Shown: piece after piece, positions 1 through 64,000 of the stretch
Position numbering within the stretch: position 1 is the stretch's first letter
How the letters are laid out: each line of letters begins with the position of its first letter
From: Escherichia coli
Lineage (GTDB): Bacteria > Pseudomonadota > Gammaproteobacteria > Enterobacterales > Enterobacteriaceae
Direction: 5' to 3' (one strand)
Assembly (NCBI GenBank): GCA_009729775.1
Contig: GCA_009729775.1_4081.1
Length of the DNA stretch: 64,000 nucleotides
Notes under the pieces: generated by a model
What the model saw: the letters and a program-made list of their open reading frames with translations, nothing else
The model's database searches: none
What the model was told of the DNA's origin: nothing
Position numbers and translations under genes: made by a program

Positions 1-586
1 AAACATCAAACTCGGCACTTACACTAGTTACATTATCACTGACAATTTTAAAAATTGATTTGATGCGTTCATGTAGTGGCACTTTTGATTCATTTTCAAC
101 TTCAATATATGCTTGCATTGCTGCAATAGCATGATATGTTCCGCTACCTACGGCGGTGATTCGTGTTTTCGGTTGAAGAACTGAAAAATCTTCTTGAACT
201 TCATAAATTGTATGATTGTGAAGAATGATGAACTGTCCACCACCTACTTCTTGTGAAGGATCACGAGAACCCCATTCCTCTTTGAACATTTGACGAATAA
301 TAGGAATAACTTTCAGTACTAAGTACTGTGGAAACGTCTCATTTGCATCTTGCTGTGGTAGATTCAAACTGTAAGTAAGAAGTTGACCCATACGGAATGA
401 TGTGGTGTAACCAATCGCCATAATTTCTTTTGTACGGGTCAAACCAGCATCATCATTGATTTTAATGAATTCTTTCTCAAATACTTTAGGCTCAGTTTGA
501 ACGGACTTTGTGAACCCGTTACTTCCCAGTTTGTCCCCTGCAATAAAAGAAGTTACACCATCAGTGTGTGCAATGATACATGTCAT
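1..586 (-). CDS. HslV/proteasome-type Ntn-hydrolase peptidase (3' end outside window)
   Basis: Minus ORF open from ATG at 586 to window edge (absent from track, no stop in window); translation MTCIIAHTDGVTSFIAGDKLGS...AIGY...AVGSGTYHAIAAMQA resembles HslV (Thr2 nucleophile, GSG motif); GGAG 8 nt upstream. Confidence 0.6.
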   Translation of the reverse strand, partial: MTCIIAHTDGVTSFIAGDKLGSNGFTKSVQTEPKVFEKEFIKINDDAGLTRTKEIMAIGYTTSFRMGQLLTYSLNLPQQDANETFPQYLVLKVIPIIRQMFKEEWGSRDPSQEVGGGQFIILHNHTIYEVQEDFSVLQPKTRITAVGSGTYHAIAAMQAYIEVENESKVPLHERIKSIFKIVSDNVTSVSAEFDV

Positions 587-843
587 AAAATAGCTCCAAT
601 TGCAAATAAAGTTGTATATAAAATATAAATCAATGTACCTAATAACATTAGACACACCAAATATGATGTTGCCAGAACATAATAAATTATTGCTTCAAAC
701 TTTGAATTGAACTTCATTGTTGTGTTATCAATAAAGCCATTTTTGTAATCTTTGTAAATGAAAACTGTTAGGAAAAGTACAGTAATATACATCACTACTG
801 TAGCATAAAAAATAATAGATGTCAAATTTTGGATGTTTGTCAT
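583..843 (-). CDS. small hydrophobic membrane protein
   Basis: 86 aa ORF, two predicted TM helices; ATGA-type overlap with downstream gene. Confidence 0.45.
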   Translation of the reverse strand: MTNIQNLTSIIFYATVVMYITVLFLTVFIYKDYKNGFIDNTTMKFNSKFEAIIYYVLATSYLVCLMLLGTLIYILYTTLFAIGAIL

Positions 844-913
844 AGTTATATAATCTCAATATAATTAATAACAAAGGAAGTACATCATAATCATCCTGTT
901 ATTTTAATTATTT

Positions 914-1522
914 TTATTGTTTGACTGAACCGTAAAAAACCAGTTCTGGTTTTGTTAATATTACAACATCTTCACCACGCGAACGGCTAACTTTATATAG
1001 AACGTCTGGTGGAATTCCATTTGCAGAATATAGTGTAAATAGAAAACCTACTTTAGTTGCCATTTCTTCAGTAAAAGTTGATAGCTGCCTAACTGATACA
1101 AAAGAATTATCACCGTCTTTAACATTACTTTTAATAGAAATGTTATGAAGTCCCAGTACTGAGCGATTTATCATGTATCGCTTTTCAAAAGCTACACTGA
1201 AGAATACCACAGTACATGCTGAGTTGCAATACCTAGAAACAATTAAATTTATACCATTGTCTCTAACGAAGTTTGCCATTTTAATCCCAGCATCAAAATC
1301 ACCACCTGGCGATGTGATGGTAATGGTATCATAGTGTTCTTTATCATACAACTCCATCATACGCTTTAGTGACCCATCCGTAATATCTGAGATGAAATAT
1401 ACATTACGTGTTTCAGGATTGTACTTTATCACATTTTTACTTTCAACACCAGCACTGGCTGGAAAATTTATCAACATCAGAAGCATTACTGCTTGTACTA
1501 CCTCAAGCCATAGTCTTTTCAT
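914..1522 (-). CDS. ClpP/S14-like serine peptidase with N-terminal signal/TM segment
   Basis: 202 aa; hydrophobic N-terminus (AVMLLMLINFPASAG), then ITITSPGGDFDAG...NSAC...LGLHN resembling ClpP SPGG / Ser / His motifs. Confidence 0.6.
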   Translation of the reverse strand: MKRLWLEVVQAVMLLMLINFPASAGVESKNVIKYNPETRNVYFISDITDGSLKRMMELYDKEHYDTITITSPGGDFDAGIKMANFVRDNGINLIVSRYCNSACTVVFFSVAFEKRYMINRSVLGLHNISIKSNVKDGDNSFVSVRQLSTFTEEMATKVGFLFTLYSANGIPPDVLYKVSRSRGEDVVILTKPELVFYGSVKQ

Positions 1523-1555
1523 AACAAATCCTTAATTTTGGTTAGGAAGATATAA

Positions 1556-1584
1556 ATAATATAGTACTTAAACACTTAAGTCAA
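1556..1584 (-). promoter_or_regulatory. sigma70-like promoter (TTGACT-17-TATTAT) upstream of 914..1522
   Basis: Reverse complement reads TTGACTtaagtgtttaagtactaTATTAT, then AAGGAT RBS before the ATG at 1522. Confidence 0.35.
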
Positions 1585-1831
1585 ACTTTTTCTGTACTTA
1601 ACTCAAATTTCCCTCATCTGATAATCCCCTTAGTACAATCACTGTGAAGATTCTATCACAAACCCATACCAAATGTAAAGCTTTTTTATAAGGAGTGCCC
1701 TTAATGGGGGAACCAATCGCAGGACAAGACCAATTTCCATTCACTTTAGGTGGATATTTAGTTGACGGTGTAAATATAAAAGGTACAACAATCTGTAAAA
1801 GTAGTTGTTTATTAATAAGAGGAAATAAAAT

Positions 1832-2209
1832 ATGAAAGCTATAGCAGCACAAGGTAAATTACCATTCAATATCGGCGGCTTTTGTGTAACCGCCGCTAAT
1901 ATAAACGGTGAATTGAAATATAACTTGAACATCTTTAATCAACGTTCTAGTTGTGTTTACGATCTTATCGACACTGATTTTAATGTTTATCGTTTTGTAA
2001 CTATAACAAGTTTTGATAAAGATAAAATCAGATTAGATGCAACTAAAACTGCACTAGAGATTGCACCAACTTTAGCAAAAAATACTTTTTGTATTAAGAT
2101 TGATGATAGTGCATTTGCCGAATCATTCCAGTTTCATAAAATTAAATTGAGTACTGGAGAAATGAAATATCACCCTTGGGATTTGTATTATTGTAACATC
2201 CCTGGTTAA
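1832..2209 (+). CDS. hypothetical protein (only convincing plus-strand gene)
   Basis: 125 aa ORF; GAGGA RBS 7 nt upstream of ATG; followed by hairpin terminator. Confidence 0.55.
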   Translation: MKAIAAQGKLPFNIGGFCVTAANINGELKYNLNIFNQRSSCVYDLIDTDFNVYRFVTITSFDKDKIRLDATKTALEIAPTLAKNTFCIKIDDSAFAESFQFHKIKLSTGEMKYHPWDLYYCNIPG

Positions 2210-2210
2210 C

Positions 2211-2240
2211 AAAAAAGGAGCCTTCTGGCTCCTTTTTTTA
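2211..2240. terminator. bidirectional rho-independent terminator between convergent genes
   Basis: A6-GGAGCC-ttct-GGCTCC-T7; usable on both strands. Confidence 0.7.
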
Positions 2241-2492
2241 TTCTACAGTATTAAGCTTCTGACAAATCATGTCAGCTTCTACTCGGTCTTTATAATAAAT
2301 GGTAAATCCAAATCTACTTGTTACCCTTTTCTCACTACGGTGTATACAGTTTACAATATAGTACTTATTATTTTGTGCAGAAAAACGCACTTCATAGTTT
2401 CGTTGAGAAATGTCATTATCATCAATAACAAACATTACTGTTATAAAAAATAATACTAATATTGATAGTAATCCAACAATCATAAATGTCAT
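2238..2492 (-). CDS. small membrane protein
   Basis: 84 aa, N-terminal TM helix (MIVGLLSILVLFFITVMFVI). Confidence 0.45.
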   Translation of the reverse strand: MTFMIVGLLSILVLFFITVMFVIDDNDISQRNYEVRFSAQNNKYYIVNCIHRSEKRVTSRFGFTIYYKDRVEADMICQKLNTVE

Positions 2493-2980
2493 TGATTCAT
2501 ACCCTTGTCATAAATGCAGTTAACAATAATCCCAGCATCTTCCAGTACTTTAATCGCTTCAGGTGGTGTTCGTGGATAACTTTTGTGATAAATTACACGG
2601 GTAATCCCACTACCTGCGATTAACTTAGAACAAGTATAGCATGGTTGTAGAGTTGTGTAAAGAGTTGCTCCTTGGCGTTCAGTAGGAGAACTATACAGTA
2701 AAGCGTTCATCTCTGCATGGATCTCATGAATATTACTCCACTCATGATGTTCATGTTTTGCTGCATCATCAACCCAGTCTTGAAAACGACCATCGTTCAC
2801 TAAATGTTGATTTACATCACAACAGTTTGGCTGCTTAGATGGCGTTCCATTGTATCCAGTACTCAATACTCTATTATTTTTAACAATAACACAACCAACT
2901 TTTTGTGAAATACATTTACTTTCCTCAGCAACTACTTCTGCTATCTTCAACCAAGTCGTATGTTTCATTATAAGCTCCAA
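2489..2980 (-). CDS. cd: deoxycytidylate (dCMP) deaminase
   Basis: 163 aa; HAEMNAL and PCYTCSKLI zinc-binding motifs typical of dCMP/cytidine deaminase fold; T4 cd-like. Confidence 0.85.
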   Translation of the reverse strand: MELIMKHTTWLKIAEVVAEESKCISQKVGCVIVKNNRVLSTGYNGTPSKQPNCCDVNQHLVNDGRFQDWVDDAAKHEHHEWSNIHEIHAEMNALLYSSPTERQGATLYTTLQPCYTCSKLIAGSGITRVIYHKSYPRTPPEAIKVLEDAGIIVNCIYDKGMNQ

Positions 2981-3449
2981 TACTTAACAATGCGTTTTTA
3001 CACAAATCATGAATTTTCATAACTCGAATATAGTTTAACACATCTGTTTCATTAATTTCAAATGGTTTATCTGCATATGTAGACCATGTTTGATTTAATT
3101 CAATCACAAATGTAATTTTGTCTGTATCCATAATATTATCACAAAATCTACGAAAATCTTGCTCTTCATCGGAAAGTCTGAAATTTAAATCATTTTTTAA
3201 ACCATTAACAGTGAAGCAAATACCAGTACTGTAACCGATGCAAATATCTTCAATATCATATAATCCATAAATTAATTTAGAGATAAAAGTGCTATATTTG
3301 TTTCTATGATAATAGTTTAATATTTCTTGTTTAATATTAATTTCAATATCAGTAGTTTTTTGTAATGTAAGTTTAATTAATTCTAATGTCTTGATTATGT
3401 TATCTAACCAGATATTAGTATCATCTATACTTAGGTGTGTGTATTTCAT
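2925..3449 (-). CDS. hypothetical protein
   Basis: 174 aa ORF; true start may be internal (overlaps upstream gene end). Confidence 0.45.
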   Translation of the reverse strand: MKYTHLSIDDTNIWLDNIIKTLELIKLTLQKTTDIEINIKQEILNYYHRNKYSTFISKLIYGLYDIEDICIGYSTGICFTVNGLKNDLNFRLSDEEQDFRRFCDNIMDTDKITFVIELNQTWSTYADKPFEINETDVLNYIRVMKIHDLCKNALLSIGAYNETYDLVEDSRSSC

Positions 3450-3975
3450 TATGTCCCTCTAGATTCCAATCATCAACGAGTTTAGAACAAACTTCCATAT
3501 GATTATAGTACTTTTCATTCAATACATAAGGTTTATTATGATATTGACGTACATCAGTGAATATATCATAATTTCTATATATGAATGACATATTTTTGTG
3601 CATGAATTCTATAGTTTTCCAAATCTTTTCTATATCATATAAAATTGTTTTTAATGATAAACCTGTAAGCTTTGAAATTCTTTCAACTTTAAAACCGGAT
3701 AATATCATAGTATTATTGTGTTTAGTCAAATAACTATATCCAATTGAACTATGTATCATTTCTACACTATCAACTTGTGTTATTGTTTTTAAAAATGACT
3801 TTAAATTTCTATTAAACCAATACCACTTTTTGTTTTTATTATAACATGAATACCATTTCTTCAATATATCAATTGCTTCAGAATTAATTTTCAAAGCAAA
3901 CTCATCAATTAAAAACATATGATGATAAAAAATATCACTTTGTTCTTCAGTTAAATTATATTGCTGCATATTCAC
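3421..3975 (-). CDS. hypothetical protein
   Basis: 184 aa ORF. Confidence 0.5.
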   Translation of the reverse strand: MNMQQYNLTEEQSDIFYHHMFLIDEFALKINSEAIDILKKWYSCYNKNKKWYWFNRNLKSFLKTITQVDSVEMIHSSIGYSYLTKHNNTMILSGFKVERISKLTGLSLKTILYDIEKIWKTIEFMHKNMSFIYRNYDIFTDVRQYHNKPYVLNEKYYNHMEVCSKLVDDWNLEGHNEIHTPKYR

Positions 3976-4054
3976 CTACCCTAGTAACAATGATTCCTTG
4001 GGTATTTAGCTTATATAGATCATTTTTTGATCGATGAAAATTGATATACAGCAA

Positions 4055-4086
4055 TAAAAAGAGGAATCCAGTACTGGATTCCTATT
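4055..4086 (-). terminator. rho-independent terminator
   Basis: Perfect palindrome AGGAATCCAGTACTGGATTCCT followed on minus strand by CTTTTTATT. Confidence 0.65.
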
Positions 4087-4093
4087 TGTAATA

Positions 4094-4540
4094 TTATTTT
4101 TGATATGGGGTGTACTGATATTTTTCACAATCAGAAACAGTTAGGACACCTTCGTCATAACCATATTGAAGAACGAGGTCGAAAGCTTTATCAACCATAG
4201 CCACAACATCTTTATAACGAACAATTTTATGCGATTGATTCTCAACAGCTTTCATAATACCCATTAGTAGCCAACGTCCTTCATCTGTATGAAGTTTAGC
4301 AAAACGAGGTCGTTTAGTAGCTGCCATAATATCAGTCCATTCAGCTTTAAAAATGTGTGGACGTTTTGGAATATCATATAGTGTAGTAGGGAAAGTTACA
4401 TTATTTTTCTTCATTGCTTCTGCTTGGGCTGCACGATAACCCTGACGATATAATGGATGCTGCATTTTTAGTTGTTCAGCACTTAGAACTACTTTTGCTT
4501 TGTATGCGTCATAACCATCTTTATATTGTGCATTAGACAT
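4094..4540 (-). CDS. hypothetical protein
   Basis: 148 aa ORF. Confidence 0.5.
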   Translation of the reverse strand: MSNAQYKDGYDAYKAKVVLSAEQLKMQHPLYRQGYRAAQAEAMKKNNVTFPTTLYDIPKRPHIFKAEWTDIMAATKRPRFAKLHTDEGRWLLMGIMKAVENQSHKIVRYKDVVAMVDKAFDLVLQYGYDEGVLTVSDCEKYQYTPYQK

Positions 4541-4541
4541 A

Positions 4542-4859
4542 TTATTCTTTTACCTCATCAGTTTGAATGTATTTTTTATCAGAGAATGTACCGTGTTCTT
4601 TACGCATAGCTTCTGCATGTTGAACCGCATCAACTGGATTAATGTTCTTTTTAATTAGTACTTCTTTCATTAATTCAAGTACAATTGCAAAACCATTCAG
4701 TACACGCTCAGATTCATCCACGTTTTTTAATTCAAGTGCTACTGCACTAATTTGATCGAACGCAACATTAATAAAATCGGAATCTTCTAATACATTTGCA
4801 ACTTCAGTATTATTACGCACTAGTACTTTCATATAATCTCCACAAAGATGATGCCCCAT
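4542..4859 (-). CDS. hypothetical protein
   Basis: 105 aa ORF; start may be internal Met (MKVLVRNN) with GGAG RBS. Confidence 0.5.
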   Translation of the reverse strand: MGHHLCGDYMKVLVRNNTEVANVLEDSDFINVAFDQISAVALELKNVDESERVLNGFAIVLELMKEVLIKKNINPVDAVQHAEAMRKEHGTFSDKKYIQTDEVKE

Positions 4860-4880
4860 ATTGAGGCATCAAAAACCATC

Positions 4881-5576
4881 TTACACCCACTCTTCCACGC
4901 CACCGCGACGCTTAACTAAGTACTTACCTTCTTCATTGCGTGGCCCAAGAATAATACCATCGATGAAACCATGTTCACCATATTCAAGAGCTTCTTCTGC
5001 ATTTAGCCACAAATCACGGTCTGCATCTTTAAGTAGTTGTTCGTGTGTTACACCAACTGCTTCTGCAATTTCTTTAGTCAATAGAGTGTTTAGGGCATCA
5101 GAATGTTTAAGTGAAATCTTCTGGTCAGTAATTAGACCTTGTGTACCAGAACTTACTTGGTGACACATGAAATAAGAACGCTTACCACCTAAACGGAAAC
5201 CTTTAGTGCCAATTACAGATTGTGTATAGCAACCCATTGATGCTGCATAGCCCATTACTACTGTGCGAATTGGCGAAATACAAGACTTGGCAACATCTGC
5301 AATACCCAAACCTGCGTGTACTGAACCACCAGGAGAACTAATGTAAAATGTAATAGGGGAATCACCTTGTGAATCTAGCCAAACCAATTGTTGTTTGATG
5401 ATATGTGCCATTTGATCATTAAAGTCAGTATCAAGGAAAATGATACGGTCTTGCATCATTCGAGATGCTAGATCATATGTACGCTCTGACCCATTAACTT
5501 TTTCAACTACATAAGGAATAGAAATGTTACGTACTTCACCACCAGCATAACCACCAAAATTGAATTGTTCAACCAT
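4881..5576 (-). CDS. clpP: ATP-dependent Clp protease proteolytic subunit ClpP
   Basis: 231 aa; IPYVVE..ERTYDL..SRMMQDRIIFL..YISSPGGSV.AGL..AASMG..MCHQ motifs match ClpP; AGAGGA RBS. Confidence 0.85.
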   Translation of the reverse strand: MVEQFNFGGYAGGEVRNISIPYVVEKVNGSERTYDLASRMMQDRIIFLDTDFNDQMAHIIKQQLVWLDSQGDSPITFYISSPGGSVHAGLGIADVAKSCISPIRTVVMGYAASMGCYTQSVIGTKGFRLGGKRSYFMCHQVSSGTQGLITDQKISLKHSDALNTLLTKEIAEAVGVTHEQLLKDADRDLWLNAEEALEYGEHGFIDGIILGPRNEEGKYLVKRRGGVEEWV

Positions 5577-5610
5577 TATTAATTTCCTCTATTGTTTCAA
5601 TGTTGTGAGT

Positions 5611-5639
5611 ATTATATCACTAAGATTTAAAATGTCCAA
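5611..5639 (-). promoter_or_regulatory. sigma70-like promoter (TTGGAC-17-TATAAT) upstream of clpP
   Basis: Reverse complement reads TTGGACattttaaatcttagtgaTATAAT about 35 nt before the clpP ATG. Confidence 0.4.
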
Positions 5640-5640
5640 A

Positions 5641-6081
5641 CTATTTTACTGGAATATTTGAAAAGAAATCAGTCATCCAATACGCCGTCTCTTTGTTGAA
5701 TAATACTGGATCAAACTTAAGTAACTCAACATGACTTGTATCATACACGCTTGTATCGGTAATGTCAAACAAAGTTTTAGTACTGAATAGTGGATTACTC
5801 ACTAGAAAGTAGTAATCAGCAGTAGTGCTAATGTCATCATAAAACACACCGTCATACCATCCATCATCATATACATAAACAGAATCGTCATGAAGATAGT
5901 AAACTTCTATATGTAAACTCAAGTTCTTCATGGTTTCAATCATTTTTGCCGTATGAGGATTTAACTTATTGACATTTTCAAACACATAAGAGTGTTTTTT
6001 ATTCATATCAACAAATGAAAATATTCGTACTGAACGTATATTCATATTACTCCAAATAAACAAGTGAATTAATGAAATCAT
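5641..6081 (-). CDS. hypothetical protein
   Basis: 146 aa ORF. Confidence 0.5.
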   Translation of the reverse strand: MISLIHLFIWSNMNIRSVRIFSFVDMNKKHSYVFENVNKLNPHTAKMIETMKNLSLHIEVYYLHDDSVYVYDDGWYDGVFYDDISTTADYYFLVSNPLFSTKTLFDITDTSVYDTSHVELLKFDPVLFNKETAYWMTDFFSNIPVK

Positions 6082-6430
6082 ATTTCAATTTATCATCAAC
6101 ATAATTCAAATCAACTTTAATCATCGGAGCATGGGAACGTATAGACAGTGTTTCCATAAAGTACTGATTAAGTTTGTATGTATGGAAAAGATGAATATCT
6201 CGTTTCAACACCACCATTACTTCCCCGAACAGATCACAGAGTTCAACTTCAGTGTTAGTAGGGTCAAACCCATAACGATTCTTTAATGTACGTGGTTCTT
6301 TATTTCGATAATAATGCACAGCTTTATTACTATTCACTAACAAGTGATGATATGCATTACTATAAACTGAGCAAATAACTCGGCTTGGATAATTGGTATA
6401 TTCTGGTAGTTCAAAATAAATTAATGACAC
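6047..6430 (-). CDS. hypothetical protein
   Basis: 127 aa ORF. Confidence 0.5.
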   Translation of the reverse strand: MSLIYFELPEYTNYPSRVICSVYSNAYHHLLVNSNKAVHYYRNKEPRTLKNRYGFDPTNTEVELCDLFGEVMVVLKRDIHLFHTYKLNQYFMETLSIRSHAPMIKVDLNYVDDKLKYDFINSLVYLE

Positions 6431-6442
6431 AATATCCTCTCA

Positions 6443-7234
6443 TTAAATTTCAAATACAAATTTAGGATTGTAATCAAAATTCTCACAAGCTCCACTGTAT
6501 GATTCATAGCCTCGTGGATTACAAATGATACGTGTCTTACCAATGTGGTAGTCAAAGCTACTATGAACATGACCATGAATCCAAACATCAGCACCCAAAT
6601 CTTCAATGTACTGATCCATATCGGAACAGTAACAACCATTCAGTGAATCATTTTTATATTTTGGTGAAACACTTTGATAACTTGGTGCGTGATGGGTAAC
6701 CACGATGACCTTGAAATCATTATCATGCATAAAGCGAACTGTGTCAATAGAATTTTTGATAAATTGTTTATCTTTGTGATGCATAAACTCAGTATCATCT
6801 GGTGTCAGTTTCTTACGCCAAGGCTCTGATGTTGTTCCATGACGGATATGTTTGTAATCGTTCATCTTCAGACGAGCATCAAACTTCGTTAAAGAATTAC
6901 CTTTATCGAAGTCTGTCCACAGAGTACTACCAACAAGCAGTACTCCATCCAGCCATACAAATTTGTTTTGCAAAAAGATGAAATTTGGAATCTCATCTTG
7001 CATATCAGACAGTACTTTATGCGTTTTGTGGATATTGGAACCATAGTATTCGTGATTACCGGGAACCAGTACTACATTCTTAAACTGCTTACATAGTGAT
7101 TCGATGCCAGTACGGTAACGACTGCGTTTAACTTCATCGAAGTCCCCAGCAATAATCAGTACTACATCACTGTAATCACCGCTATGGAGGTAATCAGTTC
7201 CACCGTGTACGTCAGATGTTACAACAAATTTCAT
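6443..7234 (-). CDS. calcineurin-like metallophosphoesterase
   Basis: MKFVVTSDVHGG..GDFDE..GNHEY..HGHVH motifs; start trimmed to MKFVV. Confidence 0.75.
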   Translation of the reverse strand: MKFVVTSDVHGGTDYLHSGDYSDVVLIIAGDFDEVKRSRYRTGIESLCKQFKNVVLVPGNHEYYGSNIHKTHKVLSDMQDEIPNFIFLQNKFVWLDGVLLVGSTLWTDFDKGNSLTKFDARLKMNDYKHIRHGTTSEPWRKKLTPDDTEFMHHKDKQFIKNSIDTVRFMHDNDFKVIVVTHHAPSYQSVSPKYKNDSLNGCYCSDMDQYIEDLGADVWIHGHVHSSFDYHIGKTRIICNPRGYESYSGACENFDYNPKFVFEI

Positions 7235-7253
7235 AATTACCCCCAATAAATGG

Positions 7254-8672
7254 TTAACCTAATGCGTCAATAATACTGTTTGAGAATACTTCAACTGCAC
7301 TCTCACGAATTTCTAAGATACGAGTATAATCATCACAAGTGTTTTTGTCAAATCTAAATTCAATAAACACTGGTAAGAACAGTGATGGCTCACCAGTACG
7401 CTTGTCGAATACAATGTCATTACACTCAACTGTAACCACTTTACCAATAAGTTCTTGCATTCTTTCCCAAATGGTTTTAAATGTCCATTCAGCATCTTTC
7501 TCTTTGATACCAGTACCCACATTAACTTTCAATGAACCACAAGCACTTTCCAGTTGTAAAGAACCTAGGCTTCCTTTACGTTTACCTTCACCTTCATTGA
7601 AACCAACAATACGTAAGTCCAGTTGCATTTTCAATTTCATTTTCAACTGCTTCGGAGAAGTGTGAGATTTCCAGATGCCATCTTCACATTTCAGTACTGA
7701 ACCCTCTTCACCTTCGTTCATTAGTTCACTATTGTACTCAAATGCTTCTTTGATGTTTAGAACTTTACGGAATCCAACCATACGAACAAAATCACTATTG
7801 AGTTCGTTAATTGCATCTACTAAGATCTCGCGACGTTCTTTACGTTTTACATCCCATACGCCTTCACAAAATGCATCATATGGAACAACATCCCATAGAA
7901 CGAATACAGTACGCATTGCTTCATTCTGACTGATGCTATCTTTTCCAGCTTTCTGAATTATACCGTTGCCAGTAGTGCGTGGGAGAATTGTTTCCCCATC
8001 ATTGTCCAGTACTACACCTTCACCCATAAAGACTACACCACTACTAAAACGTTCATCTTTACTTTGGATGATGTGAGCAAGACCTGCCATCTCACCATCT
8101 CGACAACCCAGGAAGTCGTATAGTTTACCATTACGGGATGTAGAAGTTAATGAACCATTAATGACAACGTGGTTCAAGTACTGACCATCCATTTTCACTT
8201 CTGATATAGCATAACCATAATCTTTGAAGTTAATGTTCTTTGCAGTCTTTTTGTCAATCAAAGAACAACGCATATATGGTTCGTCTTTGATGAATCCTTT
8301 ACCAAACACATCATTGCAGTTTTTCTCCTGAATACCACAATCAAGGTTCTTCGTGAGCATTTTACGAAGAACTTCCTGGTCATCTTCTGATACAGAACCC
8401 AGTACTGAAGCAATGAAATCACGCCCAGCATTTCCTGTCACGCCACGCTTGTAAATGCATTCTAGCTTATCAATTGCTTCATCTAACGTCATATGTTGAT
8501 ATACGTCATCAGCGTCAGGGAGCTTCTTATAGCCACTTACGATAGAAGGGTCTAGAGTATATTTCAGTACTTTTTGTAAAGTTACATTATCTTTATTTTG
8601 TTCAAGAATAGCTTTTTTGCCTAGTGTACTGCTAGTATTTTTAATGCTTTCAAGAATTGCTAAAATGCTCAT
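7254..8672 (-). CDS. ATP-dependent DNA ligase (T4 gp30-like)
   Basis: 472 aa; N-terminus GKKAILEQNKDN resembles T4 ligase; adenylation motif SEVKMDGQ (KxDG); length and layout match T4 DNA ligase. Confidence 0.85.
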   Translation of the reverse strand: MSILAILESIKNTSSTLGKKAILEQNKDNVTLQKVLKYTLDPSIVSGYKKLPDADDVYQHMTLDEAIDKLECIYKRGVTGNAGRDFIASVLGSVSEDDQEVLRKMLTKNLDCGIQEKNCNDVFGKGFIKDEPYMRCSLIDKKTAKNINFKDYGYAISEVKMDGQYLNHVVINGSLTSTSRNGKLYDFLGCRDGEMAGLAHIIQSKDERFSSGVVFMGEGVVLDNDGETILPRTTGNGIIQKAGKDSISQNEAMRTVFVLWDVVPYDAFCEGVWDVKRKERREILVDAINELNSDFVRMVGFRKVLNIKEAFEYNSELMNEGEEGSVLKCEDGIWKSHTSPKQLKMKLKMQLDLRIVGFNEGEGKRKGSLGSLQLESACGSLKVNVGTGIKEKDAEWTFKTIWERMQELIGKVVTVECNDIVFDKRTGEPSLFLPVFIEFRFDKNTCDDYTRILEIRESAVEVFSNSIIDALG

Positions 8673-8683
8673 TGTATATTCCT

Positions 8684-9886
8684 TTATAGATAATACTTTC
8701 CAATATAAAGTGGATTACTAATTGATAGTTGAACGTGACATGGTTTGTCTTGGTAGTAACGAGTGCTTGATGTTTTGCGTTCATTTGGTGGGAAGAATGG
8801 GGAACGATAGCCATTCCATGTACTAAATGATGAGTGTTCATTAATATCAACATCCATTACCATAATCCCATTATCATCAATTTGAACCGGATATGCACTA
8901 AAGCGTTCAAATTTATCATTATAATGGATATTATAATCTCCACTACGCCCATAATAACTACGCGTTGTATTATTACTTACACCAAAAAATACGCGATATG
9001 TTTGTTCATTATCTTTAGTCATAAATGGTACGTTCTCATTGAAACGTCCATTATTCATAAGATCATCAACATTTATTTCTTCGTATTTAATTTTAAGGTC
9101 TTTTGCTTTAAATGATTTATTGTGTACCAGTACTGGAATGTTAGATTCACCTAATGGGTTATGTCTGTTTGTTCTATAGCTTTGCCAAAATTCATTAGCA
9201 AGTTTAATTTCTTCATCTGCCGTAGTCTTCTTATTCAAGAGTGCACGAGGTTCCAGATTGTAATTATCCAAACGTTGATTCAATGCATAAGTTCCACGAG
9301 TACTGTTAAAAAGTAAATGATAAACTGAACTCTTATCGGGATATGCAAATTCCTTAGTTTTCTTTATACAAATTGCATGTACTTTACCGCAGTAATAGTA
9401 ATCTTCTTTAAGATAAGTGAAACCATCACCAACTTTAAGACCTGCTACAGTTTCTTTTTGTTGTTCTTTTTTATTTTCTTTTTCAACTAACTTAGCAAAC
9501 GTTTTTGTTTTACCATTAATTAATTCTAAGTTATTGTTGAAAAACATTGGGTCTACAAAAACACCTTTGATTATATCGTTATTGATAATTAAATCATTCA
9601 TGTTTTTTGCACTAATCATAAATTCAAATCCTTCTGGGTGACGGATTGTGAAATATGTTTCTCGTGCATGAGTTGTTAATTTATCAACTACACAAAATCC
9701 CGTAGTTGGAACGTTGTCAATATATAACGATGGAAGATTGTTCTTCTTTGCCCAGTACTCTGCTCTCTCTTTCTTTGTTTCAAACGCTTTTGTATGTGAT
9801 TTTGTTGCATCGATAATAAAACCATCAACTTGGTTGTGGTTTACATAGGAACGTGCAACAAATAACTTCTCTGGAAAATCCATCAA
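8684..9886 (-). CDS. hypothetical protein
   Basis: 400 aa ORF, no motif recognised. Confidence 0.55.
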   Translation of the reverse strand: MMDFPEKLFVARSYVNHNQVDGFIIDATKSHTKAFETKKERAEYWAKKNNLPSLYIDNVPTTGFCVVDKLTTHARETYFTIRHPEGFEFMISAKNMNDLIINNDIIKGVFVDPMFFNNNLELINGKTKTFAKLVEKENKKEQQKETVAGLKVGDGFTYLKEDYYYCGKVHAICIKKTKEFAYPDKSSVYHLLFNSTRGTYALNQRLDNYNLEPRALLNKKTTADEEIKLANEFWQSYRTNRHNPLGESNIPVLVHNKSFKAKDLKIKYEEINVDDLMNNGRFNENVPFMTKDNEQTYRVFFGVSNNTTRSYYGRSGDYNIHYNDKFERFSAYPVQIDDNGIMVMDVDINEHSSFSTWNGYRSPFFPPNERKTSSTRYYQDKPCHVQLSISNPLYIGKYYL

Positions 9887-10302
9887 ATAGTCCTCATTGT
9901 ACTGATTGCTTTTAATGTGTCAAACAATGCACCATATTTTACTTGCATTAGTTGATCACCAGCAGGAAGATTCATACGCATAACAGCCATGTCTTCAATC
10001 ATTTCAGACGTACACAGTACTGCTACACAGGTAATAGCATCATTCAATCCAGCTTCATTGAATTTGGCAAACGGAACTTTTCCCTGTTTGCTGAGGTTGT
10101 TATAATAAGAATTTAACTTATCATGTCCACCAGCATTTAGTACTACAATAGTTTCGTGTTCATTGTACCATTCATCAATAATAGTACTGAAAGCAGTACC
10201 TTCATATTCTTTAATTAGTTTAACACCAGCATGGAATGCTTGAATACCAGCTTGGACACCCTGGCAGTACATATTGGTTAAGCAATATAATTTCATTTCC
10301 AT
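9883..10302 (-). CDS. hypothetical protein
   Basis: 139 aa ORF, ATGA overlap with neighbour. Confidence 0.5.
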   Translation of the reverse strand: MEMKLYCLTNMYCQGVQAGIQAFHAGVKLIKEYEGTAFSTIIDEWYNEHETIVVLNAGGHDKLNSYYNNLSKQGKVPFAKFNEAGLNDAITCVAVLCTSEMIEDMAVMRMNLPAGDQLMQVKYGALFDTLKAISTMRTI

Positions 10303-10520
10303 ACCTCTTGTTTTTCTACGTAGCCTTTCCCATCACAGTGTGGACAAGCATAAAAGCTGCGGTAATCTTCTGACGGTACTTGTTGTGTTCCATTACATGT
10401 AGGACATACTTTACGTGCACCCGAAATAATACGTTCATGGTGTTCAGCTTGTTTAGCTGAATCAAAAATACGACCATCTTCAGTTTGGTATTTTTCTACC
10501 ATAACTTGAATTACTTTCAT
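10293..10520 (-). CDS. zinc-ribbon protein
   Basis: 75 aa; CPTCNG...CPHCDGKG (CxxC...CxxC). Confidence 0.55.
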   Translation of the reverse strand: MKVIQVMVEKYQTEDGRIFDSAKQAEHHERIISGARKVCPTCNGTQQVPSEDYRSFYACPHCDGKGYVEKQEVWK

Positions 10521-10530
10521 TTCTATTTCC

Positions 10531-10800
10531 TTATAAAAATGTTAAATCTTCAGTACTTAATTGTGATAATTTACCATCATATTCAATTTCAACATATACA
10601 TTTTGGTCATAAACAGCAACTACACGTTTAATAACTCCAACCTTCACGACATTCTTTTTGTAGTTGAACTCAACTGAACAACCAATAAGTTTATTTGATA
10701 GAATCTCACGTATTTGATTTGCATGATCTTTTAGGATAGAATTAATAGATTTTTTCATAATATATCTATCATTCAAATATTTTTTAACTACATCATGCAT
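10531..10800 (-). CDS. small hypothetical protein (family C-like)
   Basis: 89 aa; N-terminal helix then LIGCSV...V.V...YDG beta-rich pattern shared with other small ORFs. Confidence 0.45.
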   Translation of the reverse strand: MHDVVKKYLNDRYIMKKSINSILKDHANQIREILSNKLIGCSVEFNYKKNVVKVGVIKRVVAVYDQNVYVEIEYDGKLSQLSTEDLTFL

Positions 10801-10805
10801 AATTA

Positions 10806-11549
10806 TTACCTTTTGAAACGATTGAATGAGTACTCATCTTTTTCTTTACGTAAGTATCTCATTCCACCACTTTGTGGAGTAGCGAGAGTTAAGTCACCCG
10901 TCAAGAACTGACTATCAATCCATATGCGATTTCCGTAAATGAGTGGGTCTGTAACTGCTGTATGTCCACTAAAGACACAATGCACTCCATCTAACTTAGG
11001 TGCATAATATGTATTATTAGTTCTACAATAATCGAATGTTTTTCTATCCCACAAGCACTTATCAATTATATCAGCACTAAGTGATTTTGTCCCATTGACA
11101 AATCGTTCCCATGTTGTATATTCCAACGGAACTCCAGCATGAACTAACCCAATCTTCAATCCTCGGTGATTGATTTGGATAATCATAGGGAGATCCTTTA
11201 AGTACTGACGAAAGAATTGAATGCCTGTTCCCCCAACTTCATCAAGGAATTTATCACCACCATTACTTATCCAACAGTGATACCAATCTCGAAGTGTTTC
11301 CGAATCAACGCACATCATCTCATGATTACCAGCAATCATGTAACGATTTTCTCCGAACAAAAATTCAAAAAGGAGCTTTGAATTTTGTTCTCCACGGTCG
11401 ATAATATCACCTACACTGAAAACATAATCATTGTGTGTAATACCAAATTCTTTCACTGTAGCATCCCATAGTTTACCATTACCATGCAAATCACCTACAA
11501 TGTATAAATCTTTATCATCAGGTACGGTTACTTCTAAGAAGTGTTTCAT
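10806..11549 (-). CDS. PPP-family Ser/Thr protein phosphatase (lambda-phosphatase-like)
   Basis: GDLHGN, GDIIDRG, GNHE motifs; start trimmed to MKHFLEV with GGAG RBS. Confidence 0.8.
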   Translation of the reverse strand: MKHFLEVTVPDDKDLYIVGDLHGNGKLWDATVKEFGITHNDYVFSVGDIIDRGEQNSKLLFEFLFGENRYMIAGNHEMMCVDSETLRDWYHCWISNGGDKFLDEVGGTGIQFFRQYLKDLPMIIQINHRGLKIGLVHAGVPLEYTTWERFVNGTKSLSADIIDKCLWDRKTFDYCRTNNTYYAPKLDGVHCVFSGHTAVTDPLIYGNRIWIDSQFLTGDLTLATPQSGGMRYLRKEKDEYSFNRFKR

Positions 11550-11551
11550 TA

Positions 11552-11803
11552 TTACTCCAACCATATAATATTAGTGTGTTTAGTAACTTGTGTTCCAGCA
11601 AAAGAACCATCTTTAAGATAAGTATTAATTTTAAAACGCCATTCACCCCCACTAATATACATATCAGTAATAATATACTTTCCATACCCTCTGGAGTTTA
11701 TTAATCGTACTTCTTGACCAATATATTTTGGCTTCAGATCATTTATAAAATCATCAGCCAAAGACATAAGATATCGCAAATGTGATAAGTCGGTGTTGAA
11801 CAT
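11552..11803 (-). CDS. small hypothetical protein (family C-like)
   Basis: 83 aa; KYIGQEVRL...G.W.F.I pattern. Confidence 0.45.
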   Translation of the reverse strand: MFNTDLSHLRYLMSLADDFINDLKPKYIGQEVRLINSRGYGKYIITDMYISGGEWRFKINTYLKDGSFAGTQVTKHTNIIWLE

Positions 11804-12018
11804 TATTTCTTTCTCTTATATTTGTTAATAATATCTTGGGTAAGTGAAATAAAAATATATACTAACGTTACAGGCCAAATAATAGCCATCAGTGCTGCTG
11901 TTTGGAGATTCATGATAATCATGATTTCATCTTTAAAACAACCCCAATTAAGTACTAGAAAGTTGGTTATAAATGTAACAAATGCTACAAAACCATATAT
12001 TGCAAAAAATGTTATCAT
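11803..12018 (-). CDS. small membrane protein
   Basis: 71 aa, two hydrophobic helices. Confidence 0.45.
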   Translation of the reverse strand: MITFFAIYGFVAFVTFITNFLVLNWGCFKDEIMIIMNLQTAALMAIIWPVTLVYIFISLTQDIINKYKRKK

Positions 12019-12020
12019 AA

Positions 12021-12350
12021 TTATTCCTCATCATCCACTAAAACAAGATAATCCAAACTTAACTCGGTATCTATGTAACAATCACAATTCAAGTACTCAA
12101 TTTCAGCACCTATAGTTCTCCCATTCTTAAATATCTCAATGATTTTCATTCTAGTATTGGGATTAATGTGTTCAATGTCGTATTCGTATTCAGGGTCAAT
12201 ATACTCACTTGTCATACGTTTGATGTATTGTTCCGAATATCGTACAGTTTTACCTATAAGATCATTACTCAACGTCTGATAAAAATCATCTTGAATTTTG
12301 AATAATGACCTATAAAAAATATTATGTTGAATTAGTGGTTTCATTGACAT
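12021..12350 (-). CDS. small hypothetical protein (family C-like)
   Basis: 109 aa ORF. Confidence 0.45.
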   Translation of the reverse strand: MSMKPLIQHNIFYRSLFKIQDDFYQTLSNDLIGKTVRYSEQYIKRMTSEYIDPEYEYDIEHINPNTRMKIIEIFKNGRTIGAEIEYLNCDCYIDTELSLDYLVLVDDEE

Positions 12351-12979
12351 TAATCACAACTTCCAGACGATGAACTTGAATCAGAACTAGAGCTATCATA
12401 GGAACAAGAATCAGAGGAAGAACTGCTGTGACGGCTATAATCACTGTAATCATCATTGTTGTAGATTGGTGATGTTACGATTGCTGCTGCGGTCGCTGCC
12501 GTTGCAATTTGTGCAGTATGGTCATGAACACCTAGTTGTGGTTCATCCTTAGATTTACCTTTGTTCTTACCTTTAGTGTAACGAGCTTTCTTTGCAGTTT
12601 TAGTATTTTTCTGTACTTTAGGAGCTTTTGGTTTCACATCTTCAACTACTGGAACTACATTCACTACAACTTTAGGATCAGTTTCTTCAAGTGTATTATA
12701 CACTTTAACTTGCATTTGAACTTCAACTTCTTTAACTTCTTCTTTAACTTCTGGAATAACTGTTTCTGGTGCTGGAGTGATTTTATCAAGTTCTTTAGTA
12801 ATAAAGAAGCTTGTATTTTTCTCACCTAGCATAACAAGAAGACCAATGGCAATCACTGGACTTAGTACTGTACCAAGTACTACATAACCTAGAACACTTC
12901 TGTTATAGTTATATGCAAGCATACCAGAAATAATAATACCGATTACATATGCACTGCTAAGAATAATTGGGGTTAACAT
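12350..12979 (-). CDS. membrane protein with Lys-rich linker and Ser/Asp-rich low-complexity tail
   Basis: 209 aa; two N-terminal TM helices, EVKEEVKEVEV, KGKNKGKSK, C-terminal SSSSSDSCSYDSSSSDSSSSSGSCD. Confidence 0.55.
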   Translation of the reverse strand: MLTPIILSSAYVIGIIISGMLAYNYNRSVLGYVVLGTVLSPVIAIGLLVMLGEKNTSFFITKELDKITPAPETVIPEVKEEVKEVEVQMQVKVYNTLEETDPKVVVNVVPVVEDVKPKAPKVQKNTKTAKKARYTKGKNKGKSKDEPQLGVHDHTAQIATAATAAAIVTSPIYNNDDYSDYSRHSSSSSDSCSYDSSSSDSSSSSGSCD

Positions 12980-13283
12980 ATTCTACTCCTTTGTATATAA
13001 ATTTACTAACTTCTTCGATGTATAAAGACGTTCCTGAACGTTCATTTAGAACTAACCAAGCACCAAAACCACATCGAATCTCGGATATATGAAACTCTTC
13101 TACACTATAATTTGAATACGCGTTAAATGGACATATTTCATCAGATATACTTACCACATAGTTATTATTAATTGAATCTAACACCTGGGTATTGTATAAA
13201 TTATTAGTACTGAAAATCTGCATTAACGAGCTAGAAAGCATCTCGGTTGTCTTTTCTAATATTGTTAAAAACGAACCATTCAC
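12957..13283 (-). CDS. hypothetical protein
   Basis: 108 aa ORF. Confidence 0.45.
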   Translation of the reverse strand: MNGSFLTILEKTTEMLSSSLMQIFSTNNLYNTQVLDSINNNYVVSISDEICPFNAYSNYSVEEFHISEIRCGFGAWLVLNERSGTSLYIEEVSKFIYKGVEYVNPNYS

Positions 13284-13340
13284 TTCAACTTCTCCCTATT
13301 GGTGATGTAATCAAATTATATCACCGAATTCTGATACGTC

Positions 13341-13646
13341 TCATGATATTCGCATTTCATCTATATATAATGAACATGATTCAGAATTATCGTCTAAACT
13401 TAAACCTAAATCGACCATTAAACCACAATGCGTTCCCCAGAATTTTTTTATGTATAGTTTTTTGCTACTATTACCTAAATCATAAACATATTCATTTTTA
13501 AACATACTTTTTAATTCTTCACATATACATTTTACTATCTTCATTAATTGATTATGATATTCGTATGGTATCCCATCAAGTTCGTTAATTATTAATGCAA
13601 AACCATTATCATAGTACTTTAGCTTATTGAATGTTTGTATATCCAT
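13341..13646 (-). CDS. hypothetical protein
   Basis: 101 aa ORF. Confidence 0.45.
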   Translation of the reverse strand: MDIQTFNKLKYYDNGFALIINELDGIPYEYHNQLMKIVKCICEELKSMFKNEYVYDLGNSSKKLYIKKFWGTHCGLMVDLGLSLDDNSESCSLYIDEMRIS

Positions 13647-13943
13647 TTAATATATAATCTCACTAGCTTCTATTGTGTAGACACCATCATCAGTCATTAA
13701 TCTTACTGCAACTTTAATATTACTAGACATTCGTGTAACTATCAATCCAATAATTATACCATTCTTTAAAGTACCATTATGGTATCTAACTTTTACTTCA
13801 GTTTTATTATCAATTAAGTATCTTCTAATTATGTGTATTTCATTTCTGAATAATTCTAAAAAAGCTTCACTATTTTCTTTATCTGACCCGTCTGAACACC
13901 AGTACAATAAATTTACTTGTTCAAATAATTTTTTTATATTCAT
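13647..13943 (-). CDS. small hypothetical protein (family C-like)
   Basis: 98 aa ORF. Confidence 0.45.
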   Translation of the reverse strand: MNIKKLFEQVNLLYWCSDGSDKENSEAFLELFRNEIHIIRRYLIDNKTEVKVRYHNGTLKNGIIIGLIVTRMSSNIKVAVRLMTDDGVYTIEASEIIY

Positions 13944-14299
13944 AAAAATCTCACAGATTTAATATTACTGGTTACATGATTTACCCAAGTGTTATCGAAC
14001 TTGTAAACAATTGTATTAAGTGATTTATGAAAATTAACCTCGCACACTAATGCCTTGGAACCATTGATTGTACAGACCGTGGATGGTAAGTTGTTTGCTA
14101 ATATCTCTTTTTCATCTAAACAAAGTGAACTAATACAATCATAATAGAGAGGTTCAAGAACTTTTTCAGTACTGAGAAATTCAAAAGAAAGATCATCTAT
14201 TAGTTTTATGTAATCGAATAAATTATGATAATATTCATTCATTGTAGATCCTTTTAAATTTAGCATTATTAGAATATGTATATGAATGACCAAAATCAT
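13940..14299 (-). CDS. hypothetical protein
   Basis: 119 aa ORF. Confidence 0.45.
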   Translation of the reverse strand: MILVIHIHILIMLNLKGSTMNEYYHNLFDYIKLIDDLSFEFLSTEKVLEPLYYDCISSLCLDEKEILANNLPSTVCTINGSKALVCEVNFHKSLNTIVYKFDNTWVNHVTSNIKSVRFL

Positions 14300-14489
14300 T
14301 TACACCATGTACATTTAGTACACCGTCACTGAAATAAATTCGATCAATAGTGAGTTCACGTTTATAATCCCAATCATCATACCAGCACAGAACACGAATA
14401 CCTTTGTACTTTGTAGTTAAATCATTTTCTAATATAGTCAAGTAATCAATATGACTTTTGAATATCTCTAAGTCCTGCTCAAACATCAT
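14235..14489 (-). CDS. small hypothetical protein (family C-like)
   Basis: 84 aa; KYKGIRVLCW pattern. Confidence 0.45.
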   Translation of the reverse strand: MMFEQDLEIFKSHIDYLTILENDLTTKYKGIRVLCWYDDWDYKRELTIDRIYFSDGVLNVHGVNDFGHSYTYSNNAKFKRIYNE

Positions 14490-14746
14490 TGTTCCTCGTA
14501 TAATTCTATATCATCAACTCCAACTTGGCGAATTGCAGTACTTCTGTTGAATGTATTTTTTTCAAACAAACATACTGTTAAACGTATTTCACACTTCAAT
14601 GCACTGTAATAAATCATATCAATAACACCATATGTTTCATACATTTCTACGTATACATTTCGACCTAAATACTTTTCTTCTAAATCAGTAATTAGACTAT
14701 TGATAAGATTACCTATCTGTGTTATATCTGTGTGAAATTTATCCAT
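14486..14746 (-). CDS. small hypothetical protein (family C-like)
   Basis: 86 aa; KYLGRNVYVE pattern. Confidence 0.45.
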   Translation of the reverse strand: MDKFHTDITQIGNLINSLITDLEEKYLGRNVYVEMYETYGVIDMIYYSALKCEIRLTVCLFEKNTFNRSTAIRQVGVDDIELYEEQ

Positions 14747-14923
14747 TATAATAAACCTCTCACATAAAACATTGATGAAAATAGATAATCATTAGTACTT
14801 GTGTTTAGTTGTTTAGAAAAGTTATATTTTTTATCTTTATTTTCGTATAAAGACAATCTATAGAACATTTCTATATTTTCTAAGTATTCTTTTTGTAACA
14901 ACATCTGTGTTTTTACATTCATT
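14746..14923 (-). CDS. small hypothetical protein
   Basis: Track ORF 14746..14991 trimmed to internal Met (MNVKTQ) because a hairpin and the PNK 3' end occupy the upstream part. Confidence 0.3.
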
Positions 14924-14940
14924 ATAATATACCTTAAAAG

Positions 14941-14970
14941 AAAAAGGGACCAACATATGATCCCTTTTGT
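14941..14970 (-). terminator. possible weak terminator after pseT
   Basis: A5-GGGA-loop-TCCC-T4; short stem, low confidence. Confidence 0.3.
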
Positions 14971-14971
14971 A

Positions 14972-15904
14972 TTAGAAATTTCCTTCTGCAACTTGCATTA
15001 CTTTCAAGCCAAGTAGCTTACGCCACATGAATACAACTTGATCGCGGTCATCATAAACCTTTTTAACATCGTAATGATCAACCACATTTTTCATGTACAG
15101 GTCGAATTTTACAACATCATCGGGACGTTTATCATCTATGTCTCGCATAAACAATGCATCGTAAGGAATACCCCAATTCTTAAGCCACTGTTCGGTATCA
15201 GCACGACACCCTTCAGTACGCCCACTCATGACGATAATCTTGCGTTTATGAAAAACTGCTTCAGCGATAATAGACAAAATAACTTCTTCATCTGGTGTAT
15301 CCTGAAGAACAGTACTTTCATCGTAAGGATTACGACCCCATTTATGAGCAAGAGTACCGTCAATATCAACGATAACAGCAGCTTCTCGTGAATTACCATA
15401 GTAACCAATGTGCATGGCCTTACTATAATAGTACGTATCTGCCATAGTGTCAATGATATTATCTTGTACTGAACGCTCACGCATGAGGTTACGTTTCTTA
15501 CAAAGTTTTACGAACTCTTTAATCTTAAAGAAAACATGAACATCTGCACCACGATCTTCATTCGGTACAAAATCTTCGTAGAAGTTCTTTTCTTTGTAGT
15601 CGTATTCATTATCTTTAGCCCAACGTTTCCATTCATCACGGAAATGTTGTTTAAGGTTCGTATCGGACACAATGATGTTCCAACCATTCTCTGCTGCTGA
15701 ATTTGCTGCACTGAACTGCATTTTAGTTACGTACTGCTCATTAGCGTCGTTGAATTTGTATGCATCATGTGACCCTGCCATTGATTCTCGAATGTCATCA
15801 CGGTTAATGTTGATAGTCTTCGATTTGGCATTTTTAATTTCTTGAACTGCCCATGTGGTTTTACCACAACCAGGCAACCCAACTGTTAGTGTAATAGTTG
15901 GCAT
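14972..15904 (-). CDS. pseT: polynucleotide 5'-kinase / 3'-phosphatase (T4 PseT-like)
   Basis: 310 aa; P-loop GLPGCGKTTWA, NINRDD, VIVDIDGTLA (HAD DxDGT), KVYDDRDQVV; collinear with T4 Pnk (GCPGSGKSTWA...NINRDD...FDVDGTLA). Confidence 0.9.
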   Translation of the reverse strand: MPTITLTVGLPGCGKTTWAVQEIKNAKSKTININRDDIRESMAGSHDAYKFNDANEQYVTKMQFSAANSAAENGWNIIVSDTNLKQHFRDEWKRWAKDNEYDYKEKNFYEDFVPNEDRGADVHVFFKIKEFVKLCKKRNLMRERSVQDNIIDTMADTYYYSKAMHIGYYGNSREAAVIVDIDGTLAHKWGRNPYDESTVLQDTPDEEVILSIIAEAVFHKRKIIVMSGRTEGCRADTEQWLKNWGIPYDALFMRDIDDKRPDDVVKFDLYMKNVVDHYDVKKVYDDRDQVVFMWRKLLGLKVMQVAEGNF

Positions 15905-15916
15905 TATTACTCCTTG

Positions 15917-16231
15917 TTACTCAATGAATTCTACATCTTCGAGTTTGTGCCATCCTCTTGAAAGGTTTCTTGTTCCGTTATTGTATTCAGTGTATACAAA
16001 GCATTCACCATTTACTAAATTACCAATAGCAGTACGCGATACTTTAACATCAAGAATTATAGTACTGAACCATTCTCTGATTGTATGATCCCAGCATTTA
16101 ACTTTACATCCAATCAATGTTTTCTTAAAATCGAAAACGTAATCTTCGACCATTGATTCGACAGATTCTATTAGTTCCTTTTCAATGTACTTTAACTTTT
16201 CGATCCTCTCAAATGCAAGTTCTTTATTCAT
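15917..16231 (-). CDS. small hypothetical protein (family C-like)
   Basis: 104 aa ORF. Confidence 0.45.
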   Translation of the reverse strand: MNKELAFERIEKLKYIEKELIESVESMVEDYVFDFKKTLIGCKVKCWDHTIREWFSTIILDVKVSRTAIGNLVNGECFVYTEYNNGTRNLSRGWHKLEDVEFIE

Positions 16232-16237
16232 ATGTCC

Positions 16238-16492
16238 TCAATTATCTAGAACATCCACTATCAAACAAGCTTCAATAACGAAACAATCATCTAATTCAAA
16301 GAGTAATTGATAGTCATCAGAAAACTTCACTTTAGTAATGTAAGCACTTTCAATTCCACCACTATGATAAGAACTATATAAAATACATTTACCTGTATAT
16401 TCCTTACGGATACGACTAAATTCTTCATATAAATGAGTAATAAACGTATCCGCAGTTTTGTTGTAGTATTTTAGGTCACTTACTGTGCTCAT
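16238..16492 (-). CDS. small hypothetical protein (family C-like)
   Basis: 84 aa ORF. Confidence 0.45.
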   Translation of the reverse strand: MSTVSDLKYYNKTADTFITHLYEEFSRIRKEYTGKCILYSSYHSGGIESAYITKVKFSDDYQLLFELDDCFVIEACLIVDVLDN

Positions 16493-16706
16493 TAACTTTT
16501 CCTACTCCAAATCGTTTGGAGATTTTCACAAGTACAGATTCATCACAACGAATACTAGCTGTATCATTGGATGAACTGTACTTTAATGGGGTCCACTGTA
16601 ATTGAGATTCTTCTAGGAACTTGATACATCTGAAGTAATCTTTCAGAGAAAGAAATTTAACTACTGACATATCCTGAACAATACTATGCTGAACTTCAAC
16701 TTTCAT
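16476..16706 (-). CDS. small hypothetical protein
   Basis: 76 aa ORF. Confidence 0.4.
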   Translation of the reverse strand: MKVEVQHSIVQDMSVVKFLSLKDYFRCIKFLEESQLQWTPLKYSSSNDTASIRCDESVLVKISKRFGVGKVNEHSK

Positions 16707-16715
16707 ATGAACTCC

Positions 16716-16973
16716 TTATAGTGGATCAAATTTATTTTCACGTTTCGATGTATAGCGAGTTACATCATGTATTCTCGGCTTAACACCTTTTGGTTTCCTT
16801 TTCTTCTTGTATTCAGTACTACTACATCCGAAGGTATTCTCGATTCGTTTCTTACTTATCTTCACACCTTTCATTGAGCGTTTGTGCTGTAATTCATCGA
16901 TTTCTTCTTGTATTTTCCTGAACTCAGTCGGAGAAAGGGAACCGTCATTTTTATACTTAGGTTTAGCCATCAC
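16716..16973 (-). CDS. small basic Lys/Arg-rich protein (possible nucleic-acid binding)
   Basis: 85 aa, KKRKPKGVKPR; AAGGAG RBS. Confidence 0.5.
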   Translation of the reverse strand: MMAKPKYKNDGSLSPTEFRKIQEEIDELQHKRSMKGVKISKKRIENTFGCSSTEYKKKRKPKGVKPRIHDVTRYTSKRENKFDPL

Positions 16974-17000
16974 TTCTCCTTGTGCTTAGGCTAGATAGTA

Positions 17001-18143
17001 CTAAAAATCCTTTAGTACAATTTTCATGTATTTTATAAGAGTCTCTTTGTAATCAACTTTCTTATTGTTATACATTGCAAAGGCCAAGCCCTGACGATTC
17101 AGTTCATTAGTTAAACACTCCTGAACCTTCATTGCGAATTCCTTTCGCTCCAAGTGCTTGTGTTCCTTGACGAAGCTTTCTACTTCATCTTGTAATGCAT
17201 TATAGCACGAAAATACCAATTGTTCCATTCTTAATATCTTTTGCATAGCATATTCATCAGTACTGAACAATTGTTTTAAATCATCACTAGAACCATTTAA
17301 TACTGCTTCATATAAATGAGAATCAATAATAATACTATCTTTTGTAAGATGTAATGAACTGTACCAGTCAGTCTTTATTTTACACATTGTCCCATTATTT
17401 AGGATGCACACAAAACCCTCAATATCAAGCATTTTATGAACTTCCTCCACGCTTTCACGGAAGGTATTTCGTACCGGAAAAGTGTGATGAATATCTTTTC
17501 CAGTCATATTAGTACTGTACTGTGCAAGACATGGAAACTTATCACGTAGTGCTTTACCACATAGCAACTCACCACTCACACGATGACGAACGTTCAGTAC
17601 AAACAGTTGTTCTACCTGATATGGTAATACAATTCGGTACTCTGGGCTTGTATACTCCATATTAACTGTGTAACCTAAACGTTCCGCTTCGTCGATGTAC
17701 TGATACAAATTCTGGTTCTCGTTAATAAGTCGAGTACTGTTAATCGCATGGTCAGAGTACAATGCAGTATGTGATTTACAACGAATCTCACCATCATTAT
17801 CACGGTAAGTACTGATTACTGAACCATCCAACTTAGGCATCACTACTGCAATGTCATTACATGTGGTGTTGGCAGGGAACATTGTAGCAGGATTCTCATA
17901 AGCATTAAAGAACTTTTTCATAGTACGGGCAGCACAACGAATCATTTCACCTTCTTCATCAATTTCCCACATAGATCCACGGGTTTCTAATGCATTGGGT
18001 TGCATGAAATCAGTATATGATGCTAGTCGGTAACTGAATACACGATACGTGCCACCAGCAGGACTTTTATGATCTACATAAAAGAACGCATCGTTTGTAT
18101 TACATAAGTGCATTAAATCTTCATATATTTGCAAAAGGGTCAT
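17001..18143 (-). CDS. rnlA: RNA ligase 1 (T4 Rnl1 / gp63-like)
   Basis: 380 aa; YRVFSYRLASYTDF, ETRGSMWE, nucleotidyl-transfer motif KLDGSV, IEGFVCI, KIKTDWY; collinear with T4 Rnl1 (YRIFSYNYASYSDW...KEDGSL...KIKSDWY). Confidence 0.9.
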   Translation of the reverse strand: MTLLQIYEDLMHLCNTNDAFFYVDHKSPAGGTYRVFSYRLASYTDFMQPNALETRGSMWEIDEEGEMIRCAARTMKKFFNAYENPATMFPANTTCNDIAVVMPKLDGSVISTYRDNDGEIRCKSHTALYSDHAINSTRLINENQNLYQYIDEAERLGYTVNMEYTSPEYRIVLPYQVEQLFVLNVRHRVSGELLCGKALRDKFPCLAQYSTNMTGKDIHHTFPVRNTFRESVEEVHKMLDIEGFVCILNNGTMCKIKTDWYSSLHLTKDSIIIDSHLYEAVLNGSSDDLKQLFSTDEYAMQKILRMEQLVFSCYNALQDEVESFVKEHKHLERKEFAMKVQECLTNELNRQGLAFAMYNNKKVDYKETLIKYMKIVLKDF

Positions 18144-18448
18144 TTTATTACCTCTATATCTACATCAGTTCCATAATATGATATTAATCCATCATCAGAT
18201 TCACACTGAATAGACAACTCAGATTCATAGTATGTTACTTTATTCACTGTTAGTACGTGTTCTTCAATTTTTCCAGAAAAATAATTCATTTCACGCACAC
18301 GAACTTTAGTTCCTTTAGGTAGTTCATCTGAGATTTTTTGAACAAGTTCATAAGCAGCCTGTTCAAGTGTGTACAGTAATTGTAATCTATCTTGAATATT
18401 CATATTATTTCCACCAACTTGTATCACGTCCATTAGACAAAGATTCAT
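18140..18448 (-). CDS. small hypothetical protein (family C-like)
   Basis: 102 aa ORF. Confidence 0.45.
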   Translation of the reverse strand: MNLCLMDVIQVGGNNMNIQDRLQLLYTLEQAAYELVQKISDELPKGTKVRVREMNYFSGKIEEHVLTVNKVTYYESELSIQCESDDGLISYYGTDVDIEVIK

Positions 18449-19094
18449 TGTACTGATGCCTAAAATTAGTTTTTGGATTATTGTTCATAGTACTAATAAA
18501 ATCAAATTTAACATTCTCTTGAATATATTTTTTAACACTATCTTTAAATTTAATAGTACTGAAGTCTAAATCTAGATGTTCATACAATACCGGATGACAA
18601 AACTCATGTGTACGCAACGATGGCATAGTATCCTTAATGTATTGCACAGTGTTAATCATTGCATTGTATTCAGGCATAGCACGCATCATCATTAGCTGAA
18701 AGTGTTCTTCCTCTGACATTGACTCATCCAAATCAATAACGACTTCATCATTTTTAGAGTCATAAACTTTAATGGTACTCTTGGTTGGATCAAGCATCGC
18801 CCACTCTGGATACAGGCATGTTTTCCAAAAAGGATTATTGCACTGAAACATACTAATGAGATTTTGATCTTTATCAAAAATAGCAAATCCAAGATCCGAA
18901 CTTGGTTGTACTTCACATACACAAATATCGTAAGACGAGTCTTCAGTACTGAGTGAACCAACTACATTTGATATATGTGAATATGGAGTTTCTCTTGACT
19001 CCAACTGAAATGTACTTTCAATTCGATTGATTTGTGGATGTAATGTAATTACACCCCTTAGTACATATAAAATTCTATCTAAATCTTTAATCAA
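18405..19094 (-). CDS. family A paralog (outlier)
   Basis: 229 aa; motif SEEEHFQLMMM. Confidence 0.5.
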   Translation of the reverse strand: MIKDLDRILYVLRGVITLHPQINRIESTFQLESRETPYSHISNVVGSLSTEDSSYDICVCEVQPSSDLGFAIFDKDQNLISMFQCNNPFWKTCLYPEWAMLDPTKSTIKVYDSKNDEVVIDLDESMSEEEHFQLMMMRAMPEYNAMINTVQYIKDTMPSLRTHEFCHPVLYEHLDLDFSTIKFKDSVKKYIQENVKFDFISTMNNNPKTNFRHQYNESLSNGRDTSWWK

Positions 19095-19669
19095 AATTCT
19101 ATCCCCGTATCGGTTAATTTCGTTCCGTCCATGTACTTAACAGTTATTTCAATGCGTCGATCAGTACTCAATTTTTGAAGATCATTGTAGTACAATTTAA
19201 ATTCTTCAAAGAACTCAAGTGGTGGAATATCGTATAAAGTACTAATCTGGAAGTGCTCAGGTAATCCAAATTCCAATATATCAATCTTAGGCATAAGTCC
19301 ATCGGCTGCTGCACCTTCTGGAGTACTGCTGTCTGCTACATAAAACATAGAATTACCATGACGCTGGATAACGAATATGCAATCATCTTCACTTACATAA
19401 ATCATATTTCCAAGGTATGGATCGTTATCACACCAATTATCATGGACGAGTTGTTCAACTTGAAGTAAATCTTTTATAATTCCCTGACCACTATCGTCAA
19501 CTAGAATATGTAAACCAGAACAATCTTTGCTCAACCAGCGGTATCTTGCATCACATCCTGATTCCATAAATGGATATTTTGAAAAATCCATATCAGTACC
19601 ATTATAAAACCAATCGTACCACTCGTTACGCATAGTAATCAGCTTAGTACTTAATTCTAATACATTCAT
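19091..19669 (-). CDS. family A paralog (outlier)
   Basis: 192 aa; motif PEHFQISTLYD...FEEF. Confidence 0.55.
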   Translation of the reverse strand: MNVLELSTKLITMRNEWYDWFYNGTDMDFSKYPFMESGCDARYRWLSKDCSGLHILVDDSGQGIIKDLLQVEQLVHDNWCDNDPYLGNMIYVSEDDCIFVIQRHGNSMFYVADSSTPEGAAADGLMPKIDILEFGLPEHFQISTLYDIPPLEFFEEFKLYYNDLQKLSTDRRIEITVKYMDGTKLTDTGIEF

Positions 19670-19676
19670 TTTAGTT

Positions 19677-19979
19677 TTATCCTCTTAATTTAATAGTACT
19701 GGCTGGATATTCTACCAAAGTATTATCAGGTAATCCTATACAGTAATAAGGGAAATACCCCATCTTTATATTAATACCAATTAAAATTCCTGTTTTATAT
19801 GAAGTATTAATTCCATAGTAATCGTCTATATCAACAGCAAGTCCATATAATGATATGTTACAATCCTTGATATATCGGTCAAACATTTTATACATTGCAG
19901 AATATAAAGTTCCATTGGATTGTCTCACCAAATCAGCCAACATTTTGATAGTACTGTTAATTAAATCTATACTGAACAT
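19677..19979 (-). CDS. small hypothetical protein
   Basis: 100 aa ORF. Confidence 0.45.
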   Translation of the reverse strand: MFSIDLINSTIKMLADLVRQSNGTLYSAMYKMFDRYIKDCNISLYGLAVDIDDYYGINTSYKTGILIGINIKMGYFPYYCIGLPDNTLVEYPASTIKLRG

Positions 19980-19992
19980 CTTTGTACCTGCG

Positions 19993-20016
19993 AAAAAAGA
20001 CCAGCAAACGCTGGCC
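19993..20016 (-). terminator. rho-independent terminator
   Basis: Minus strand GGCCAGC-gttt-GCTGGTC followed by TTTTTT. Confidence 0.55.
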
Positions 20017-20023
20017 TAAGAAT

Positions 20024-20305
20024 TTAAATTATTTCATAAAGACAATATACACCATCAACACCAGCATCAGGAAAATCAACATAGAAATTCACACTAACAG
20101 TGTCGTAATCTATATCAGTGATTCGTCCGGTTTTACCTACACTTTTTACAAATATATCAGTACCAAGATACACAAACTCAAATTCGTCAGCATACTCTTT
20201 TATGATATCTGCGAACCAACAACCACACCTAGGTTCTGTGTTAATAATTTCAAGATATAATGTAATATATTGTTCGTATGTCCATGTGTGTAGATAAAAA
20301 TCCAT
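20024..20305 (-). CDS. small hypothetical protein (family C-like)
   Basis: 93 aa ORF. Confidence 0.45.
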   Translation of the reverse strand: MDFYLHTWTYEQYITLYLEIINTEPRCGCWFADIIKEYADEFEFVYLGTDIFVKSVGKTGRITDIDYDTVSVNFYVDFPDAGVDGVYCLYEII

Positions 20306-20315
20306 AGCAGTTTCC

Positions 20316-21053
20316 TTAGAAATATATCATACCCATCAATTCAGAATCGGCGGGGCGAGTATAACCTTGCTTCTTAACTTTAAAATAGAATGATTCATGC
20401 TCTTCTAAATTATAACGTTTTTTCAAGCAACGAGTGTATGTCTGACAATTTGGGTGAACCCATTCATAAATGTGAATGCCATTTTCGTCATAACCATTTA
20501 TACTACAACGATTTCCTTCATGCTTCATAAAGTTTTTACTTTTTTCAGTAAATTCTTTCACTGTAGTTGTATATGGAGATTTGTATTCAAAAGGAACTTC
20601 AGTCATACGAAAATAATAGTATTCTTCGTCTTCATCATATCCCAAGAGCACTGTGTTAGTTTCACGTACATTGTAATGATTCTTACTTTTTAATTCATTT
20701 TCGTATATATCTTTCAGTACTTCTGCAAAAACTTCATCGCTTGATGCATTAGGATTAGATACACCTGATACTCGGCGTTCAATAATAAAATCAGTGAATT
20801 TGCGGTCTTCGGCAATATCTTCGTTCATATAAAGACTAACAAACTTATCCTTATATGTCTTTACACTATATTGCTTACTTTGTACTTCACTATAAACATC
20901 TGCTAACATATTCTCCTGACCACACTGCACACCACTTACAGAATAAGCACATGCATGTTCAGCCATTACTGATGTTAACATTTGGAAATTTGCCATGTTT
21001 AATTCATTCGCCATCTCTGTAGCGAAACGGATACGGTCAAGCATTTCACACAC
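20316..21053 (-). CDS. hypothetical protein
   Basis: 245 aa; AAGGAG RBS. Confidence 0.55.
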   Translation of the reverse strand: MCEMLDRIRFATEMANELNMANFQMLTSVMAEHACAYSVSGVQCGQENMLADVYSEVQSKQYSVKTYKDKFVSLYMNEDIAEDRKFTDFIIERRVSGVSNPNASSDEVFAEVLKDIYENELKSKNHYNVRETNTVLLGYDEDEEYYYFRMTEVPFEYKSPYTTTVKEFTEKSKNFMKHEGNRCSINGYDENGIHIYEWVHPNCQTYTRCLKKRYNLEEHESFYFKVKKQGYTRPADSELMGMIYF

Positions 21054-21084
21054 TCCTTGTGTTAATTATTGTTCCTTACCCATT

Positions 21085-21113
21085 ATTATATCATGAATTA
21101 AACTATTGTCCCT
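21085..21113 (-). promoter_or_regulatory. possible promoter with extended -10 (TGaTATAAT) upstream of 20316..21053
   Basis: Reverse complement contains catgaTATAAT about 30 nt before the ATG; -35 element weak. Confidence 0.3.
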
Positions 21114-21399
21114 GTTTATAGCAATAAAGATTCTCTAATTTAAAGTCCACTAGGTCACATTCAGAACGTACTCGATTCTTGTTCCAGAATAAAATACGAA
21201 TCCTTTCATAATCACGATAAACACTAATAATGCTTCGGTGCTTGGATTTGTAGTACTCCTGTACTATCCCCAGATACACAGTCCTCAATAAAGACTTAGT
21301 TGGATAGGGCATATTCTGTGCTGACGTGATATTGTAAATCATCTTCATTGTTTCAGCAATAAGTACTTCATTTGTTCTCATTGTAATCCTTACATACAC
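21103..21399 (-). CDS. hypothetical protein
   Basis: 98 aa ORF. Confidence 0.45.
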   Translation of the reverse strand: MYVRITMRTNEVLIAETMKMIYNITSAQNMPYPTKSLLRTVYLGIVQEYYKSKHRSIISVYRDYERIRILFWNKNRVRSECDLVDFKLENLYCYKQGQ

Positions 21400-21540
21400 T
21401 ATGCAAAGTAAACCCTAAACCAACACCGACAAATGGAAATAGTAAATTGATATACCAAGTATTAATTGATGAAAGGAAACAAATCCCACATACTGTCAGT
21501 ACTGCCAATGAAAAAAGACTCCAGATAAAAAATACTGTTC

Positions 21541-21831
21541 TCATAAAAATGTTACCTCATCAAATGAAAAGTTTAAGTACGTTGTTGAATCTTGGTCTAA
21601 ACTATGAATAGTAATATGACCATTGAAATAAAAAGAAACATCAACTATTTGAAGTTTTGGGTATTTTCTAGTACTGAAATACCTTCCTACTACTAAGTCA
21701 GAAAACATATTTCTGTATTCTTGTGTTACGTTTTTGTATAGGTTATGTAGAGCACTTTCTTGTGAATCGAAAGTAATGGAATAATCTTTCACCAATATAG
21801 CATATGTTTTCTGCATTAAAATGATATTCAT
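21541..21831 (-). CDS. small hypothetical protein (family C-like)
   Basis: 96 aa ORF. Confidence 0.45.
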   Translation of the reverse strand: MNIILMQKTYAILVKDYSITFDSQESALHNLYKNVTQEYRNMFSDLVVGRYFSTRKYPKLQIVDVSFYFNGHITIHSLDQDSTTYLNFSFDEVTFL

Positions 21832-22088
21832 AAATCTCCTAATACCTCAAAAATTACTGATATTGGGTATAATGGGTTACCAGTTGAAGTAATACATACA
21901 ATTAGTACGTTTTTTCCTGGTCCCACATCCGTTATAGTGAAATTAATATTATTAATATTCAGTGATTTACCAATATAATGCTCTTTCAATAATTCAACAA
22001 AATAATCCAGTACTGGATTATCTGCACTATATGATAACTCAGTACTTGATATCATTTTATATGTATGAACTATTAGTTCAGCTTTAGT
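21828..22088 (-). CDS. hypothetical protein
   Basis: Track ORF 21828..22214 trimmed to Met giving ATGA overlap with the upstream zinc-ribbon gene. Confidence 0.45.
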   Translation of the reverse strand, partial: TKAELIVHTYKMISSTELSYSADNPVLDYFVELLKEHYIGKSLNINNINFTITDVGPGKNVLIVCITSTGNPLYPISVIFEVLGDL

Positions 22089-22284
22089 CATGAACACGCT
22101 CACAATTAAGGCAATAAATGCACTCAATGTCAGGTCGCCATGATTTATCAAAATCTTTGTGCTGTTCTTCGGTGTATTCTGCATCATCATTAATAGGGAA
22201 GAAATCACCAGCACCAGTCGCCCAGTCTGAATCTAAACGGAAACGAGCTAATTGAGTACTGTTACAATATGGACACTTATTCAA
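22084..22284 (-). CDS. zinc-ribbon protein
   Basis: 66 aa; CPYCNS...CIYCLNC. Confidence 0.5.
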   Translation of the reverse strand: MNKCPYCNSTQLARFRLDSDWATGAGDFFPINDDAEYTEEQHKDFDKSWRPDIECIYCLNCERVHD

Positions 22285-22561
22285 AATTTATTCCTTCTAA
22301 CTGATATACGTTTAATGAAAATGACCCACTATTATTATCGCATCTGAAACACAGTGTTAAAGAACCATTAAAACTAACTACATCCGTACAGATACATTTT
22401 TCACCATTGGATATGATAGATTTTCCTATATATAAATCTCTTACTATAGTACGGTAATGTTGCCATAAAAAATAATACACACTTTCATAGTACTCATCTT
22501 TTACATATGATAAGTATAAGAATTTATAAAATACTTGTATTTCCTTTAAGTTGTTTTTCAT
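22277..22561 (-). CDS. family C tandem paralog
   Basis: 94 aa; N-terminus EIQVFYKFLYLSY, then YIGKS...G.L.L. Confidence 0.5.
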   Translation of the reverse strand: MKNNLKEIQVFYKFLYLSYVKDEYYESVYYFLWQHYRTIVRDLYIGKSIISNGEKCICTDVVSFNGSLTLCFRCDNNSGSFSLNVYQLEGINFE

Positions 22562-22835
22562 TCTCCAACTCCAGTAAATTTACACCAATCCAATCAACAT
22601 CACTATCAGTACTTAATTCCAATCGTAGCTTACCGCTATGACTAACAATATCGCGGAATTTGTATATTTTATTATCACGAACTATACACAAATCATGGTA
22701 ATATTCATGTAATTCATCCAAAAACTTTATCCATACCGAACGATAGATTTCACCGTAGAGATATTCTCCAGCATCAACCGTAGCGTATTGGATATACAAA
22801 AATTTATATGTGAATTGTATATCATTTAATAACAT
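22524..22835 (-). CDS. family C tandem paralog
   Basis: 103 aa; N-terminus LLNDIQFTYKFLYIQY. Confidence 0.5.
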   Translation of the reverse strand: MLLNDIQFTYKFLYIQYATVDAGEYLYGEIYRSVWIKFLDELHEYYHDLCIVRDNKIYKFRDIVSHSGKLRLELSTDSDVDWIGVNLLELENEKQLKGNTSIL

Positions 22836-22845
22836 ATGTAACCTC

Positions 22846-23157
22846 TTATAAATTCACCAACTTCACAACTTTAATCTCGATAAATCCCCTATCGGTTATT
22901 TCAAGAAATTCAACATGGATAATCCCATTGTATGATTTAACTCCAGAGAACTCGAATATATCATTTCCGTCGATAAAAGTACTGTAATTCTTTTTTATAT
23001 ATTCACCTACTGAATCTAAGTACTCAATATATAAATCAATAAATGGTTGTTCTTTGTATGGGTTATGTGAACCTATTTTGTTACTAACAAGGTATACATC
23101 ATACAAATCATATAGGATCTTATAAGTGAATTGTATATCATTTAAATTTAATCCCAA
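22846..23157 (-). CDS. family C tandem paralog
   Basis: 103 aa; N-terminus LNLNDIQFTYKILYDLY. Confidence 0.5.
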   Translation of the reverse strand: MGLNLNDIQFTYKILYDLYDVYLVSNKIGSHNPYKEQPFIDLYIEYLDSVGEYIKKNYSTFIDGNDIFEFSGVKSYNGIIHVEFLEITDRGFIEIKVVKLVNL

Positions 23158-23414
23158 GGGAATATCTCCAACGGAATACTGGTAAATCCAAAATCAGTGT
23201 AGTACTGAACCTCAACTTTACCATCACGTCTAATGATTATATCAGAAAATTCTGCATGGTCATCACCAATAATAACAGTACTGAATTTTTTTTTAATCTT
23301 ACCACGAATCGTATGAATCATTTCAGTGCATGTGTCTTCTAGACTAGGGCTATCATTGTCGTGTGCTAAATCTCGAATAATCTTGTATGTTAGTAGGAAA
23401 TCTTTATAATTCAT
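23148..23414 (-). CDS. family C tandem paralog
   Basis: 88 aa; N-terminus MNYKDFLLTYKIIRDL. Confidence 0.5.
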   Translation of the reverse strand: MNYKDFLLTYKIIRDLAHDNDSPSLEDTCTEMIHTIRGKIKKKFSTVIIGDDHAEFSDIIIRRDGKVEVQYYTDFGFTSIPLEIFPWD

Positions 23415-23686
23415 ATGTCCACCAAATCTATACTATATCTTTCATTAGTATTACTATCTATAAATGATAGTACTAATTTACCACCAAAACTATTAACTTG
23501 TTCTATCTTCTGTTTTTTACCACGAATGATTATCTCACTATTAACAAAATATTCACGTATCATTATTAAGTGATTAATCCAGATAGTATGAGTGAATGTG
23601 TTTTCTCGTATTGTATTGAGATATCTTCCATTGTGATGTAAATCAAACAAAACACTGTATGTATATTGTAGAACTTTATAATTCAT
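23411..23686 (-). CDS. family C tandem paralog
   Basis: 91 aa; N-terminus MNYKVLQYTYSVLFDL; AAGGGGA RBS. Confidence 0.5.
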   Translation of the reverse strand: MNYKVLQYTYSVLFDLHHNGRYLNTIRENTFTHTIWINHLIMIREYFVNSEIIIRGKKQKIEQVNSFGGKLVLSFIDSNTNERYSIDLVDI

Positions 23687-23702
23687 ATATCCCCTTACAA
23701 AA

Positions 23703-23727
23703 ATAGCCCGAACTTATGTCGGGCTAT
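23703..23727 (-). terminator. rho-independent terminator
   Basis: ATAGCCCGA-actta-TGTCGGGCTAT; minus strand followed by TTTTTGT. Confidence 0.7.
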
Positions 23728-23732
23728 GTACA

Positions 23733-24419
23733 TTATTCATCGTCGTCATCGTCATCTAGATCGATATAGATACTATCATCACCATCATCAAAGTACTCCA
23801 CAATAACTCCTGGAATATTAAGGGCAGTAAACATTGCATCATATTTCTCATCAGATGGAATCAAAACAAATTCATCAATGTTTTGAACTTCTGGCATTTT
23901 ATCTTCGGGGATACCCATATCAACAAGTGACTGAATAATCTTTTCTTTGAATTCTAAAAACTTCTCTTCAGATTCAAAATCCATAATAAGCTGTGCAACA
24001 TATCCTTCATCGTTACCGAATGAAATTGACATTTGTGCATCAGTGCCGACATAGCACCAAACACGTTTACCTGTGTGCTGCTCAATAAAGTTTTGAATCT
24101 GTAACACAATGTCATGGCGAGAACTGTTAGCAATGTTGTTAAGATTTTCTACACCAGCATTAATTCCAGTACTGTCATTTGTTTCTTCAAATTCACCATA
24201 ATCACCCAATACATACTGTACACCTTCATGATGTAATGCATATGCATAGTCAAGGTCAGCGAGTGAATCGCACTTTCCACGGATCGGACGTAGGGAAAGA
24301 CCTAAGCGAAGATAACGGAAGTATGTATTAGTATTTGTATTTGTCAACGTAATGCTCCTTAACAATATAAAAGTAGTTGCTGTTATTGTCAAAAAAGATA
24401 ACCATCCCTTTATAGACAT
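23733..24419 (-). CDS. hypothetical protein with poly-Asp C-terminus
   Basis: 228 aa as tracked; ends IDLDDDDDDE; N-terminal region overlaps 24328..24627 and a (GTATTT)n simple repeat, so the true start is uncertain. Confidence 0.5.
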   Translation of the reverse strand: MSIKGWLSFLTITATTFILLRSITLTNTNTNTYFRYLRLGLSLRPIRGKCDSLADLDYAYALHHEGVQYVLGDYGEFEETNDSTGINAGVENLNNIANSSRHDIVLQIQNFIEQHTGKRVWCYVGTDAQMSISFGNDEGYVAQLIMDFESEEKFLEFKEKIIQSLVDMGIPEDKMPEVQNIDEFVLIPSDEKYDAMFTALNIPGVIVEYFDDGDDSIYIDLDDDDDDE

Positions 24420-24627
24420 TTACACCAATTTTGATTTCACATATGTTATTTGATTTACTCGCTTCAGTCAATAACATTTTGTGCTCTTTACTGAAAGTGT
24501 GGAACAGTGGTTTGACATGCCACATTTCGATACCATCCAGTACTGAAAATTTTTCACTAAATTTAATCATTGATTCTTGTAAAAAATATCCTGTAAGATT
24601 TATTTCATCACACATGCAAGTTTCCAA
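24328..24627 (-). CDS. hypothetical protein
   Basis: 99 aa ORF; 3' end overlaps 23733..24419 by about 90 nt. Confidence 0.35.
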   Translation of the reverse strand: METCMCDEINLTGYFLQESMIKFSEKFSVLDGIEMWHVKPLFHTFSKEHKMLLTEASKSNNICEIKIGVNVYKGMVIFFDNNSNYFYIVKEHYVDKYKY

Positions 24628-24901
24628 GAAAATTAATCACATCTGCATGTGATAATGTATCATTACCTTCTAGTACATTAATGATAAACGGCACTTGGCG
24701 ATATAGTTCAGCCAAGAATTGTACCTCATCAGATGTGTAAGAATATCCCATAGGAACAACCTGTGCAGTCCAGTTTCCTAGAGTTTTGTTAGCAATAATT
24801 GCAACTACAGTATTACCTTTGTATTCAACATGGATGGAACGAAATCCTGATTGCTCATTTTGATCCCAAAGTACTGGATTGGTTTTGAACAGTACTGACA
24901 T
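24608..24901 (-). CDS. hypothetical protein
   Basis: 97 aa ORF. Confidence 0.45.
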   Translation of the reverse strand: MSVLFKTNPVLWDQNEQSGFRSIHVEYKGNTVVAIIANKTLGNWTAQVVPMGYSYTSDEVQFLAELYRQVPFIINVLEGNDTLSHADVINFLGNLHV

Positions 24902-24903
24902 AA

Positions 24904-25437
24904 TTATTTCCTCATGTATTTTATAACGTCTTCAAATAATTGTATTTTTAAGTCCTCGTCATTTCCAGGTAAAAACTCACGAAAACTAGCAAAATCTTCA
25001 TTTTTTGCGAAGTTACGCATTTGTGTTGAGCTATATTGACTTACATTACGGTCAATACCTGCCTGAATTGCTTTTATACTACAAAAATTATACAACTTAC
25101 CATTGTACATGTCAAGAGTTTTTTGAAAAGAATCAATACGGTCAGAACCACAAATGAAAAGAACATCTAAGTACTTTCCATCCAGTTCTCTCATTATATC
25201 AAATAGATTGTCTTCTGTGTAGATGTTCTCTTGCACTGAAGGATAGAATCCCTCTGTATAATACATTTTTAGTTCAGGTGGGAGTGGGTTTTTTATATTG
25301 TCAGTACTGGTGCTTAGATATATTTTTAAATCAGCATTGTACTGTTCTTGTAATGTTTTGGCCTTTTCAAAAACTAAACCATGTCCACGATGTACAGGAT
25401 TAATACGACCAAACGTTAATACACATGTTTCTTTCAT
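24904..25437 (-). CDS. nucleotidyltransferase (NMNAT/PPAT-like cytidylyltransferase fold)
   Basis: 177 aa; FGRINPVHRGH (HxGH motif) and SSTQMR (ISSTxxR-like). Confidence 0.6.
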   Translation of the reverse strand: MKETCVLTFGRINPVHRGHGLVFEKAKTLQEQYNADLKIYLSTSTDNIKNPLPPELKMYYTEGFYPSVQENIYTEDNLFDIMRELDGKYLDVLFICGSDRIDSFQKTLDMYNGKLYNFCSIKAIQAGIDRNVSQYSSTQMRNFAKNEDFASFREFLPGNDEDLKIQLFEDVIKYMRK

Positions 25438-25955
25438 AAATTCTTCATCACCAACCCAAGAGATTTAAGATAATTGATTTTAGCAGTGGTTAAGTACTTA
25501 TCCAGTACTATCAGACACGAAGGAAATGGTGCTGAATCTGTTTTCTTATCGGGTTCTTCTGGTATACCAAATCGTAATCTTCCCTTAATAAAACAAATAC
25601 AATCACATATTTTAGCAGCATAATCCTGAAAAGCAATTGTGTCGGTTCTTGAGGGTACAAGAATAACTACAGTTGCCCCGTTATTATATGCATCTACTGC
25701 TTTAGATAACCAAGTTTTCAAGTCACTGTATGGTGGATTCAACCAAACTATATTATTTCCCCAATCCTGTGATAGTGAATCATCTTCTGGAGTGAAAAAA
25801 TTATCACACAATGCAGTCTCATCTACACAAGCAGCATCAAGTGTAAATCCCCATAACTCATCCAAATCTTCAAAGAAATCTTTGGGAGTTGTCCAGTTAT
25901 CTTTTCCAGTACTGAAATGTACTGAATGTTTTTTCGAAGCATCCTTCTTCGACAT
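25434..25955 (-). CDS. phage-type DNA N6-adenine methyltransferase
   Basis: 173 aa; NWTTPKDFF...FTLDAAC...VWLNPPYSD (NPPY catalytic motif); ATGA overlap with downstream nucleotidyltransferase; AAGGA RBS. Confidence 0.75.
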   Translation of the reverse strand: MSKKDASKKHSVHFSTGKDNWTTPKDFFEDLDELWGFTLDAACVDETALCDNFFTPEDDSLSQDWGNNIVWLNPPYSDLKTWLSKAVDAYNNGATVVILVPSRTDTIAFQDYAAKICDCICFIKGRLRFGIPEEPDKKTDSAPFPSCLIVLDKYLTTAKINYLKSLGLVMKNL

Positions 25956-25971
25956 TATATAATTCCTTTTG

Positions 25972-26592
25972 TTAGAGACAGTTGTGTACTATCTTATCAA
26001 AAGTACTACTGTCAATGTTATATTCATATAAAAATTTAAAATGTGAACCGTAACGCATCATCAGATTAAACTCTTCTTCAGTATTGAACTTGTAATCATG
26101 AATAGTCTCAGGGGTACATTTTAAACCCAAGAACTCTATAATTTCAGATGTTACATCATATCCTGAATTGAAGTATTTAACCCAAACACATTTTCCTTGT
26201 GGGTTGTATTTTCTATATTCTCCTTCTAGTTCTCCTTTAATAATATGAGCCTTAACACTTATTGAATTATTACTATATCTTTCTTCAAAATAATTACCAT
26301 ACTGGGCTTTTGATATTGTTGGTTTTTGAGTAGGAAGTAATTTAACTGAAGTCACTTCAATTCCATTTTGTAATTCCTTTATATAAGAAATGCATCCTTT
26401 TTCTTTAATAACCACATATCCAGTAAAGATATCTTCGTCTTGTGATTGATTAATGCAATCATCAAAATTCAAAGTTTTATAAGTAACAGTTTTTTCTTTT
26501 CTAATAAATGCCATCATTATTCCTATGGAAACATCAATGAATATACGTGACGTTGATTGCATCAACATCAGTAGAATTATCATGCTACGCAT
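25972..26592 (-). CDS. hypothetical protein
   Basis: 206 aa; hydrophobic N-terminus. Confidence 0.5.
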   Translation of the reverse strand: MRSMIILLMLMQSTSRIFIDVSIGIMMAFIRKEKTVTYKTLNFDDCINQSQDEDIFTGYVVIKEKGCISYIKELQNGIEVTSVKLLPTQKPTISKAQYGNYFEERYSNNSISVKAHIIKGELEGEYRKYNPQGKCVWVKYFNSGYDVTSEIIEFLGLKCTPETIHDYKFNTEEEFNLMMRYGSHFKFLYEYNIDSSTFDKIVHNCL

Positions 26593-27130
26593 GTCTAATT
26601 CTACAAGTACTATTTTCTTTTAATTAATATTGACGGGGTTTGCTTGAGCATATTTCATCCCCCCGCAGGGGAAAGAACAAAAAAATTTGACGCTGGTGGC
26701 CTTCACATAGTTCATATCACGAATTCTCTTACGAGACGAAAGCGGGTTGCTCTGTTTCTCTCTATCGCGGTTCTTGTAGCAACGGTCGTCGGTCTTAAAC
26801 ATCCCGACACATAATACAAATACCATATGACCAGTACTTGTATTTGATTTCACAAAATTTGGACGCAACTATATTGTATAATTCCGACCGCATATTTCTT
26901 ATGAAATCTCCCTTAGATAATTGGTAAGGTGCGATCCTTATATGTCTATCGAGGAACTCTCTTTATCCTATTGGAGTTCTTTATACAGCCGCATTGCCGT
27001 GAGTGGTTCAAACTATGCCATCATCTAACGGGTTTCATCTGCTGTTCGTACTGAAAGGACTACTCATCTACCCTCTACATTTTCGAGTGGATTAGGCTTT
27101 TAATCATTTCCTTATGGGAACCTTTCAGGA
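26593..27130. other. GC-rich non-coding island (candidate structured RNA or degenerate acquired element)
   Basis: About 540 bp with no credible ORF, visibly higher GC than flanks; contains CCCCCCGCAGGGG, GTTGCT...AGCAAC inverted repeats; terminator immediately upstream on minus strand. Confidence 0.3.
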
Positions 27131-27166
27131 TTAAAAAAGGTGACTAACATATTATGTTGTCACCTT
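27131..27166 (-). terminator. rho-independent terminator
   Basis: AAGGTGAC-loop-GTCACCTT followed on minus strand by TTTTTT. Confidence 0.7.
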
Positions 27167-27194
27167 ATATTATATCATTAACTTATCATTTGTC

Positions 27195-28049
27195 TCAGTT
27201 ATATTCGGTTTTTTCTGTGAAATTTGTTAGTATATCAACACTAAAACTTCGAATAACCTCAATCTTGCTTGGCATGAAACGGTGTTTATTTTTAATATAC
27301 AACTCATCATCTTCAATAAAAGATGTAAAAATGAATGCCATATCTTCACGTGGAATTTGTAAAATATCACACATTTCATTTGCCGATGCTACTGGTGAAT
27401 CATTATAGTACTGAGAGTATGCACTAGATTGGCGACCGATTATAATAGAATTTCTGATTAGAAAATTACTACAGTACTGAAAATCTTTGTAGTACTTTTC
27501 AATAATGTACGGCATAAGTGCTTCTTTCACGTCTTCATAACCATTAGTACTATCAATTGCTATACAGTAATCTTCACGTTCTTTTTTCTCATGATGGTAA
27601 TCATAAACATACTCAAAGAATGAATTTTTATTTAATGAATCATTTAAACCAACTGACCCACTATAGTATGATTTTCTATCATTCATTCGATCATCTGGGC
27701 ATGATGCATACATAGAAGTGTCATGTGATGATGTACCAATATAAATTTTCTTAGTAATATGATTATACGCTATGTAATCATAATCTTGAACTCCAGTCAG
27801 CATTAACTGGAACATTAAATCATCAGGAACATCAATTAACGGGTACTCAAACTTCGAATATCTACTGCGGCAGAAGTTCTTTTCAAATGCTCGGTATGCG
27901 ATAAAATCTTTTAGATTTTTACAAGATTCATGTTCATGAGCACTACTGCTACGTACATTGACATTAGTCGATGTGCAATATCCATCCGAATCTTCGGTGA
28001 AGTTACCAGCATAATCCTTATTGTAGTCAACGATTAGATAAAGTTTCAT
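27195..28049 (-). CDS. hypothetical protein (possible family A relative)
   Basis: Start trimmed to MKLYLIV (GGAG RBS; longer form would run through terminator hairpin); contains DDLMFQLMLTG. Confidence 0.5.
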   Translation of the reverse strand: MKLYLIVDYNKDYAGNFTEDSDGYCTSTNVNVRSSSAHEHESCKNLKDFIAYRAFEKNFCRSRYSKFEYPLIDVPDDLMFQLMLTGVQDYDYIAYNHITKKIYIGTSSHDTSMYASCPDDRMNDRKSYYSGSVGLNDSLNKNSFFEYVYDYHHEKKEREDYCIAIDSTNGYEDVKEALMPYIIEKYYKDFQYCSNFLIRNSIIIGRQSSAYSQYYNDSPVASANEMCDILQIPREDMAFIFTSFIEDDELYIKNKHRFMPSKIEVIRSFSVDILTNFTEKTEYN

Positions 28050-28068
28050 ACATCTCCAGACAAAAAAA

Positions 28069-28091
28069 GGACGAGATAACAAATCCCGTCC
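28069..28091 (-). terminator. rho-independent terminator
   Basis: Minus strand GGACG-ggatttgttatct-CGTCC followed by TTTTTTT. Confidence 0.55.
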
Positions 28092-28100
28092 TTTGGTTTA

Positions 28101-28406
28101 TTAGTGACTTGCCCAGCAGTAAACAGGACGTAGATTTTCCATTGGATTTACTTCAGGCTTCAGTACTGTTACACGTACTTCATATGGAGTTCCATCTGCG
28201 TGATGGAATGTTTCATAATGAATACTTTCAATAAATGTTTCGTATTCTTCTTGTGAACGTGAACGTACTGATGATGAATATTTCTTTTTAGAATCTGCTT
28301 TAAGTGTAACACTAACTAGTTCTGATTCCTCACCTTCTTCAAGTTTGTTGAAATCGAACTCTGGTACACCTTCAAACATATCAAATTTCATTCCATTTTC
28401 TTCCAT
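28101..28406 (-). CDS. hypothetical protein
   Basis: 101 aa ORF. Confidence 0.5.
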   Translation of the reverse strand: MEENGMKFDMFEGVPEFDFNKLEEGEESELVSVTLKADSKKKYSSSVRSRSQEEYETFIESIHYETFHHADGTPYEVRVTVLKPEVNPMENLRPVYCWASH

Positions 28407-28455
28407 TTTTAAATTCCTTTTATATAATGTTAATTAGATATTTTTAATAAGCAGA

Positions 28456-28842
28456 TTAGATTGTGTCATACTGTAGTGTTCCGTGACGGAATTTTTCAAG
28501 TCGTGCTAGAACTTCTTTTCGTTCAACAATTTCTGGAACATCTTCTTGTAGTTGATCACAAACTTCAACAATGAAGTCCCAATCACTCTCACAACTTTGT
28601 CGTACCGCCTCAATTGTTTTCCAATCAGTACTGATATCACCATCAGCATTTTGATATACAGGCCAAACTTTTCCATAATCAGCAATGGATTTGTCATTTA
28701 GAATACGAATGGCATTGAAAATCTGACCAGTACTGAAGTGTTTTGTATTCTTCATATCTTCTAAACAGCATAGCTTTGGCTCACCTTTTACTTCAATGAG
28801 TAAAACACCACCAATTGCTTTTAGGACTGAACTTGTATTCAT
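28456..28842 (-). CDS. hypothetical protein
   Basis: 128 aa ORF. Confidence 0.5.
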   Translation of the reverse strand: MNTSSVLKAIGGVLLIEVKGEPKLCCLEDMKNTKHFSTGQIFNAIRILNDKSIADYGKVWPVYQNADGDISTDWKTIEAVRQSCESDWDFIVEVCDQLQEDVPEIVERKEVLARLEKFRHGTLQYDTI

Positions 28843-28913
28843 CTATATCTCCGTTATCAAAAAAAGATGTGAACATTATATCACAAGAATCTAATATGTT
28901 CACATTATTTTCA

Positions 28914-29207
28914 TTAGATTTTAATAATATTGTACCAGTTATCAAAATCCTCAATTGCTAGAATGAACATATTTTCATCATTGAAATCTAAAATATGTTC
29001 ATTGTATAGGTAACTAATGTACTTGTTTTTGCATAGTCTAGCATTCATTAGTAACATTTCTACTGCACGTTCATAAGAACAAGGAACAAGGTATAACTTA
29101 GTACCATCTTGGTGAATAATTTCCTCAGCACCATGTGGTATAAAACGTTCTGCTGTATGTGGAATATACGGCTTAGTTTTAAAAATAATTTTGAATTTAG
29201 TATCCAT
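28914..29207 (-). CDS. hypothetical protein
   Basis: 97 aa ORF. Confidence 0.45.
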   Translation of the reverse strand: MDTKFKIIFKTKPYIPHTAERFIPHGAEEIIHQDGTKLYLVPCSYERAVEMLLMNARLCKNKYISYLYNEHILDFNDENMFILAIEDFDNWYNIIKI

Positions 29208-29223
29208 ACCAAATCCTCCAGAT

Positions 29224-30078
29224 TTATAATGTTTCTTTTATGTTATGTAACATAGTATTAACTATGCACATCTTACCACCTAACTTGTAGTAATATTCTA
29301 ACTTATTAATAATATTACTTTTTAATATATCAAATATTTGATATTCATTTGGATCGAAACTAAGTTCGAATTGGAATGTATATAAATTGTTAAAGAGGTG
29401 AACTAATGATGCATCTGGTGATTCCATTGTAACTGTATATTTTTCACGATAACCAGTACTAATCACTACTTCGGATATATCACCTTTCATGTATATGTCA
29501 ATATTGTACATCATTGGTCTGCCCGTGGCAATATCTTTCATGCGAAAGAATGCAGTACTACGATATACAATGCCTTCTGAAACCTGTTCTTGTATAGTGA
29601 TATTTGAAACTTCACTCTCTTGGAATTTGGACTCGAATGAATGAGTGTAATTTGTTTTTTCATTATCCGTGTGCATAGTACATGTGTATTTTCCAAAATC
29701 ATCTCTAGATGTATATGATTTATCACTGCTAGTTTTATAGAACGAAACACCATTGATATGTTGTTCTTTATACATCATCGTGTCATGGGATTTGTAGTAT
29801 GAACAATTAGGTGTTGAAAGAGATTCAAACTTGTTCACGTCATGACAGTAAGAAATAGAAGAATCGCTATACATTACTACATCACGAATTGCAACTTCTT
29901 TTGTAAAACCTTTTTTGACGGAAATTTGAAAGTCATTGTATGGGAAGATTGTATATCCATCGTATGCATTTGATGTACTGATACCAAATGGTGTAGTAGA
30001 ATTCAGAAATTCGTTGATATGTTCAAGTACTGAATACTTTTTAAAATTAAGAAAATCTGAAATGTCTAACATATACAA
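29224..30078 (-). CDS. hypothetical protein
   Basis: 284 aa ORF. Confidence 0.5.
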   Translation of the reverse strand: MYMLDISDFLNFKKYSVLEHINEFLNSTTPFGISTSNAYDGYTIFPYNDFQISVKKGFTKEVAIRDVVMYSDSSISYCHDVNKFESLSTPNCSYYKSHDTMMYKEQHINGVSFYKTSSDKSYTSRDDFGKYTCTMHTDNEKTNYTHSFESKFQESEVSNITIQEQVSEGIVYRSTAFFRMKDIATGRPMMYNIDIYMKGDISEVVISTGYREKYTVTMESPDASLVHLFNNLYTFQFELSFDPNEYQIFDILKSNIINKLEYYYKLGGKMCIVNTMLHNIKETL

Positions 30079-30092
30079 TCCTCATAAATTTA

Positions 30093-30233
30093 GACAAAAA
30101 ATTAGTCGAGAATAAATCTCGACTTGTGTTTTACTTTACCATTTTTCATTTCTTTTTTACGATCCACATGTGTCTGAGGCTTGTTAAACTCATTCATGTG
30201 TTTCTGTACGAAATTGTTTACTTTCTTAGCCAT
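30093..30233 (-). CDS. small basic protein (46 aa, below track cutoff)
   Basis: MAKKVNNFVQKHMNEFNKPQTHVDRKKEMKNGKVKHKSRFILD; GGAG RBS 5 nt upstream; 3' end overlaps a hairpin plus T-tract. Confidence 0.35.
30095..30124 (-). terminator. rho-independent terminator
   Basis: AGTCGAG-aataaat-CTCGACT with T6 on minus strand. Confidence 0.55.
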
Positions 30234-30235
30234 AC

Positions 30236-30709
30236 TTACTCCAAACTGGGATCTTTAACTGTTAGACTTTCTATGTCACTCGCATAAAGAACTACATTGG
30301 ATTGATTTTCAGACACTTTAAAGTCGTGATAACTGTCTTTGACGATAAAATTATCTAATATAAACCCTTTACTACAGCACATCATAATTTTATCATCTTT
30401 GATTGTGTAGGTGTTTTTCTTTTTACGTACTTCAGATTGTGGCGTAATACTATCGTTATTACGAATAACACAATCAATATATTGTTCATTTGTACTCATA
30501 GGCATACCCATGATAAACGAGTTTTCAGTACTGATTGTTAGTATAAAAACGTTAGTATTTGGGTTGTGAAAAAAATCATGCATTGTCTTGCTACACAAAA
30601 ATAGACATTGAATAATGTCCTTCACATTAAACATTATATCATGAACTTTGAATGCGTCCAACTCTAAAATGTCATCAATTTTCCCATTTTCAACAGTTTT
30701 AATCTCCAT
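30236..30709 (-). CDS. hypothetical protein
   Basis: 157 aa ORF. Confidence 0.5.
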   Translation of the reverse strand: MEIKTVENGKIDDILELDAFKVHDIMFNVKDIIQCLFLCSKTMHDFFHNPNTNVFILTISTENSFIMGMPMSTNEQYIDCVIRNNDSITPQSEVRKKKNTYTIKDDKIMMCCSKGFILDNFIVKDSYHDFKVSENQSNVVLYASDIESLTVKDPSLE

Positions 30710-30751
30710 GATCTATCCTTGATCTTCTAATGCACTCCATGTGCGTTTTTA

Positions 30752-31249
30752 TTAAGTCACTGCATTATACTTCTCTATAGCATTAGTAATATTTAATATA
30801 GCTTCAGGAACCATTTCTTTATTGTATTCACGTTTTAAATTTTCCATTTTCTTAATAATTTCCAAGAAAAATGGCAAAATACATGAAGTATCTGTAAAAT
30901 TACATGAGTACAAAGTACTCATTTGAAATAATTCACCTGAATCAATATTAAGAGATTTGTATTCCTTAACAATGTTTTCGTTTGTATTGAAAATATGAAA
31001 TACTGTTCCCATGTGATGAAGATATACACCATTCTCATTTTGAATATGGCATGGTGTGATTACAATAGCAGTGTTGTCAATATTATTTACTATTGATAAA
31101 CGTAGACTATGTAAACCTAAAATAACAGTACAATCACTTGAACTGCTTTGAATTTGGTCAGCAGTTTGTGTAACACTTGTAATATTTTCCCCATCAAGAC
31201 AACTCTTGATTTTATCAAATGAATTTTTCATTGATTTAGTTAGATACAT
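30752..31249 (-). CDS. family A paralog
   Basis: motif SGELFQMSTLYS. Confidence 0.5.
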   Translation of the reverse strand: MYLTKSMKNSFDKIKSCLDGENITSVTQTADQIQSSSSDCTVILGLHSLRLSIVNNIDNTAIVITPCHIQNENGVYLHHMGTVFHIFNTNENIVKEYKSLNIDSGELFQMSTLYSCNFTDTSCILPFFLEIIKKMENLKREYNKEMVPEAILNITNAIEKYNAVT

Positions 31250-31653
31250 TTATGAACACCTTCGAAATATTTGATTAATGATTTTATCATATCGCTACTA
31301 ATGCCATGTAAGTCAACACCTAAACACTCGTATTGAAAAAAATCAATATCCTCCAGTGTGTTTAGATCAATTTCCACCTTATCATGACCCAACGAATTCA
31401 TAATAACGTTTTTATCATTAATTGTCAAGAAAGTTTTTTTATTTGAACCTAAAAAGATTTTTACATGTTTTTTTGGCATTACATCATAAGATAAAGATTG
31501 TGAACCATAAATGTATATGCCTTCCATTGAACCAATATCTATAAAATATAGACGAATCCCTTTGTGGTATTTTGACTCCTTAGTCATCGCCTCTATTAGT
31601 TCATCTGTGGTTGTTAACCTTGTTTCTTTCTTCTCTAAATTGCTCAAATGCAT
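31240..31653 (-). CDS. family A-like paralog (divergent)
   Basis: motif EDIDFFQYECLG. Confidence 0.45.
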   Translation of the reverse strand: MHLSNLEKKETRLTTTDELIEAMTKESKYHKGIRLYFIDIGSMEGIYIYGSQSLSYDVMPKKHVKIFLGSNKKTFLTINDKNVIMNSLGHDKVEIDLNTLEDIDFFQYECLGVDLHGISSDMIKSLIKYFEGVHKCI

Positions 31654-32074
31654 AAAATAATACCTTGATCATTTGTAATGTTTCTGACATTACATCAGCA
31701 GAAAATTGAACATCAGTGTATTTTACCATAGTACTTTGAGTAAAGAAAGTAGCTTCAATATCTTCAAGGTCAAATGGCTCATCAAATAAATTAGTACTGA
31801 ACATATCAGTTTTTTTCTTATAAGTCAACATAAACTTAGCACTGTATCTCAATACAATTTCATCTTTACTTACTAAAATTCGTGCAATGTTCTGTCTACC
31901 CAGTGTTGTAATGTTAACATTAAACGTATTCTTTCGTGCCTCAACAATATCAACGAAATAACCATCACCTTGGTAAACGTTATGACGAACTTCTAATCCT
32001 TGTTGAACTGTATTGAACAGTGCGTCCTGGATAAAATAATTTGCAGTATCGATGTTTCCTAAAATATCTAACAT
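31601..32074 (-). CDS. family A-like paralog (divergent)
   Basis: motif EATFFTQSTMV. Confidence 0.45.
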   Translation of the reverse strand: MLDILGNIDTANYFIQDALFNTVQQGLEVRHNVYQGDGYFVDIVEARKNTFNVNITTLGRQNIARILVSKDEIVLRYSAKFMLTYKKKTDMFSTNLFDEPFDLEDIEATFFTQSTMVKYTDVQFSADVMSETLQMIKVLFYAFEQFREERNKVNNHR

Positions 32075-32604
32075 AACTTCTCCTTTATAGCTGTCATATT
32101 TAGAAGAAATTCAGTAAGCAATTCCTCCGTAACATGCTCTGTATACCAGAATATCACAATATCTTTTGAAAGTCTAGTATTCATAAAAATATCTACTAAC
32201 TCTTTGTAGTACTCTAGCGTTTCGAGATTTGTGAGAATTAACGAGTACTGAAAGAGTAATTCTTCAGTTAGATTAAATTCTGGATAAAGTAAATCATTGA
32301 ACTCATGTGATGCAGTTTGAACTTGAATTCGGTCAAAGTTATTGGTTATACAACCGGAATAACTATTTCTGTACAACGCTCTGTACAACGCAGCATAATC
32401 TATGAATTTTGCTTTAGGGTTAAAATCAAGAACACTTTCACCTTTATATGACAATCGGTGGAACGCCGAGAACATAGTCACTTCCCACGGTTGCTTAATA
32501 TCTAGCTCAGTGATATCAATATTATTGGACAGAAGAACCGTAAAAATCTCACCAATCTTTAATAGTAATTTTGTACGTGCCAGTGCTACCATCGGATCAG
32601 ACAT
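32068..32604 (-). CDS. family A paralog
   Basis: motif TEELLFQYSLIL. Confidence 0.5.
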   Translation of the reverse strand: MSDPMVALARTKLLLKIGEIFTVLLSNNIDITELDIKQPWEVTMFSAFHRLSYKGESVLDFNPKAKFIDYAALYRALYRNSYSGCITNNFDRIQVQTASHEFNDLLYPEFNLTEELLFQYSLILTNLETLEYYKELVDIFMNTRLSKDIVIFWYTEHVTEELLTEFLLNMTAIKEKLC

Positions 32605-33017
32605 TATACACCTTCATATTCATCAAGAAAATCTTCGATAATCATTTCAGCTTCATCCATATGCATAGCATCAACTTCAATGATGCGAACTTTAGATGCA
32701 TCCCAAATCATATAACTAGGAACATTATCAGGCTCGTAGTCATTTTTGTACTGAACAGCATCATAACCTTGAGCAGTGCAATTCTCAATAAGTGAACGCC
32801 ACTCATCATCACTGCCTAAATCTTCACACAGAAGCACGTTATCAACATCAACTTCTAAGGTATGCAAGTATACTGTACATGCGTCTACTACGTTCAGTGG
32901 GCTTCTCAGCTTGCGTAATGCAGCTTCCAAAGCACTGTGTTTACCTCCCATATGAAGACCACCATACGGGATATAAAAGTTATCAATTTTTACAGTACTC
33001 GCATGATACAGTTTCAT
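32604..33017 (-). CDS. hypothetical protein
   Basis: 137 aa ORF; acidic C-terminus. Confidence 0.5.
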   Translation of the reverse strand: MKLYHASTVKIDNFYIPYGGLHMGGKHSALEAALRKLRSPLNVVDACTVYLHTLEVDVDNVLLCEDLGSDDEWRSLIENCTAQGYDAVQYKNDYEPDNVPSYMIWDASKVRIIEVDAMHMDEAEMIIEDFLDEYEGV

Positions 33018-33026
33018 ATTTCATTC

Positions 33027-33611
33027 CTATTTCAGTACTTTAGTCAATGCTTTCACAGCGGTTTCGAGTTGAGCATAGTCGTTAATTGTAAGGTAATGAA
33101 TACCATGTGCCTTCATTTCAGCATCTATTTTACTATATAAATCAAACATGTCAAGGATATGATTGTATGCATATGAAGTATTTGAAACACACAATTCTTG
33201 GAACAAACGTTCTTCCAAGTCATTCACAACTTCTCCATGAATATCAAGTACTACACCATCTTTGTAAGTGTAGTACTCTTCACTCCACTCTTCAGAAAGT
33301 CGGAACAGTAACGGATTCCCGCCGAACACTTCCATGTCATAGGAATTTATCTCACTAAGTAGTGTTTCACCTGGTTCTGGTGTGAAGTCAAAATATGCGA
33401 GTGTTGTACCATCATAGTCCTTGAGTGATATACCAGTATGATTTAAGGTTACTTCACCATAATTATTATTCTTGAACTTGATTTTGATATTAATCTCAAT
33501 GTATTTTATTGTCTCATCATCACTGAAATTGTAATCAACTTTATACTTTTTCCAAAGAAGTTTGATATCTTTGAAGTACTTTAATTTACTTTCAATTTCT
33601 TTAAAGTCCAT
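33027..33611 (-). CDS. family A paralog
   Basis: motif EERLFQELCVS. Confidence 0.5.
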   Translation of the reverse strand: MDFKEIESKLKYFKDIKLLWKKYKVDYNFSDDETIKYIEINIKIKFKNNNYGEVTLNHTGISLKDYDGTTLAYFDFTPEPGETLLSEINSYDMEVFGGNPLLFRLSEEWSEEYYTYKDGVVLDIHGEVVNDLEERLFQELCVSNTSYAYNHILDMFDLYSKIDAEMKAHGIHYLTINDYAQLETAVKALTKVLK

Positions 33612-34203
33612 CTGGAACCACCATTTCTTGAATGTGCTTACATTTTATATTTGCCATATTGGTATGTAATATAATGCTGTGTTTACGCAATGATTTTACT
33701 TTGTAGCACTCATTGAGTACTGAAATAATTCCCCATAACTCTTCTACACTAATAGTGATAGGTTCACTTGTACTCAGTTGCATCAGTGCTGCTTGAACAT
33801 CATCTTTGTTATTAATAGTGAACTGGATTCCTCTTTTGAGAATTTTAGTTTTTGGATTGTACTCAGCTAATACATCACCTTCTGGATAACCCTCATGAAG
33901 TAATAATGTTGTTTCAAAATCACCGCAGTTGAAGTTAATTTCATCATAATCAGGTACACAAATGTTCCCTTCCCCGTACTCATTAGGTTCAGATTCTAGT
34001 GTTAAAATACGCTGAGTCTCATTGCTCAGGATGATAGAATCATTCCAGTACTGGGTAGTGAATGCTCTACGTTTCTTTTGAAAGCACATACTCGACATTG
34101 AACCATACTTCTTGTATATGGACTTCTTGAACTCAATAGCAGCAGGAGCCACCTTGATAACTTCACGAATTAAGTCAATAGCTTCTTGATAACTTTTTCT
34201 CAT
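33601..34203 (-). CDS. family A paralog (divergent)
   Basis: motif QAALMQLSTSE. Confidence 0.5.
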   Translation of the reverse strand: MRKSYQEAIDLIREVIKVAPAAIEFKKSIYKKYGSMSSMCFQKKRRAFTTQYWNDSIILSNETQRILTLESEPNEYGEGNICVPDYDEINFNCGDFETTLLLHEGYPEGDVLAEYNPKTKILKRGIQFTINNKDDVQAALMQLSTSEPITISVEELWGIISVLNECYKVKSLRKHSIILHTNMANIKCKHIQEMVVPDGL

Positions 34204-34751
34204 TTATCGTATCCATATAAAATATGATCTAGTGTACTTTGTACTTCTTCATGAAAGAATGAAGGGTAAACTTGTATCAATTTATCTTTAAGTTCAAGGG
34301 AATGGCATAGTTCTAATGTTTTGTAACAATCCTCGTACTGTGCCAGATCATGTAATGTACTTAACTGAAAATGTTGTTCTTCGGAGTACAATAAATCATA
34401 AACCATATTATCGGATAAAAGATTAGATTTGATTGAAGGATCAAGTACTGTCTGGTGGTGACCAACCCAAAAGATAGCTTTTGAGTTAATGTTATTACAA
34501 CCCCATCCTTTCCCCATCTTTTGGTGAATAGCAAATACACAGGAATCATACAAATTAATGCTCAGACGTTCTTCGTCTGCATGGATAGTTACACCATCAA
34601 TAGATAGTGTATATTTGAAATCCATAGCCCCCTCACTTCGTGCACGAGAACTAAAGACCAGATATCGATGAATTATGGTATTGATTTTATCTGTCCATCC
34701 ATCAACACATTTGGATGCACATAATGTAAAAAGATCATGATTGTAGTTCAT
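34200..34751 (-). CDS. family A paralog
   Basis: motif EEQHFQLSTLHD. Confidence 0.6.
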   Translation of the reverse strand: MNYNHDLFTLCASKCVDGWTDKINTIIHRYLVFSSRARSEGAMDFKYTLSIDGVTIHADEERLSINLYDSCVFAIHQKMGKGWGCNNINSKAIFWVGHHQTVLDPSIKSNLLSDNMVYDLLYSEEQHFQLSTLHDLAQYEDCYKTLELCHSLELKDKLIQVYPSFFHEEVQSTLDHILYGYDK

Positions 34752-34769
34752 AAAATTCTCCTTTAGGAC

Positions 34770-34798
34770 AATGTATCATACAAAAATACCAGAGTCAA
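34770..34798 (-). promoter_or_regulatory. sigma70-like promoter (TTGACT-17-TACATT, TGn extended -10)
   Basis: Reverse complement reads TTGACTctggtatttttgtatgaTACATT upstream of AAAGGAG RBS and the ATG at 34751. Confidence 0.35.
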
Positions 34799-34812
34799 CC
34801 CCTGGTACGAAT

Positions 34813-35394
34813 TTAATCCATCATAAGTGGGATAATTGCCCATATCTTTTTCATAATCATATCTTCAGTAAAAACAAATGTTTTAGGAGCAGTATATGAT
34901 ATTGACACACCAAATGGAAGTTTGATTGCATCATCAATTATATTATGAATATCAAACCATGTTTTAACATAATCATACGGTGGAAGTTCATGAATTGTAC
35001 TTAACTGAAAGTAATTCTCTTCACCAAAATCACTATATTCAATTTCACAAATTTTAGTGAATTGATGATTCCATTTAGATATAATACTATTTTTATTATT
35101 GTACATAGTAGTTCTATGCATAAAACCATTTTTGCTAGTATGATTTGATATTACGTTTTCTTCAATGTCAGTATCTATTTTAAAATTCATATCAAAGTTG
35201 TAGTACGGACTTGACGATTCTTTGAATTTTAAATGTAAATTGCGATTGTTATTAATTTCAATTTCAATACAAAACACATCTGAATCAAAACGATTAAACT
35301 TGTAATCGTTATCTTCCGGTAGATTCTGTATTTTTTTCATAATACTAAGCATAGGGTGTACTACACTTTTAATAAAATCATTTGTTATTTTCAT
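34813..35394 (-). CDS. family A paralog
   Basis: motif EENYFQLSTIHE. Confidence 0.6.
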   Translation of the reverse strand: MKITNDFIKSVVHPMLSIMKKIQNLPEDNDYKFNRFDSDVFCIEIEINNNRNLHLKFKESSSPYYNFDMNFKIDTDIEENVISNHTSKNGFMHRTTMYNNKNSIISKWNHQFTKICEIEYSDFGEENYFQLSTIHELPPYDYVKTWFDIHNIIDDAIKLPFGVSISYTAPKTFVFTEDMIMKKIWAIIPLMMD

Positions 35395-35887
35395 AGTATT
35401 CCTTTAGAACTTTATATGATTCAACAATACTATCTTGTGTATAATTTGAACTATATACAACAGCACTTGTTTTAGTTGACCATAGATATGACATAAAGGT
35501 TATAACACTACTACATGGACTTAATGTATTGTTTTGAAATTCAATTTCTTCAATGTTATCAGTACTGGTATAGATGAATTGGAAAGTATCCATTGATTTA
35601 TTGGACAGCGATACTATAGTAGAATCCGTACCAGGACTATACATGAATGTCTCATTGCTAATAGTACTATCATTAGTATATGATGGTTTAGGAATATAAA
35701 TCAAACGCATGATATCACGCTCCAGACCTGACTTATTACTTTCCACCAAAGAAATCATATCTATATTTGTTATATGTTCAACACTGACATGGAACTTTTT
35801 GTTTAGAATTACATCTTTTGGTGAATTTTTATATGAAGACAAAATCTCATACAGCTCAACCAATTCTCGTGCATTTAATAAACTCAT
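35378..35887 (-). CDS. family A paralog
   Basis: motif EEIEFQNNTLS. Confidence 0.5.
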   Translation of the reverse strand: MSLLNARELVELYEILSSYKNSPKDVILNKKFHVSVEHITNIDMISLVESNKSGLERDIMRLIYIPKPSYTNDSTISNETFMYSPGTDSTIVSLSNKSMDTFQFIYTSTDNIEEIEFQNNTLSPCSSVITFMSYLWSTKTSAVVYSSNYTQDSIVESYKVLKEYYENNK

Positions 35888-36312
35888 GTTTTGTCTCTTA
35901 ATGAAAGAATATCCTTAGTATAAACTGAAACAGAAATATGATTATATTTCATCATTAATTTATACACATAAGAAGCTAGTACTAAATCGTAAATTAATTT
36001 AGTATTATACAGTACTTGGTATTGTAACGCAAGTGAATCAATATCATCTTTACTTTCAATATCCAGAAATGTACCAAAAATTGTAGTACCGTGTAGATGA
36101 AAAGTGGAATTAATGCAATCAATGCATTCATTGTCCAATAGAGTAGATGATGATGCCCTCGGTGAATCCCAAATAGTCACTGCGTGTATGCCCTCAACGA
36201 ACAAATCTATCCATATTTTGTGTCGTTGTCTTTTTTTTGTTTTATAATTTTCTGGATTTGAAAGTGTAGTTTCAATTATATCCCATATGTACAAACAATC
36301 ATCTCTTGTCAT
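35884..36312 (-). CDS. family A-like paralog (divergent)
   Basis: weak motif DSLALQYQVLYN. Confidence 0.4.
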   Translation of the reverse strand: MTRDDCLYIWDIIETTLSNPENYKTKKRQRHKIWIDLFVEGIHAVTIWDSPRASSSTLLDNECIDCINSTFHLHGTTIFGTFLDIESKDDIDSLALQYQVLYNTKLIYDLVLASYVYKLMMKYNHISVSVYTKDILSLRDKT

Positions 36313-36890
36313 TATAGAACCTTATCCATTGCTGCATTTAATGCTTTTAAACGATCTACATTCAAATTATTGAAGATGTATGTTCCTAACATGTGGAAAT
36401 CGAACTGGTACTTTTTGTATTCATGATAAATTAAACTACAAAAAATAACAGTACTAAGAACCTCTTCAGGTATAACAGTGCTCATCTGGAACAGGTCTTC
36501 TTCAACTGTACTTGATTCTGGATCGATAGCTTTTAACTCATACTCTTCATCACCGAATAGTACTTTAATATTATATAAAACACCAACAGTACTAATATGG
36601 AATGGGTGGTGTGAAAAACTTCCATCATCCTTAATTTGTATATCGGTTCTAATCTCACACTCTTGATTACTTTTATTTTTATTTTTTACAATACAAATAT
36701 TTCTAGCCCCAGAAATAGTAAGAATGCCGTGATCGTAATATTCATTGGACCAACATTTAGATGAAATTGCTACATCACGGATGAGGTATTGTTTTTCAAT
36801 TTCTTTTGAACTACTAACAATTGATAACATTTTTGTACTGATATCATATAATAACTGATGGCGTTCTGTCATATAACTATAAGCGTTCAT
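36312..36890 (-). CDS. family A paralog
   Basis: motif VEEDLFQMSTVI. Confidence 0.6.
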   Translation of the reverse strand: MNAYSYMTERHQLLYDISTKMLSIVSSSKEIEKQYLIRDVAISSKCWSNEYYDHGILTISGARNICIVKNKNKSNQECEIRTDIQIKDDGSFSHHPFHISTVGVLYNIKVLFGDEEYELKAIDPESSTVEEDLFQMSTVIPEEVLSTVIFCSLIYHEYKKYQFDFHMLGTYIFNNLNVDRLKALNAAMDKVL

Positions 36891-37461
36891 ATTTTTCCTT
36901 AACCAATTCTATATTTTGAAGTAGTGTATTCAGAACATCAGTCTTGTAATTGATAAAATCATTGTACATAACTAGTTCACCACAATCAAGAACTTTTGCA
37001 GTATCGTAACAAAGCATTAAGTACTCGAATTCTTTGTAATTGTCCAACAATGATTTCTGGAAAATGAATGCATCTCGAATATCTTCACTTTGGTCTAATT
37101 CTGGTGGAACATCCAACCCAATAAAACCATCATCTTCACTGAAATCAGATTCTACAATTTTATTAATTTTTTCATGTAATGCATTCGCAAATACCATATT
37201 AGAAGAAATAGAACCAATACGTTCACGATTTCTGGATGTGCGAATGTACATAGTAATCGTATCCCATGAACTTTTAATTTTTTTAGAAAATTCATAAGTT
37301 TTATATACATCCAACTGAACTGATCCAAAACGATGTTTGGATTTGTTTTCAATTTTCAATCGATAATCATCAAATTCAACAATTTCTGTAATGTCATGAA
37401 TCTCTGAAAGTTCTGCAATGTCATGCATGAGTCTCAAAATTTTAGTTCTGATATGGTTCAT
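36877..37461 (-). CDS. family A paralog
   Basis: motif RDAFIFQKSLLD. Confidence 0.5.
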   Translation of the reverse strand: MNHIRTKILRLMHDIAELSEIHDITEIVEFDDYRLKIENKSKHRFGSVQLDVYKTYEFSKKIKSSWDTITMYIRTSRNRERIGSISSNMVFANALHEKINKIVESDFSEDDGFIGLDVPPELDQSEDIRDAFIFQKSLLDNYKEFEYLMLCYDTAKVLDCGELVMYNDFINYKTDVLNTLLQNIELVKEKYERL

Positions 37462-38036
37462 TGTGCATCCTCGAATTTAACAGGTACATGTTCATTAATG
37501 AAATTCTTAAGAGCCTGTACTAAATCCTCTAATTCTTTTGTACTGTATTTTAAAATAGTTTTAAAGTGAATCAAATCTTTTCTTTCCATGATCTTTGGAA
37601 TTTTATATGCTAACTCTAAACAGCGTACAGTACTGGCATCATACAAAAGGTTTGCGTTGAACATTAGAACATTGTATTCATCAGATGAAATTTTATAATT
37701 ATATGTATCAATCACTTCATGTGTGTATAAATTCTTATACACAATTTTATTCTCACTGAAGTTTGAGCAAACGCACAGATAATCGTTGTAAAATGAAGAA
37801 CGATAATCTTGTTTACGTTGTACATCTGCTATGATTTGTAATACTGTATATTTTTCTTCAGAATCCAACTCAATGTTAGCATAACTGCTCGCAGTTTCAG
37901 ATACAAGGATATTGATGTTATATTTCTCATTAACTTTAATGTACTGGCGTGAGCCAGTATCAGGAATGAACTTAAAACAATGCTTCAGAAGTAATGTGAC
38001 TTCTTTAATTAATTCAGTACTCATAGATTCCTCCAA
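37458..38036 (-). CDS. family A-like paralog (divergent)
   Basis: weak motif DEYNVLMFNANLLYD; GGAGG RBS. Confidence 0.45.
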   Translation of the reverse strand: MEESMSTELIKEVTLLLKHCFKFIPDTGSRQYIKVNEKYNINILVSETASSYANIELDSEEKYTVLQIIADVQRKQDYRSSFYNDYLCVCSNFSENKIVYKNLYTHEVIDTYNYKISSDEYNVLMFNANLLYDASTVRCLELAYKIPKIMERKDLIHFKTILKYSTKELEDLVQALKNFINEHVPVKFEDAQ

Positions 38037-38051
38037 CTCTAGTTAAAATCA

Positions 38052-38080
38052 AGTATAACACACCTGAATGCTCTTGTAAA
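38052..38080 (-). promoter_or_regulatory. sigma70-like promoter (TTTACA-17-TATACT)
   Basis: Reverse complement reads TTTACAagagcattcaggtgtgtTATACT between a terminator and the gene starting at 38036. Confidence 0.35.
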
Positions 38081-38089
38081 GCCATAAAC

Positions 38090-38112
38090 ACAAAAAGACC
38101 CATACGGGTCTT
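38090..38112 (-). terminator. rho-independent terminator
   Basis: AGACCC-atac-GGGTCT with T5 on minus strand. Confidence 0.6.
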
Positions 38113-38630
38113 TATTTTGGTAAAACACTGTCAATGTACGCTAGAACCTCATCTCGAAGGTACGTTCCATCTATAGTTAGGTAATAGTTCATGGGAATAT
38201 CACTCCCAACCTTCTCATAAATTTTCATACATGATATCACATCTTCATCACAAATGGTACTCAATTGAAAAAGAACTTCATCGGTTAACGGTACGATATC
38301 ATGTTTAGATAGGGGATTTGTATTTTCATTCAACACAATATTAATCAAGTTAGGAGTATTCTTTGACGAAATATAACGATGCTTACTACGAATTACCATT
38401 CTCGATAGTGAAATACTGGAACTCCATCTTGGATCAACATCTTCATATGATAACGATATTAACATCTCGTGAAAATCTTGAAATTTCATTGACGCATAAT
38501 ATGTTTTATCCTCACCGTACATACCAAATGATTTAAATTCAATATCCCCCACTTTGTATGTATCGACATCATTATTTGAGAACTTTATTAAACTATTAAT
38601 TAGTCTAATTAGAATATCATCTTTATCCAT
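38112..38630 (-). CDS. family A paralog
   Basis: motif TDEVLFQLSTICD; start trimmed to MDKDD to remove overlap. Confidence 0.55.
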   Translation of the reverse strand: MDKDDILIRLINSLIKFSNNDVDTYKVGDIEFKSFGMYGEDKTYYASMKFQDFHEMLISLSYEDVDPRWSSSISLSRMVIRSKHRYISSKNTPNLINIVLNENTNPLSKHDIVPLTDEVLFQLSTICDEDVISCMKIYEKVGSDIPMNYYLTIDGTYLRDEVLAYIDSVLPK

Positions 38631-39186
38631 TCTTAAATAACTCCAAGTGCATGTCGTATAAATCTCTGAAGTCTTCATAGAAATCTTTTTCTTCGAGAAT
38701 ATTCTTTAAACTGGGAATCTCTTCCATAATTTCATCTATATCTGATTCTATGAAAAATCCTGATGGATTATCGTAGTTTTGTAACAGATAACTGAAAGTA
38801 ATAATGTAAAGAAGTTCATTAGGATTGTGAATTAAACTTAGCTGGAACATAGCTGATTCTAAATCTGATTCAGTACTAAGATCAACCCAACGTGAATTTC
38901 TATAATCAACTCGTACTTGACTTGTATTTGGATTCCATGTGAAGCAATGTGTACCAATATGACCTATACAACCAACCCTTGTACTGTCTCCGGTATCAAC
39001 ACTGATATCAACAAATAGTTCAATACCGATATCGGTTGATGTTACACGACCTTTTTTCAGAAATAAATCATTATCCTTACGAAATTGTTTGGATGAAAGA
39101 GTGTCAATGATGCACATCAATGTTTTTGCAAATGCAACACAATGACGAAATTCAAGCCTATGAAATTGGTAATCATTGATATTCAT
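38623..39186 (-). CDS. family A paralog
   Basis: motif LESAMFQLSLIHN. Confidence 0.55.
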   Translation of the reverse strand: MNINDYQFHRLEFRHCVAFAKTLMCIIDTLSSKQFRKDNDLFLKKGRVTSTDIGIELFVDISVDTGDSTRVGCIGHIGTHCFTWNPNTSQVRVDYRNSRWVDLSTESDLESAMFQLSLIHNPNELLYIITFSYLLQNYDNPSGFFIESDIDEIMEEIPSLKNILEEKDFYEDFRDLYDMHLELFKNG

Positions 39187-39725
39187 AATTCAACCCTCAA
39201 TATTTTATCAGCAATTGATATAACCTTATCATTGAATACATTACCAATCTCAATCCTTATATACATAGCAGGTGGAATCTTTCCTTGTAGTGAATAATAT
39301 GTTTGTATACCTAAGTACTCATTATCTGATAATGAAAATTTGATTCTCTCCATATCAATGTCTGTTACTGGTAAATCTATCATTTCATAATGGTAGTCAA
39401 CGTTTTCAGTGTATATTTTATCGAAGTAATTTGAATAATCACTACTAATATAGATGCTATCATCACGAATAATCACTTTATAATCAGAAGGTTCAAATTT
39501 ATCTTTAGAAGAAAAGAATGCATCATCTATCTTCTCTTCTCTTATACCGAATAACATTTTACCATCATATTTTACATCAAGAATACTACCTAGTATATTA
39601 ATGGTACAATGCTCATCAATATTATGACGTAAAGAACGAGTCTTGTATTTTGGGTTAATGAAAATTTTCATTAATTTTATACAAATTTCAGTAATGCATT
39701 TTACATTCTCATTTTCTATGTACAT
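39183..39725 (-). CDS. family A-like paralog (divergent)
   Basis: weak motif ERIKFSLSDNEY. Confidence 0.4.
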   Translation of the reverse strand: MYIENENVKCITEICIKLMKIFINPKYKTRSLRHNIDEHCTINILGSILDVKYDGKMLFGIREEKIDDAFFSSKDKFEPSDYKVIIRDDSIYISSDYSNYFDKIYTENVDYHYEMIDLPVTDIDMERIKFSLSDNEYLGIQTYYSLQGKIPPAMYIRIEIGNVFNDKVISIADKILRVEL

Positions 39726-40212
39726 TAAAAGCCCTCTTTAATTCTTTTACATTTTTAATGAATACTTTCATTGCAGAAATCTCAAAAGATAATGTATTAA
39801 ATTTGCAGTACTTTTTAAAGTACGACATAATATATAACATTTTGAGTTCTTTTTCTGTATAAATTAAACTGTTTTGAAAGTAACTTTCTTCGGAAATGTC
39901 CGTAAGAAAAGAATAAAATGTATTTTGCTTGTGCACAATTTTAATACTATCAGACCAAGATTTGTAAGAAACGTAATCAGTACGTGCAAAATCATATAGT
40001 GAATTAGATGTATCTGTGTATGTTTCCGAGAACACAATCTTATATATCTTATCTTGAATTCGAGAACATATGTACCTATGGTCATCTGTCTCACTGATTG
40101 CAATGTATCTATGGAGTAAATCTTTATGAGCATTGATGAACTCAAACACTTCTAAACACTCCCTAGCGAACTTCATAGTTTCTCTGTACTTTCGGTTCAT
40201 TAGTCTCTCCAA
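39709..40212 (-). CDS. family A paralog
   Basis: motif SEESYFQNSLIY. Confidence 0.6.
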   Translation of the reverse strand: MERLMNRKYRETMKFARECLEVFEFINAHKDLLHRYIAISETDDHRYICSRIQDKIYKIVFSETYTDTSNSLYDFARTDYVSYKSWSDSIKIVHKQNTFYSFLTDISEESYFQNSLIYTEKELKMLYIMSYFKKYCKFNTLSFEISAMKVFIKNVKELKRAFNVHRK

Positions 40213-40613
40213 ACTTTACCAGGGAAGTGTTTCTCGTAGTACTCATCATCACTTAACATATAATCAGGAGTTTCTACTTCTATGGTTTTGAAGATTGTTT
40301 CTGGAATGTGTGTGACTTTATTGGGTTGTACTTTATGTTCGCGTAAAACCTTCTGTATCGCTCCTAGACGTTGTAAATCGATACATGTAGGAAAGACTAA
40401 GCTGTACTGAAATAACTCATCAGGGGTCATTATAGACACATCTTTAGCTTGTTTGATTTGATAATTAGTACTAATGAATATATCAAATCCTTGTACAGCA
40501 TTATAGCTTACATAGGTTGTTTTATTTTTGTCAATAGGAGCACTTAAACGATATCCATATATCCCGTGTTGGTCAACAACACATCGTTGCATAATTTTAA
40601 TCATTTCGAACAT
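40200..40613 (-). CDS. family A paralog
   Basis: motif PDELFQYSLVF. Confidence 0.6.
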   Translation of the reverse strand: MFEMIKIMQRCVVDQHGIYGYRLSAPIDKNKTTYVSYNAVQGFDIFISTNYQIKQAKDVSIMTPDELFQYSLVFPTCIDLQRLGAIQKVLREHKVQPNKVTHIPETIFKTIEVETPDYMLSDDEYYEKHFPGKVWRD

Positions 40614-40959
40614 AATTTACCTCGTGTGTGATATAACTCCACGCAGTAAGAATATCTATTTGTATATCCTGTACTTCATGAAAATATTTAAGTACCTTCT
40701 GGTATTCCATTATTTTGTACACATCTTCAGTACTGATAGTGCTCTGCTGAAACAATTCCTCTTCTGATAAAGTACTATAATCAGGGATTTTTATTTCTGA
40801 ATATATATCATTTATCTTTCCATTGTCTTGATAAATCTGGATATAAAATTGATTGTATTCTGGAATATAGGTTACATAATGATTGTGTCTGATTACATAT
40901 CTTGAAACAAAGTATTCAGTACCATCAGTCATGTACTGAATTGTTGTCGTATTTTGCAT
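40597..40959 (-). CDS. family A paralog
   Basis: motif SEEELFQQSTIS. Confidence 0.6.
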   Translation of the reverse strand: MQNTTTIQYMTDGTEYFVSRYVIRHNHYVTYIPEYNQFYIQIYQDNGKINDIYSEIKIPDYSTLSEEELFQQSTISTEDVYKIMEYQKVLKYFHEVQDIQIDILTAWSYITHEVNYVRND

Positions 40960-41419
40960 TCAAATAATCCACGCATTTATAGTATACTACTAAATCTAAA
41001 AAGAATCGTTGTTTGTATTTGTAATGATGAAGTAGTGCACCATAAAATAACATAGCATTAAGTACTTTTACATCATGAATACAAGAACCCTGAAAGTACA
41101 TTTCCTCTGACATGAACACTAAATCATCATACTTAACAAATACTGCTTCTCTATAATTGTCAATATTAATCTTCAAATCAGACCCAGGGCAATATGAAAT
41201 GTATCCGGCTTTGTAATGAAAGTCATTGTCATCAAAGTACTCGGTATAGATTTGATTACCTCTTTCATTAGTAAATGCAAGTCTTCCGTTGGATGAACTA
41301 AACTCATCGTATTCGAACATACCACCAAATGGGTCAGGACTTCTGAACTCCTTTGCAATGCGATAGATATTTTCTGCAAATTCTAAAACACCATCGTAAT
41401 CATATTCTGTAGTAATCAT
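40925..41419 (-). CDS. family A paralog
   Basis: motif SEEMYFQGSCIHD. Confidence 0.6.
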   Translation of the reverse strand: MITTEYDYDGVLEFAENIYRIAKEFRSPDPFGGMFEYDEFSSSNGRLAFTNERGNQIYTEYFDDNDFHYKAGYISYCPGSDLKINIDNYREAVFVKYDDLVFMSEEMYFQGSCIHDVKVLNAMLFYGALLHHYKYKQRFFLDLVVYYKCVDYLNAKYDNNSVHD

Positions 41420-41892
41420 AAACCATTTTTCTCCAGGTACTCAATAATACAATCGAGATTGTTCAGGTCCAAGTAGAAATGATCACTATCTGAATTTAGT
41501 TCATTTTTAAGGGCAGTGTAAATCACTGAACTGAAAACAATCCTCTCTGGATACACAGTACTGTACTGGAAGAACTCTTCTTCAGTGTTAATTTCAGCCG
41601 TATCAAATCCTTCATTTATAAGATGATGATTGTAGTATTTGAAATTATCTGAACTTGGGAAATGGTATGAAATAAAATCACCACTTGGTACTTCATCAAG
41701 CACTCTAATACTACAAGTTGATTCATCTGAACTATAGAGTAACACATCCATAAAGGAAAGGTATCCATTTCGTTTTTTGACTGTATGTTTGCCTACGGAA
41801 AAATCTTCAGTAACATTTGTAAGGAATTTATAAACCCTGATAATGTCTTTTGCTATTTTTTGTGCATTGCTAAATGATAGGTCTTTGGACAT
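41416..41892 (-). CDS. family A paralog
   Basis: motif TEEEFFQYSTVY; N-terminus MSKDLSFSNAQKIAKDI. Confidence 0.6.
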   Translation of the reverse strand: MSKDLSFSNAQKIAKDIIRVYKFLTNVTEDFSVGKHTVKKRNGYLSFMDVLLYSSDESTCSIRVLDEVPSGDFISYHFPSSDNFKYYNHHLINEGFDTAEINTEEEFFQYSTVYPERIVFSSVIYTALKNELNSDSDHFYLDLNNLDCIIEYLEKNGL

Positions 41893-41925
41893 TGTGATAT
41901 AACCCTTTACAATTAATATAAAGAG

Positions 41926-41955
41926 ATTATATCACAAAGAATCGGAGGGTGTCAA
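41926..41955 (-). promoter_or_regulatory. near-consensus sigma70 promoter (TTGACA-18-TGaTATAAT)
   Basis: Reverse complement reads CTTGACAccctccgattctttgtgaTATAAT about 30 nt before the ATG at 41892. Confidence 0.45.
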
Positions 41956-42488
41956 GATGGGTTGCGAAGTTCTACCATTTCTTTCCAAACTAATTGGTAA
42001 TCTTCTAAGTCCAGATAGAAGTCTTCATTCCAGTGCTCATGAAAGTACTTATACATGAATAGAACTCCTAAATCGTATGCAGGAAACAATAATGATAGTT
42101 GAAAGTAGTATTCCTGATTTAAAACTATATCAATAAACTCTAATGTACGTATGCCACCTTTCGATGAACGTATCTCAATGTGTGAGGTATCCTTCATACA
42201 GTAACACATGAAACCACCTCTAAATTCTGGATCATATTCACATTCGAACTGCTCACTGTTGTTATAGAAATCTCTCCCACTTTCTTGATCTTTCGGTCTA
42301 CGTACTGATACATGAATATTTTTATCACGGTACATTGAACGATTTAGTATTTTCAAACATTTGAACTTATCTTCTTTAATGAACTTGATAATATCAATTA
42401 TATCTTGTGCTGTACTGATAGCTGATTCGAATGTATCCAACTTAAGATGATTATATTGGGTTCCAGAGTTCATTTTTTTATCTAACAT
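41952..42488 (-). CDS. family A paralog
   Basis: motif NQEYYFQLSLLF; start trimmed to MLDKK. Confidence 0.55.
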   Translation of the reverse strand: MLDKKMNSGTQYNHLKLDTFESAISTAQDIIDIIKFIKEDKFKCLKILNRSMYRDKNIHVSVRRPKDQESGRDFYNNSEQFECEYDPEFRGGFMCYCMKDTSHIEIRSSKGGIRTLEFIDIVLNQEYYFQLSLLFPAYDLGVLFMYKYFHEHWNEDFYLDLEDYQLVWKEMVELRNPS

Positions 42489-42495
42489 ATAAACC

Positions 42496-42837
42496 TCATA
42501 ATTCATACATTTTTGATTTGAACTGCATATGACCACCTATTTCACATGGATAACAATTCATAATTTTGTTCAATAGAATCTGGTATTTTTTAATAACTTC
42601 TATATCAATTTTTATATTACTATTAAAAACTAATGATTCTTGAAATAATTCCCCCTCGTCAAGTGAAGTAAAATCATTTATCTTCAAGGGTATATTGTTG
42701 CATCGCAAGGAGAATGTATTTTCATCACGAATTAAAGTATAGAAATCATTATGTTTTTTATTATAATCAAATTTAACAAGTAGTAGTTTAATATGAGTAG
42801 CGTACATTACTTTAACTAATTCAGATTCACGTCGCAT
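42496..42837 (-). CDS. family A paralog
   Basis: motif DEGELFQESLVF. Confidence 0.6.
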   Translation of the reverse strand: MRRESELVKVMYATHIKLLLVKFDYNKKHNDFYTLIRDENTFSLRCNNIPLKINDFTSLDEGELFQESLVFNSNIKIDIEVIKKYQILLNKIMNCYPCEIGGHMQFKSKMYEL

Positions 42838-43193
42838 ACCATACCTCTCTTATGATGCAAACATTCTTGCATAATGTGTTGTATTTTTCGTAACAGAAAC
42901 ACATCCAGTTCATTAAAAACAGTACTGTACTGGAACATCTCTTCTTCCCCGTACTCAGTTAAATCATCAATTTCATCTCTAGAAACAGCTACAATATTAA
43001 AACCACGTGTACTACAATAACCCTTAGTAAGATAATATATGTACTTGTACTCTCCGTTGATATCTAAGAGATCTTGTGTGATACAGAAGCTTTTGGGTGA
43101 CAGTTTATCATCAGGAACCATATGCCTTGCTTGTACATAGCAACGGATACCATCACCTATACTATATGTAATAACTTCAAATTCAATCTTCAT
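42816..43193 (-). CDS. family A paralog
   Basis: motif GEEEMFQYSTVF; start trimmed to MKIEFEV. Confidence 0.55.
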   Translation of the reverse strand: MKIEFEVITYSIGDGIRCYVQARHMVPDDKLSPKSFCITQDLLDINGEYKYIYYLTKGYCSTRGFNIVAVSRDEIDDLTEYGEEEMFQYSTVFNELDVFLLRKIQHIMQECLHHKRGMVCDVNLN

Positions 43194-43545
43194 AGGTGAA
43201 TATAATCCTTTTATATTGCTCAGGTGCAGTACTGAAACGTTTGATTGGATAATTATCAAAGATTCTTTTCATTTCTTTCTGGATTAAACATAAGAAATCA
43301 AAGTTACAATCGTACTTATTATCCCATACTAAACTTTCTTGGAATAACTCATCCTCTTGCATTAGTGTAGTGTCAATTACATCTTCACGGACATAGCTAT
43401 ATACTTCATAGCTCTTGAAGCCATCTTCTGATAATTCTAATTCATATGCAGCCATATCAAACATATCATCATGGTTTGTCTTCAAAGATATTAAACAAGT
43501 AACTAATTTTTTAGTTGTATAGTATGTAATACTTAATGTGTTCAT
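43183..43545 (-). CDS. family A paralog
   Basis: motif QEDELFQESLVWD. Confidence 0.6.
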   Translation of the reverse strand: MNTLSITYYTTKKLVTCLISLKTNHDDMFDMAAYELELSEDGFKSYEVYSYVREDVIDTTLMQEDELFQESLVWDNKYDCNFDFLCLIQKEMKRIFDNYPIKRFSTAPEQYKRIIFTYED

Positions 43546-43550
43546 TTGTT

Positions 43551-44153
43551 TTATACCTCAGTATATAGCTTACAATAGCTTTCATCGAAATTACAAACAC
43601 TTCTCAAGTACTGACACAGGTCATTGAAAATATTTACATTTGATATATATACATTATCAAATTCTGTTCGTTGAAAGAATGTATGCATAGAATTTGTAAT
43701 ATATCGCATTGCATCTTCACGTCCCATAGTTATATCATTTGTGAACATTGCATCTTCATCAGTACTGATGTGTTCTATTTTAAATGATTTCATAAATGGA
43801 ATACTCTTTCCTAGGGCATAACCATCACCATATGATGCTTCTACTGCACCTTTAGAATAAAGGAATTGATATAAGTCCGAATCACGATTATAAAAAGTAC
43901 GACATACGGAGGAACATAATTTATTATCTATATGAAATAAAAATCTTTTAGCATTTTTGTCTAATACTATTCGCAATGCATCACTCTCTAGAAATATATC
44001 ACCATCAAGCATAAATGAGAACTGTACTAATGCTTTTTCTAAATCCGCTCGTTTGTGATAAATCATTTCCTGCATATATATAATATCATTTGCTAATTTC
44101 TTAAAAAACAAATGCACATCTGCACTACAACATTTATTTGCATTTATTGACAT
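43551..44153 (-). CDS. family A-like paralog (divergent)
   Basis: weak motif DEDAMFTNDIT. Confidence 0.4.
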   Translation of the reverse strand: MSINANKCCSADVHLFFKKLANDIIYMQEMIYHKRADLEKALVQFSFMLDGDIFLESDALRIVLDKNAKRFLFHIDNKLCSSVCRTFYNRDSDLYQFLYSKGAVEASYGDGYALGKSIPFMKSFKIEHISTDEDAMFTNDITMGREDAMRYITNSMHTFFQRTEFDNVYISNVNIFNDLCQYLRSVCNFDESYCKLYTEV

Positions 44154-44704
44154 AATAGTTCCTTATACATATGATGTACTTTACAAATCTCATTATAGTA
44201 TTTCATATCAATGTCATTTGTATTAAAAACGGAAACAGACAATACTGCTAACTTATCAATTAAGTAATTATTATCGGCGTACTCTTTTAACTTATTGAAC
44301 ATATAGATGCATTTTATGCTTAATTCATCATGCAACACACTGTTCTGAAAAATATTCTCTTCAGTATTAGGAGATAAGTAATCTTCAATTATATACGATA
44401 AACTACTATCGCAATCTTTATAGATTGAAATTGATGGATGTAATGTGTCATACATTACACTAAACAGAACACCGTCATATGTGGATATTAAACTATTATT
44501 GGAAACAGTAGGATGATAATATTTCAGTACTGAAAACTTTGAACAATCAGTGCAGTAAAAATGATCCATCCCTCGACGACTTTCGTATGAGAATAGTTTA
44601 CTTGTATATTCAATCCCTTTGGTGCGACGGATTGTTTCATGCATTTCTGCACATTGCATTAAAATTACCATACGTTCAAACGCAATATCTAAATCATCGT
44701 ACAT
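44144..44704 (-). CDS. family A paralog
   Basis: motif TEENIFQNSVLHD. Confidence 0.6.
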   Translation of the reverse strand: MYDDLDIAFERMVILMQCAEMHETIRRTKGIEYTSKLFSYESRRGMDHFYCTDCSKFSVLKYYHPTVSNNSLISTYDGVLFSVMYDTLHPSISIYKDCDSSLSYIIEDYLSPNTEENIFQNSVLHDELSIKCIYMFNKLKEYADNNYLIDKLAVLSVSVFNTNDIDMKYYNEICKVHHMYKELLCQ

Positions 44705-44885
44705 AACGGATATCCTTCTTCAGCGAATTAATATATTCCAAAATAACTTGTTCCTGATATTGGGTTCCCAAGTACATCAGGACTTTCAACTCTTTGAATT
44801 CAGTACTATATGAGTCTGTTTGCATCATTCTAGTAGAATATATATTGAATAGTTTAGCAATGTCATTTTGGTCTATTATTTTCAT
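44694..44885 (-). CDS. family B paralog (embedded in family A array)
   Basis: 63 aa; motif LMYLGTQYQEQVILEYINSLKK. Confidence 0.5.
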   Translation of the reverse strand: MKIIDQNDIAKLFNIYSTRMMQTDSYSTEFKELKVLMYLGTQYQEQVILEYINSLKKDIRYVR

Positions 44886-45084
44886 ATATTCTCTTCTGGA
44901 TTAGTTCCTGTAAGTGCTGAATATAACCCTTCATTGCAACATCCTGTTTGTTAGAGCCAACGAAGAACAAGAGCTTAAAGTCATGGTAATCCATTTTTGG
45001 TTTAGTAGTGAACCATATGTCCCACACTGCACTCACAGTTCTCATGTATTCAATTCGATTAAATGTTTTTGAATACTTCATCAA
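44863..45084 (-). CDS. family B-like paralog (embedded in family A array)
   Basis: 73 aa; motif FFVGSNKQDVAMKGYIQHLQEL. Confidence 0.45.
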   Translation of the reverse strand: MMKYSKTFNRIEYMRTVSAVWDIWFTTKPKMDYHDFKLLFFVGSNKQDVAMKGYIQHLQELIQKRIYENNRPK

Positions 45085-45595
45085 TGTTAATCGCCAATAA
45101 GTTAATATACAAATTACTGTTAAATGCTATCTGCAATTCCATATAGAACTGAATGATAGCATAGTCAGGGTCAGTACACGATAGTTGAAAACACTGTTCG
45201 TCAAATGCATTGTAATTGTACTTAGGGATGTGAATTTCACGCTTCAAATCAGGTTGACCCCACTTCATCGCATACACACCAATGTTATTGTTCTTTTTCC
45301 TTTTCTTAAATGTTAATTGTTGAATATTTCCAGCGTTGTCTAGGAAAATAGTATTATTCGACACAGGTGCACCAATAGAAAACAATGATGTATCAATTAC
45401 GTGTGTCTCACGCACCTCACACTTCTGGAATGCCCCAGTACCCTGTAATACATAATGAAAATTGTACTTCTCATTAACAACAGTACTAGGATCGATTAAA
45501 CCAGTACTGCATTTTTTGAGTACTGGTACAATGGTGCGAATCTTTTTTGATAAATCTTGTAATGCATCAAAGTCATTGATGTTAACTTTCATCAC
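45059..45595 (-). CDS. family A paralog
   Basis: motif FDEQCFQLSCTD. Confidence 0.55.
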   Translation of the reverse strand: MMKVNINDFDALQDLSKKIRTIVPVLKKCSTGLIDPSTVVNEKYNFHYVLQGTGAFQKCEVRETHVIDTSLFSIGAPVSNNTIFLDNAGNIQQLTFKKRKKNNNIGVYAMKWGQPDLKREIHIPKYNYNAFDEQCFQLSCTDPDYAIIQFYMELQIAFNSNLYINLLAINIDEVFKNI

Positions 45596-46041
45596 TCGAA
45601 TGTAGCCTCTTCAGTAGTAACAAAATTGGTTAGTGTATCCAGTTCAGCAGTGTCAAGATAAAATACATCTAGTACAGATTTCTGATATATTACACTGAAT
45701 GTGCATAGATTGTCAAGTGTCCCTTGTTCATAAACAGTACTACCCTGGAAGTACCCTTCTTCAGTACTCAGGGATAAAATATCTGAAATTTTAAAAGATT
45801 CTTCAGTTGCATGTCTTTCTATATTAACTATATTGCCGTTTCGGTTCAATGAAATATAATCGTATGCTAACTCAATTAGACTATAATTATCCGCATTAGT
45901 GTCAAATAAAGCGACAATTTTTCGTCTCAATCTCTCATCGTGATCATGGTTTTCATCAGCTAAGTATTCAGGATTTTCTTTGAAGAATTTAACGACGCGT
46001 AGAATATCATTTGCTTTCTTGATTGCACTTTCGTAACTCAT
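45592..46041 (-). CDS. family A paralog
   Basis: motif TEEGYFQGSTVY; N-terminus MSYESAIKKANDIL. Confidence 0.6.
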   Translation of the reverse strand: MSYESAIKKANDILRVVKFFKENPEYLADENHDHDERLRRKIVALFDTNADNYSLIELAYDYISLNRNGNIVNIERHATEESFKISDILSLSTEEGYFQGSTVYEQGTLDNLCTFSVIYQKSVLDVFYLDTAELDTLTNFVTTEEATFE

Positions 46042-46346
46042 AATAATTCAACCACTCCATCTCTAAAGTACATATAACTACCACCATTGGATACTGTGAA
46101 TTCTATTGTCCCCAATAATATATTATATTTTTTTATTTCACATGTAGTACTTGTAGTGTAAGGCTCACCATCTCCTAAGTACATTGACATATGACATAGA
46201 ACTTTTCTACCAGCATATTTCTCTTCAAACGATTGTTCAAAACTATGCATAATTTGATTTAAAGCTGAAATGTAATTAATAAAGTCAGGTATTTCTGTTA
46301 ATGAATTATAAACCGTACAAAGTGAATCAAATTCATTTTTAGTCAT
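46038..46346 (-). CDS. small hypothetical protein (family C-like, embedded in family A array)
   Basis: 102 aa; KYAGRKVLCH...GG beta-rich C-terminus. Confidence 0.45.
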   Translation of the reverse strand: MTKNEFDSLCTVYNSLTEIPDFINYISALNQIMHSFEQSFEEKYAGRKVLCHMSMYLGDGEPYTTSTTCEIKKYNILLGTIEFTVSNGGSYMYFRDGVVELL

Positions 46347-46660
46347 TATATTTCTATCTCAATGTAATCCTGTGTGATTAAGTAATTCCAATGATACTTC
46401 ACCTGCTTTTGTAATTCAATTAACGTAAAGAAGTTGATCGATTTATCCCACACGAGCGATTCCTGGAAAATAAATGATTCATGTTCATCGTAATAATCAC
46501 ACTCTAAAAAATCAGGTATATATTCACTATCGTGAATGTATTCAACAAATGAACTAGCTTGGCATTTCTTTACTACTAGTAATAATGAATTATCATGATC
46601 AAACAGATACAATAAACTAATTTCACCAGGGACGTACTGAACACTGAATAAGTTTTTCAT
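46346..46660 (-). CDS. family A paralog
   Basis: motif HESFIFQESLVWD. Confidence 0.6.
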   Translation of the reverse strand: MKNLFSVQYVPGEISLLYLFDHDNSLLLVVKKCQASSFVEYIHDSEYIPDFLECDYYDEHESFIFQESLVWDKSINFFTLIELQKQVKYHWNYLITQDYIEIEI

Positions 46661-47109
46661 TCTATACCTTCTGGATCTTTACGAAGTTCTTCGAAATCCA
46701 AATAAAATCGAGGACAGTTAACACTCTTTAAGTACCACATAATAACTAATGCTTCAAGTACTTCATCATCGTAAACAGTACTGTTTTGGAAGTAATACTC
46801 TTCACTATCCCACGGACCTTCCAGTACTTCATAATTCAAAATTAATGGTTTTTTGCGATTAATAAAACGAATGCTACCATTTTCAACATAACTAATAAAT
46901 TCTGCATCTCTATTGTATTCAGAAAACGATATAGGACTATTGGAATTCAACCCAAGAATAACCCTTACACCAACGGAGTTATTATACATTTCATCCTTGT
47001 AGTAGTTGCCGTTCTCGGCTTTGTACACTTCTTTGAACTTTCCTGCCTTTATATCGTCAAAGTATCCATGTAGTTCTTTTGCTTTTTCAAGAGCACTTTG
47101 TAATGACAT
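46657..47109 (-). CDS. family A paralog (subgroup MSLQSALEKAK)
   Basis: motif VLEGPWDSEEYYFQNSTVYDDEVL...WYLKS...FYLDFEE. Confidence 0.65.
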   Translation of the reverse strand: MSLQSALEKAKELHGYFDDIKAGKFKEVYKAENGNYYKDEMYNNSVGVRVILGLNSNSPISFSEYNRDAEFISYVENGSIRFINRKKPLILNYEVLEGPWDSEEYYFQNSTVYDDEVLEALVIMWYLKSVNCPRFYLDFEELRKDPEGIE

Positions 47110-47575
47110 TACCTTCTCCTACAGTATTCTCTACATATTCATAATCAAAATAGAAACTACTGGAGTCAATACTTTTGAAATACCACATAATTACAATAAC
47201 ATCTAATTCTTCTTCATTGTACAACGTACTATTCTGGAAGTAATATTCTTCACTATCCCACGGTCCTTCCAGTACTGAATAAGGAATGATAGTGTCATCA
47301 GCATCACTATCTGTGTTGTAGATGGTAATATCTTCATTACGACAATAACTAATGTACTGATTGTACATATGATATTCACAGTTATCACTGTCACCAGTAT
47401 CAGTGTGCAGTACTAATGTTTCTGCACATATCTCGGACTCGTCATAATCGTCACGGTCTTTTACAAAAAATTCAGTATCAGATGTTTTATATACACCTGG
47501 TACTGAACCTTCCTGTACCATAATCATGTACTCATGAATCTTCTTTGCTTCTTTCAATGCACTTTGTAATGACAT
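47087..47575 (-). CDS. family A paralog (subgroup MSLQSALKEAK)
   Basis: motif SEEYYFQNSTLYNEEEL...WYFKS. Confidence 0.65.
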   Translation of the reverse strand: MSLQSALKEAKKIHEYMIMVQEGSVPGVYKTSDTEFFVKDRDDYDESEICAETLVLHTDTGDSDNCEYHMYNQYISYCRNEDITIYNTDSDADDTIIPYSVLEGPWDSEEYYFQNSTLYNEEELDVIVIMWYFKSIDSSSFYFDYEYVENTVGEGNVITKCS

Positions 47576-48018
47576 TACAAATCCCCTGTACTTAAATATT
47601 CACATGCTCCCCAGTCAAGAAAGAATGGTTCAAAATTCAATTCCTTAAAGTACCACAACACAACCAAGGAATCAAGAATTTCTTGGTTAAAAATGAGACT
47701 CTGTTGGAAGTAATACTCTTCAGTACCCCACGGGCCATCAAGTACCCCGAAGTCAACAGGTGTATTTGTTGTGTCAAAAGTAATCTTAGTACCTGGAATA
47801 TATACAAAAAAATTAGTATATTGACTACATGAAGAGTACTGTATAGTATTGTCTTTATCCTGTCCCATAAGTAAAATATCATCAGAGTATGTCTTTATAC
47901 CTGATAGATAATACTCATCACCAAATGCACTTACTTTATCACCATAGAAACCACTTTTTATGTTATCGTGGAAGTGATGTATTCTGTGTGCTAGTTCAAG
48001 TGCACTTGCTAAACTCAT
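47575..48018 (-). CDS. family A paralog (subgroup MSLASALELAH)
   Basis: motif TEEYYFQQSLIFNQEIL...WYFKE. Confidence 0.65.
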   Translation of the reverse strand: MSLASALELAHRIHHFHDNIKSGFYGDKVSAFGDEYYLSGIKTYSDDILLMGQDKDNTIQYSSCSQYTNFFVYIPGTKITFDTTNTPVDFGVLDGPWGTEEYYFQQSLIFNQEILDSLVVLWYFKELNFEPFFLDWGACEYLSTGDL

Positions 48019-48485
48019 ATATCCTCTTTAATAACTCGTAGTAGATCCAAGTCCAAATAGAAGCTAGGACAATCTGTATTATTAAAGTACCACAGAATGA
48101 CAAGCTTGTCAAGTACATCTTCCTCGTAGATAGTATTCTGCTGGAAGTAGTACTCTTCACTTCCCCAGTCATTATCCAGTACTGAATACGGAAGATGTTT
48201 CTCTGCTGCACCAGATATAATGTCAGAATCTTGTATTAAAATATCAGCATCACGACAGAAGTACATGTAATTATCTTCCAAATTAACATCACACCCATTG
48301 AGTGTTGTTTCAGAAGAATCTAAGTTTTCTTCATACATGTGAATGTACTCACTACTGTCATCGTATCTCATTCGACAATATGATTTACCTTCCTTGAATA
48401 GATATCCATTAAGACAATTTGCTACAATTTCTTTGCTGCATAAATCAATTAACTTCGCAATCTCTAATGCTCTTTCTAAACTCAT
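48015..48485 (-). CDS. family A paralog (subgroup MSLERALEIAK)
   Basis: motif SEEYYFQQNTIYEEDVL...WYFNN. Confidence 0.65.
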   Translation of the reverse strand: MSLERALEIAKLIDLCSKEIVANCLNGYLFKEGKSYCRMRYDDSSEYIHMYEENLDSSETTLNGCDVNLEDNYMYFCRDADILIQDSDIISGAAEKHLPYSVLDNDWGSEEYYFQQNTIYEEDVLDKLVILWYFNNTDCPSFYLDLDLLRVIKEDI

Positions 48486-48486
48486 T

Positions 48487-48978
48487 TCAACCCCTGTTAA
48501 TACCGTTATCTACAGTTTTCTTTACGTATTTGTAATCGAAATAGAAGTTCCCAGAACCAATACTTTTAAAGTACCACATAATTATAATAACATCAAGTAC
48601 TTCATTATCATATACAGTACTTTGTTGGAAGTAATACTCTTCACTATCCCACGGACCTTCCAGTACTTCACTCGGAATTATAATGTCATTGGAATCGCTG
48701 TCAGTACTGTTGATGGTATCTGTATCATTAATATAGACCATGTACTCATTATGCATATTAATGAAGCATTCATAATCATTAGGGTCGGTATCTAGTATGC
48801 ACGTTTCTGTATCCAGTACGCACGTTTCTGTATCTGAGCAGTCATTATAAAGGAGGTTATCCGGTACATAATATTGAGTACTTGTGTCTTTGAAAACACC
48901 GTAAACTGAACCTTCTTTTGCCATATTCATGTACTCATGAATCTTCTTTGCTTTTTCCAATGAACTCTGTAATGTCAT
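48487..48978 (-). CDS. family A paralog (subgroup MTLQSSLEKAK)
   Basis: motif SEEYYFQQSTVYDNEVL...WYFKS. Confidence 0.65.
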   Translation of the reverse strand: MTLQSSLEKAKKIHEYMNMAKEGSVYGVFKDTSTQYYVPDNLLYNDCSDTETCVLDTETCILDTDPNDYECFINMHNEYMVYINDTDTINSTDSDSNDIIIPSEVLEGPWDSEEYYFQQSTVYDNEVLDVIIIMWYFKSIGSGNFYFDYKYVKKTVDNGINRG

Positions 48979-48987
48979 TTTATAATC

Positions 48988-49347
48988 TCATATATTGAAA
49001 TAATAATTATTCGTTCTTGATGGGGATGGATTAAATACGTTTTCTTTTTCAAATCTCTTCATTTCATTTTGCAAAGAAACCATTTCTTCAAATGTACAGG
49101 AGTACTTATTCTTATCAAACACTAATGCAGCCTGAAATAGTTCACCATCGTCCAGTACTGTATAATCTATAAGACTCTCAGATTCATAGTCATAGTCGTC
49201 ATGTGATACATGAATAAATTTAAAACAAGAATCTTTGTAATGCATATATAAACTCAACTCATGTTCCGAGTCGCCCTTAATAAGATTACAGCACAAGTCC
49301 CATCCTTTAGGTAACTTATAATAGTACATAGAATAATCATATGTCAT
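48988..49347 (-). CDS. family A paralog (subgroup FQxxLVFDKK)
   Basis: motif DDGELFQAALVFDKNKYSCTFEEM. Confidence 0.6.
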   Translation of the reverse strand: MTYDYSMYYYKLPKGWDLCCNLIKGDSEHELSLYMHYKDSCFKFIHVSHDDYDYESESLIDYTVLDDGELFQAALVFDKNKYSCTFEEMVSLQNEMKRFEKENVFNPSPSRTNNYYFNI

Positions 49348-49700
49348 TCTTGAATTCCTAAATTGAATTTGTATTCTTGATTAATACTTGCATTGGGTTT
49401 ATGCAAAGCAGCATACTCTTTCATTTCATTTTGTATTGCAATAACTTCTTCAAATGTACACAAGTACTTCTTATCAAATACTAATGATTCTTGGAATAGT
49501 TCTGCGGTATCCATTAATGTATAGTCCGGCATATCTTGGTGTGGATACTGTAATGAACTGTAATCAATGAATGTAAATTTACCCTGAGTGTAATGAATAT
49601 ACTCATTTGCACTGTGCATTAAATCACCTTTGTTTAAATTACAAAAGTACTGATAACTGTGCTTGAAAGTATGTACTGATATTAAAAAATCAAATTCCAT
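49344..49700 (-). CDS. family A paralog (subgroup FQxxLVFDKK)
   Basis: motif DTAELFQESLVFDKKYLCTFEEV; N-terminal 27 codons duplicated at 50150..50231. Confidence 0.6.
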   Translation of the reverse strand: MEFDFLISVHTFKHSYQYFCNLNKGDLMHSANEYIHYTQGKFTFIDYSSLQYPHQDMPDYTLMDTAELFQESLVFDKKYLCTFEEVIAIQNEMKEYAALHKPNASINQEYKFNLGIQE

Positions 49701-50071
49701 CAGTACTCAACCTCTACATAAATAGATTCAGGAAACTTAGTCATATAATCTTCTGGATAGTTCTGCATTACTTTGATCATTTCTGCCTGTGTAGCACGGA
49801 CGTATTCAATTGGTGCTCCTGGTAAATTCCAGACAGTACTTTCCTGAAAGAATTCCTCTTCTGACAGTACTGTCAGATTTACAAAATCATTACGGTAATT
49901 TTTTGAATCATCATATGTGAAGATTTTAAAAGACCCATTTTCATATAGTACAAGAACAAAATGGGAGAATTTTTGTAATGCACCACCAAGGCTTTCCACG
50001 ACCGCATGATTCAGTGTACAGATGACCTCTTTTTTCCTCATACCGAATTGAATTCTAATTTCTTTTTTCAT
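49700..50071 (-). CDS. family A paralog
   Basis: motif SEEEFFQESTVWN. Confidence 0.6.
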   Translation of the reverse strand: MKKEIRIQFGMRKKEVICTLNHAVVESLGGALQKFSHFVLVLYENGSFKIFTYDDSKNYRNDFVNLTVLSEEEFFQESTVWNLPGAPIEYVRATQAEMIKVMQNYPEDYMTKFPESIYVEVEY

Positions 50072-50229
50072 AAAATCTCCTTCAGATTAGTACTGAATTT
50101 GTACAGAATATTAGAACTGTATACAGCCTCTGTATCTGTATCCATAATCAAATCACCTTTGTTTAAATTACAAAAGTACTGATAACTGTGCTTAAAAGAA
50201 TGTACTGATATTAAAAAATCAAATTCCAT
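50068..50229 (-). pseudogene. chimeric N-terminal fragment of a family A gene (53-codon ORF)
   Basis: First about 27 codons (MEFDFLISVHSFKHSYQYFCNLNKGDL) near-identical to the start of 49344..49700, then unrelated sequence to an early stop; lies inside an 82-bp direct repeat. Confidence 0.45.
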
Positions 50230-50606
50230 CACTCTTCCCCTAGATTGAAATGATTACAAAAATCATCTTCACCAGTACTGCACCAGATGTCTATACATTC
50301 TCTGTGAATACATTTAATTCTACGCTGTAATTCAATCATCTCTTCTAATGTACAGATGTACTTCTTATCAAATACTAATGCCGCCTGAAACAGTGCAGCA
50401 TCATCAAGTACTGTATAGTCCAACATCTCGGTTGCTTTACCCCTAAACCCAGTACTAAAATCCATCAAATAAAAGTCAGCATTCCAGTACTTTAAAATCT
50501 TGTCCCTAGCGTAGTTTAAATCACCCTTGTATAAGTTAGAGTGCGTAACTAACTCACCAGTGTACATCCATGTCCTTGCACAAAATTCATTATATTTTAT
50601 TTCCAT
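50229..50606 (-). CDS. family A paralog (subgroup FQxxLVFDKK)
   Basis: motif DDAALFQAALVFDKKYICTLEEM; start trimmed to MEIKYNEF. Confidence 0.55.
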   Translation of the reverse strand: MEIKYNEFCARTWMYTGELVTHSNLYKGDLNYARDKILKYWNADFYLMDFSTGFRGKATEMLDYTVLDDAALFQAALVFDKKYICTLEEMIELQRRIKCIHRECIDIWCSTGEDDFCNHFNLGEE

Positions 50607-50801
50607 CTTAATCTCTACTATAATTAATAAGGTAAACTCCAATATAAGGAGAACGTTCGGCGGCGGGGTATTTTTTGTTTCAAGAAACATGAACTGTACT
50701 CTGAAAAACACAATATAAAACTTTATATTAAACATATACCTTAGCATGTTTTTCAGCGGAAATTTTTTTGACCCCCTGCGGCCTGTCAAAATGAAACGTC
50801 T

Positions 50802-51026
50802 CTATTTATTCAGCATAGAAAGCTTGATTTCTTCAATCCTTTTCATTGCACAAAGCCTTCGACTCGTCCTCTCGTATATATTCAATACTCGCTGTAATGC
50901 ATTATCTGTATTATCTGGAACTGCAATCTGAACCAAATATGTATCCTTCAAAATAGAATCCATCATGAATTCAAAACCTTTCACACTAAAGCAATATGCC
51001 ACTTCCGGCTCTTCAAACGTAATCAT
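50802..51026 (-). CDS. small hypothetical protein
   Basis: 74 aa ORF. Confidence 0.4.
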   Translation of the reverse strand: MITFEEPEVAYCFSVKGFEFMMDSILKDTYLVQIAVPDNTDNALQRVLNIYERTSRRLCAMKRIEEIKLSMLNK

Positions 51027-51243
51027 AATTCCAATCCCCTATTCCCTCTAACCTTCTAAGATATCTTGCGTAAATTATTTCGAAATATCTGTGCAACGAA
51101 ATTACGGATTGCTCATAATCATCATTCCTGTACATTGTGCATGTCAGAAAATCATTTAACCCAAAATCTAAACTGCACTTGAACTTCTCCTTTGCAATAT
51201 CACTATTACTTGCACTTTTCATAATAAACCCTTTGTACCGCAT
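51013..51243 (-). CDS. small hypothetical protein
   Basis: 76 aa ORF. Confidence 0.4.
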   Translation of the reverse strand: MRYKGFIMKSASNSDIAKEKFKCSLDFGLNDFLTCTMYRNDDYEQSVISLHRYFEIIYARYLRRLEGIGDWNYDYV

Positions 51244-51397
51244 TGGTGTACTGTGAACTCAGCACCACTAATAGGTAATCTATATTGTAAGCACGATTTC
51301 CTCGTTGACTAGCACGGCTGGAATAAAGAATATTATCCACATATGTATTGAACTGATCTTCAAATAACTCTTTCATCAGCATTATCCCATCACATAA

Positions 51398-51940
51398 TCA
51401 TACATTAACAACTTTATCGATGTAATCTTCTAACATATCAATATATCTGGTATTGGTTCTAACTAAAAGGTATGCAAATCCAGAAAACTCCTGTGTATAA
51501 TGCTTTACAGCGTACATACAACGAAGCTTATCATTGTCATACATTGTACTGTACTGAAACAAACTCTCGTCTGATAGCTCTAATAACGCTTGGGCTTCAC
51601 TTCTCGTGAACTTCATAGGGTCATGTACTGCATCACAAAAACAAACCTGTGTCTCGCTATTGAAACCCTGTGATAGATATATACCTTCACACTCTGAACG
51701 CACCGATACTGCATTATAACTATGTGTTGCCCCCATCATATCTGAACTCAAAACTAAAATCAACCCATTTTTATTTTTAATCAACAAATCTGACTTAAGG
51801 GATTTGATCTCCGTATGGGAAATATCACCAAATCTTCCTGGAACTTCAAACTTATCAACGTTGTATACAATCTTTTGTACTTGCTCTTTTAAACGCTTAA
51901 TTGCACTTCTGTCTTTTTCTAATGTATCTAATAAACTCAT
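51398..51940 (-). CDS. family A paralog
   Basis: motif SDESLFQYSTMYD; start trimmed to MSLLDTLEKD. Confidence 0.55.
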   Translation of the reverse strand: MSLLDTLEKDRSAIKRLKEQVQKIVYNVDKFEVPGRFGDISHTEIKSLKSDLLIKNKNGLILVLSSDMMGATHSYNAVSVRSECEGIYLSQGFNSETQVCFCDAVHDPMKFTRSEAQALLELSDESLFQYSTMYDNDKLRCMYAVKHYTQEFSGFAYLLVRTNTRYIDMLEDYIDKVVNV

Positions 51941-51950
51941 TGTACTTTCC

Positions 51951-52295
51951 TTACATATTTGTACCGAACAAAACGGAACTTTGAATGCCATTAATCGACA
52001 CTTCATGTACATATATATTTTGTCTGAATACCTGAAGCAATTGAACTAAACTTTGTTGCATAATAATATGCATATGTACATTATCAAAGGCCGTTTCGTA
52101 TTGGAATCGTGCAGCTTCATCTTCTATGAAATTCGGAACTTGGACTGGATTTTCAAAATTTGTCCTTGTACTGAACTGTACATCATTGTCCTGTACCTTA
52201 ATACCATATGAATTATCATTGTTATCAACTACATCAAATTCAATTAAACTACCATCTTTACTGACGTTTACTATATAAACCGAAAATCGACTCAT
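51951..52295 (-). CDS. family A-like paralog
   Basis: motif EDEAARFQYETAFD. Confidence 0.5.
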   Translation of the reverse strand: MSRFSVYIVNVSKDGSLIEFDVVDNNDNSYGIKVQDNDVQFSTRTNFENPVQVPNFIEDEAARFQYETAFDNVHMHIIMQQSLVQLLQVFRQNIYVHEVSINGIQSSVLFGTNM

Positions 52296-52807
52296 AAACC
52301 TATTTCCTCTAAATCTTTGACAAATGTATCATAATCCGATAATGACAAAAATATGTCTGTACTGATGTTTTGACGTAATGTATTAAACAAATTATGTACC
52401 TGTAATAAATCAGGTGCATAAATCAGGGATTGCTGGAAATACGATTCTTCTGTATCTAATATATCCCTGCACTCTATTTCACGAACTCGTTGGTATATTG
52501 AATTTAATAATACATTTTCATCTTTGAGCATTGGAAGGTATCGGATGTACATGTGCTCCATCATCTCATCCTGGATTGAACCCCTGAACTGCAACACGTA
52601 TTCAAAACACATCACTACATCTTGTAGGTAATTGGCACTGTAATTATTGCTGTAAACAATCTTATGACTTCTGAACTCATCATCATTTCTGAACCAATTG
52701 TCACCTACTTTGGTGTACTTATGACTAAGCTTCCCATCCTCCAACGCTCGAATGAACTTCATAATGTTAATTGCAAAATCATATGAATGATGCTTGTGTT
52801 GATGCAT
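52292..52807 (-). CDS. family A paralog
   Basis: motif TEESYFQQSLIY. Confidence 0.6.
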   Translation of the reverse strand: MHQHKHHSYDFAINIMKFIRALEDGKLSHKYTKVGDNWFRNDDEFRSHKIVYSNNYSANYLQDVVMCFEYVLQFRGSIQDEMMEHMYIRYLPMLKDENVLLNSIYQRVREIECRDILDTEESYFQQSLIYAPDLLQVHNLFNTLRQNISTDIFLSLSDYDTFVKDLEEIGL

Positions 52808-52815
52808 TTTTTACC

Positions 52816-53010
52816 TCAATTCTGTCCGAAAAAATAACCAAAATGTTTAAAGCAAGAAAGCATTACTATGTTCATCACTCTATCATCAAATTCATCTTGT
52901 GTTTCTGCACATAATGTTTCACAGATATTCAAATGTAATAATTCAAGCTGGAAACTGTCGGTGAACCAATCAAACTTACGGTATTTTTGTTTAACATCAA
53001 CTGTAAGCAT
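52816..53010 (-). CDS. small hypothetical protein
   Basis: 64 aa ORF filling the gap between neighbours. Confidence 0.4.
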   Translation of the reverse strand: MLTVDVKQKYRKFDWFTDSFQLELLHLNICETLCAETQDEFDDRVMNIVMLSCFKHFGYFFGQN

Positions 53011-53011
53011 A

Positions 53012-53635
53012 CTATATATCCAACCCTTTTACAACATCTACGAAATGTTCAAACACTTCTTTTGAAAAATAACCACCTTCACAAAAAAGCATACTAAACG
53101 GTGGCAGCATGTCCGATAACTCTTTAGCTAAATTGATTTCTGCTCTTAACTCTTGAACATCAATGATATCATGTACTAAAGATAATTGAAACATGAATGC
53201 ATCTACATCTTCATTCATTTCTGAATTGTAATATAACTCTTCAGGGAATTTGTCGGTTTCGTAATAATAAAAAACTTTATTGTTGAACACACCACTAATA
53301 GGAACATCATTTTCATCTTTCTTTGAAATGTTTGTTTCCCATGACTCTATATTATTAGGAACAAAAAAATCATAGGCTGACTTTGAACCCTGTACTGAAT
53401 CCAACTTTATTCCATAATATTCCGTATCCATGTATTTCTGCTGTAATGTAATACCACGTGTACTGACATTCACTTGGAATATATCATCTTTATCTGGAAC
53501 ACTAAATGGAATACATAACACTGAATTCTCAGGGTATTTGGCAATGAATGCATCCAGCACTTTATTAAGCACCGGAATGGCAATTTTACTGTACTGCATC
53601 AAATCATACATTTTAATTCTGGTCATATCATTCAC
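53012..53635 (-). CDS. family A paralog
   Basis: motif DVDAFMFQLSLVHD. Confidence 0.55.
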   Translation of the reverse strand: MNDMTRIKMYDLMQYSKIAIPVLNKVLDAFIAKYPENSVLCIPFSVPDKDDIFQVNVSTRGITLQQKYMDTEYYGIKLDSVQGSKSAYDFFVPNNIESWETNISKKDENDVPISGVFNNKVFYYYETDKFPEELYYNSEMNEDVDAFMFQLSLVHDIIDVQELRAEINLAKELSDMLPPFSMLFCEGGYFSKEVFEHFVDVVKGLDI

Positions 53636-54167
53636 CTGTGTATGTTTTCACCCTTAGCGATTCAAAATCCCATACATCACTGATTGTACCATTGTGCCTG
53701 TAATCATAATATTCTACTAATACATTATACAATAACTTCAACGATACAAATTCATGATTCCACGGAGCTTTATTCTCATGAACACATTTGGTGATATAAG
53801 GTATAATATATAAACTAAACAACACTAATGGTGAATGTATACATTGCATTTGAAAATATTCTTCTTCTTGCATACAATGTTCAGGAATAATTAGATCATA
53901 ATGTGTCTCAAATAAATGTAAACCTATTGTGGTTTTTTTCGTATCACATGCGTACCATATTGTACTATCCGAAATAAATGGAATGATACCATTATTGTTT
54001 GCAATGTACATCATATGGTAAGAGCGATTTGTCTTGTTAAATATCTCGATACTTTCGATATTACTACAAATCATGTATTCAAGGCAATCAATGATCTTAT
54101 CTTTAAATGTACCAATTTCATTGAATGACATTGCTTTCTGTACTTTTGATACTGTTGTACTGCTCAT
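53628..54167 (-). CDS. family A paralog
   Basis: motif QEEEYFQMQCIH. Confidence 0.55.
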   Translation of the reverse strand: MSSTTVSKVQKAMSFNEIGTFKDKIIDCLEYMICSNIESIEIFNKTNRSYHMMYIANNNGIIPFISDSTIWYACDTKKTTIGLHLFETHYDLIIPEHCMQEEEYFQMQCIHSPLVLFSLYIIPYITKCVHENKAPWNHEFVSLKLLYNVLVEYYDYRHNGTISDVWDFESLRVKTYTGE

Positions 54168-54706
54168 ATGTTATCCTTAAAAAAATCCAAATACTCTTCA
54201 TTGAAAGCATATGTATCATCTTTTTTGTTATGCACCACATAATCATAAAGAGCTATGAATGCAGGGATTATGATCTTACATGATTTATTATTGTATTTGT
54301 GGTACTCCAAATCAACGGTGTTCAATTTAGCAATAAGCATAGCAACAAAGATATCTTCATGGCGATGTACTGTACTGTACTGAAAATACTCATCCTCTCC
54401 AATATCTGGATGATATAACGGTATAACCAAATTATTACGAATTGACATCTTATATTTTTGTAATGCAGCTAAATGTATGAACCACAATCTATCTTCATTG
54501 AAATATGGAAAAATAATTTTGTCTGTGCTAATAAAAATTTCTTCATTTCGATTATTTGTCACAAGAGGTGCATACATTTTAATTTTTGCAGATCTAATAA
54601 TTAAATTAAAAATATAATGAATCTTATGAACTGCACTTGATGCATCTTCGTATGTACTTGGGATTATGAAACTCACTATATGTTCTCCTTTAAAATGATT
54701 ACACAT
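54164..54706 (-). CDS. family A paralog
   Basis: motif GEDEYFQYSTVH; start trimmed to MCNHFKG (uncertain). Confidence 0.5.
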   Translation of the reverse strand: MCNHFKGEHIVSFIIPSTYEDASSAVHKIHYIFNLIIRSAKIKMYAPLVTNNRNEEIFISTDKIIFPYFNEDRLWFIHLAALQKYKMSIRNNLVIPLYHPDIGEDEYFQYSTVHRHEDIFVAMLIAKLNTVDLEYHKYNNKSCKIIIPAFIALYDYVVHNKKDDTYAFNEEYLDFFKDNI

Positions 54707-54758
54707 GATAACAGCTTTGCACTTCTTTGTCAATACCAAAACGAAAAAAGCCCATATC

Positions 54759-55265
54759 TTACGATACAGGCGTGCTGGGAATGTTGATTTGGATTTCATT
54801 GTACAAATCATCAATATATAGACATGAAAAAAACACACTATCTTTTAATATATTGTTGTGATAAAGCATTTTAAATACTACATAAAAAAATAAATCAATA
54901 TCATCGTGGACTAAATTCTGCTGGAACCACCACTCGTCTGTTAAATCTTGTGCATTAAAATCATCAGGAACTTCAATGAACGACATATCACAATCTTCTT
55001 TGTACTCAAACCACATGTCGTCATTCGGATAACGTTCATGCTTCTCTGGGTAACAATTGCTGGGATTAAATGTTAAAATATTAAACCCCGTAGAGCAACG
55101 TTCTTTATTTAAAAATGTATTATTCCATACCTGATATTTTTCACCAACATCAAGCTCTTCTGTTACTGATTTTATTGCACATAATGTACTGTATATTGTT
55201 TCTATCTTGTGAACATATTTAAATGCAGCATCTAAGCTGAACTCTAAATCATACATGTACTGCAT
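54759..55265 (-). CDS. family A paralog
   Basis: motif TDEWWFQQNLVHDD. Confidence 0.55.
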   Translation of the reverse strand: MQYMYDLEFSLDAAFKYVHKIETIYSTLCAIKSVTEELDVGEKYQVWNNTFLNKERCSTGFNILTFNPSNCYPEKHERYPNDDMWFEYKEDCDMSFIEVPDDFNAQDLTDEWWFQQNLVHDDIDLFFYVVFKMLYHNNILKDSVFFSCLYIDDLYNEIQINIPSTPVS

Positions 55266-55585
55266 AAAATTACCTCAACTAAAGCAAGGACTGTATTGAA
55301 TTCCACTATACTTGTAATTCCTTGAAGGTACATGTACTTTGCTACTACATATTTCTGTACTAAATTATAATTTTTAAATTCCTCAAAATTGTAATTCAAA
55401 ATGAAATTTGTACTCAAAAATAACTTATGCATCTCTAATGCACTCTGATAATATTGGTACAACTCTCTGATATCAATACTTTGTAAATCACTTTGTTCAT
55501 ATGTATGATAAGGAATGGCTTCAATTTCAATACGATGAAACCATTCTCTTAACTTATTAATATCAAATGTATTATTCAGCTTCAT
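55244..55585 (-). CDS. hypothetical protein
   Basis: 113 aa ORF. Confidence 0.45.
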   Translation of the reverse strand: MKLNNTFDINKLREWFHRIEIEAIPYHTYEQSDLQSIDIRELYQYYQSALEMHKLFLSTNFILNYNFEEFKNYNLVQKYVVAKYMYLQGITSIVEFNTVLALVEVILCSTCMI

Positions 55586-56138
55586 AACTCAATATCTCCA
55601 TTAAACACTCATAAACACCATCAATCGCATAAGCACAAAAATTGAAATTAATTTTATGATTCTTGTGTAATGGACTATTGTGTACTGTACTAATAAGGAC
55701 ATTATAAAACAACAAACGCACTGGCACAAGCAATGAACCTTGGAAAAATTCTTCCTCTGATTTATATGTATTGTACTCTATTGTTTTGTTCGTTTCTGTA
55801 TCATATTTTACCATTACTAATGGGGAATTTTTATTATACCATGCGTACTCTAAATCATTCTTTCCAATAACAGCACCAGGTGCGAAATCCAAAAGACCAA
55901 TAACACTATGGGCATTTGGTGTATCAGGTGTATTGAATCGTTTATCAAAATGACTCGTGCACGCAATATATGTATTGTACTTCGATGGAATGATACCAAT
56001 ACATTTGTGGATGTGACGCTTGTAATCTTTCTGGGCATTATATAAGGCTGCAACAATACAAGCTAACTTTTGTCCCATAAGGATTGCATTAGCGTAGGTG
56101 TACTGAATTTCATTGCTGGTACGGTACTTCGAGGTCAT
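55572..56138 (-). CDS. family A paralog
   Basis: motif SEEEFFQGSLLV. Confidence 0.6.
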   Translation of the reverse strand: MTSKYRTSNEIQYTYANAILMGQKLACIVAALYNAQKDYKRHIHKCIGIIPSKYNTYIACTSHFDKRFNTPDTPNAHSVIGLLDFAPGAVIGKNDLEYAWYNKNSPLVMVKYDTETNKTIEYNTYKSEEEFFQGSLLVPVRLLFYNVLISTVHNSPLHKNHKINFNFCAYAIDGVYECLMEILSYEAE

Positions 56139-56421
56139 AATATTTCCTTTGCCATATCATGGGCTTAAAATCAATAACAGCTTTCTGTATCTTTTTTAAT
56201 AATAAGACATCATAACCACCCGTATCAATCACTAATTGCTGTTGGAACAATTCTTCATCGGATAATGTATTGAAATCTACAAAATAATCTGTGACTATCG
56301 AATCATTTAAATGTGCCATGTACCAACCTGAACTTCTTGAATAAATCAAATTCCACCCATCGTCATTGTCTTCTAATTCAACATAAATCATATCTGGGGT
56401 ATACATCATTTTATACTTCAT
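56110..56421 (-). CDS. family A paralog
   Basis: motif SDEELFQQQLVID. Confidence 0.6.
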   Translation of the reverse strand: MKYKMMYTPDMIYVELEDNDDGWNLIYSRSSGWYMAHLNDSIVTDYFVDFNTLSDEELFQQQLVIDTGGYDVLLLKKIQKAVIDFKPMIWQRKYYDLEVPYQQ

Positions 56422-56965
56422 AACTATATCCTTGCATTAATAAATCATAAACTACATGGACTAAATTTAATTGAATATAAAATTTTAAACCTTTAATTAA
56501 TGGATTCAAATGCATTGTACTGAATAACATTAGATACATCATCTCATGCGGTTTTGTGATTAATGATTTTTGAAATACTTCAGCTTCATCATAAGGGTCT
56601 ATGAACTGAAATTTGTCTTCATCATAATTTGTATTGGAATGCTGATATATAAAATAATCATCATTGGTATTGTACCACAAATACCCTTCGAATCCTGTAC
56701 TAACACCTTTGGTCAATGGGGATGCTGATACTGGATTTGAACTGATTAATGCACCTACATCAACAATCCCCGTTGTATCATATTCGATTTCAACATCAAT
56801 GTCAATATCAATGTATTTCCTTGCGATATCTGCGTTTATGGACAAATACAAACTACCACCTGTCCTCTGACTCAGGATTCCATCTATCTGCGATATAGGA
56901 TGGTTGTTATTGAGGATAAGCATTATTGTACTTATCTTGTGTGCTAATAACTCTATCTCATTCAT
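56411..56965 (-). CDS. family A paralog
   Basis: motif DEAEVFQKSLIT. Confidence 0.55.
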   Translation of the reverse strand: MNEIELLAHKISTIMLILNNNHPISQIDGILSQRTGGSLYLSINADIARKYIDIDIDVEIEYDTTGIVDVGALISSNPVSASPLTKGVSTGFEGYLWYNTNDDYFIYQHSNTNYDEDKFQFIDPYDEAEVFQKSLITKPHEMMYLMLFSTMHLNPLIKGLKFYIQLNLVHVVYDLLMQGYSYEV

Positions 56966-57298
56966 AATTTACCTTATGGATTCGGGTGCAATAAATGATC
57001 TTGATAACTTAAATGCTCTTGTGATATTGCACTTAAATAATAACTAAAATTTTCAATACCACCCTTTAAATGTATATTGTAATACAACTTAATACTTACT
57101 AATAAAGAATCATTTAAATCATTTATTGCTTTTGTATTAACCACTTTCATTAATGTTCTTCTCTTAAAAATCGTTTGATAGCATAATCTAAATAAAATTC
57201 ATAACACATGCTATCTCTGTTCTTTATCCATATTTTGTAATCGGATTTTATATTACTTAACAAATAATTTGTATTAATTGTGTAATAATCTAATCGCC

Positions 57299-57688
57299 CT
57301 AATCGTGCCATTTAATAGGATACTCCTTTCCTTGTACTACATAAGATATAATCCATCCGTAATGAATAGGACTATTCTTTTCTCCTTTAGGAATAAAATA
57401 TAAAGATGTACTAGGATTATAACTGAATAAATCATTATTGTCAAATGTAAAATGAGATAACGTTATCTTCCTTGTACTTGGACTAATAACATTCTTAACA
57501 CCAAACACGGTATCTTGATATTTCTCTGAAAATTCAAACAATGCATCTGTAATTAAATCATTGAATTCTATACATAATGGTTTAAAAGAACCATCATTAT
57601 CTTTGAATTCCTTATATAAAGAGCTTCTTGTATTCAAAAGAAATATTACTTTTTTAAGATCCTGAACTATTTCTGGATTCATATTCAT
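57299..57688 (-). CDS. hypothetical protein
   Basis: 129 aa ORF. Confidence 0.5.
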   Translation of the reverse strand: MNMNPEIVQDLKKVIFLLNTRSSLYKEFKDNDGSFKPLCIEFNDLITDALFEFSEKYQDTVFGVKNVISPSTRKITLSHFTFDNNDLFSYNPSTSLYFIPKGEKNSPIHYGWIISYVVQGKEYPIKWHD

Positions 57689-57920
57689 TTATCTCATTCT
57701 GTATCTTAAGCATCAAAATTTGCATATTAATTTTTTGTACAAGGTGCTTGATAAATTTCTGTGCCATTTCTTCTTGTTCTTTTGTACCAAGATAAAATAA
57801 CAGATTAAATTCTGATAATCGCAAAGAAAAATCTTCATCACCACCCTTTAAACAAAAATCCCTGTACTTTGTAGCGTACAAATATTGGTTTACCTTTTTA
57901 TAATACCCTGTGTTTTGCAT
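57654..57920 (-). CDS. family B paralog
   Basis: motif LFYLGTKEQEEMAQKFIKHL. Confidence 0.55.
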   Translation of the reverse strand: MQNTGYYKKVNQYLYATKYRDFCLKGGDEDFSLRLSEFNLLFYLGTKEQEEMAQKFIKHLVQKINMQILMLKIQNEINEYESRNSSGS

Positions 57921-58108
57921 ACTATCTCCGTTCGCAACGAATTTATATAATAATGAACAAATTGTTCTTGTGAACGTGTTCCAAGAAAAATAAACATATC
58001 AAACTCTGTTGTTTTTAAATTCAATGCATCTTTTGTAAAATTCCTGTTGAATTCCCTGTACTTTTGGGTCTTCCATTCTTGATTAATTGTCTTGTATATC
58101 GATTTCAA
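57890..58108 (-). CDS. family B paralog
   Basis: motif FIFLGTRSQEQFVHYYINSL. Confidence 0.55.
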   Translation of the reverse strand: MKSIYKTINQEWKTQKYREFNRNFTKDALNLKTTEFDMFIFLGTRSQEQFVHYYINSLRTEIVCKTQGIIKR

Positions 58109-58409
58109 TGATTCTCCCTGACATACCTTGTATTAGCTTATCATACATATCGAGCATCACTTTTTGAATATTAATTAGTACTGGCATCGTGCAAATATCA
58201 ATGTCGTATACTAAGCTGTACTGGAATAATTCATCTTCCTGCATTTGTACTAAATTAGGTAAAGGATAATTGTCTGCCTCTTCATCCTGATACTTGAAAT
58301 GCATAACACCATCCTTTTTGTACAAAAGAATGTCAATATCACCTAACTCTTCTGCATAACCAAAAATACATATACTCGATGTTTTTGCTATATTAAATTT
58401 CATATACAT
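58083..58409 (-). CDS. family A paralog
   Basis: motif QEDELFQYSLVYD. Confidence 0.6.
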   Translation of the reverse strand: MYMKFNIAKTSSICIFGYAEELGDIDILLYKKDGVMHFKYQDEEADNYPLPNLVQMQEDELFQYSLVYDIDICTMPVLINIQKVMLDMYDKLIQGMSGRIIEIDIQDN

Positions 58410-58411
58410 CC

Positions 58412-58753
58412 TTATACATAAATTTGATAGACATTTTGAACAAAATACTTTGGAAGACTACTATATGATATCATCTGCCTTTGTACTTCCTTCATCTCTT
58501 CCAATGTCAATCCCAAAGAATCATCGTGTACTATCATGTACTGAAACTCGTCTTCTTCAGAGATATCAAATAAATTCGGTACTGCAATTATATCAATACC
58601 TACCATCCAAAAAAAAGAATTATTACTTTTTCTGTACTCAAAAAAATTCAAAGAAGAACCACTCTGTAAATCAGATACCATAATGGAACATTCATCGTTA
58701 CGTACAATACAATTGAATTTACGCATTATCTCCACCTCTCTCCGTCTGTACAA
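58412..58753 (-). CDS. family A paralog
   Basis: motif SEEDEFQYMIVHD. Confidence 0.55.
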   Translation of the reverse strand: MYRRREVEIMRKFNCIVRNDECSIMVSDLQSGSSLNFFEYRKSNNSFFWMVGIDIIAVPNLFDISEEDEFQYMIVHDDSLGLTLEEMKEVQRQMISYSSLPKYFVQNVYQIYV

Positions 58754-58971
58754 GAGTACTGGTACGTTGTCGTTAGGGTAGGGACCATGTTTGTAATGGG
58801 CATGTTGTTAACAATAACCGTAACAGGCATAAGAATCGTCTCTTCTCTACTCTGTCCTGTCCTTGTGCAATTCATCTTTTGCATTTCATCTGAATCCATG
58901 AAATACAATACAAATGGTGCAATCCCAAGAACAATACACAAGACGATAAGGAAATTTAAAAAATTTAACAT
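58726..58971 (-). CDS. small membrane protein (start uncertain)
   Basis: 81 aa; hydrophobic N-terminus FLIVLCIVLGIAPFVLYF. Confidence 0.35.
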   Translation of the reverse strand: MLNFLNFLIVLCIVLGIAPFVLYFMDSDEMQKMNCTRTGQSREETILMPVTVIVNNMPITNMVPTLTTTYQYSCTDGERWR

Positions 58972-59030
58972 AATTTTTACCCTATGATTAACGTTAGTGT
59001 ACTATATCAGTAATGAAAAGTACTATCAAG

Positions 59031-59417
59031 CTAGTATTGCACTGTTCTAATGAAAGTGCCTGAACTCATGGATTTAAGCTTATGAACCTCTTCCTGTATA
59101 CCCTTGATTAACCCTAAAGGTATAGGTACATCATGTACTAAGCTGTACTGAAAGTATTCTTCTTCAGATAAAGTACTAACATCTGGAACTCCAATTTTAG
59201 TTAGATAATCTTGATGTGTTGACCAATAAATTATATCTTCAGTAGAATTGTACTCCCCATATACTGAACAATATTGATGAATATCTTTCCTGTACCCTTG
59301 AGCAATAAAGAACTTATCTACTGCATTACCAGCATTAATAGAATTCACTTCGATTGTCACAGTACTTGAGCTTGTATAACTCTTAATACTCAACTGTGTG
59401 TTCTTCATAATCACCAT
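59031..59417 (-). CDS. family A paralog
   Basis: motif SEEEYFQYSLVHD. Confidence 0.6.
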   Translation of the reverse strand: MVIMKNTQLSIKSYTSSSTVTIEVNSINAGNAVDKFFIAQGYRKDIHQYCSVYGEYNSTEDIIYWSTHQDYLTKIGVPDVSTLSEEEYFQYSLVHDVPIPLGLIKGIQEEVHKLKSMSSGTFIRTVQY

Positions 59418-59727
59418 TAGGCTCCTGTTTAGATTCTTTCATTAGTACTATCATCTTATGTACTAATGGCATAGGGAACTCTAAATCCCATACTAATGAT
59501 TCCTGGAAGTATTCCTCTGGTGATAAAGTACTTAAATCTTTAATATCAACGTGCTTGTATATTTTATTTTCGTAATTAACAAATGATATATATAAATCAC
59601 TAACATAAGAATCATAGGTAATTGTGAATGGCTTACCCTTGTAATCCATTACATCTCTACATAGACTACTTTTGATATATGTATGTTCAAATGATTTATA
59701 TACCTTGAGTTGTATATTAGTTTTCAT
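59383..59727 (-). CDS. family A paralog
   Basis: motif SPEEYFQESLVWD. Confidence 0.6.
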   Translation of the reverse strand: MKTNIQLKVYKSFEHTYIKSSLCRDVMDYKGKPFTITYDSYVSDLYISFVNYENKIYKHVDIKDLSTLSPEEYFQESLVWDLEFPMPLVHKMIVLMKESKQEPNGDYEEHTVEY

Positions 59728-59992
59728 ATTTCTCTTTATTAGCTTGTTTGGTTTTATAGTGAATTAAATCTATTAATGTAATCAAGTACAACTTCAAAAA
59801 GTACTCTTGATGGTTCGTACCTAATGATACAAAGAATTTATGCTCATAAATTAAAACCTGTTTCACTTCAAAAGGACACTTAATCCTCTGTATAGGTTTA
59901 AGTAAATGGTAGTACTTGTATAATCTATTATGCATTTCTAATTCAGATAGTACTTTCATATTAAACACATACTCCATTAGCTGTAGCATCAC
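59717..59992 (-). CDS. family B paralog
   Basis: motif FFVSLGTNHQEYFLKLYLITL. Confidence 0.55.
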   Translation of the reverse strand: MMLQLMEYVFNMKVLSELEMHNRLYKYYHLLKPIQRIKCPFEVKQVLIYEHKFFVSLGTNHQEYFLKLYLITLIDLIHYKTKQANKEKYEN

Positions 59993-60182
59993 GTAAAGCT
60001 GTCAAATACTTCTGTACTGCTTGCTCTTGCTTATTTGTACCTAAAAGTATATACATCCATAATTCACTGTAATGTACATCTTGTGTATAAGGGTTGTTGT
60101 AACTTTTTGATAATATAGCATCAAATTCAGATGCATGAACCCTTGTGAACTTAAGCATATCTTGTTGTGTTATGATTCTCAT
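59961..60182 (-). CDS. family B paralog
   Basis: motif YILLGTNKQEQAVQKYLTAL. Confidence 0.6.
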   Translation of the reverse strand: MRIITQQDMLKFTRVHASEFDAILSKSYNNPYTQDVHYSELWMYILLGTNKQEQAVQKYLTALRDATANGVCV

Positions 60183-60394
60183 ATCTTTTCCTGTATAAGC
60201 TTCTTAAGAATCTCAATATATGAATTAACAGTTCTCTCTTGATGCTGTGTTCCTAAGAGTGTCAGTACTATCATATCTGAACGCAAAAGATTTTTTTCAA
60301 GTTCACTTATATCAGTTCTTGAATCAAGTGCCATATATTTGTGATTATTCTTCCTGAATAGTGCCAAGTACTCTTGATTTGATATTTCCTTCAT
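60179..60394 (-). CDS. family B paralog
   Basis: motif VLTLLGTQHQERTVNSYIEIL. Confidence 0.6.
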   Translation of the reverse strand: MKEISNQEYLALFRKNNHKYMALDSRTDISELEKNLLRSDMIVLTLLGTQHQERTVNSYIEILKKLIQEKI

Positions 60395-60618
60395 AGTCTA
60401 TCCTTGATGCCATTTAAAAGTGCTCTAATATGCTCATTGACAAAACGCTCTTGGGAATCTGTGTTTAGAGTGAGAAGCATTCTTAAATCTGAACTTTTTA
60501 TATGATATTCTAAATCATTCTTTGATTCTCGCATAAGTTTCTGAAAGGATGAGAAGTGTAATCCCATGAGTTCAATGTATTCTGCTGTTCCTAGGGGTTT
60601 GTGTATATGTTTGTGCAT
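60391..60618 (-). CDS. family B paralog
   Basis: motif LLTLNTDSQERFVNEHIRAL. Confidence 0.55.
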   Translation of the reverse strand: MHKHIHKPLGTAEYIELMGLHFSSFQKLMRESKNDLEYHIKSSDLRMLLTLNTDSQERFVNEHIRALLNGIKDRL

Positions 60619-60830
60619 TTTAATTGTATTACCCTTTTGAGTGTATTAATGTAATTATACACATTGGCTTCTTGATAGTTAGTTCCTAGAGTAGCTTGAA
60701 CGTAGATTTCATTTAACTTAATGATTTTATCAGTATCTGGTAGTTTTGATGTGTTAATGGCAAATAACTTCAAAAACAGTCCATTTATGATTGTTAGGTA
60801 TTCTTCTTCTGTAATGATTTTCATTTGCAT
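60591..60830 (-). CDS. family B paralog
   Basis: motif VQATLGTNYQEANVYNYINTL. Confidence 0.6.
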   Translation of the reverse strand: MQMKIITEEEYLTIINGLFLKLFAINTSKLPDTDKIIKLNEIYVQATLGTNYQEANVYNYINTLKRVIQLKCTNIYTNP

Positions 60831-61036
60831 TTTCTCAGTACTGATTCTTTAAGTTCATTGATGTAGTCCTCAATGTATTGCTCTTGTAAGTTAGTTCCAA
60901 CATATAAAAGAACTCTTAAATCGGCTCTAAGTACTTCTTTGTCATCATCATCTATATCAGACAGTGTTATGTTTAAGAATTTACTTGCATTCTCTATAAG
61001 TAATATTACTGAATCACCTTCGCTTAAAATTTTCAT
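60821..61036 (-). CDS. family B paralog
   Basis: motif LLYVGTNLQEQYIEDYINEL. Confidence 0.6.
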   Translation of the reverse strand: MKILSEGDSVILLIENASKFLNITLSDIDDDDKEVLRADLRVLLYVGTNLQEQYIEDYINELKESVLRKCK

Positions 61037-61244
61037 AATCTCTTTTTGCTTTCCTCGCCAAAAGGTACATATACGATTCTTCGTATTGTGCTTGATAGTT
61101 TGTGTTTAAGAGTCGAAACAACTTCTGTTCTGCTAGAACGAGTTGCTTATCTTCATAACAACGATAGCGTATCAACTTTTTGTATTCGATGTTGATTACA
61201 TCCATTACTATAAGCCCATGTTCATCATCTGTCAAGTGTTTCAT
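61014..61244 (-). CDS. family B paralog
   Basis: motif FRLLNTNYQAQYEESYMYLL. Confidence 0.55.
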   Translation of the reverse strand: MKHLTDDEHGLIVMDVINIEYKKLIRYRCYEDKQLVLAEQKLFRLLNTNYQAQYEESYMYLLARKAKRDYENFKRR

Positions 61245-61470
61245 GTATCTTTTCCTTAATAGTGATTTTAAGAGATTTAATTATACGTTCAACGTGATAC
61301 TCCTGTCTATCAGTTCCAAGAAGGTATGGTAGTGCTTGGAATAGAGCTTCCGCATTCTTTTCCTCTGGGGTTTGGTTTGGATCATTAGGAAGTTGATTGG
61401 CATATCTCTTGGCACTAACTAATCTCTCGACGTATTCATTATATGTTAAGTATATCATTTCATTTTGCAT
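61225..61470 (-). CDS. family B paralog
   Basis: motif LPYLLGTDRQEYHVERIIKSL; close paralog of the next gene. Confidence 0.6.
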   Translation of the reverse strand: MQNEMIYLTYNEYVERLVSAKRYANQLPNDPNQTPEEKNAEALFQALPYLLGTDRQEYHVERIIKSLKITIKEKIHETLDR

Positions 61471-61696
61471 TTACTTTTTCCTTAATAGTAATTTTAAGAT
61501 ATTTAATTATACGTTCAATGTGATACTCTTGCCTATCAGTTCCAAGAAGGTATGGTAATCTTTGGAATAAAACTTCTGCACTCCTTTCTGCTGGGGTTTG
61601 GTTTGTGTTGTGAGGAAGTTTATTTGTAAGTCTTTTGGATTTATCTAGTCTTTCTGTTAACTCATCATGTGTTAAGTATATCATTTCCTTTTGCAT
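61460..61696 (-). CDS. family B paralog
   Basis: motif LPYLLGTDRQEYHIERIIKYL. Confidence 0.6.
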   Translation of the reverse strand: MQKEMIYLTHDELTERLDKSKRLTNKLPHNTNQTPAERSAEVLFQRLPYLLGTDRQEYHIERIIKYLKITIKEKVNAK

Positions 61697-61923
61697 TTAA
61701 TGTTCCTTACGTAAATTGTCTGGATTAAACAATCAATCCACGTTTGAATATATTGGTTTTGATACTGTGTGCCTAAAAGACTCTGCATTTTAAACTCTGC
61801 TTCAAGTTCATATCTCTTTTCTATAGAAAAGCTTAAATGACCATATTCCCTATCGTATCTTCTATGAGCTTCGCCAAGTCTATCAAATCTTTCTGATAAT
61901 CTGATGTTATTAATTTTATTCAT
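61681..61923 (-). CDS. family B paralog
   Basis: motif MQSLLGTQYQNQYIQTWIDCL. Confidence 0.6.
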   Translation of the reverse strand: MNKINNIRLSERFDRLGEAHRRYDREYGHLSFSIEKRYELEAEFKMQSLLGTQYQNQYIQTWIDCLIQTIYVRNIKCKRK

Positions 61924-62210
61924 CGCTCAGTACACCTTAGTGGACGGGTCATTTGATAAAAGTACAGCTTACCTCTGATTTCCATTAGTAATTCATTTAA
62001 TACGCGTTCTACCTCTTGTTCTTGATAGTTCGTGCCTAACAATGCACCCATCTTTAACTCACGCATCATAATCATCTTCTTACTGTGTTGAATTTCTGGG
62101 TTGTGATAGATTGTATTACGTTTAAGAGTAATTTTTGCCATACGCTCGGTATATTCATCTTTACTTAAATTAATCATTTTCATGTTAATTACCCTTACAT
62201 TTATTTTCAA
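61920..62210 (-). CDS. family B paralog
   Basis: motif MGALLGTNYQEQEVERVLNEL. Confidence 0.6.
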   Translation of the reverse strand: MKINVRVINMKMINLSKDEYTERMAKITLKRNTIYHNPEIQHSKKMIMMRELKMGALLGTNYQEQEVERVLNELLMEIRGKLYFYQMTRPLRCTER

Positions 62211-62415
62211 TACTATTCATGAGTTCTATAAGATAGTTTTCTACCTTACCTTCCTGATAGTTAGTCCCTAGGAAGTTGCACAACACGGCTTCTATAATTT
62301 TGATTTTCCTGATATCCGACTTCAATCTTTTGTTATTGAATATTTGAATCCTTATATCTCTGGATGCATTTAAACGTTTTTGATAGTCATGGTAAGTTAA
62401 ATGAATCATTTTCAT
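62185..62415 (-). CDS. family B paralog
   Basis: motif LCNFLGTNYQEGKVENYLIEL. Confidence 0.6.
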   Translation of the reverse strand: MKMIHLTYHDYQKRLNASRDIRIQIFNNKRLKSDIRKIKIIEAVLCNFLGTNYQEGKVENYLIELMNSIENKCKGN

Positions 62416-62630
62416 TTACGTTTAACCTCTCGCTGGAGGGCATCAATTAACATTAGTACAGCATTCTCTTGATAGTTTGTTCCTAAGACTGAAAGCATCT
62501 TTATCTCATTTACTAAAATCAACTTCTTTGAGGGTTCAATAATGTGACTATCATAAACGGCCTTACGTGCTGGATAAGTTTTCGCCAGTATAACATAAAA
62601 TTCGTCTTTACTTAAATTAATCATTTGCAT
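62412..62630 (-). CDS. family B paralog
   Basis: motif LSVLGTNYQENAVLMLIDAL. Confidence 0.6.
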   Translation of the reverse strand: MQMINLSKDEFYVILAKTYPARKAVYDSHIIEPSKKLILVNEIKMLSVLGTNYQENAVLMLIDALQREVKRK

Positions 62631-62839
62631 TTACTTTTAACCTCTTTCTGTAGAGCGTCAATCCATAGATCTACATACATTTGTTGATAGTTTGTGTCTA
62701 TTAGTGCACCTACATAGAGTTCAGCTACCATTGCGTGCTTTATGTCAATAGGGATGCTCTTATCAGATTGAATCTTTCTCCTTCTGCTTCCACATGTTTT
62801 CAGGAGCCTGATGTATTCAAAACCTTGTAAATTTCTCAT
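62621..62839 (-). CDS. family B paralog
   Basis: motif GALIDTNYQQMYVDLWIDAL. Confidence 0.55.
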   Translation of the reverse strand: MRNLQGFEYIRLLKTCGSRRRKIQSDKSIPIDIKHAMVAELYVGALIDTNYQQMYVDLWIDALQKEVKSKCK

Positions 62840-63051
62840 ATTTTGGATACCACCTTGTTACGTAAGGAACTTAATAATACGTCAGTGTAGATGTTTTGAT
62901 AGTTTGTTCCTACGAATGCACCCAACTTCATTTCAGCTATTATAACACATTTGTCCTCTTGTGCAATAGACTTGTCTAAAGAAATACTAACAACTTTCCC
63001 TCTTATAGTTTGTAACCTCCAATGATACTGATACTCATTAAGGATTATCAT
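62836..63051 (-). CDS. family B paralog
   Basis: motif GAFVGTNYQNIYTDVLLSSL. Confidence 0.6.
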   Translation of the reverse strand: MIILNEYQYHWRLQTIRGKVVSISLDKSIAQEDKCVIIAEMKLGAFVGTNYQNIYTDVLLSSLRNKVVSKI

Positions 63052-63298
63052 TCTCTCGTCTCCAGATTTCGGTTCTCATGTGTTGGCAGTGTGCATCAAT
63101 ATATTGCTCTATCGATCTGGCGATTGCTGTTTTATCAGTGCCTGTCATCAGTACAAGCATCTCTGCCTCACTATGAATTAAACGCATGATATCATAGGGT
63201 AATATTTCAGATACTGTATCATAGTGTTTGTGTGTCAGTGTCTGCAATAGTTTACAATACATTTTGTGATTTAGTCTTTGTCGCATTGTTTCTTCCAT
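63038..63298 (-). CDS. family B-like paralog (divergent)
   Basis: motif LVLMTGTDKTAIARSIEQYIDA. Confidence 0.45.
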   Translation of the reverse strand: MEETMRQRLNHKMYCKLLQTLTHKHYDTVSEILPYDIMRLIHSEAEMLVLMTGTDKTAIARSIEQYIDAHCQHMRTEIWRRENDNP

Positions 63299-63543
63299 TC
63301 TCTTCTGGCTTGACGGGTTTTTTCTGATATTTCGTTTCTCAATGCAGAGATATATCGTAGAGTGAACAGTTCTTGATAGTTAGTCCCTATGAATTTATTA
63401 AGATATACATCAGCGTTGACGATATCAGCTTCACGGGAATTATAAAGTTTATTGTTCGTGCGAAGGGTGTTTAGAAGAGAGAAGAGGGCAGTCTGATACT
63501 CAGTGCTTGATAAAGTTTTCATATTTTTCCACAATTCGTTCAT
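63271..63543 (-). CDS. family B paralog
   Basis: motif NKFIGTNYQELFTLRYISAL. Confidence 0.6.
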   Translation of the reverse strand: MNELWKNMKTLSSTEYQTALFSLLNTLRTNNKLYNSREADIVNADVYLNKFIGTNYQELFTLRYISALRNEISEKTRQARREWKKQCDKD

Positions 63544-63757
63544 TTAGTTTTATCTGTATAAGATCCATTAGTTGTTCAAGATAATCGGTACAATATTTCT
63601 CTTGATATTGGGTTCCCACAAAGTACAGCAACCATAGCTCATGAACTTTAACTTTCATCTCGTTCCATGAAAGTGCATCGTCATCGTAGATTACTCTTGC
63701 TTCTGGGGTGAGCTTTCTAACTCTAATTGAATATTCATCGTCAGTTAAGTGTTTCAT
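63500..63757 (-). CDS. family B paralog
   Basis: motif LLYFVGTQYQEKYCTDYLEQL. Confidence 0.6.
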   Translation of the reverse strand: MKHLTDDEYSIRVRKLTPEARVIYDDDALSWNEMKVKVHELWLLYFVGTQYQEKYCTDYLEQLMDLIQIKLNERIVEKYENFIKH

Positions 63758-63972
63758 TTACATTTATCCCTTATTAGATTTGTGAGGGCAACTATGTGTG
63801 CAACAACATACTCTTCCTGAAAGTTCGTCCCCAGTACAGCCATCATGCGTATATCGGTGGTGTTTATCCTGTGTTCCCTTACACATAAACCTTCTTTGTG
63901 AGGAAGTGTAAAATATTTGTTTATTGCAGCAATGACAATTTTATTCTTCTCGGTGATACTTAAATGTTTCAT
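63754..63972 (-). CDS. family B paralog
   Basis: motif MAVLGTNFQEEYVVAHIVAL. Confidence 0.6.
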   Translation of the reverse strand: MKHLSITEKNKIVIAAINKYFTLPHKEGLCVREHRINTTDIRMMAVLGTNFQEEYVVAHIVALTNLIRDKCK

Positions 63973-64000
63973 AGTTTACTCCTGATATAATTCTGAAGTG

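Follow-up and report, generated by a model that had tools for sequence, protein, structure and literature searches.

Over some 3 kb of the window (the whole stretch of 64,000 nucleotides that was analysed), the genes for a predicted T4-type RNA ligase 1 (Rnl1) and a predicted polynucleotide kinase/phosphatase (Pnkp) lie on the same strand, separated by small open reading frames and followed by a terminator-like hairpin (Table 1). At this locus the DNA is 99.0% identical to that of vB_Eco_slurp01 and 98.2% identical to that of 121Q (over 5.5 kb), both of which are Asteriusvirus jumbo coliphages. An earlier note on this DNA had recognised pseT and rnlA as homologs of the T4 genes; both ORFs have exactly the boundaries it gave, on the minus strand, and the homology is borne out by full-length, collinear matches to T4 Pnkp and Rnl1 in Pfam, PHROG, PDB and NCBIfam, far beyond chance. 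It had also counted five small ORFs between the two enzymes, where we count four, and had called them uncharacterised. Pfam, NCBIfam and PHROGs indeed suggest no function for any of them, but they are not alike, two being conserved throughout the lineage and two forming a variable cassette.

Table 1. Features of the rnlA-pseT locus (positions in the window)
Feature	Position	Strand	Description	Basis or remarks
hairpin	14942..14968	-	terminator-like, 11-bp stem and U-run	pattern scan; starts 4 nt past the pseT stop codon
pseT	14972..15904	-	predicted bifunctional polynucleotide 5'-kinase / 3'-phosphatase, 310 aa	PHROG 505, Pfam, PDB 1LTQ
orfA	15917..16231	-	104 aa, variable cassette	PHROG 31355, no function given
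orfB	16238..16492	-	84 aa, variable cassette	absent from phAPEC6/PBECO4-type relatives
orfC	16476..16706	-	conserved 76-aa protein	PHROG 14730; predicted beta-beta-alpha-beta-beta-alpha fold
orfD	16716..16973	-	small, very basic protein	directly downstream of rnlA; PHROG 15306, no function given
rnlA	17001..18143	-	predicted T4-type RNA ligase 1, 380 aa, nucleotidyltransferase and Rnl1-specific C-terminal helical domain	PHROG, Pfam, NCBIfam, PDB

The identification of the two enzymes is correct but ordinary, since the same annotation and interpretation already exist for published jumbo coliphages that are nearly identical. GenBank names the corresponding 121Q genes, 438 and 443, as RNA ligase and polynucleotide kinase (orfA to orfD corresponding to genes 442-439), and a role for both enzymes in countering the abortive-infection system Prr was proposed earlier for a phage of the same species, phAPEC6 (PMC7247149).

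The pseT product matches PHROG 505 ('polynucleotide kinase') over its full length (1e-96) and, in Pfam, both HAD_PNKP (1.9e-43, profile positions 2-143 of 143) and AAA_33 (4.6e-14), while its residues 2-310 align with residues 2-301 of the T4 Pnkp structure 1LTQ (3.7e-38). It is 100% identical to gp443 of 121Q. The invariance of catalytic columns, here and in Rnl1, was judged across Asteriusvirus, RaK2 and one T4-like phage. The P-loop GxxxxGK[ST] is present as G9-L-P-G-C-G14-K15-T16, aligned to T4 G9...K15-S16, and the kinase Asp and Arg, found in N-I-N-R-D36-D-x-R39 and invariant across the three genera, are the counterparts of T4 Asp35 and Arg38, which published mutagenesis established as kinase catalytic residues. 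In the phosphatase domain, the DxDxT (HAD) motif D180-I-D182-G-T lies opposite T4 D165-V-D167-G-T, and R191, S227/R229, D262, K266 and D285/D286 are further invariant columns; the essential phosphatase residues of the T4 enzyme are R176, S211/R213, D254, K258 and D277/D278. Asp165 is the phosphatase nucleophile of T4 Pnkp (PMC3592404).

Relative to T4, the kinase domain of the window protein contains an insertion of about 19 aa (residues ~109-130). The lid arginine that contacts ATP in T4 Pnkp, Arg126, aligns to Met141, with Arg142 adjacent, in three independent alignments (phmmer, MAFFT and BLASTP); given a one-residue shift, the window's KRNLMR resembles the KRNSKR of T4 at this site. Both the insertion and the motif NL[ML]R are common to the window protein and RaK2.

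The evidence for Rnl1 is of the same kind. The rnlA product matches PHROG 562 (3.8e-109), the T4 Rnl1 structure 2C5U (2.9e-57) and two Pfam families, RNA_lig_T4_1 (PF09511, 4.8e-15) and T4_Rnl1_C (PF20819, 6.8e-17), the latter being the all-helical C-terminal domain (residues 268-379, profile positions 1-113 of 122). It scores 294 bits against the NCBIfam equivalog TIGR02308, whose cutoff is 242.25, and shares 99.5% identity with its closest relative. Motif I, K104-L-D106-G107, is invariant (the adenylated lysine of T4 being Lys99), as are, against RaK2 and the T4-like phage, R55, K77/F79, E163, E242-G243 and K255-I-K257, whose T4 counterparts are R54, K75/F77, E159, E227-G228 and K240-x-K242. 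The three motifs whose integrity the earlier note had singled out, the kinase P-loop, DxDGT and KxDG, are all present and invariant.

The genes are tightly packed, in the order rnlA, orfD, orfC, a variable filler (orfB and orfA) and pseT, with successive gaps of 27, 9, -17, 6 and 12 nt, and rnlA itself overlaps its upstream ORF by 4 nt. The hairpin that follows pseT folds with -14.4 kcal/mol (z = -3.3, RNA fold), and a terminator is annotated at the equivalent position in UE-S1. Hairpins of different sequence stand at the same position in Yen9-04 and GAP32, making three genera in all; none was found after pseT in RaK2. These tiny spacers and overlaps, together with the terminator-like hairpin, indicate that the genes from rnlA to pseT are probably co-transcribed. 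A sigma-70 promoter scan, yielding 23 sites against 30 in shuffled sequence, gives no information on where the transcript starts. The arrangement of rnlA, small genes and pseT on one strand recurs in the T4-like phage AR1, in RaK2, GAP32, fHe-Yen9-04 and XbC2, and in three metagenomic contigs, the distance between the two enzyme genes staying at 0.7-1.2 kb while nearly all the neighbouring small genes change.

Among the small genes themselves, orfA and orfB are the ones that vary. The DNA alignment shows the orfB segment replaced in phAPEC6, and the orfB product has no Pfam or PHROG match; gp373c of phAPEC6 is a 34%-identical allele of orfA in the same place (BLASTP 1.3e-17). By contrast, orfC and orfD are present between the two enzyme genes at every RaK2-like locus examined, with turnover of the small genes around them. 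Homologs of orfD (85 aa from a GTG, or 84 aa from the ATG start used for 121Q gene 439) were found by tblastn in 62 jumbo-phage records, and its product is 57% identical to g061 of Yersinia phage fHe-Yen9-04, in the same position. Homologs of orfC occur in 71 jumbo-phage records, and its product shares 69% identity with that of Yen9-04, as against 58% for Rnl1 and Pnkp. The synonymous sites of orfC are variable, so that selection acts on the protein, and in several genera the gene overlaps the start codon of pseT.

An AF2 model of the orfC product (pLDDT 83.7) has no significant PDB match by Foldseek (best E 0.12, TM<0.6), and in the viral library BFVD only the RaK2 ortholog was matched. Resemblances to SUI1, PII and ACT folds were considered and set aside as non-specific. 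A profile search of 1.84 billion representative proteins returned three genuine clusters and six weak multi-stretch matches in long proteins, which look spurious; no relative outside the RaK2-like clade was found among those proteins. The four small ORFs and their neighbours might by eye be taken for one paralogous family, with an N-terminal helix and a beta-rich C-terminus, but iterative profile searches of the window revealed no family of this kind among them, and none of the four is similar to alc or pseT.1-3 of T4-like phages (BLASTP best E~0.6). Further upstream, a conserved ORF (20316-21053, 245 aa; AF2 model pLDDT 92.4) had been guessed by eye to be a PD-(D/E)xK nuclease; the model matches nothing in the PDB, leaving that guess unsupported.

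The circumstantial evidence of conservation above that of the enzymes, overlap with the pseT start, constant position and restriction to one clade raises the possibility, which we advance only tentatively and do not favour, that orfC and perhaps orfD are dedicated, hitherto undescribed components of an RNA repair module of the RaK2-like phages, acting for instance as adaptor or specificity factor or inhibiting an anticodon nuclease. Alternatively, they may be bystanders that merely sit between rnlA and pseT.

As regards the enzymes, collinear full-length homologs with all the named motifs intact make heal-and-seal repair as in T4 the natural reading. The repair mechanism of T4 and its PrrC target are documented (PMC2610378, PMC12409363), and this phage encodes both the healing and the sealing enzymes of the PrrC counter-defence. 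From the observed homology, domain architecture, motif integrity, synteny and conservation of the pair, we infer that both proteins would be active enzymes and that the locus probably serves an Asteriusvirus jumbo coliphage of the 121Q/slurp01 type as its T4-type RNA repair module, reversing the cleavage of tRNA by anticodon nucleases in vivo. In a broken RNA, Pnkp would turn the 2',3'-cyclic phosphate into 3'-OH by its HAD-type DxDGT phosphatase domain and the 5'-OH into 5'-phosphate by its P-loop kinase domain; Rnl1 would then reseal the break via a Lys104-AMP intermediate, presumably directed to tRNA anticodon loops by its C-terminal helical domain. The most likely role of the module would be to undo cuts made by anticodon nucleases with cyclic-phosphate and 5'-OH products, such as PrrC-type HEPN enzymes and similar ribotoxins.

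A different purpose for the pair is conceivable. Besides its ligase activity, T4 gp63/Rnl1 has a ligase-independent activity in tail-fibre attachment, which sequence does not distinguish from the repair role, and PHROG 562 and many GenBank records describe the family as 'RNA ligase and tail fiber protein attachment catalyst'. The two genes could thus be kept mainly for other functions, Rnl1 for tail-fibre attachment and Pnkp for cleaning DNA ends, as a 3'-phosphatase/5'-kinase acting during host-DNA breakdown and phage replication, with their adjacency reflecting inherited synteny only. Also encoded within a few kb are an ATP-dependent DNA ligase and two metallophosphoesterases, so that the region holds several genes for processing nucleic-acid ends, and since T4-like phages share the gene order, the linkage could be purely ancestral. 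We nevertheless find this explanation unlikely. Every catalytic column of the ligase and the tRNA-directing C-terminal domain are invariant between genera at only 37-64% overall identity, a sign that selection maintains the ligase activity itself, and the two genes have stayed within 0.7-1.2 kb of each other despite the replacement of almost all their small neighbours. Moreover, T4 holds both activities in one protein, so a tail-fibre function would add to RNA repair without excluding it.

It is less likely still, indeed quite improbable, that the enzymes process RNAs of the phage itself, by maturing or splicing phage tRNAs or by circularising RNA. Heal-and-seal enzymes do splice tRNA elsewhere, fungal Trl1 being an example, and a PTH2-like peptidyl-tRNA hydrolase encoded 5 kb away suggests a general investment of the phage in tRNA upkeep. 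Against this, however, no tRNA genes were found in the 64-kb window and positions 13000-21500 contain no match to any Rfam family, those for introns included; nor is such processing by Pnkp or Rnl1 known from T4. The T4 enzymes are, in addition, dispensable on ordinary hosts (PMC2610378). Least credible of all is that the genes are decaying relics devoid of activity, as the lack of an exact match at the T4 Arg126 column and the kinase-domain insertion might hint: the ORFs are intact and of full length, each protein is (as given above) all but identical to one in a related phage, the remaining catalytic residues are all invariant, and the sharing of the insertion and of NL[ML]R with RaK2 marks them as conserved features of the lineage, not decay.

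The earlier note had gone on to conclude that the host range includes strains with a tRNA-targeting defence. That step is weak and unsupported. All RaK2-like genera carry the pair, on hosts that include Escherichia, Klebsiella, Salmonella, Cronobacter, Yersinia, Serratia, Erwinia, Pectobacterium and Xanthomonas; homologs of Rnl1 are found in 1,647 phage records and those of Pnkp in 2,134; and isolates grown on K-12 MG1655 carry near-identical copies of both genes. The presence of the pair is therefore a sign of descent and not a guide to the defences of a given host; the module belongs to the inherited core of the RaK2-like lineage as a whole and is not an adaptation informative on one host.

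The finding thus confirms a textbook gene pair that had already been linked in print to evasion of Prr in the same phage group. Phages of Asteriusvirus used in therapy or biocontrol would be expected to tolerate anticodon nucleases whose products end in cyclic phosphate and 5'-OH, but not necessarily enzymes that cut nucleotides out or work by other chemistry; RloC and other wobble-excising nucleases are believed to be resistant to repair by the heal-and-seal route (PMC2610378). Beyond this, orfC and orfD are retained between the enzymes across all RaK2-like genera; should they contribute to repair or to the neutralisation of a nuclease, they would be a new component of a paradigm 40 years old.

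Compared with known systems, the module shares with the bacterial Pnkp1-Rnl-Hen1 and Pnkp/Hen1 systems the same heal-and-seal logic against ribotoxins (PMC4411300), and Pnkp1 (PDB 4XRP) ranks second among the structural relatives of the window Pnkp (5.1e-32); it differs from these systems in that its ligase is of the Rnl1 type and that no Hen1-like methyltransferase was detected in it. The window Pnkp has the two-domain architecture of T4 Pnkp (pseT; 1LTQ) over its full length and keeps the catalytic residues, but is only 34-38% identical to it and differs further in the insertion and in the placing of Met141, next to Arg142, opposite T4 Arg126. Similarly, the ligase has motifs I, Ia, III, IV and V and the Rnl1-specific C-terminal domain of T4 RNA ligase 1 (gene 63/rnlA; 2C5U, 5TT6), but is ~37% identical, with an insertion of ~17 aa near 197-213 and a shorter C-terminus. 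The T4-like block rnlA-alc-pseT.3-pseT.2-pseT.1-pseT, as found in AR1, has the same order and strand, whereas the genes it encloses are unrelated to orfA-D. Closest of all are the other members of Asteriusvirus: although phAPEC6/PBECO4-type genomes differ in the absence of orfB and the divergence of their orfA allele (34% identical), genes 438-443 of 121Q, the corresponding region of slurp01 and gp372c-gp376c of phAPEC6 constitute essentially the same locus.

The products of pseT and rnlA are a polynucleotide kinase/phosphatase (Pnkp) and an RNA ligase 1 (Rnl1). The earlier note had called both homologs of the T4 enzymes, and the Pfam, PHROG, PDB-structure and NCBIfam matches bear this out, being far beyond chance for each protein. 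Pnkp matches the Pfam profiles HAD_PNKP (1.9e-43, nearly the entire profile covered) and AAA_33 (4.6e-14), PHROG 505 'polynucleotide kinase' over its full length (1e-96) and the solved structure of T4 Pnkp, 1LTQ (3.7e-38, residues 2-310 on 2-301). Rnl1 matches RNA_lig_T4_1 (4.8e-15), T4_Rnl1_C (6.8e-17), PHROG 562 (3.8e-109) and the T4 Rnl1 structures 2C5U and 5TT6 (about 3e-57), and scores 294 bits on the NCBIfam equivalog TIGR02308 (cutoff 242).

Coordinates of the repair module and of other features in the window
Feature	Position	Strand	Remarks
Calcineurin-like metallophosphoesterase	6443-7246	-	
ATP-dependent DNA ligase	7254-8672	-	
Protein annotated just 'hydrolase'	9883-10302	-	139 aa; 121Q gene 458
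Calcineurin-like metallophosphoesterase	10806-11564	-	
pseT (Pnkp)	14972-15904	-	310 aa
orfA	15917-16231	-	between the enzymes
orfB	16238-16492	-	between the enzymes
orfC	16476-16706	-	between the enzymes
orfD	16716-16973	-	between the enzymes
rnlA (Rnl1)	17001-18143	-	380 aa
ORF matching PHROG 16105 (unknown function)	20316-21053	-	245 aa

Each enzyme was aligned with those of jumbo phage RaK2 and T4-like phage AR1. The three motifs whose loss the earlier note had regarded as evidence against the assignment (P-loop, DxDGT and KxDG) are all intact. Invariant in this alignment are, for Pnkp, the P-loop G9-x4-G14-K15-T16, D36 and R39 (T4 D35 and R38), D180-I-D182-G-T (T4 D165 and D167), R191, S227, R229, D262, K266 and D285-D286, and, for Rnl1, K104-L-D106-G107 (T4 K99-E-D-G), R55, K77, F79, E163, E242-G243 and K255-I-K257; the T4 numbering and the essentiality of these residues follow published mutagenesis. 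T4 Arg126 falls opposite Met141 of Pnkp in phmmer, MAFFT and BLASTP, with Arg142 next door, and 'KRNLMR' of Pnkp resembles 'KRNSKR' of T4 with a one-residue shift. Asp165 of T4 Pnkp is named as the nucleophile in PMC3592404.

The 5.5 kb around the locus match 36 related records; identity is 99.0% with Escherichia phage vB_Eco_slurp01 and 98.2% with phage 121Q, both of the genus Asteriusvirus (genomes ~350 kb), and Pnkp is 100% identical to 121Q gp443. In GenBank, 121Q gene 443 is named 'polynucleotide kinase' and gene 438 'RNA ligase and tail fiber protein attachment catalyst', and the paper on the Asteriusvirus phage phAPEC6 (PMC7247149) has proposed a role of the pair against the Prr abortive-infection system. 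The gene pair and its interpretation are therefore already known.

By homology, T4-like action is expected: the phosphatase domain of Pnkp would strip the 2',3'-cyclic or 3'-phosphate, its kinase domain would add a phosphate to the 5'-OH, and Rnl1, with a C-terminal domain predicted to favour tRNA, would seal the break via a lysyl-AMP intermediate, so that the module should be effective against nucleases leaving cyclic-phosphate and 5'-OH ends. This heal-and-seal pathway is documented (PMC2610378; PMC12409363); wobble-excising RloC is thought to resist repair (PMC2610378), and defences of other chemistry, or reliance of a phage on its own tRNAs, represent different strategies (PMC12409363). 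Alternatively, tail-fibre attachment may be the main reason for keeping Rnl1, and the cleaning of DNA ends that for keeping Pnkp; however, the catalytic residues of the ligase are invariant and rnlA and pseT stay linked, which points to selection on the repair activity. A role in processing the phage's own RNAs may also be considered but finds no support, with no tRNA genes found in the whole 64-kb window and no Rfam matches near the locus. Decay of rnlA and pseT, which may also be envisaged, is contradicted by their intact and strongly conserved ORFs.

The repair-pair reading of the earlier note stands, as do its observations save for a miscount (four ORFs, not five, separate the enzymes), but its further step, that the host range includes strains with tRNA-targeting defence, is unsupported, the whole RaK2-like jumbo-phage lineage carrying the module regardless of host. 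Homologs occur widely among 50,697 phage records (Rnl1 in 1,647, Pnkp in 2,134), and near-identical copies of the module are present in isolates grown on K-12 MG1655, O157:H7, ATCC 25922 and Salmonella; K-12 is not known to carry prr. Because the module is lineage-wide and its copies are found in phages on varied hosts, the pair is a sign of shared descent and of broad insurance against defences that cleave RNA, not of a particular host property.

The order rnlA, small genes, pseT on one strand recurs in RaK2, GAP32, fHe-Yen9-04 (a Yersinia phage) and XbC2, and on three metagenomic contigs with divergent orfC homologs. Compact genera have rnlA, orfD, one extra small gene, orfC and pseT, the orfC/pseT start overlap being 13 nt. 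Homologs of all window ORFs at 12.9-21.1 kb were sought in three other genera, up to ~2.5 kb from the module; none but rnlA, orfD, orfC, pseT and the 245-aa ORF had any. The latter, the only further near-module gene conserved across RaK2-like genera, may have an undescribed fold, judging from a highly confident AF2 model (pLDDT 92.4, pTM 0.85) with no PDB match by Foldseek (best E 0.12, TM<0.2).

From rnlA to pseT the gaps are 27, 9, -17, 6 and 12 nt; between rnlA and the ORF upstream of it there is a 4-nt overlap. Past the pseT stop, at a distance of 4 nt, lies a hairpin with a U-run behind it (14968 to 14942; -14.4 kcal/mol, z = -3.3), where the UE-S1 annotation places a terminator and Yen9-04 and GAP32 have hairpins of different sequence; none was found after pseT in RaK2. 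Tight packing and the hairpin make co-transcription of the module, ending at pseT, plausible. A promoter scan was uninformative. GAP32 (locus L007, 792-820) has a near-consensus sigma-70-like site just upstream of rnlA (TTGACA, 17 nt, TG-TATATT), with no equivalent found in the window; this site and the post-pseT hairpin would bound a five-gene rnlA-to-pseT operon in GAP32.

The small genes orfA-orfD correspond to 121Q genes 442-439 and have no Pfam or NCBIfam match, all PHROGs matched being of 'unknown function'. A variable cassette is formed by orfA and orfB; in phAPEC6/PBECO4-type genomes window ~15905-16490 is swapped for a single orfA allele (34% identity), without orfB. This cassette-swap hotspot lies directly upstream of pseT, with sharp breakpoints where pseT starts and at the orfC 3' end; 121Q has orfA and orfB as here. 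By contrast with this cassette, orfC and orfD show conservation across every RaK2-like jumbo genus: 71 phage records match orfC and 62 match orfD, from phages of Escherichia, Klebsiella, Salmonella, Cronobacter, Yersinia, Serratia, Erwinia, Pectobacterium and Xanthomonas. Identity to the Yersinia phage is 69% for orfC, 58% for Rnl1 and Pnkp and 57% for orfD, and orfC third-codon positions vary freely, indicating constraint on the protein. The predicted orfC fold is a confident beta-beta-alpha-beta-beta-alpha (AF2, pLDDT 83.7) with no significant PDB match and, in a viral library, the RaK2 ortholog alone; its family is very narrow (30 clusters in 5.8 billion proteins, 3 genuine representatives in 1.84 billion). 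The orfD product, read from sequence, is short and strongly basic. Retention of both genes within the module across genera is suggestive and the residual point of interest, and a true functional partnership seems unlikely.

The 'hydrolase' scores above the gathering cutoff of the Pfam PTH2 family, peptidyl-tRNA hydrolase (26.8 bits, cutoff 23, E 6.4e-6), and matches PHROG 3668, and on this similarity would be a second tRNA-salvage function, ~5 kb from pseT. The two calcineurin-like metallophosphoesterases and the ATP-dependent DNA ligase form a minus-strand cluster of nucleic-acid/phosphate-processing genes (6443-11564). Plain phmmer also found very large minus-strand paralogous families at 19091-59727, 44694-63972 and 22277-23686, with 34 (54-204 aa), 20 (63-96 aa) and 5 members; such expansions make up more than a third of the window ORFs. 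Strand bias is extreme: among the 152 non-overlapping ORFs in the whole window that reach 45 aa or more, 145 are on the minus strand. GC skew is negative in all 2-kb bins.

Compared with T4 Pnkp, the kinase domain carries a ~19-aa insertion (residues ~109-130), which RaK2 shares and which is therefore a lineage-specific feature. The gene order resembles that of AR1 (rnlA-alc-pseT.3-pseT.2-pseT.1-(one more)-pseT, also on one strand), but the T4 filler genes between rnlA and pseT are unrelated to orfA-orfD.

Follow-up and report, generated by a model that had tools for sequence, protein, structure and literature searches.

The 64-kb window (the whole stretch of 64,000 nucleotides that was analysed), whose source is a 121Q-like (RaK2-like) jumbo coliphage, contains a non-coding gap at ~26515-27194 that is, in our opinion, probably the gene of a large folded non-coding RNA of an undescribed family, equipped with its own promoter and acting in trans through its fold. 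What alignment of the copies shows is a conserved, non-coding, multi-copy element whose evolution preserves a predicted set of ~20 helices, five of them pseudoknotted. The unit is read from the minus strand and comprises, in order, a phage-type promoter, an RNA of ~480 nt, a weak hairpin with a U-run, and a conserved downstream block. The generic criteria for a structured non-coding RNA gene (covarying structure, no coding potential and own transcription signals) are met, transcription itself being inferred. The features of the locus are as follows.

27169..27196, minus strand: promoter P1, with a -35-like GAGACA (27196-27191), a 16-nt spacer and an extended -10 box TGaTATAAT (27177-27169)
27133..27164, minus strand: hairpin GGUGAC/GUCACC (arms 27164-27159/27144-27139) followed by U6 (27138-27133), seen in the sequence
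~26680..27162, minus strand: RNA gene, ~480 nt, its ends predicted from promoter and U-run and unmapped
27048..27128, minus strand: 5' domain of the RNA, helices 1-4, mutual-information pairs 58/140 and 132/145
26915..27045, minus strand: central domain, helices 5-11
26847..26907, minus strand: variable or optional domain, alignment columns 324-395
26712..26842, minus strand: 3' domain, helices 13-19, with 91.8-100% of cells paired
26679..26703, minus strand: 3' hairpin AAGGC..GCGUC, then AAA and U7, seen in the sequence; the least certain part
26620..26678, minus strand: downstream block UUCUUU-CCCCUGCGGGGGG-AUGAAA...CAAACCCCGUCAAUA, which includes CCCCCCGCAGGGG
26515..26619, minus strand: leader of the downstream gene, with two local hairpins (GUAGAAUUA..UAAUUCUAC; GUUGAUGCAAUCAAC) and an AGGA Shine-Dalgarno before the likely start at 26514/26517
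26620..26868, minus strand: 82-aa Lys/Arg-rich open reading frame, not a gene; spans covarying RNA helices

A first-pass annotation of this DNA had described a GC-rich gap without a convincing open reading frame, and both properties are borne out: the frames are all short, that of 82 aa is not conserved, and the GC content of 26677-27130 is 0.403 against a window mean of 0.326 (sd 0.032), which places this segment in the top 0.9% of the 454-nt windows of the stretch. The gap, correctly taken as non-coding, is probably longer than the annotation had it, because the downstream gene most likely begins at the ATG at 26514/26517 behind the AGGA. The inverted repeat GTTGCT (26746-26751)/AGCAAC (26778-26783) pointed out at that stage is real and coincides with a pseudoknot helix supported by covariation. 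CCCCCCGCAGGGG is also present, one base away from where it had been placed (26659-26671 instead of 26660..26672). The terminator thought to bound the island does exist as a hairpin with a U-run, but it belongs to the minus strand and therefore marks not the end of the element but its 5' (upstream) side, immediately behind the -10 box. The motif at 50776-50785, which had been regarded as related, turns out to be unrelated: local blastn, a pattern search and the family profile provide no link, nor do they reveal a second copy inside the window, the gap at 50607-50801 included. All that this other gap has in common with the RNA element is a short GC-rich motif.

The single-sequence folding energy of the RNA is unremarkable (z = -1.05), so that the case rests on comparative evidence. 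The model derived from 40 distinct copies consists of 20 helices with 91 pairs, five of the helices being pseudoknotted. In these copies 94.8% of pair cells are paired, versus 35-39% with slid partners, and compensatory (double) changes are found in 67 of the 91 pairs. The covariation score is 0.51 versus 0.06-0.09, a value that none of 500 shuffles reached. RNAalifold places compensatory changes in 46 of 65 pairs, and a mutual-information ranking independently recovers the pseudoknot pairs. Folding combined with covariation analysis, which the first-pass annotation had recommended along with Infernal/Rfam and ARAGORN searches, thus uncovers extensive compensatory covariation across phage copies. 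It should be noted that the 40 aligned copies are related, and counts of compensatory cells therefore overstate the number of independent events. A few RNAalifold helices (459-461/471-473 and 283-285/592-594 among them) clash with pseudoknots and were replaced using covariation. G.U occurs 197 times across the alignment versus 31 times for A.C; together with the orientation of promoter and U-run, this identifies the minus strand as the RNA strand.

The 5' domain is formed by a long-range helix, CUGAAAGG/CCUUUCAG (27128-27121/27058-27051), which surrounds two hairpins, one of them bearing the conserved loop GAAAAYGUA, and which is knotted with a GUA/UAC helix (27063-27061/27050-27048). In the central domain, the helices ACAGC/GCUGU and CCGU..ACGG are accompanied by conserved internal loops, an AUG/CAU pseudoknot joins 26994-26992 to 26944-26942, and the loop of the hairpin GAACUC/GAGUUC pairs with UCU at 26917-26915; a hairpin UAAG/CUUA and the invariant strands CGAUAGACAUAU and CUAAGGGAG are also found here. 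Pair 222/285 changes from G-C to A-U in 11 of the 40 copies, while pair 248/314 is C-G in 23, A-U in 11, U-G in 3 and unpaired in 3. The variable domain, missing or shortened in some paralogues, holds a recurring hairpin module, the motif of which is inserted at a second site in other copies. In the 3' domain, the loop UCAUAU of the hairpin UACAAGUAC/GUAUUUGUA pairs with AUAUGA (26830-26825/26717-26712), a pairing that stacks on CGCGA/UCGUG, and an H-type pseudoknot is created where GUUGC/GCAAC (26783-26779/26750-26746) crosses GAGAG/CUUUC (26762-26758/26742-26738). Substitutions in this domain are exemplified by pair 463/494 (C-G in 22 copies, U-A in 16, A-U in 1, G-C in 1) and pair 482/505 (A-U in 22, G-C in 12, C-G in 5, U-G in 1). 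The helices gather many invariant unpaired stretches, namely GAAAAYGUA, CAGAUGAG, CAAUGCG, CGAUAGACAUAU, CUAAGGGAG, CGACCGUU, GAUAGAGAGAAAC and ACCCGC.

A blastn search with the non-coding stretch matched 71 RaK2-like phage records at 4-5 places per record, the hosts being Escherichia, Klebsiella, Salmonella, Erwinia, Yersinia, Serratia, Cronobacter, Pectobacterium and Xanthomonas. None of the phage records listed annotates an RNA feature over the match; the jumbo-phage records that were checked leave the RNA loci blank or put spurious small reading frames there. A profile search yielded 58 matches at first and 65 distinct full-length copies later, with identities as low as 55%, and the size of the RNA ranges across the family from ~430 to 520 nt. 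Compared with other genera, the window copy has 66-75% nucleotide identity in the RNA, whereas the flanking proteins are 26-39% identical. The four copies of 121Q, which have a single orientation, are 70-74% identical to one another and lie at 90.3, 193, 247.5 and 326.7 kb. Each paralogue is structurally intact and keeps its own gene neighbourhood across the genera sampled; the neighbour genes differ between paralogues, and no functional partner emerges from them. Among 185,579 GTDB species genomes no real copy was found, the one chance match being confined to the search pattern, and a search of plasmids found none.

A complete, structurally intact copy does occur in an integrase-bearing island in 2 of 5,426 E. 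coli genomes. Of the 91 pairs it retains 81, and it differs from the closest phage copy by 11 compensatory double changes. E. coli LR-29-1 (NZ_AP027515.1) is a carrier of this island. Promoter, RNA and downstream block travel together into this island, where the RNA sits among unrelated genes, which we take to be predicted conflict genes, and is followed by ~770 nt of non-coding DNA before the next gene. No jumbo-phage homologues of the island neighbours were found, and an Rfam search of the island copy returned no family match.

Promoter P1 agrees with the consensus at 10 of 12 positions and has the additional TG (consensus scan), and the layout G(G/A)(G/A)ACA...TGnTATAAT stands upstream of every paralogue and orthologue. 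This arrangement occurs 17 times in the 121Q genome, which indicates that it represents a general promoter class of the phage. In the absence of transcript data, the use of P1 for transcription is inferred, as are the ends of the RNA, its abundance and even its expression. The GGUGAC/GUCACC hairpin with its U6 is probably the terminator of the upstream gene (27195-28082). Its 5' arm contains the predicted P1 start (~27163-27161), and we infer that P1 transcripts, missing the full arm, escape the terminator. A hairpin and U-run right after the -10 box, with differing stem sequences, is kept in orthologues of the window paralogue from other genera (L092, L086, L070, L084, L075, L088, L073 and L091).

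At the other end, the 3' hairpin AAGGC..GCGUC with its U7 would probably serve as a weak intrinsic terminator of the window copy. It is the least certain part of the model, since helix 20 is poorly aligned in the 40-copy alignment and the hairpin was not scored by the terminator scan. Other paralogues carry GACGA/UCGUC or GAUGC/GCGUC at this position, and in many of them a canonical terminator hairpin and U-run is located just downstream. Because a strong terminator is absent from the window copy and from two paralogue types, the RNA may form the 5' portion of the downstream mRNA, in which case it could act in cis. In the window copy the downstream gene begins ~165 nt past the U-run; the leader segment of other paralogues contains conserved ACGAAGUG boxes and a TTGAC-hairpin-GGCAAAT motif instead of the hairpins seen here.

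The downstream block is found after every RNA copy, and in 121Q the sequences CAAAYCYCGTCA and GGGGGGA(A/T)G are confined to the four copies. In its small hairpin the G run is invariant, and changes in the opposite 5' arm are almost exclusively C to U. We infer that the block (the CCCC...GGGGGG hairpin and CAAAUCUCGUCAG) is part of the same functional unit as the RNA, its role being unknown, and that it is probably also read as RNA from the same strand. A general phage promoter was ruled out for the block, which in 121Q occurs solely at the RNA copies, and a conserved mini-ORF starting from GGGGGGAUG was dismissed by inspection, as its frame is not conserved.

The RNA cannot be assigned to a known family. 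Rfam 15 (4,227 covariance models) at gathering thresholds gave zero matches over the whole 64-kb window, and at E<=10 only sub-threshold chance matches within 26400-27400, with SpF39 on the terminator hairpin as the best of them (27 bits against a threshold of 60); no family emerged at permissive cut-offs (E<=10 or E<=5). ARAGORN reported zero tRNA or tmRNA genes in the window, in agreement with the earlier failure to see a tRNA cloverleaf. Literature searches on non-coding and structured RNAs of RaK2-like and other jumbo phages, and on GOLLD and ROOL, yielded no description of the RNA. GOLLD, ROOL and OLE are non-coding RNAs of the large 'ornate' kind, found in bacteria and phages; their functions are unknown or known only in part, and they form RNA-only homo-oligomers (PMC12286853). 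The present RNA resembles these three in being a large non-coding RNA gene product, by inference independently transcribed, with many helices and pseudoknots, optional peripheral inserts and no known function, and resembles GOLLD and ROOL in being carried by phages. It nevertheless matches the Rfam models of none of them in sequence or structure; those of GOLLD and ROOL (RF01998 and RF03087) are absent even among matches at E<=10. Unlike GOLLD and ROOL, which often neighbour tRNA genes in phage or prophage genomes, it does not lie beside such genes (the tRNAs of 121Q are at 72.6-78 kb, the nearest RNA copy at 90.3 kb). Other differences from all three are its carriers, which are jumbo phages of Gram-negative enterobacteria and of Xanthomonas, and its occurrence as 4-5 divergent paralogues per genome, always with the downstream block.

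A related jumbo phage offers a second comparison. PA5oct has four lncRNAs defined by RNA-seq, two of which are highly expressed throughout infection; neither a structure nor conservation beyond phage MIJ3 has been reported for them (PMC7318152). They share with the present RNA a non-coding nature, a length of a few hundred nucleotides and an occurrence as several per genome, PA5oct being a relative of 121Q and RaK2, and they show that jumbo phages of this kind do make abundant non-coding RNAs. The family profile, however, finds no similarity to ncRNA001-004: nhmmer at maximum sensitivity gave two chance-level matches in the ncRNA001/002 region (E 1.8 and 6.3, negative bit scores) and zero matches to ncRNA003/004. 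RNase P RNA, group I introns and tmRNA are similar to our RNA in size, in long-range pseudoknots and in an invariant unpaired core held by covarying helices, but none is matched in Rfam even at permissive thresholds, the bacterial, archaeal and nuclear RNase P models being absent among matches at E<=10. Group I and II introns differ further in that all copies here are intergenic, with intact and conserved neighbours. Resemblances noticed by eye (conserved regions of RNase P, group I R/S elements, the hammerhead CUGAUGA box) did not survive testing.

Could the RNA be a very large cis-acting leader, that is, a riboswitch, attenuator or processive-antitermination RNA that controls read-through from P1 into the downstream gene? 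We consider this unlikely. Most paralogue types, including that of the window copy, do present the order promoter, structured RNA, hairpin with U-run and co-oriented gene, and the two types without a strong terminator are likely to be co-transcribed with the gene that follows. A leader should, however, always stand upstream of a co-oriented regulated gene, and one paralogue type and the E. coli copy have none nearby: the type adjacent to endonuclease VII (L007, L017, L021, L014) is followed by a bidirectional terminator and a convergent gene but is conserved to the same extent, and the island copy is separated from the next gene by the ~770 nt mentioned above. Moreover, downstream genes are wholly different between paralogues and can vary among phages within one type; terminator hairpins, where present, vary in sequence from copy to copy and are set apart from the core by variable linkers; inspection by eye only showed no conserved alternative pairing of terminator with core; and a length of 430-520 nt with five pseudoknots far exceeds known leaders. 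It is also rather improbable that the loci are replication origins, at which a structured primer transcript from P1 hybridises at the downstream C-run/G-run block as in ColE1 RNA II or T4 oriF/oriG, or that the E. coli island carries its copy so that an infecting jumbo phage replicates the island. As in those systems, a promoter-driven RNA of ~0.5 kb lies just upstream of a short C/G-rich block, one that is conserved and found nowhere else in 121Q, and as in T4 several copies are dispersed over the genome (4-5 per ~350 kb; in 121Q at ~90, 193, 247 and 327 kb, in one orientation). The phages also carry T4-like replication genes, a UvsW-like helicase and RNase H, and promoter, RNA and block moved as one unit into the bacterial island. 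Yet a canonical intrinsic terminator separates RNA and block in most copies, no consistent covariation links the CCCC/CGUCAG block to the RNA core, and no obvious AT-rich unwinding element or iterons are seen beside the block. The RNA is, in addition, far more elaborately folded; the primer and R-loop RNAs of ColE1 and T4 are not known to need or to show a pseudoknotted core with invariant unpaired strands.

A feature acting as DNA, whether a degenerate intron, the remains of a mobile element, a regulatory region bound by proteins or a fragment gained by horizontal transfer, would be in keeping with the GC-richness relative to the genome, the repetition within the genome and the single copy in a bacterial mobile island, but is very improbable, as the G.U/A.C asymmetry and the long-range compensatory pairs are only sensible for one transcribed strand. 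In all genera sampled the copies keep their synteny and are intact, without decay; they are not accompanied by an interrupted gene or a homing endonuclease, and the Rfam intron models are unmatched. Two suggestions of the first-pass annotation have to be given up for such reasons: an intron or mobile-element remnant, in view of 4-5 syntenic, structurally intact copies that interrupt no gene, and a fragment of host origin, in view of its absence from the species genomes and plasmids searched and of an occurrence in E. coli limited to two genomes, both times in the mobile island. Its alternative suggestion, a structured non-coding RNA, gains support from conservation across genera, covariation including the five pseudoknots, the RNA's own promoter and the lack of a conserved reading frame; missing conservation or covariation was to have refuted it, and both are present across phage genera. 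The other outcome named as a refutation, a conserved gene in the 82-aa frame, did not materialise either. Conservation at the protein level, of this or another short reading frame, is hardly credible, even if the 82-aa frame lies on the gene-sense strand and several GenBank records place 'hypothetical proteins' here. In the 40 copies, on either strand, the longest stop-free stretches vary in length, position and frame, and the alignment has many indels that are not multiples of three. Substitutions occur as compensatory pairs within helices and do not follow third codon positions.

A trans-acting catalytic or scaffold RNA is, in our judgement, the most likely reading; we base it on anatomy (the size and pseudoknots, the unpaired cores that are invariant, the retention of paralogues, and autonomy), and the function is inferred. 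Transcription from the RNA's own phage-class promoter, ending at the hairpin and U-run, would produce a discrete stable RNA, although no transcript data are at hand. Such an RNA would act through its three-dimensional fold, either as a catalyst or by offering proteins a scaffold or decoy, and presumably neither works by antisense pairing nor encodes anything; its substrate, ligand or partner is unidentified. The paralogues, being ancient and individually retained, are presumably not redundant, and may differ in their partners or form a joint assembly.

RNAs that are large, rich in pseudoknots and built around invariant cores are rare, and historically they have proved to be ribozymes, RNP cores or RNA-only assemblies. 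The intricate fold, the 4-5 ancient copies and the lack of a match to any known RNA family make the present RNA a strong candidate for a new class of functional RNA. Much more tentatively, this class might be a ribozyme, or else an RNA machine that assembles itself from the 4-5 paralogues, possibly as a hetero-oligomer. It would be encoded by a portable ~650-bp cassette of promoter, RNA and block, one that RaK2-like jumbo phages cannot do without and that a bacterial island, possibly a defence island or a phage satellite, has acquired by capture or exchange; this remains a possibility that we ourselves would rather doubt than assert. If it is true, the island copy of the cassette might interfere with jumbo-phage infection or exploit it.

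These results correct the annotation of jumbo-phage records at the RNA loci. The RNA is restricted to well-defined, culturable phages (121Q, PBECO4, RaK2, GAP32 and CBB), and this restriction to coliphages and their relatives makes it, unlike many RNA classes known from metagenomes only, testable by E. coli genetics and biochemistry. Functional handles are provided by the 4-5 anciently diverged copies at fixed positions, by the companion DNA/RNA block, and by the intact copy in a bacterial island.

By megablast, the window belongs to the RaK2-like jumbo myoviruses (Asteriusvirus, ~350 kb) that comprise Escherichia phage 121Q and its relatives. Positions 26400-27400 are 99.9% identical to the reverse strand of KM507819.1 192539-193540, and the genes surrounding the RNA locus lie on the minus strand. 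The first-pass annotation described here a GC-rich gap without a credible ORF, and both points hold: an ORF check found none, and a GC content of 0.40 (window mean 0.326, sd 0.032) falls in the top 0.9% of 454-nt windows. Its GTTGCT/AGCAAC inverted repeat was located at 26746-26751 and 26778-26783; its C6-GCA-G4 motif is present too, one base away from the position first reported (actual 26659-26671). Across the whole window ARAGORN finds no tRNA, as had been supposed, and no tmRNA either. Rfam at gathering thresholds gave no match over the window, and a permissive scan of the gap gave chance matches only. The hairpin at 27139-27164, originally taken as the terminator bounding the gap, does carry a U-run, but its U-run is read from the minus strand. 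That places the hairpin on the 5' side of the gap element and makes it the probable terminator of the upstream gene (27195-28082). For the downstream gene, an AGGA ahead of 26514/26517 points to a probable start there, which brings the non-coding stretch nearer to 680 bp. The longest ORF, 25972-26592, and the annotation of 121Q gene 416 begin well upstream of this better start (AGGA, ATGATG 26517/26514); the extra N-terminal residues of gene 416 (MRSMIILLMLMQSTS...) are probably untranslated and overlap conserved non-coding sequence.

Several other features of the window deserve mention. The intergenic gap at 50607-50801 (~195 bp, minus strand) has a GC-rich stretch resembling a hairpin, GACAGGCCGCAGGGGGUC, as well as a CCCCGCCGCC run; it does not belong to the RNA family, and the motif at 50776-50785, once thought related to the gap element, is unrelated. 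Between 40000 and 64000 (e.g., at 46690-48673 and 61239-61690) there are tandem paralogous gene arrays with a period of ~450 nt and a 226-nt tandem duplication. Throughout the window, motifs with AGTACT / CAGTACTG are strikingly common, among both direct and inverted repeats.

By blastn, the non-coding stretch on its own has matches in 71 phage records, all RaK2-like and with hosts in nine genera. The match spans window ~26608-27140, nucleotide identity beyond Escherichia phages is 66-75%, and each record has 4-5 matching places; no RNA feature is annotated over the matches in the records listed. After motif scans of IMG/VR and metagenomes, a profile search yielded 58 and later 105 matches; 65 of them represent distinct full-length copies, with identity as low as 55%. 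A pattern of the invariant core only gave 50 IMG/VR matches, all on contigs with names or sizes pointing to this jumbo-phage group: these include complete genomes of 346-378 kb, RaK2, GAP32, CBB, BF and fHe-Yen9-04 among them, and the shorter contigs are probably fragments of such genomes. Small hypothetical ORFs, up to five or six, are annotated over the RNA loci in several other phage records. In 121Q, gene 516 (KM507819.1 247799-247954; 27899-28054 of sequence piece L005), a 51-aa "hypothetical protein" antisense inside another RNA copy, is probably a spurious annotation.

The 121Q genome, nearly complete in the copy search, has four copies with 70-74% mutual identity, at ~90.3, 193 (the window copy), 247.5 and 326.7 kb. 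All share one orientation, and one is antisense to its neighbouring genes. In other genera, orthologues of each copy keep its gene neighbourhood, as follows:

Window type: flanked by gp415 and gp416 homologues
Second type: divergent from endonuclease VII and convergent with gp595
Third type: after structural protein gp515
Fourth type: after the phage sigma factor; outside Escherichia phages, confirmed in RaK2 only

These shared neighbourhoods indicate that multiplication of the RNA predates the radiation of the group and that each copy has been kept. For the window type, flanking proteins are only 26-39% identical between genera, versus 66-75% nucleotide identity for the RNA. A further stretch of 121Q without an annotated gene (KM507819.1 135194-137161, ~2 kb; 35194-37161 of piece L004), preceded by ~17 tiny (~60-aa) tandem paralogous genes, is not a family member by blastn.

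In an alignment of 40 distinct copies (A1), RNAalifold gave 65 pairs, of which 46 show compensatory double changes, and a mutual-information scan added pairs crossing the nested structure. The final model has 91 pairs in 20 helices, 5 of which are pseudoknotted; the alignment of helix 20 (the 3' hairpin) is poor, which makes this helix provisional. Standard pairs occupy 94.8% of cells, compared with 35-39% when the 3' partners are slid by 1-3 columns, 67 of the 91 pairs change on both sides, and the covariation score is 0.51 against 0.06-0.09; none of 500 shuffles attained the observed values. The aligned sequences are phylogenetically related, so cell counts overstate independent events; the slid-partner control retains this relatedness and is the fairer comparison, and its outcome is decisive. 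The inverted repeat of the first-pass annotation proves to be a helix, GUUGC/GCAAC, in which one position is C-G in 22 copies, U-A in 16, A-U in 1 and G-C in 1. It crosses GAGAG/CUUUC, which turns into GGAAG/CUUCC or ACUGG/CCAGU. A three-pair tertiary helix AUG/CAU becomes AUA/UAU in 11 copies, two hairpin loops base-pair with distant single strands, and long invariant unpaired stretches lie between helices. The excess of G.U over A.C (197 versus 31 cells) identifies the folded strand as the minus strand of the window. The single-sequence thermodynamic z-score is unremarkable. A ~30-nt hairpin module (UUGGAC-AGUAAAGUUGC-GUCCAA and variants) is inserted at two positions that differ by paralogue (A1 columns 350-385 and 514-551, e.g., in the copies of L005 and L098) and has the look of a peripheral element that can be reused or of a hairpin that binds protein.

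Every copy opens with G(G/A)(G/A)ACA, 16 nt and TGnTATAAT. This arrangement belongs to a general promoter class (G(G/A)(G/A)ACA-N13-16-TGnTATAAT), with 17 sites in 121Q that are all gene-sense and lie ahead of genes for primase, an exonuclease, structural proteins and a sigma factor, among others. The elements of the window are:

27196 (GAGACA) to 27169 (end of TATAAT), minus strand: promoter P1
27169, 21085, 17199, 13315 and 11065, minus strand: sites of the promoter class; 12 more in the sequence pieces L002-L007
26703-26679, minus strand: predicted 3' end, a small hairpin and AAAU7 only
26678-26620: downstream block, UUCAUU-CCCCUGCGGGGGG-AUGAAA...CAAAUCUCGUCAG, immediately 3' of every copy

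The window-type paralogue and its orthologues in other genera have a hairpin and U-run directly after the -10 box, with differing stems. The predicted P1 start (~27162) falls within the 5' arm of this hairpin, which, we infer, stops transcripts of the upstream gene and not those initiated at P1. The conserved core that follows is ~430-520 nt long and can carry optional inserts at three sites; its last element is a small hairpin (GACGA/UCGUC or GAUGC/GCGUC), after which many copies have a canonical terminator. Both signature motifs of the downstream block are, in 121Q, exclusive to the four RNA copies, ruling the block out as a general promoter. Variation in the 5' arm of its hairpin is almost only C to U and the G run is invariant, a pattern that would fit an RNA hairpin on the strand of the large RNA; neither covariation between block and core nor a conserved reading frame in the block was found. 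Transcription might extend into the block by read-through of the terminator, or the block might act as DNA. Beyond the block, most copies, though not that of the window, have a further conserved ~130-nt segment (e.g., 6780-6900 of piece L026 and 730-860 of L008), consisting in order of GAAUUGAG, repeated ACGAAGUG boxes and UUGAC-[5-bp hairpin of variable sequence]-GGCAAAU, the last just ahead of the ribosome-binding site of the next gene. This segment could be a shared leader or promoter.

Outside phages, matches occur in 2 of 5,426 complete E. coli genomes:

NZ_AP027515.1 ~3478943-3479618 (6805-7480 of piece L157): unit on the E. coli LR-29-1 chromosome
NZ_CM130020.1 245242-245618: second match

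No copy was found on plasmids, and 185,579 species-representative genomes held no real copy (a single match arose by chance and was confined to the pattern). The LR-29-1 unit is complete, with promoter (TGGGAT...TGTGATATAAT), full RNA (profile E = 5e-109), terminator and block. Its ~10.5-kb island adjoins ffs and encodes a tyrosine integrase interrupted by IS3, a serine recombinase, a DuOB-DUF488-mSLOG/DUF4326 trio, a 303-aa protein with CxxCxGxG zinc-ribbon repeats, several unknowns and a 150-aa protein that we read, from a DGRHR motif, as putatively ParB-like. Phage homology is limited to the ~650-bp unit; no jumbo-phage homologues of the neighbouring proteins were found, and ~770 nt more of non-coding DNA separates the unit from the next gene. 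The copy is 84% identical to one from Serratia phage BF, with 11 compensatory double changes between the two, and retains 81 of the 91 pairs, half of the misses being alignment gaps. The retained pairs and compensatory changes mark it as a functional portable unit rather than debris.

The closest RNAs in working are the "ornate" large RNAs GOLLD, ROOL and OLE, two of which are phage-borne (PMC12286853). The jumbo-phage RNA differs from them in having no model match and no tRNA adjacency, and failed every membership test run; it likewise failed those run for RNase P RNA, tmRNA, introns and riboswitch leaders. Four abundant or detectable "lncRNAs" are made by PA5oct, a related jumbo phage (PMC7318152); they are not homologous but make expression of the present RNA plausible. 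We found no published description of it in full-text literature, a search that left most subscription-journal papers out of scope. With neither model match nor description, we rate it a new RNA class, subject to that limited coverage.

Comparative sequence evidence thus establishes a conserved, multi-copy non-coding element whose sequence changes leave an elaborate pseudoknotted fold of one strand intact, and a unit with promoter-like and terminator-like signals of its own, portable as a whole. Among the options originally listed, a structured non-coding RNA is borne out by compensatory pairing, conservation across phages and the lack of a conserved ORF, and we regard a structured RNA gene as very likely. 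A small protein can be practically dismissed: on either strand, stop-free stretches vary from copy to copy in frame, place and length (40 copies compared), and the 82-aa ORF, confined to the window copy, was ruled out as a protein gene. An element acting as DNA, or a remnant, is very hard to reconcile with a fold so maintained. The RNA might instead be a primer marking replication origins, in analogy to ColE1 RNA II or the R-loop origins of T4. The dispersal of the copies in one orientation, the uniqueness of the C/G block and the copy in bacteria would suit such a role, but terminators intervene, and we consider it quite unlikely.

Action in trans is, in our opinion, probable. A giant cis-acting leader is unlikely, since neither the bacterial copy nor one of the paralogue types has a gene that it could control in cis, and the paralogues precede unrelated genes. 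Trans action is further inferred because a three-dimensional core is conserved, not long complementarity to a target, and because the known RNAs that are this large and complex are ribozymes, RNP cores or self-assembling RNAs. The RNA would accordingly be discrete and likely abundant, with expression and activity both inferred, and its fold would do the work in trans, either by catalysing a reaction or by serving as a protein scaffold or decoy.

Follow-up and report, generated by a model that had tools for sequence, protein, structure and literature searches.

A tandem array of old, diverged FQ-motif paralogs in an Asteriusvirus jumbo coliphage: candidate early host-interaction proteins

What is a jumbo phage doing with a long run of small, co-oriented genes whose products share one short block around an invariant Phe-Gln pair? 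The window analysed here, a stretch of 64,000 nucleotides, is Asteriusvirus jumbo coliphage DNA that is 98.8% identical to phage G17, and both the array and its motif, which we refer to as family A, were confirmed to lie far above chance within it. When the expression [DE]x1-3 FQ x [SNAQ][LTCVIM][VILMT] was run on the 151 minus-strand ORFs, 44 matched, whereas residue-shuffled ORFs gave 0.26 matches on average and never more than 2 (500 shuffles); the conserved FQ core described in the first-pass annotation is therefore upheld.

Membership was decided with an enlarged in-window profile (jackhmmer/hmmsearch), the line being drawn at 12.6 bits, the highest score among 1,317 shuffled decoys. Forty-one ORFs in the window scored above this line and 40 of them carried the FQ block, 39 within positions 30,752-59,727 and one at 18,405-19,094 (Table 1); the remaining ORF (57,299-57,688; 12.9 bits) lacked FQ. 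Eight more motif-bearing ORFs scored slightly under the line and are regarded as probable members. For six of these (starting at 19091, 33027, 35378, 36877, 46346 and 53012) the motif region aligned to the family profile with hhalign probabilities of 16-72%, against at most 2% for shuffled controls; the other two (45059 and 51951) reached only 3-9% and were placed by their motif together with HMM scores close to the threshold. The copy number is about 40 confident members, and up to about 48 with the probable ones, so that the earlier estimate of about 55 was somewhat high. The contiguous array begins at 30,752 rather than at 33,027, and members make up 39-46 of its 69 ORFs of at least 50 aa, not nearly every ORF; they occupy 18.6-22.1 kb of its 29.0 kb, and of the remaining ORFs, four belong to another small family and about 15 are singletons. 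The outliers that had been proposed at 18405..19669 resolve into one confident and one probable member. Those at 30752..32604 were retained in part: the ORFs at 30752 and 32068 are members, but membership of 31,601-32,074 was not detectable and that of 31,240-31,653 is doubtful.

Table 1. Family A members, probable members and candidate regulatory gaps in the window
Feature	Coordinates	Strand	Motif or sequence	Support	Remarks
main tandem array, family A	30752..59727	-		39 confident + 7 probable	69 co-oriented ORFs
outlying member	18405..19094	-	SEEEHFQLMMM	16.3 bits; best decoy 12.6	229 aa
probable outlying member	19091..19669	-	PEHFQISTLYD	11.6 bits; hhalign 35.5%, 76 columns	192 aa
member	30752..31249	-	GELFQMSTLY	38.3 bits	long form
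member	32068..32604	-	TEELLFQYSLIL	23.9 bits	long form
probable member	33027..33611	-	LEERLFQELCV	hhalign 16%, 48 columns in register; decoys at most 2%	
member	34200..34751	-	SEEQHFQLSTLHD	36.3 bits	
gap	34752..34812	-			terminator-like hairpin (34808-34786) overlapping sigma70-like promoter
member	34813..35394	-	GEENYFQLSTIHE	31.9 bits	
probable member	35378..35887	-	IEEIEFQNNTL	12.4 bits; hhalign 32%	
member	36312..36890	-	VEEDLFQMSTVI	52.1 bits	
probable member	36877..37461	-	DAFIFQKSLLD	hhalign 40%	
gap	38037..38113	-			bidirectional terminator-like hairpin (38113-38094); promoter-like site 38080-38052, TTTACA-17-TATACT with TG
member	38112..38678	-	TDEVLFQLSTICD	52.0 bits	
member	38623..39186	-	LESAMFQLSLIHN	81.8 bits	
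member	39709..40212	-	SEESYFQNSLIYT	81.5 bits	
member	40200..40613	-	TPDELFQYSLVF	26.2 bits	short form
member	40597..40959	-	SEEELFQQSTIS	51.5 bits	short form
member	40925..41419	-	SEEMYFQGSCIHD	87.0 bits	
member	41416..41892	-	TEEEFFQYSTVYP	111.0 bits	
promoter-like site	41893..41955	-	TTGACA-18-TATAAT		perfect sigma70 consensus, extended -10; upstream of 41416-41892
member	41952..42536	-	NQEYYFQLSLLFP	108.5 bits	
member	42496..42837	-	DEGELFQESLVFN	29.0 bits	short form
member	42816..43259	-	GEEEMFQYSTVFN	38.0 bits	no ph0011 ortholog
member	43183..43545	-	QEDELFQESLVWD	15.4 bits; 32.9 bits in first profile	short form
member	44144..44704	-	TEENIFQNSVLHD	56.7 bits	
probable member	45059..45595	-	FDEQCFQLSCTD	9.1 bits; motif in register 43 aa from C-terminus	
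member	45592..46041	-	TEEGYFQGSTVYE	99.3 bits	
probable member	46346..46660	-	HESFIFQESLVWD	11.8 bits; hhalign 38%; aligns in A2	short form
member	46657..47109	-	SEEYYFQNSTVYD	154.9 bits; AF2 pLDDT 88.8	modelled long form; first gene of young five-gene cluster
member	47087..47575	-	SEEYYFQNSTLYN	127.4 bits	
member	47575..48018	-	TEEYYFQQSLIFN	118.8 bits	
member	48015..48485	-	SEEYYFQQNTIYE	114.2 bits	
member	48487..48978	-	SEEYYFQQSTVYD	110.7 bits	no ph0011 ortholog
member	48988..49347	-	DDGELFQAALVFD	17.2 bits; 39.8 bits in another profile run	short form
member	49344..49700	-	DTAELFQESLVFD	32.3 bits; AF2 pLDDT 87.5	modelled short form
member	49700..50071	-	SEEEFFQESTVWN	29.1 bits	short form; no ph0011 ortholog
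member	50229..50789	-	DDAALFQAALVFD	17.7 bits	short form; longest-ORF start probably too far upstream (phAPEC6 annotation, 378 nt)
member	51398..52012	-	SDESLFQYSTMYD	55.7 bits	
probable member	51951..52295	-	DEAARFQYETAFD	10.7 bits; aligns in A2	short form
member	52292..52807	-	TEESYFQQSLIYA	81.7 bits	
probable member	53012..53635	-	VDAFMFQLSLVHD	11.4 bits; hhalign 72%	
member	53628..54167	-	QEEEYFQMQCIHS	45.2 bits	no ph0011 ortholog
member	54164..54838	-	GEDEYFQYSTVHR	46.7 bits	longest-ORF start probably too far upstream
member	54759..55265	-	TDEWWFQQNLVHD	66.5 bits	
member	55572..56138	-	SEEEFFQGSLLVP	59.0 bits	no ph0011 ortholog
member	56110..56421	-	SDEELFQQQLVID	31.9 bits	short form
member	56411..56965	-	DEAEVFQKSLITK	53.1 bits	
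member	58083..58409	-	QEDELFQYSLVYD	37.2 bits	short form
member	58412..58753	-	SEEDEFQYMIVHD	32.0 bits	short form
gap	58972..59030	-			promoter-like site TTGATA-17-TATAGT with TG
member	59031..59417	-	SEEEYFQYSLVHD	47.2 bits	short form; no ph0011 ortholog
member	59383..59727	-	SPEEYFQESLVWD	46.0 bits	short form; most promoter-proximal in array

The conserved block spans 13 residues, (S/T)-E-E-x-(Y/L)-F-Q-x-S-(T/L)-(V/I)-(Y/H/F/W)-(D/N). The codons for its invariant F, Q and S vary synonymously, and a profile from which the motif had been deleted still recovered 31 ORFs; therefore, family A is a single homologous family, as originally proposed, that reflects common descent and selection on the protein. 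Its members are small cytoplasmic proteins of 100-225 aa with no long hydrophobic runs; most are acidic, with a median pI of 5.0 and a mean net charge of -8.6. AF2 models built on shallow alignments of 25 and 16 paralogs were confident for both size classes and predicted a common order of beta-sheet, motif helix, helix and terminal strand, a fold with no solved relative. The hydrophobic helix and 'FYLD' element previously noted after the motif were confirmed in the long subfamily, whose model contains a helix at residues 115-129 and a strand at 135-138. Each protein would be a two-layer alpha/beta module in which the 13-residue block forms an N-capped helix and a turn into the next helix, pinning the helices onto the beta-sheet. 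Profile information amounts to 1.7 bits per position in the motif versus 0.35 in the beta region, and we read the block as the probable structural keystone of the fold and the sheet and loops, variable in sequence and length, as a putative target-binding surface. An invariant Gln is unusual if the keystone has a structural role only, and this residue may belong to a functional site.

The same pattern could arise if the near-invariant EExxFQxS helix docked a partner shared by all members (for instance, a protease, chaperone or polymerase of the host or the phage), while the variable sheet recruited different targets. Such a library of adaptors would be similar to the F-box, BTB and PRANC families expanded in large eukaryotic viruses. 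It would fit the restriction of extreme conservation to 13 residues, with F and Q invariant and the rest nearly free, as well as the putative ClpP-like ORF recognized by eye in the same window (4881-5576) and the two ORFs (33601-34203 and 57299-57688) that have lost the motif and retain flank similarity to family A. However, the block starts with S/T-E-E and is followed by D, both of which look like classical helix caps, so that a structural role would suffice for the motif, and the motif region has a pLDDT of about 98 inside the fold (46657..47109 model); docking of a common partner is therefore rather unlikely.

Parts of this family have been recorded before. Members match PHROGs 9317, 12674, 13866, 15629 and 19795 and about 10 single-gene PHROGs (E-values of 1e-56 to 1e-144), all annotated 'unknown function', with weak cross-hits connecting groups. 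PHROGs holds the same proteins, but divided among many unconnected groups with no function given, and the unifying motif and fold are absent from its records. Tandem gene arrays in jumbo phages 121Q and G were mentioned by Hua et al. 2017 (mBio, PMC5646251), a remark repeated in a 2026 review (PMC13282480); unlike the present description, the original consists of a single sentence and gives neither coordinates nor a family definition, motif, structure or function. Its 'very similar genes' may refer to either family, but are a better fit to the neighbouring family B (70-90 aa, at least 30 copies), in which median identity is 20%, compared with 10% in family A.

The family had also been described as rapidly diversifying. 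Instead, the paralogs are old: they have a median of about 10% and a maximum of about 56% identical residues, with no recent duplicates among them. Ortholog dN/dS was about 0.27 (32 ortholog pairs), the same as in neighbouring genes (0.24); thus, gene-wide selection is purifying, and this lack of difference counts against the host-interaction role favoured below. Ortholog alleles are 43-98% identical and mosaic, members are gained and lost between strains, and six have no ortholog in ph0011. Family A is restricted to the RaK2-like jumbo-phage clade: phage Munch carries at least 19 members in a syntenic array flanked by the kinase and Dam genes, a 345,809-bp IMG/VR contig has at least 11, two large metagenome contigs have at least 10, and the motif is kept at the protein level across genera with no detectable DNA similarity.

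That individual members are dispensable between strains would suit the notion that tandem duplicates with little individual function merely fill an enlarged capsid, as in the ratchet proposed by Hua et al. 2017 (PMC5646251). The low dN/dS, the intact reading frames, the cross-genus conservation of the motif and the absence of recent duplicates make this very unlikely. Purifying selection would agree with a function internal to the phage, whose numerous fibres or replication proteins might, for instance, need specific chaperones or regulators, as would two dispersed G17 members found among structural and nucleotide-metabolism genes (G17_00418, 2 kb from tail-fibre genes, and G17_00388, adjoining a lysozyme/hub gene). 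We consider such a function unlikely: the presumed early block, which holds about 95% of members, is far removed from structural genes; copy number varies widely by genus (at least 19 in Munch and at least 40 here); and close strains gain and lose members.

Every family A member is on the minus strand, as had been noted, and the suggested translational coupling is supported by the annotated orthologous array of phAPEC6, where genes overlap at 44 of 62 junctions (by 4 nt at 14 and by 1 nt at 7) and 11 gaps are longer than 40 nt. As for the promoters and terminators said to split the array, several gaps contain sigma70-like promoters and hairpin-plus-T-run terminators; promoter-like sites overall were no more frequent than in shuffles of this AT-rich DNA (123 versus 126 and 106 versus 120), and terminator-like sites were enriched in 30-50 kb only (13 versus 5.4 +/- 2.5). 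In G17, the interval between the array and the record's right end is made up entirely of small minus-strand genes, and the array would belong to a long, leftward-transcribed block entering from that end. Because of the promoter-like sequences, we infer that the array lies in an early region, presumably transcribed by host sigma70 RNA polymerase. An analogous region in phage CBB, CBB_390-546, has been proposed to contain early host-takeover genes with RpoD-like promoters (PMC5259590). This region, the T4 early/hyperplastic regions and the SPO1 host-takeover module are comparable blocks of small, co-oriented, overlapping genes, uncharacterised in function, with sigma70-type promoters near a genome end; however, they consist mostly of unrelated genes, whereas about two-thirds of the 29-kb array is one family.

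The proposal of injected effector proteins was not sustained, since MS of phAPEC6 virions identified 62 proteins and the orthologs gp404c-gp466c were all absent from them. The same result argues against packaged effectors generally, and against substrates in which the block is a short linear cleavage or docking site, for which the candidates were a TEV/3C-like E-x-x-Y-x-Q↓S, the T4 prohead-protease L-x-E and a beta-clamp QL[SD]LF-like motif. We took 'EEYYFQNS' and 'EEGYFQGS' to resemble ENLYFQ↓S/G, and 'QxSLVF' loosely to resemble QL[SD]LF, and counted these likenesses in favour, together with the 'L-S-E' before the block. However, in the models the block forms a well-packed helix and turn, not an exposed, extended peptide, and the residue after Q, which is Leu in clamp motifs, is variable in family A; we regard these possibilities as highly improbable.

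We tentatively favour, at somewhat less than even odds, the view that family A is a set of cytoplasmic binders, made early, with a host-interaction or anti-defence role. Homology ties no family A member to a host target or defence system; the host-interaction role suggested earlier nevertheless fits the context, namely, cytoplasmic acidic proteins, a presumed early region, sigma70-like promoters, mosaic alleles, and a membership that changes between strains by gain and loss. Polyimmunity arrays of SUKH/Imm-type immunity proteins, reportedly described by Zhang, Iyer and Aravind, may be analogous as tandem, diversified, small alpha+beta paralogs. Large eukaryotic DNA viruses carry multigene families such as ASFV MGF360/505, poxvirus ankyrin/PRANC and BTB-kelch, which have no sequence or fold relation to family A and whose hosts are not bacteria. 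By analogy, they resemble family A in several ways: paralogs numbering in the dozens, diverged and in tandem, lie near a genome end, copy number varies between strains, and a conserved scaffold or docking element is combined with variable surfaces; their role in host range or immune evasion has been shown, and for family A it would be an analogy only.

In conclusion, family A is a multigene family specific to the lineage of RaK2-like jumbo phages, which probably arose by tandem duplication followed by deep divergence. Its non-virion products would act as binders or inhibitors, each with a different host protein as its target, whether defence or house-keeping, and strains would diverge through allele replacement and the gain and loss of members.

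In this study, we have found that the tandem array of small acidic paralogs (family A) in this Asteriusvirus jumbo coliphage genome, and the 13-residue (S/T)EExxFQxS core that defines it (the FQ block), are real. A regular expression for the core matched 44 of the 151 minus-strand ORFs, against a mean of 0.26 and a maximum of 2 after residue shuffling, and jackhmmer seeded with ORF 46657-47109 recovered 38 ORFs, the members scoring at least 21 bits and the best of 906 decoys 9.7 bits. With a profile enlarged by orthologs from the related jumbo phage ph0011 and 144 database representatives, 41 window ORFs outscored the best of 1,317 decoys; 40 of these (39 within 30,752-59,727, plus 18,405-19,094) carry the FQ block. 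Eight further motif-bearing ORFs score just under the decoy line, and hhalign aligned six of them in register (probability 16-72%; decoys, at most 2%). By these profile and hhalign comparisons, the copy number in the window is about 40 at the confident level and about 48 when probable copies are included, so that the approximately 55 copies of the first-pass annotation were an overcount; the start of the array is at 30.75 kb instead of at ~33 kb. Family A fills 64-76% of the 28,976-bp stretch; the remaining ORFs are four interspersed copies of a second small-protein family (family B) and singletons. The longest-ORF starts of 50229-50789 (-) and 54164-54838 (-), TTG and GTG, give hydrophobic N-terminal extensions of 45-60 aa; these are missing from the annotations of ph0011 and a second related phage, phAPEC6, and translation of both probably begins at internal ATGs.

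The F and Q of the block are invariant in 46/46 copies; however, the codons at conserved positions vary synonymously (F, TTT 25 and TTC 21; Q, CAG 28 and CAA 18; S, AGY 24 and TCN 12). This variation indicates selection on the protein and not on a DNA element, and it rules out nucleotide-level conservation through an embedded promoter or gene conversion. Furthermore, when 16 residues around the motif were removed from the model as well as from the sequences, 31 ORFs still outscored all decoys. Common ancestry therefore extends beyond the motif, a convergent motif in unrelated proteins is rejected, and the FQ block can be taken as homologous across a single family, as first proposed. Per position, the 13-residue block carries 1.7 bits of profile information, compared with ~0.6 for the helices on either side of it and 0.35 for the beta region, and the block always lies 40-75 residues before the C terminus. 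Neither jackhmmer nor hhalign linked the singleton ORFs in the array (33601, 37458, 39183, 43551, 31601, 35884 and 55244) to family A; the exceptions are 33601 and 57299, in which the motif-deleted profile detected weak flank similarity.

Family A proteins fall into two size classes, long (150-225 aa) and short (100-130 aa). They are acidic (median pI 5.0; mean net charge -8.6; extreme -26), and no long hydrophobic runs were found in them. The AF2 model of the long form 46657-47109 (25 paralogs in the alignment; pLDDT 88.8; pTM 0.84) has an N-terminal helix, seven beta-strands, the motif helix (residues 103-109, SEEYYFQ), a turn, a helix (115-129), a strand (135-138, FYLD) and a short helix. 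That of the short form 49344-49700 (16 paralogs; pLDDT 87.5; pTM 0.83) has no N-terminal helix and consists of five strands, the motif helix (65-75), a helix (83-99) and a terminal strand; the order of sheet, motif helix, helix and strand is common to both. The fold is confidently predicted, and it is without a solved relative. The S/T-E-E start of the block and the D/N that follows it look like helix caps, from which we infer that the block may fix the helical layer on the sheet; this suggests that the 13 residues are the keystone of the predicted fold.

No known domain had been recognized in the first-pass annotation, and database comparisons agree: among 35 members scanned with Pfam-A, no score came near the gathering threshold, a PADLOC scan for defence systems gave 0 matches, and every database homolog is named "hypothetical," with a Pfam domain in none. 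PHROGs contains family A proteins, scattered among many "unknown function" groups. A DNA-mimic antirestriction protein of the Ocr/ArdA type, which would be strongly acidic and have the known Ocr or ArdA fold, was considered and rejected on that combination.

The motif bears some resemblance to the TEV/3C cleavage site, the T4 gp21 L-x-E site and the beta-clamp motif QL[SD]LF. Compared with the TEV/3C consensus E-x-x-Y-x-Q/G-or-S, the invariant Q of the 46 members falls at the would-be P1 position and the would-be P6 is E in 32/46 and D in 8; the would-be P3 is Y in only 6/46, and the would-be P1' residue varies, G or S being rare. The candidate cleavage site sits in a helix and turn of the AF2 models (pLDDT, ~98 for the long form and 86-97 for the short), in which no exposed, extended or disordered segment was seen at this site. 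L follows Q in only 8/46 members, and the motif is internal and folded, unlike a beta-clamp motif. All three candidates are disfavoured by the helical, folded setting of the motif and by its variable positions. The earlier suggestion of injected effector proteins also finds no match, nor do packaged internal or ejection proteins of the T4 IP or phiKZ inner-body type: the 62 virion proteins listed for phAPEC6 include none of the orthologs gp404c-gp466c, within MS sensitivity. Both packaged effectors and a short linear motif for cleavage or docking are extremely improbable.

Essentially every real gene of the window lies on the minus strand, with a GC content of ~32% and a GC skew that is negative throughout. 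Between 44,000 and 52,000, comparison with the nucleotide database gave identities of 98.8% to phage G17 and 94.7% to phage 121Q; the 36 records that matched are without exception jumbo phages of Escherichia or Salmonella, 310-386 kb in size, in which the genes under the matches are all annotated "hypothetical." Translational coupling, noted at first reading, is supported by the annotated orthologous array of phAPEC6, where 44 of the 62 junctions overlap (by 4 nt in 14 cases and by 1 nt in 7) and 11 leave a gap of more than 40 nt. Gaps in the window hold sigma70-like promoters (e.g., a 12/12 consensus at 41955-41926 and extended -10 boxes resembling TGnTATAAT) and hairpin-plus-T-run terminators (e.g., 38113-38094 and 34808-34786), but promoter-like sites across the window are not enriched over shuffles, so that the evidence is the placement of the sites and not their number. 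From the array to the right end of the linear G17 record, all genes are small and on the minus strand, with many annotated terminators. The CBB paper proposes that the analogous region comprises early host-takeover genes, judging by its RpoD-like promoters (PMC5259590).

The family has a narrow distribution. When 1.84 billion cluster representatives were searched with the profile, only 144 clusters were retrieved at E<1e-3, and the pattern (S/T)EExxFQxS(T/L)(I/V/L)(Y/H) is present in all but three (two without FQ and one with an off-register FQ only). The clusters sampled came from metagenome contigs and from two jumbo phages of Salmonella, Munch and SE_PL; structural matches in BFVD were exclusively to uncharacterised proteins of 121Q, SP27, RaK2, Serratia BF, Yersinia fHe-Yen9-04 and GAP32. 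Across 2.9 million IMG/VR contigs, a degenerate DNA scan with one motif variant matched only four, none of them shorter than 108 kb; one of these carries at least 11 members, and two metagenomic contigs carry at least 10. Searches by tblastn gave no match with the family HMM consensus and no matches across genera with single members. In Munch, 19 or more members form a syntenic array between protein-kinase and Dam/nucleotidyltransferase genes, which flank the array in the window too. In G17, two additional dispersed members lie left of the window, and no further members were found to its right. The dispersed genes, in a G17 stretch outside the window (L004), are G17_00388 (12296-12691; 20.6 bits; EASFFQLSLIHD) and G17_00418 (28501-28902; 17.7 bits; EETFFQEDTIIN), and their surroundings include lysozyme/hub, ribosome-hibernation-factor-like, nucleotidyltransferase and tail-fibre genes.

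Strong similarity between paralogs is confined to a cluster of five genes at 46657-48978 and an adjacent one of four genes at 48988-50789, which is the signature of tandem duplication. Copies outside both clusters are too diverged to pair, and paralogs share a median of ~10% identical residues (maximum, 56%). It is very unlikely that the array is mere duplication "filler": for 32 ortholog pairs with ph0011, the pooled dN/dS is 0.27 (range, 0.07-0.48), compared with 0.24 for neighbouring genes, and with no member above 0.5, gene-wide positive selection is rejected. Orthologs are 43%-98% identical in amino acid sequence, with dS values of 0.1-2.2, and six members have no ortholog in ph0011. Based on the dN/dS values, the paralog divergence, the spread of allele identities and the missing orthologs, it is concluded that the family is old and constrained, with mosaic alleles and members that turn over between strains; the initial description, "rapidly diversifying," was too simple.

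We tentatively favour, at somewhat less than even chances, an early, cytoplasmic, non-packaged multigene family of putative binders or inhibitors of host targets, in which the motif would be the structural keystone of each member and the variable sheet would form the recognition surface. An adaptor library, in which the motif would serve as a common docking site, is unlikely. It can be envisioned that such phage-encoded modular adaptors would dock through the invariant EExxFQxS helix on one machine, for example, the putative nearby ClpP-like protease or a host AAA+ unfoldase, and that the hypervariable beta-sheet of each paralog would capture a different host defence or housekeeping protein; this specific scheme is slightly less likely still. 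A bacterial virus would then have its own equivalent of the F-box, BTB or PRANC families found in large eukaryotic viruses, with a fold that has no solved relative. By eye, 914-1522 (-), with a signal-peptide-like N terminus, and 4881-5576 (-) look like ClpP/SppA-like serine protease ORFs, which bear only on this speculative adaptor model. A role internal to the phage is about as doubtful as the single-machine scheme. As putative binders of host targets, family A proteins would work like other viral host-interaction multigene families, with which they share tandem diverged paralogs, a location near the genome end and a copy number that varies between strains and genera. In large eukaryotic viruses, expansions to at least 40 diverged paralogs typify host-virus conflict; to our knowledge, such expansions have scarcely been documented in phages, and little is understood of them there.

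Other features of the window are listed in the table.

Coordinates of further features in and around the family A array
Feature	Coordinates	Size	Description
Family B	59717-63972, plus 44694-45084 and 57654-58108	22 proteins, 63-96 aa	LGTNYQE-type block
Conserved segment	~26,680-27,080		in ORF-poor 26,593-27,194; 97-100% identical to ph0011 (flanking genes, 80-92%)
ORF inside array	32604-33017 (-)	137 aa	ph0011 ortholog annotated "putative ADP-ribosyl transferase"
Small paralog group	22277-23686 (22.3-23.7 kb)	80-105 aa	four-gene tandem set
Small paralog group	11552-11803, 14486-14746, 46038-46346	80-105 aa	three-member dispersed set

With 8 copies just beyond the window in G17, family B numbers at least 30; it has no Pfam match, and its PHROG (4148) is of "unknown function," as is that of the 137-aa ORF (PHROG 11632; no Pfam match). 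The conserved segment is probably a non-coding element. Its only ORF, 26620-26868, has a TTG start and a dN/dS of 1.5 at a dS of 0.02, and is therefore probably not coding; the segment contains no tRNA or Rfam match, its RNA fold z-score is -1.2, and its upstream end carries a promoter-like TAATGATATAAT and a terminator-like hairpin. By eye, many other ORFs in the 10.5-24 kb region, 80-100 aa long, also seem to be related. Also by eye, 7254-8672, 14972-15904 and 17001-18143 (all -) resemble DNA ligase, polynucleotide kinase/phosphatase and RNA ligase, respectively; this putative tRNA-repair set would fit the remark in the phAPEC6 paper on countering of the Prr system.

No description of family A was found in the searched literature, including the Asteriusvirus and RaK2-group papers. 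The sole prior mention of the array is a one-sentence remark by Hua et al. in 2017 (PMC5646251), repeated in a 2026 review (PMC13282480), and it may equally mean the adjacent family B. What is new here is an uncharacterised family and its fold; the phenomenon was previously noted only in passing. Of the ~350 kb of the phage genome, this one family takes up about 19-22 kb, and its array organization is conserved in several genera of RaK2-like jumbo phages. Its sharply defined 13-residue core provides a handle for metagenome searches and mutagenesis. If the members are target-specific inhibitors, they would constitute a catalogue of at least 40 probes for E. coli defence or housekeeping proteins and could help to account for the wide range of hosts infected by these phages, which are of therapeutic interest.
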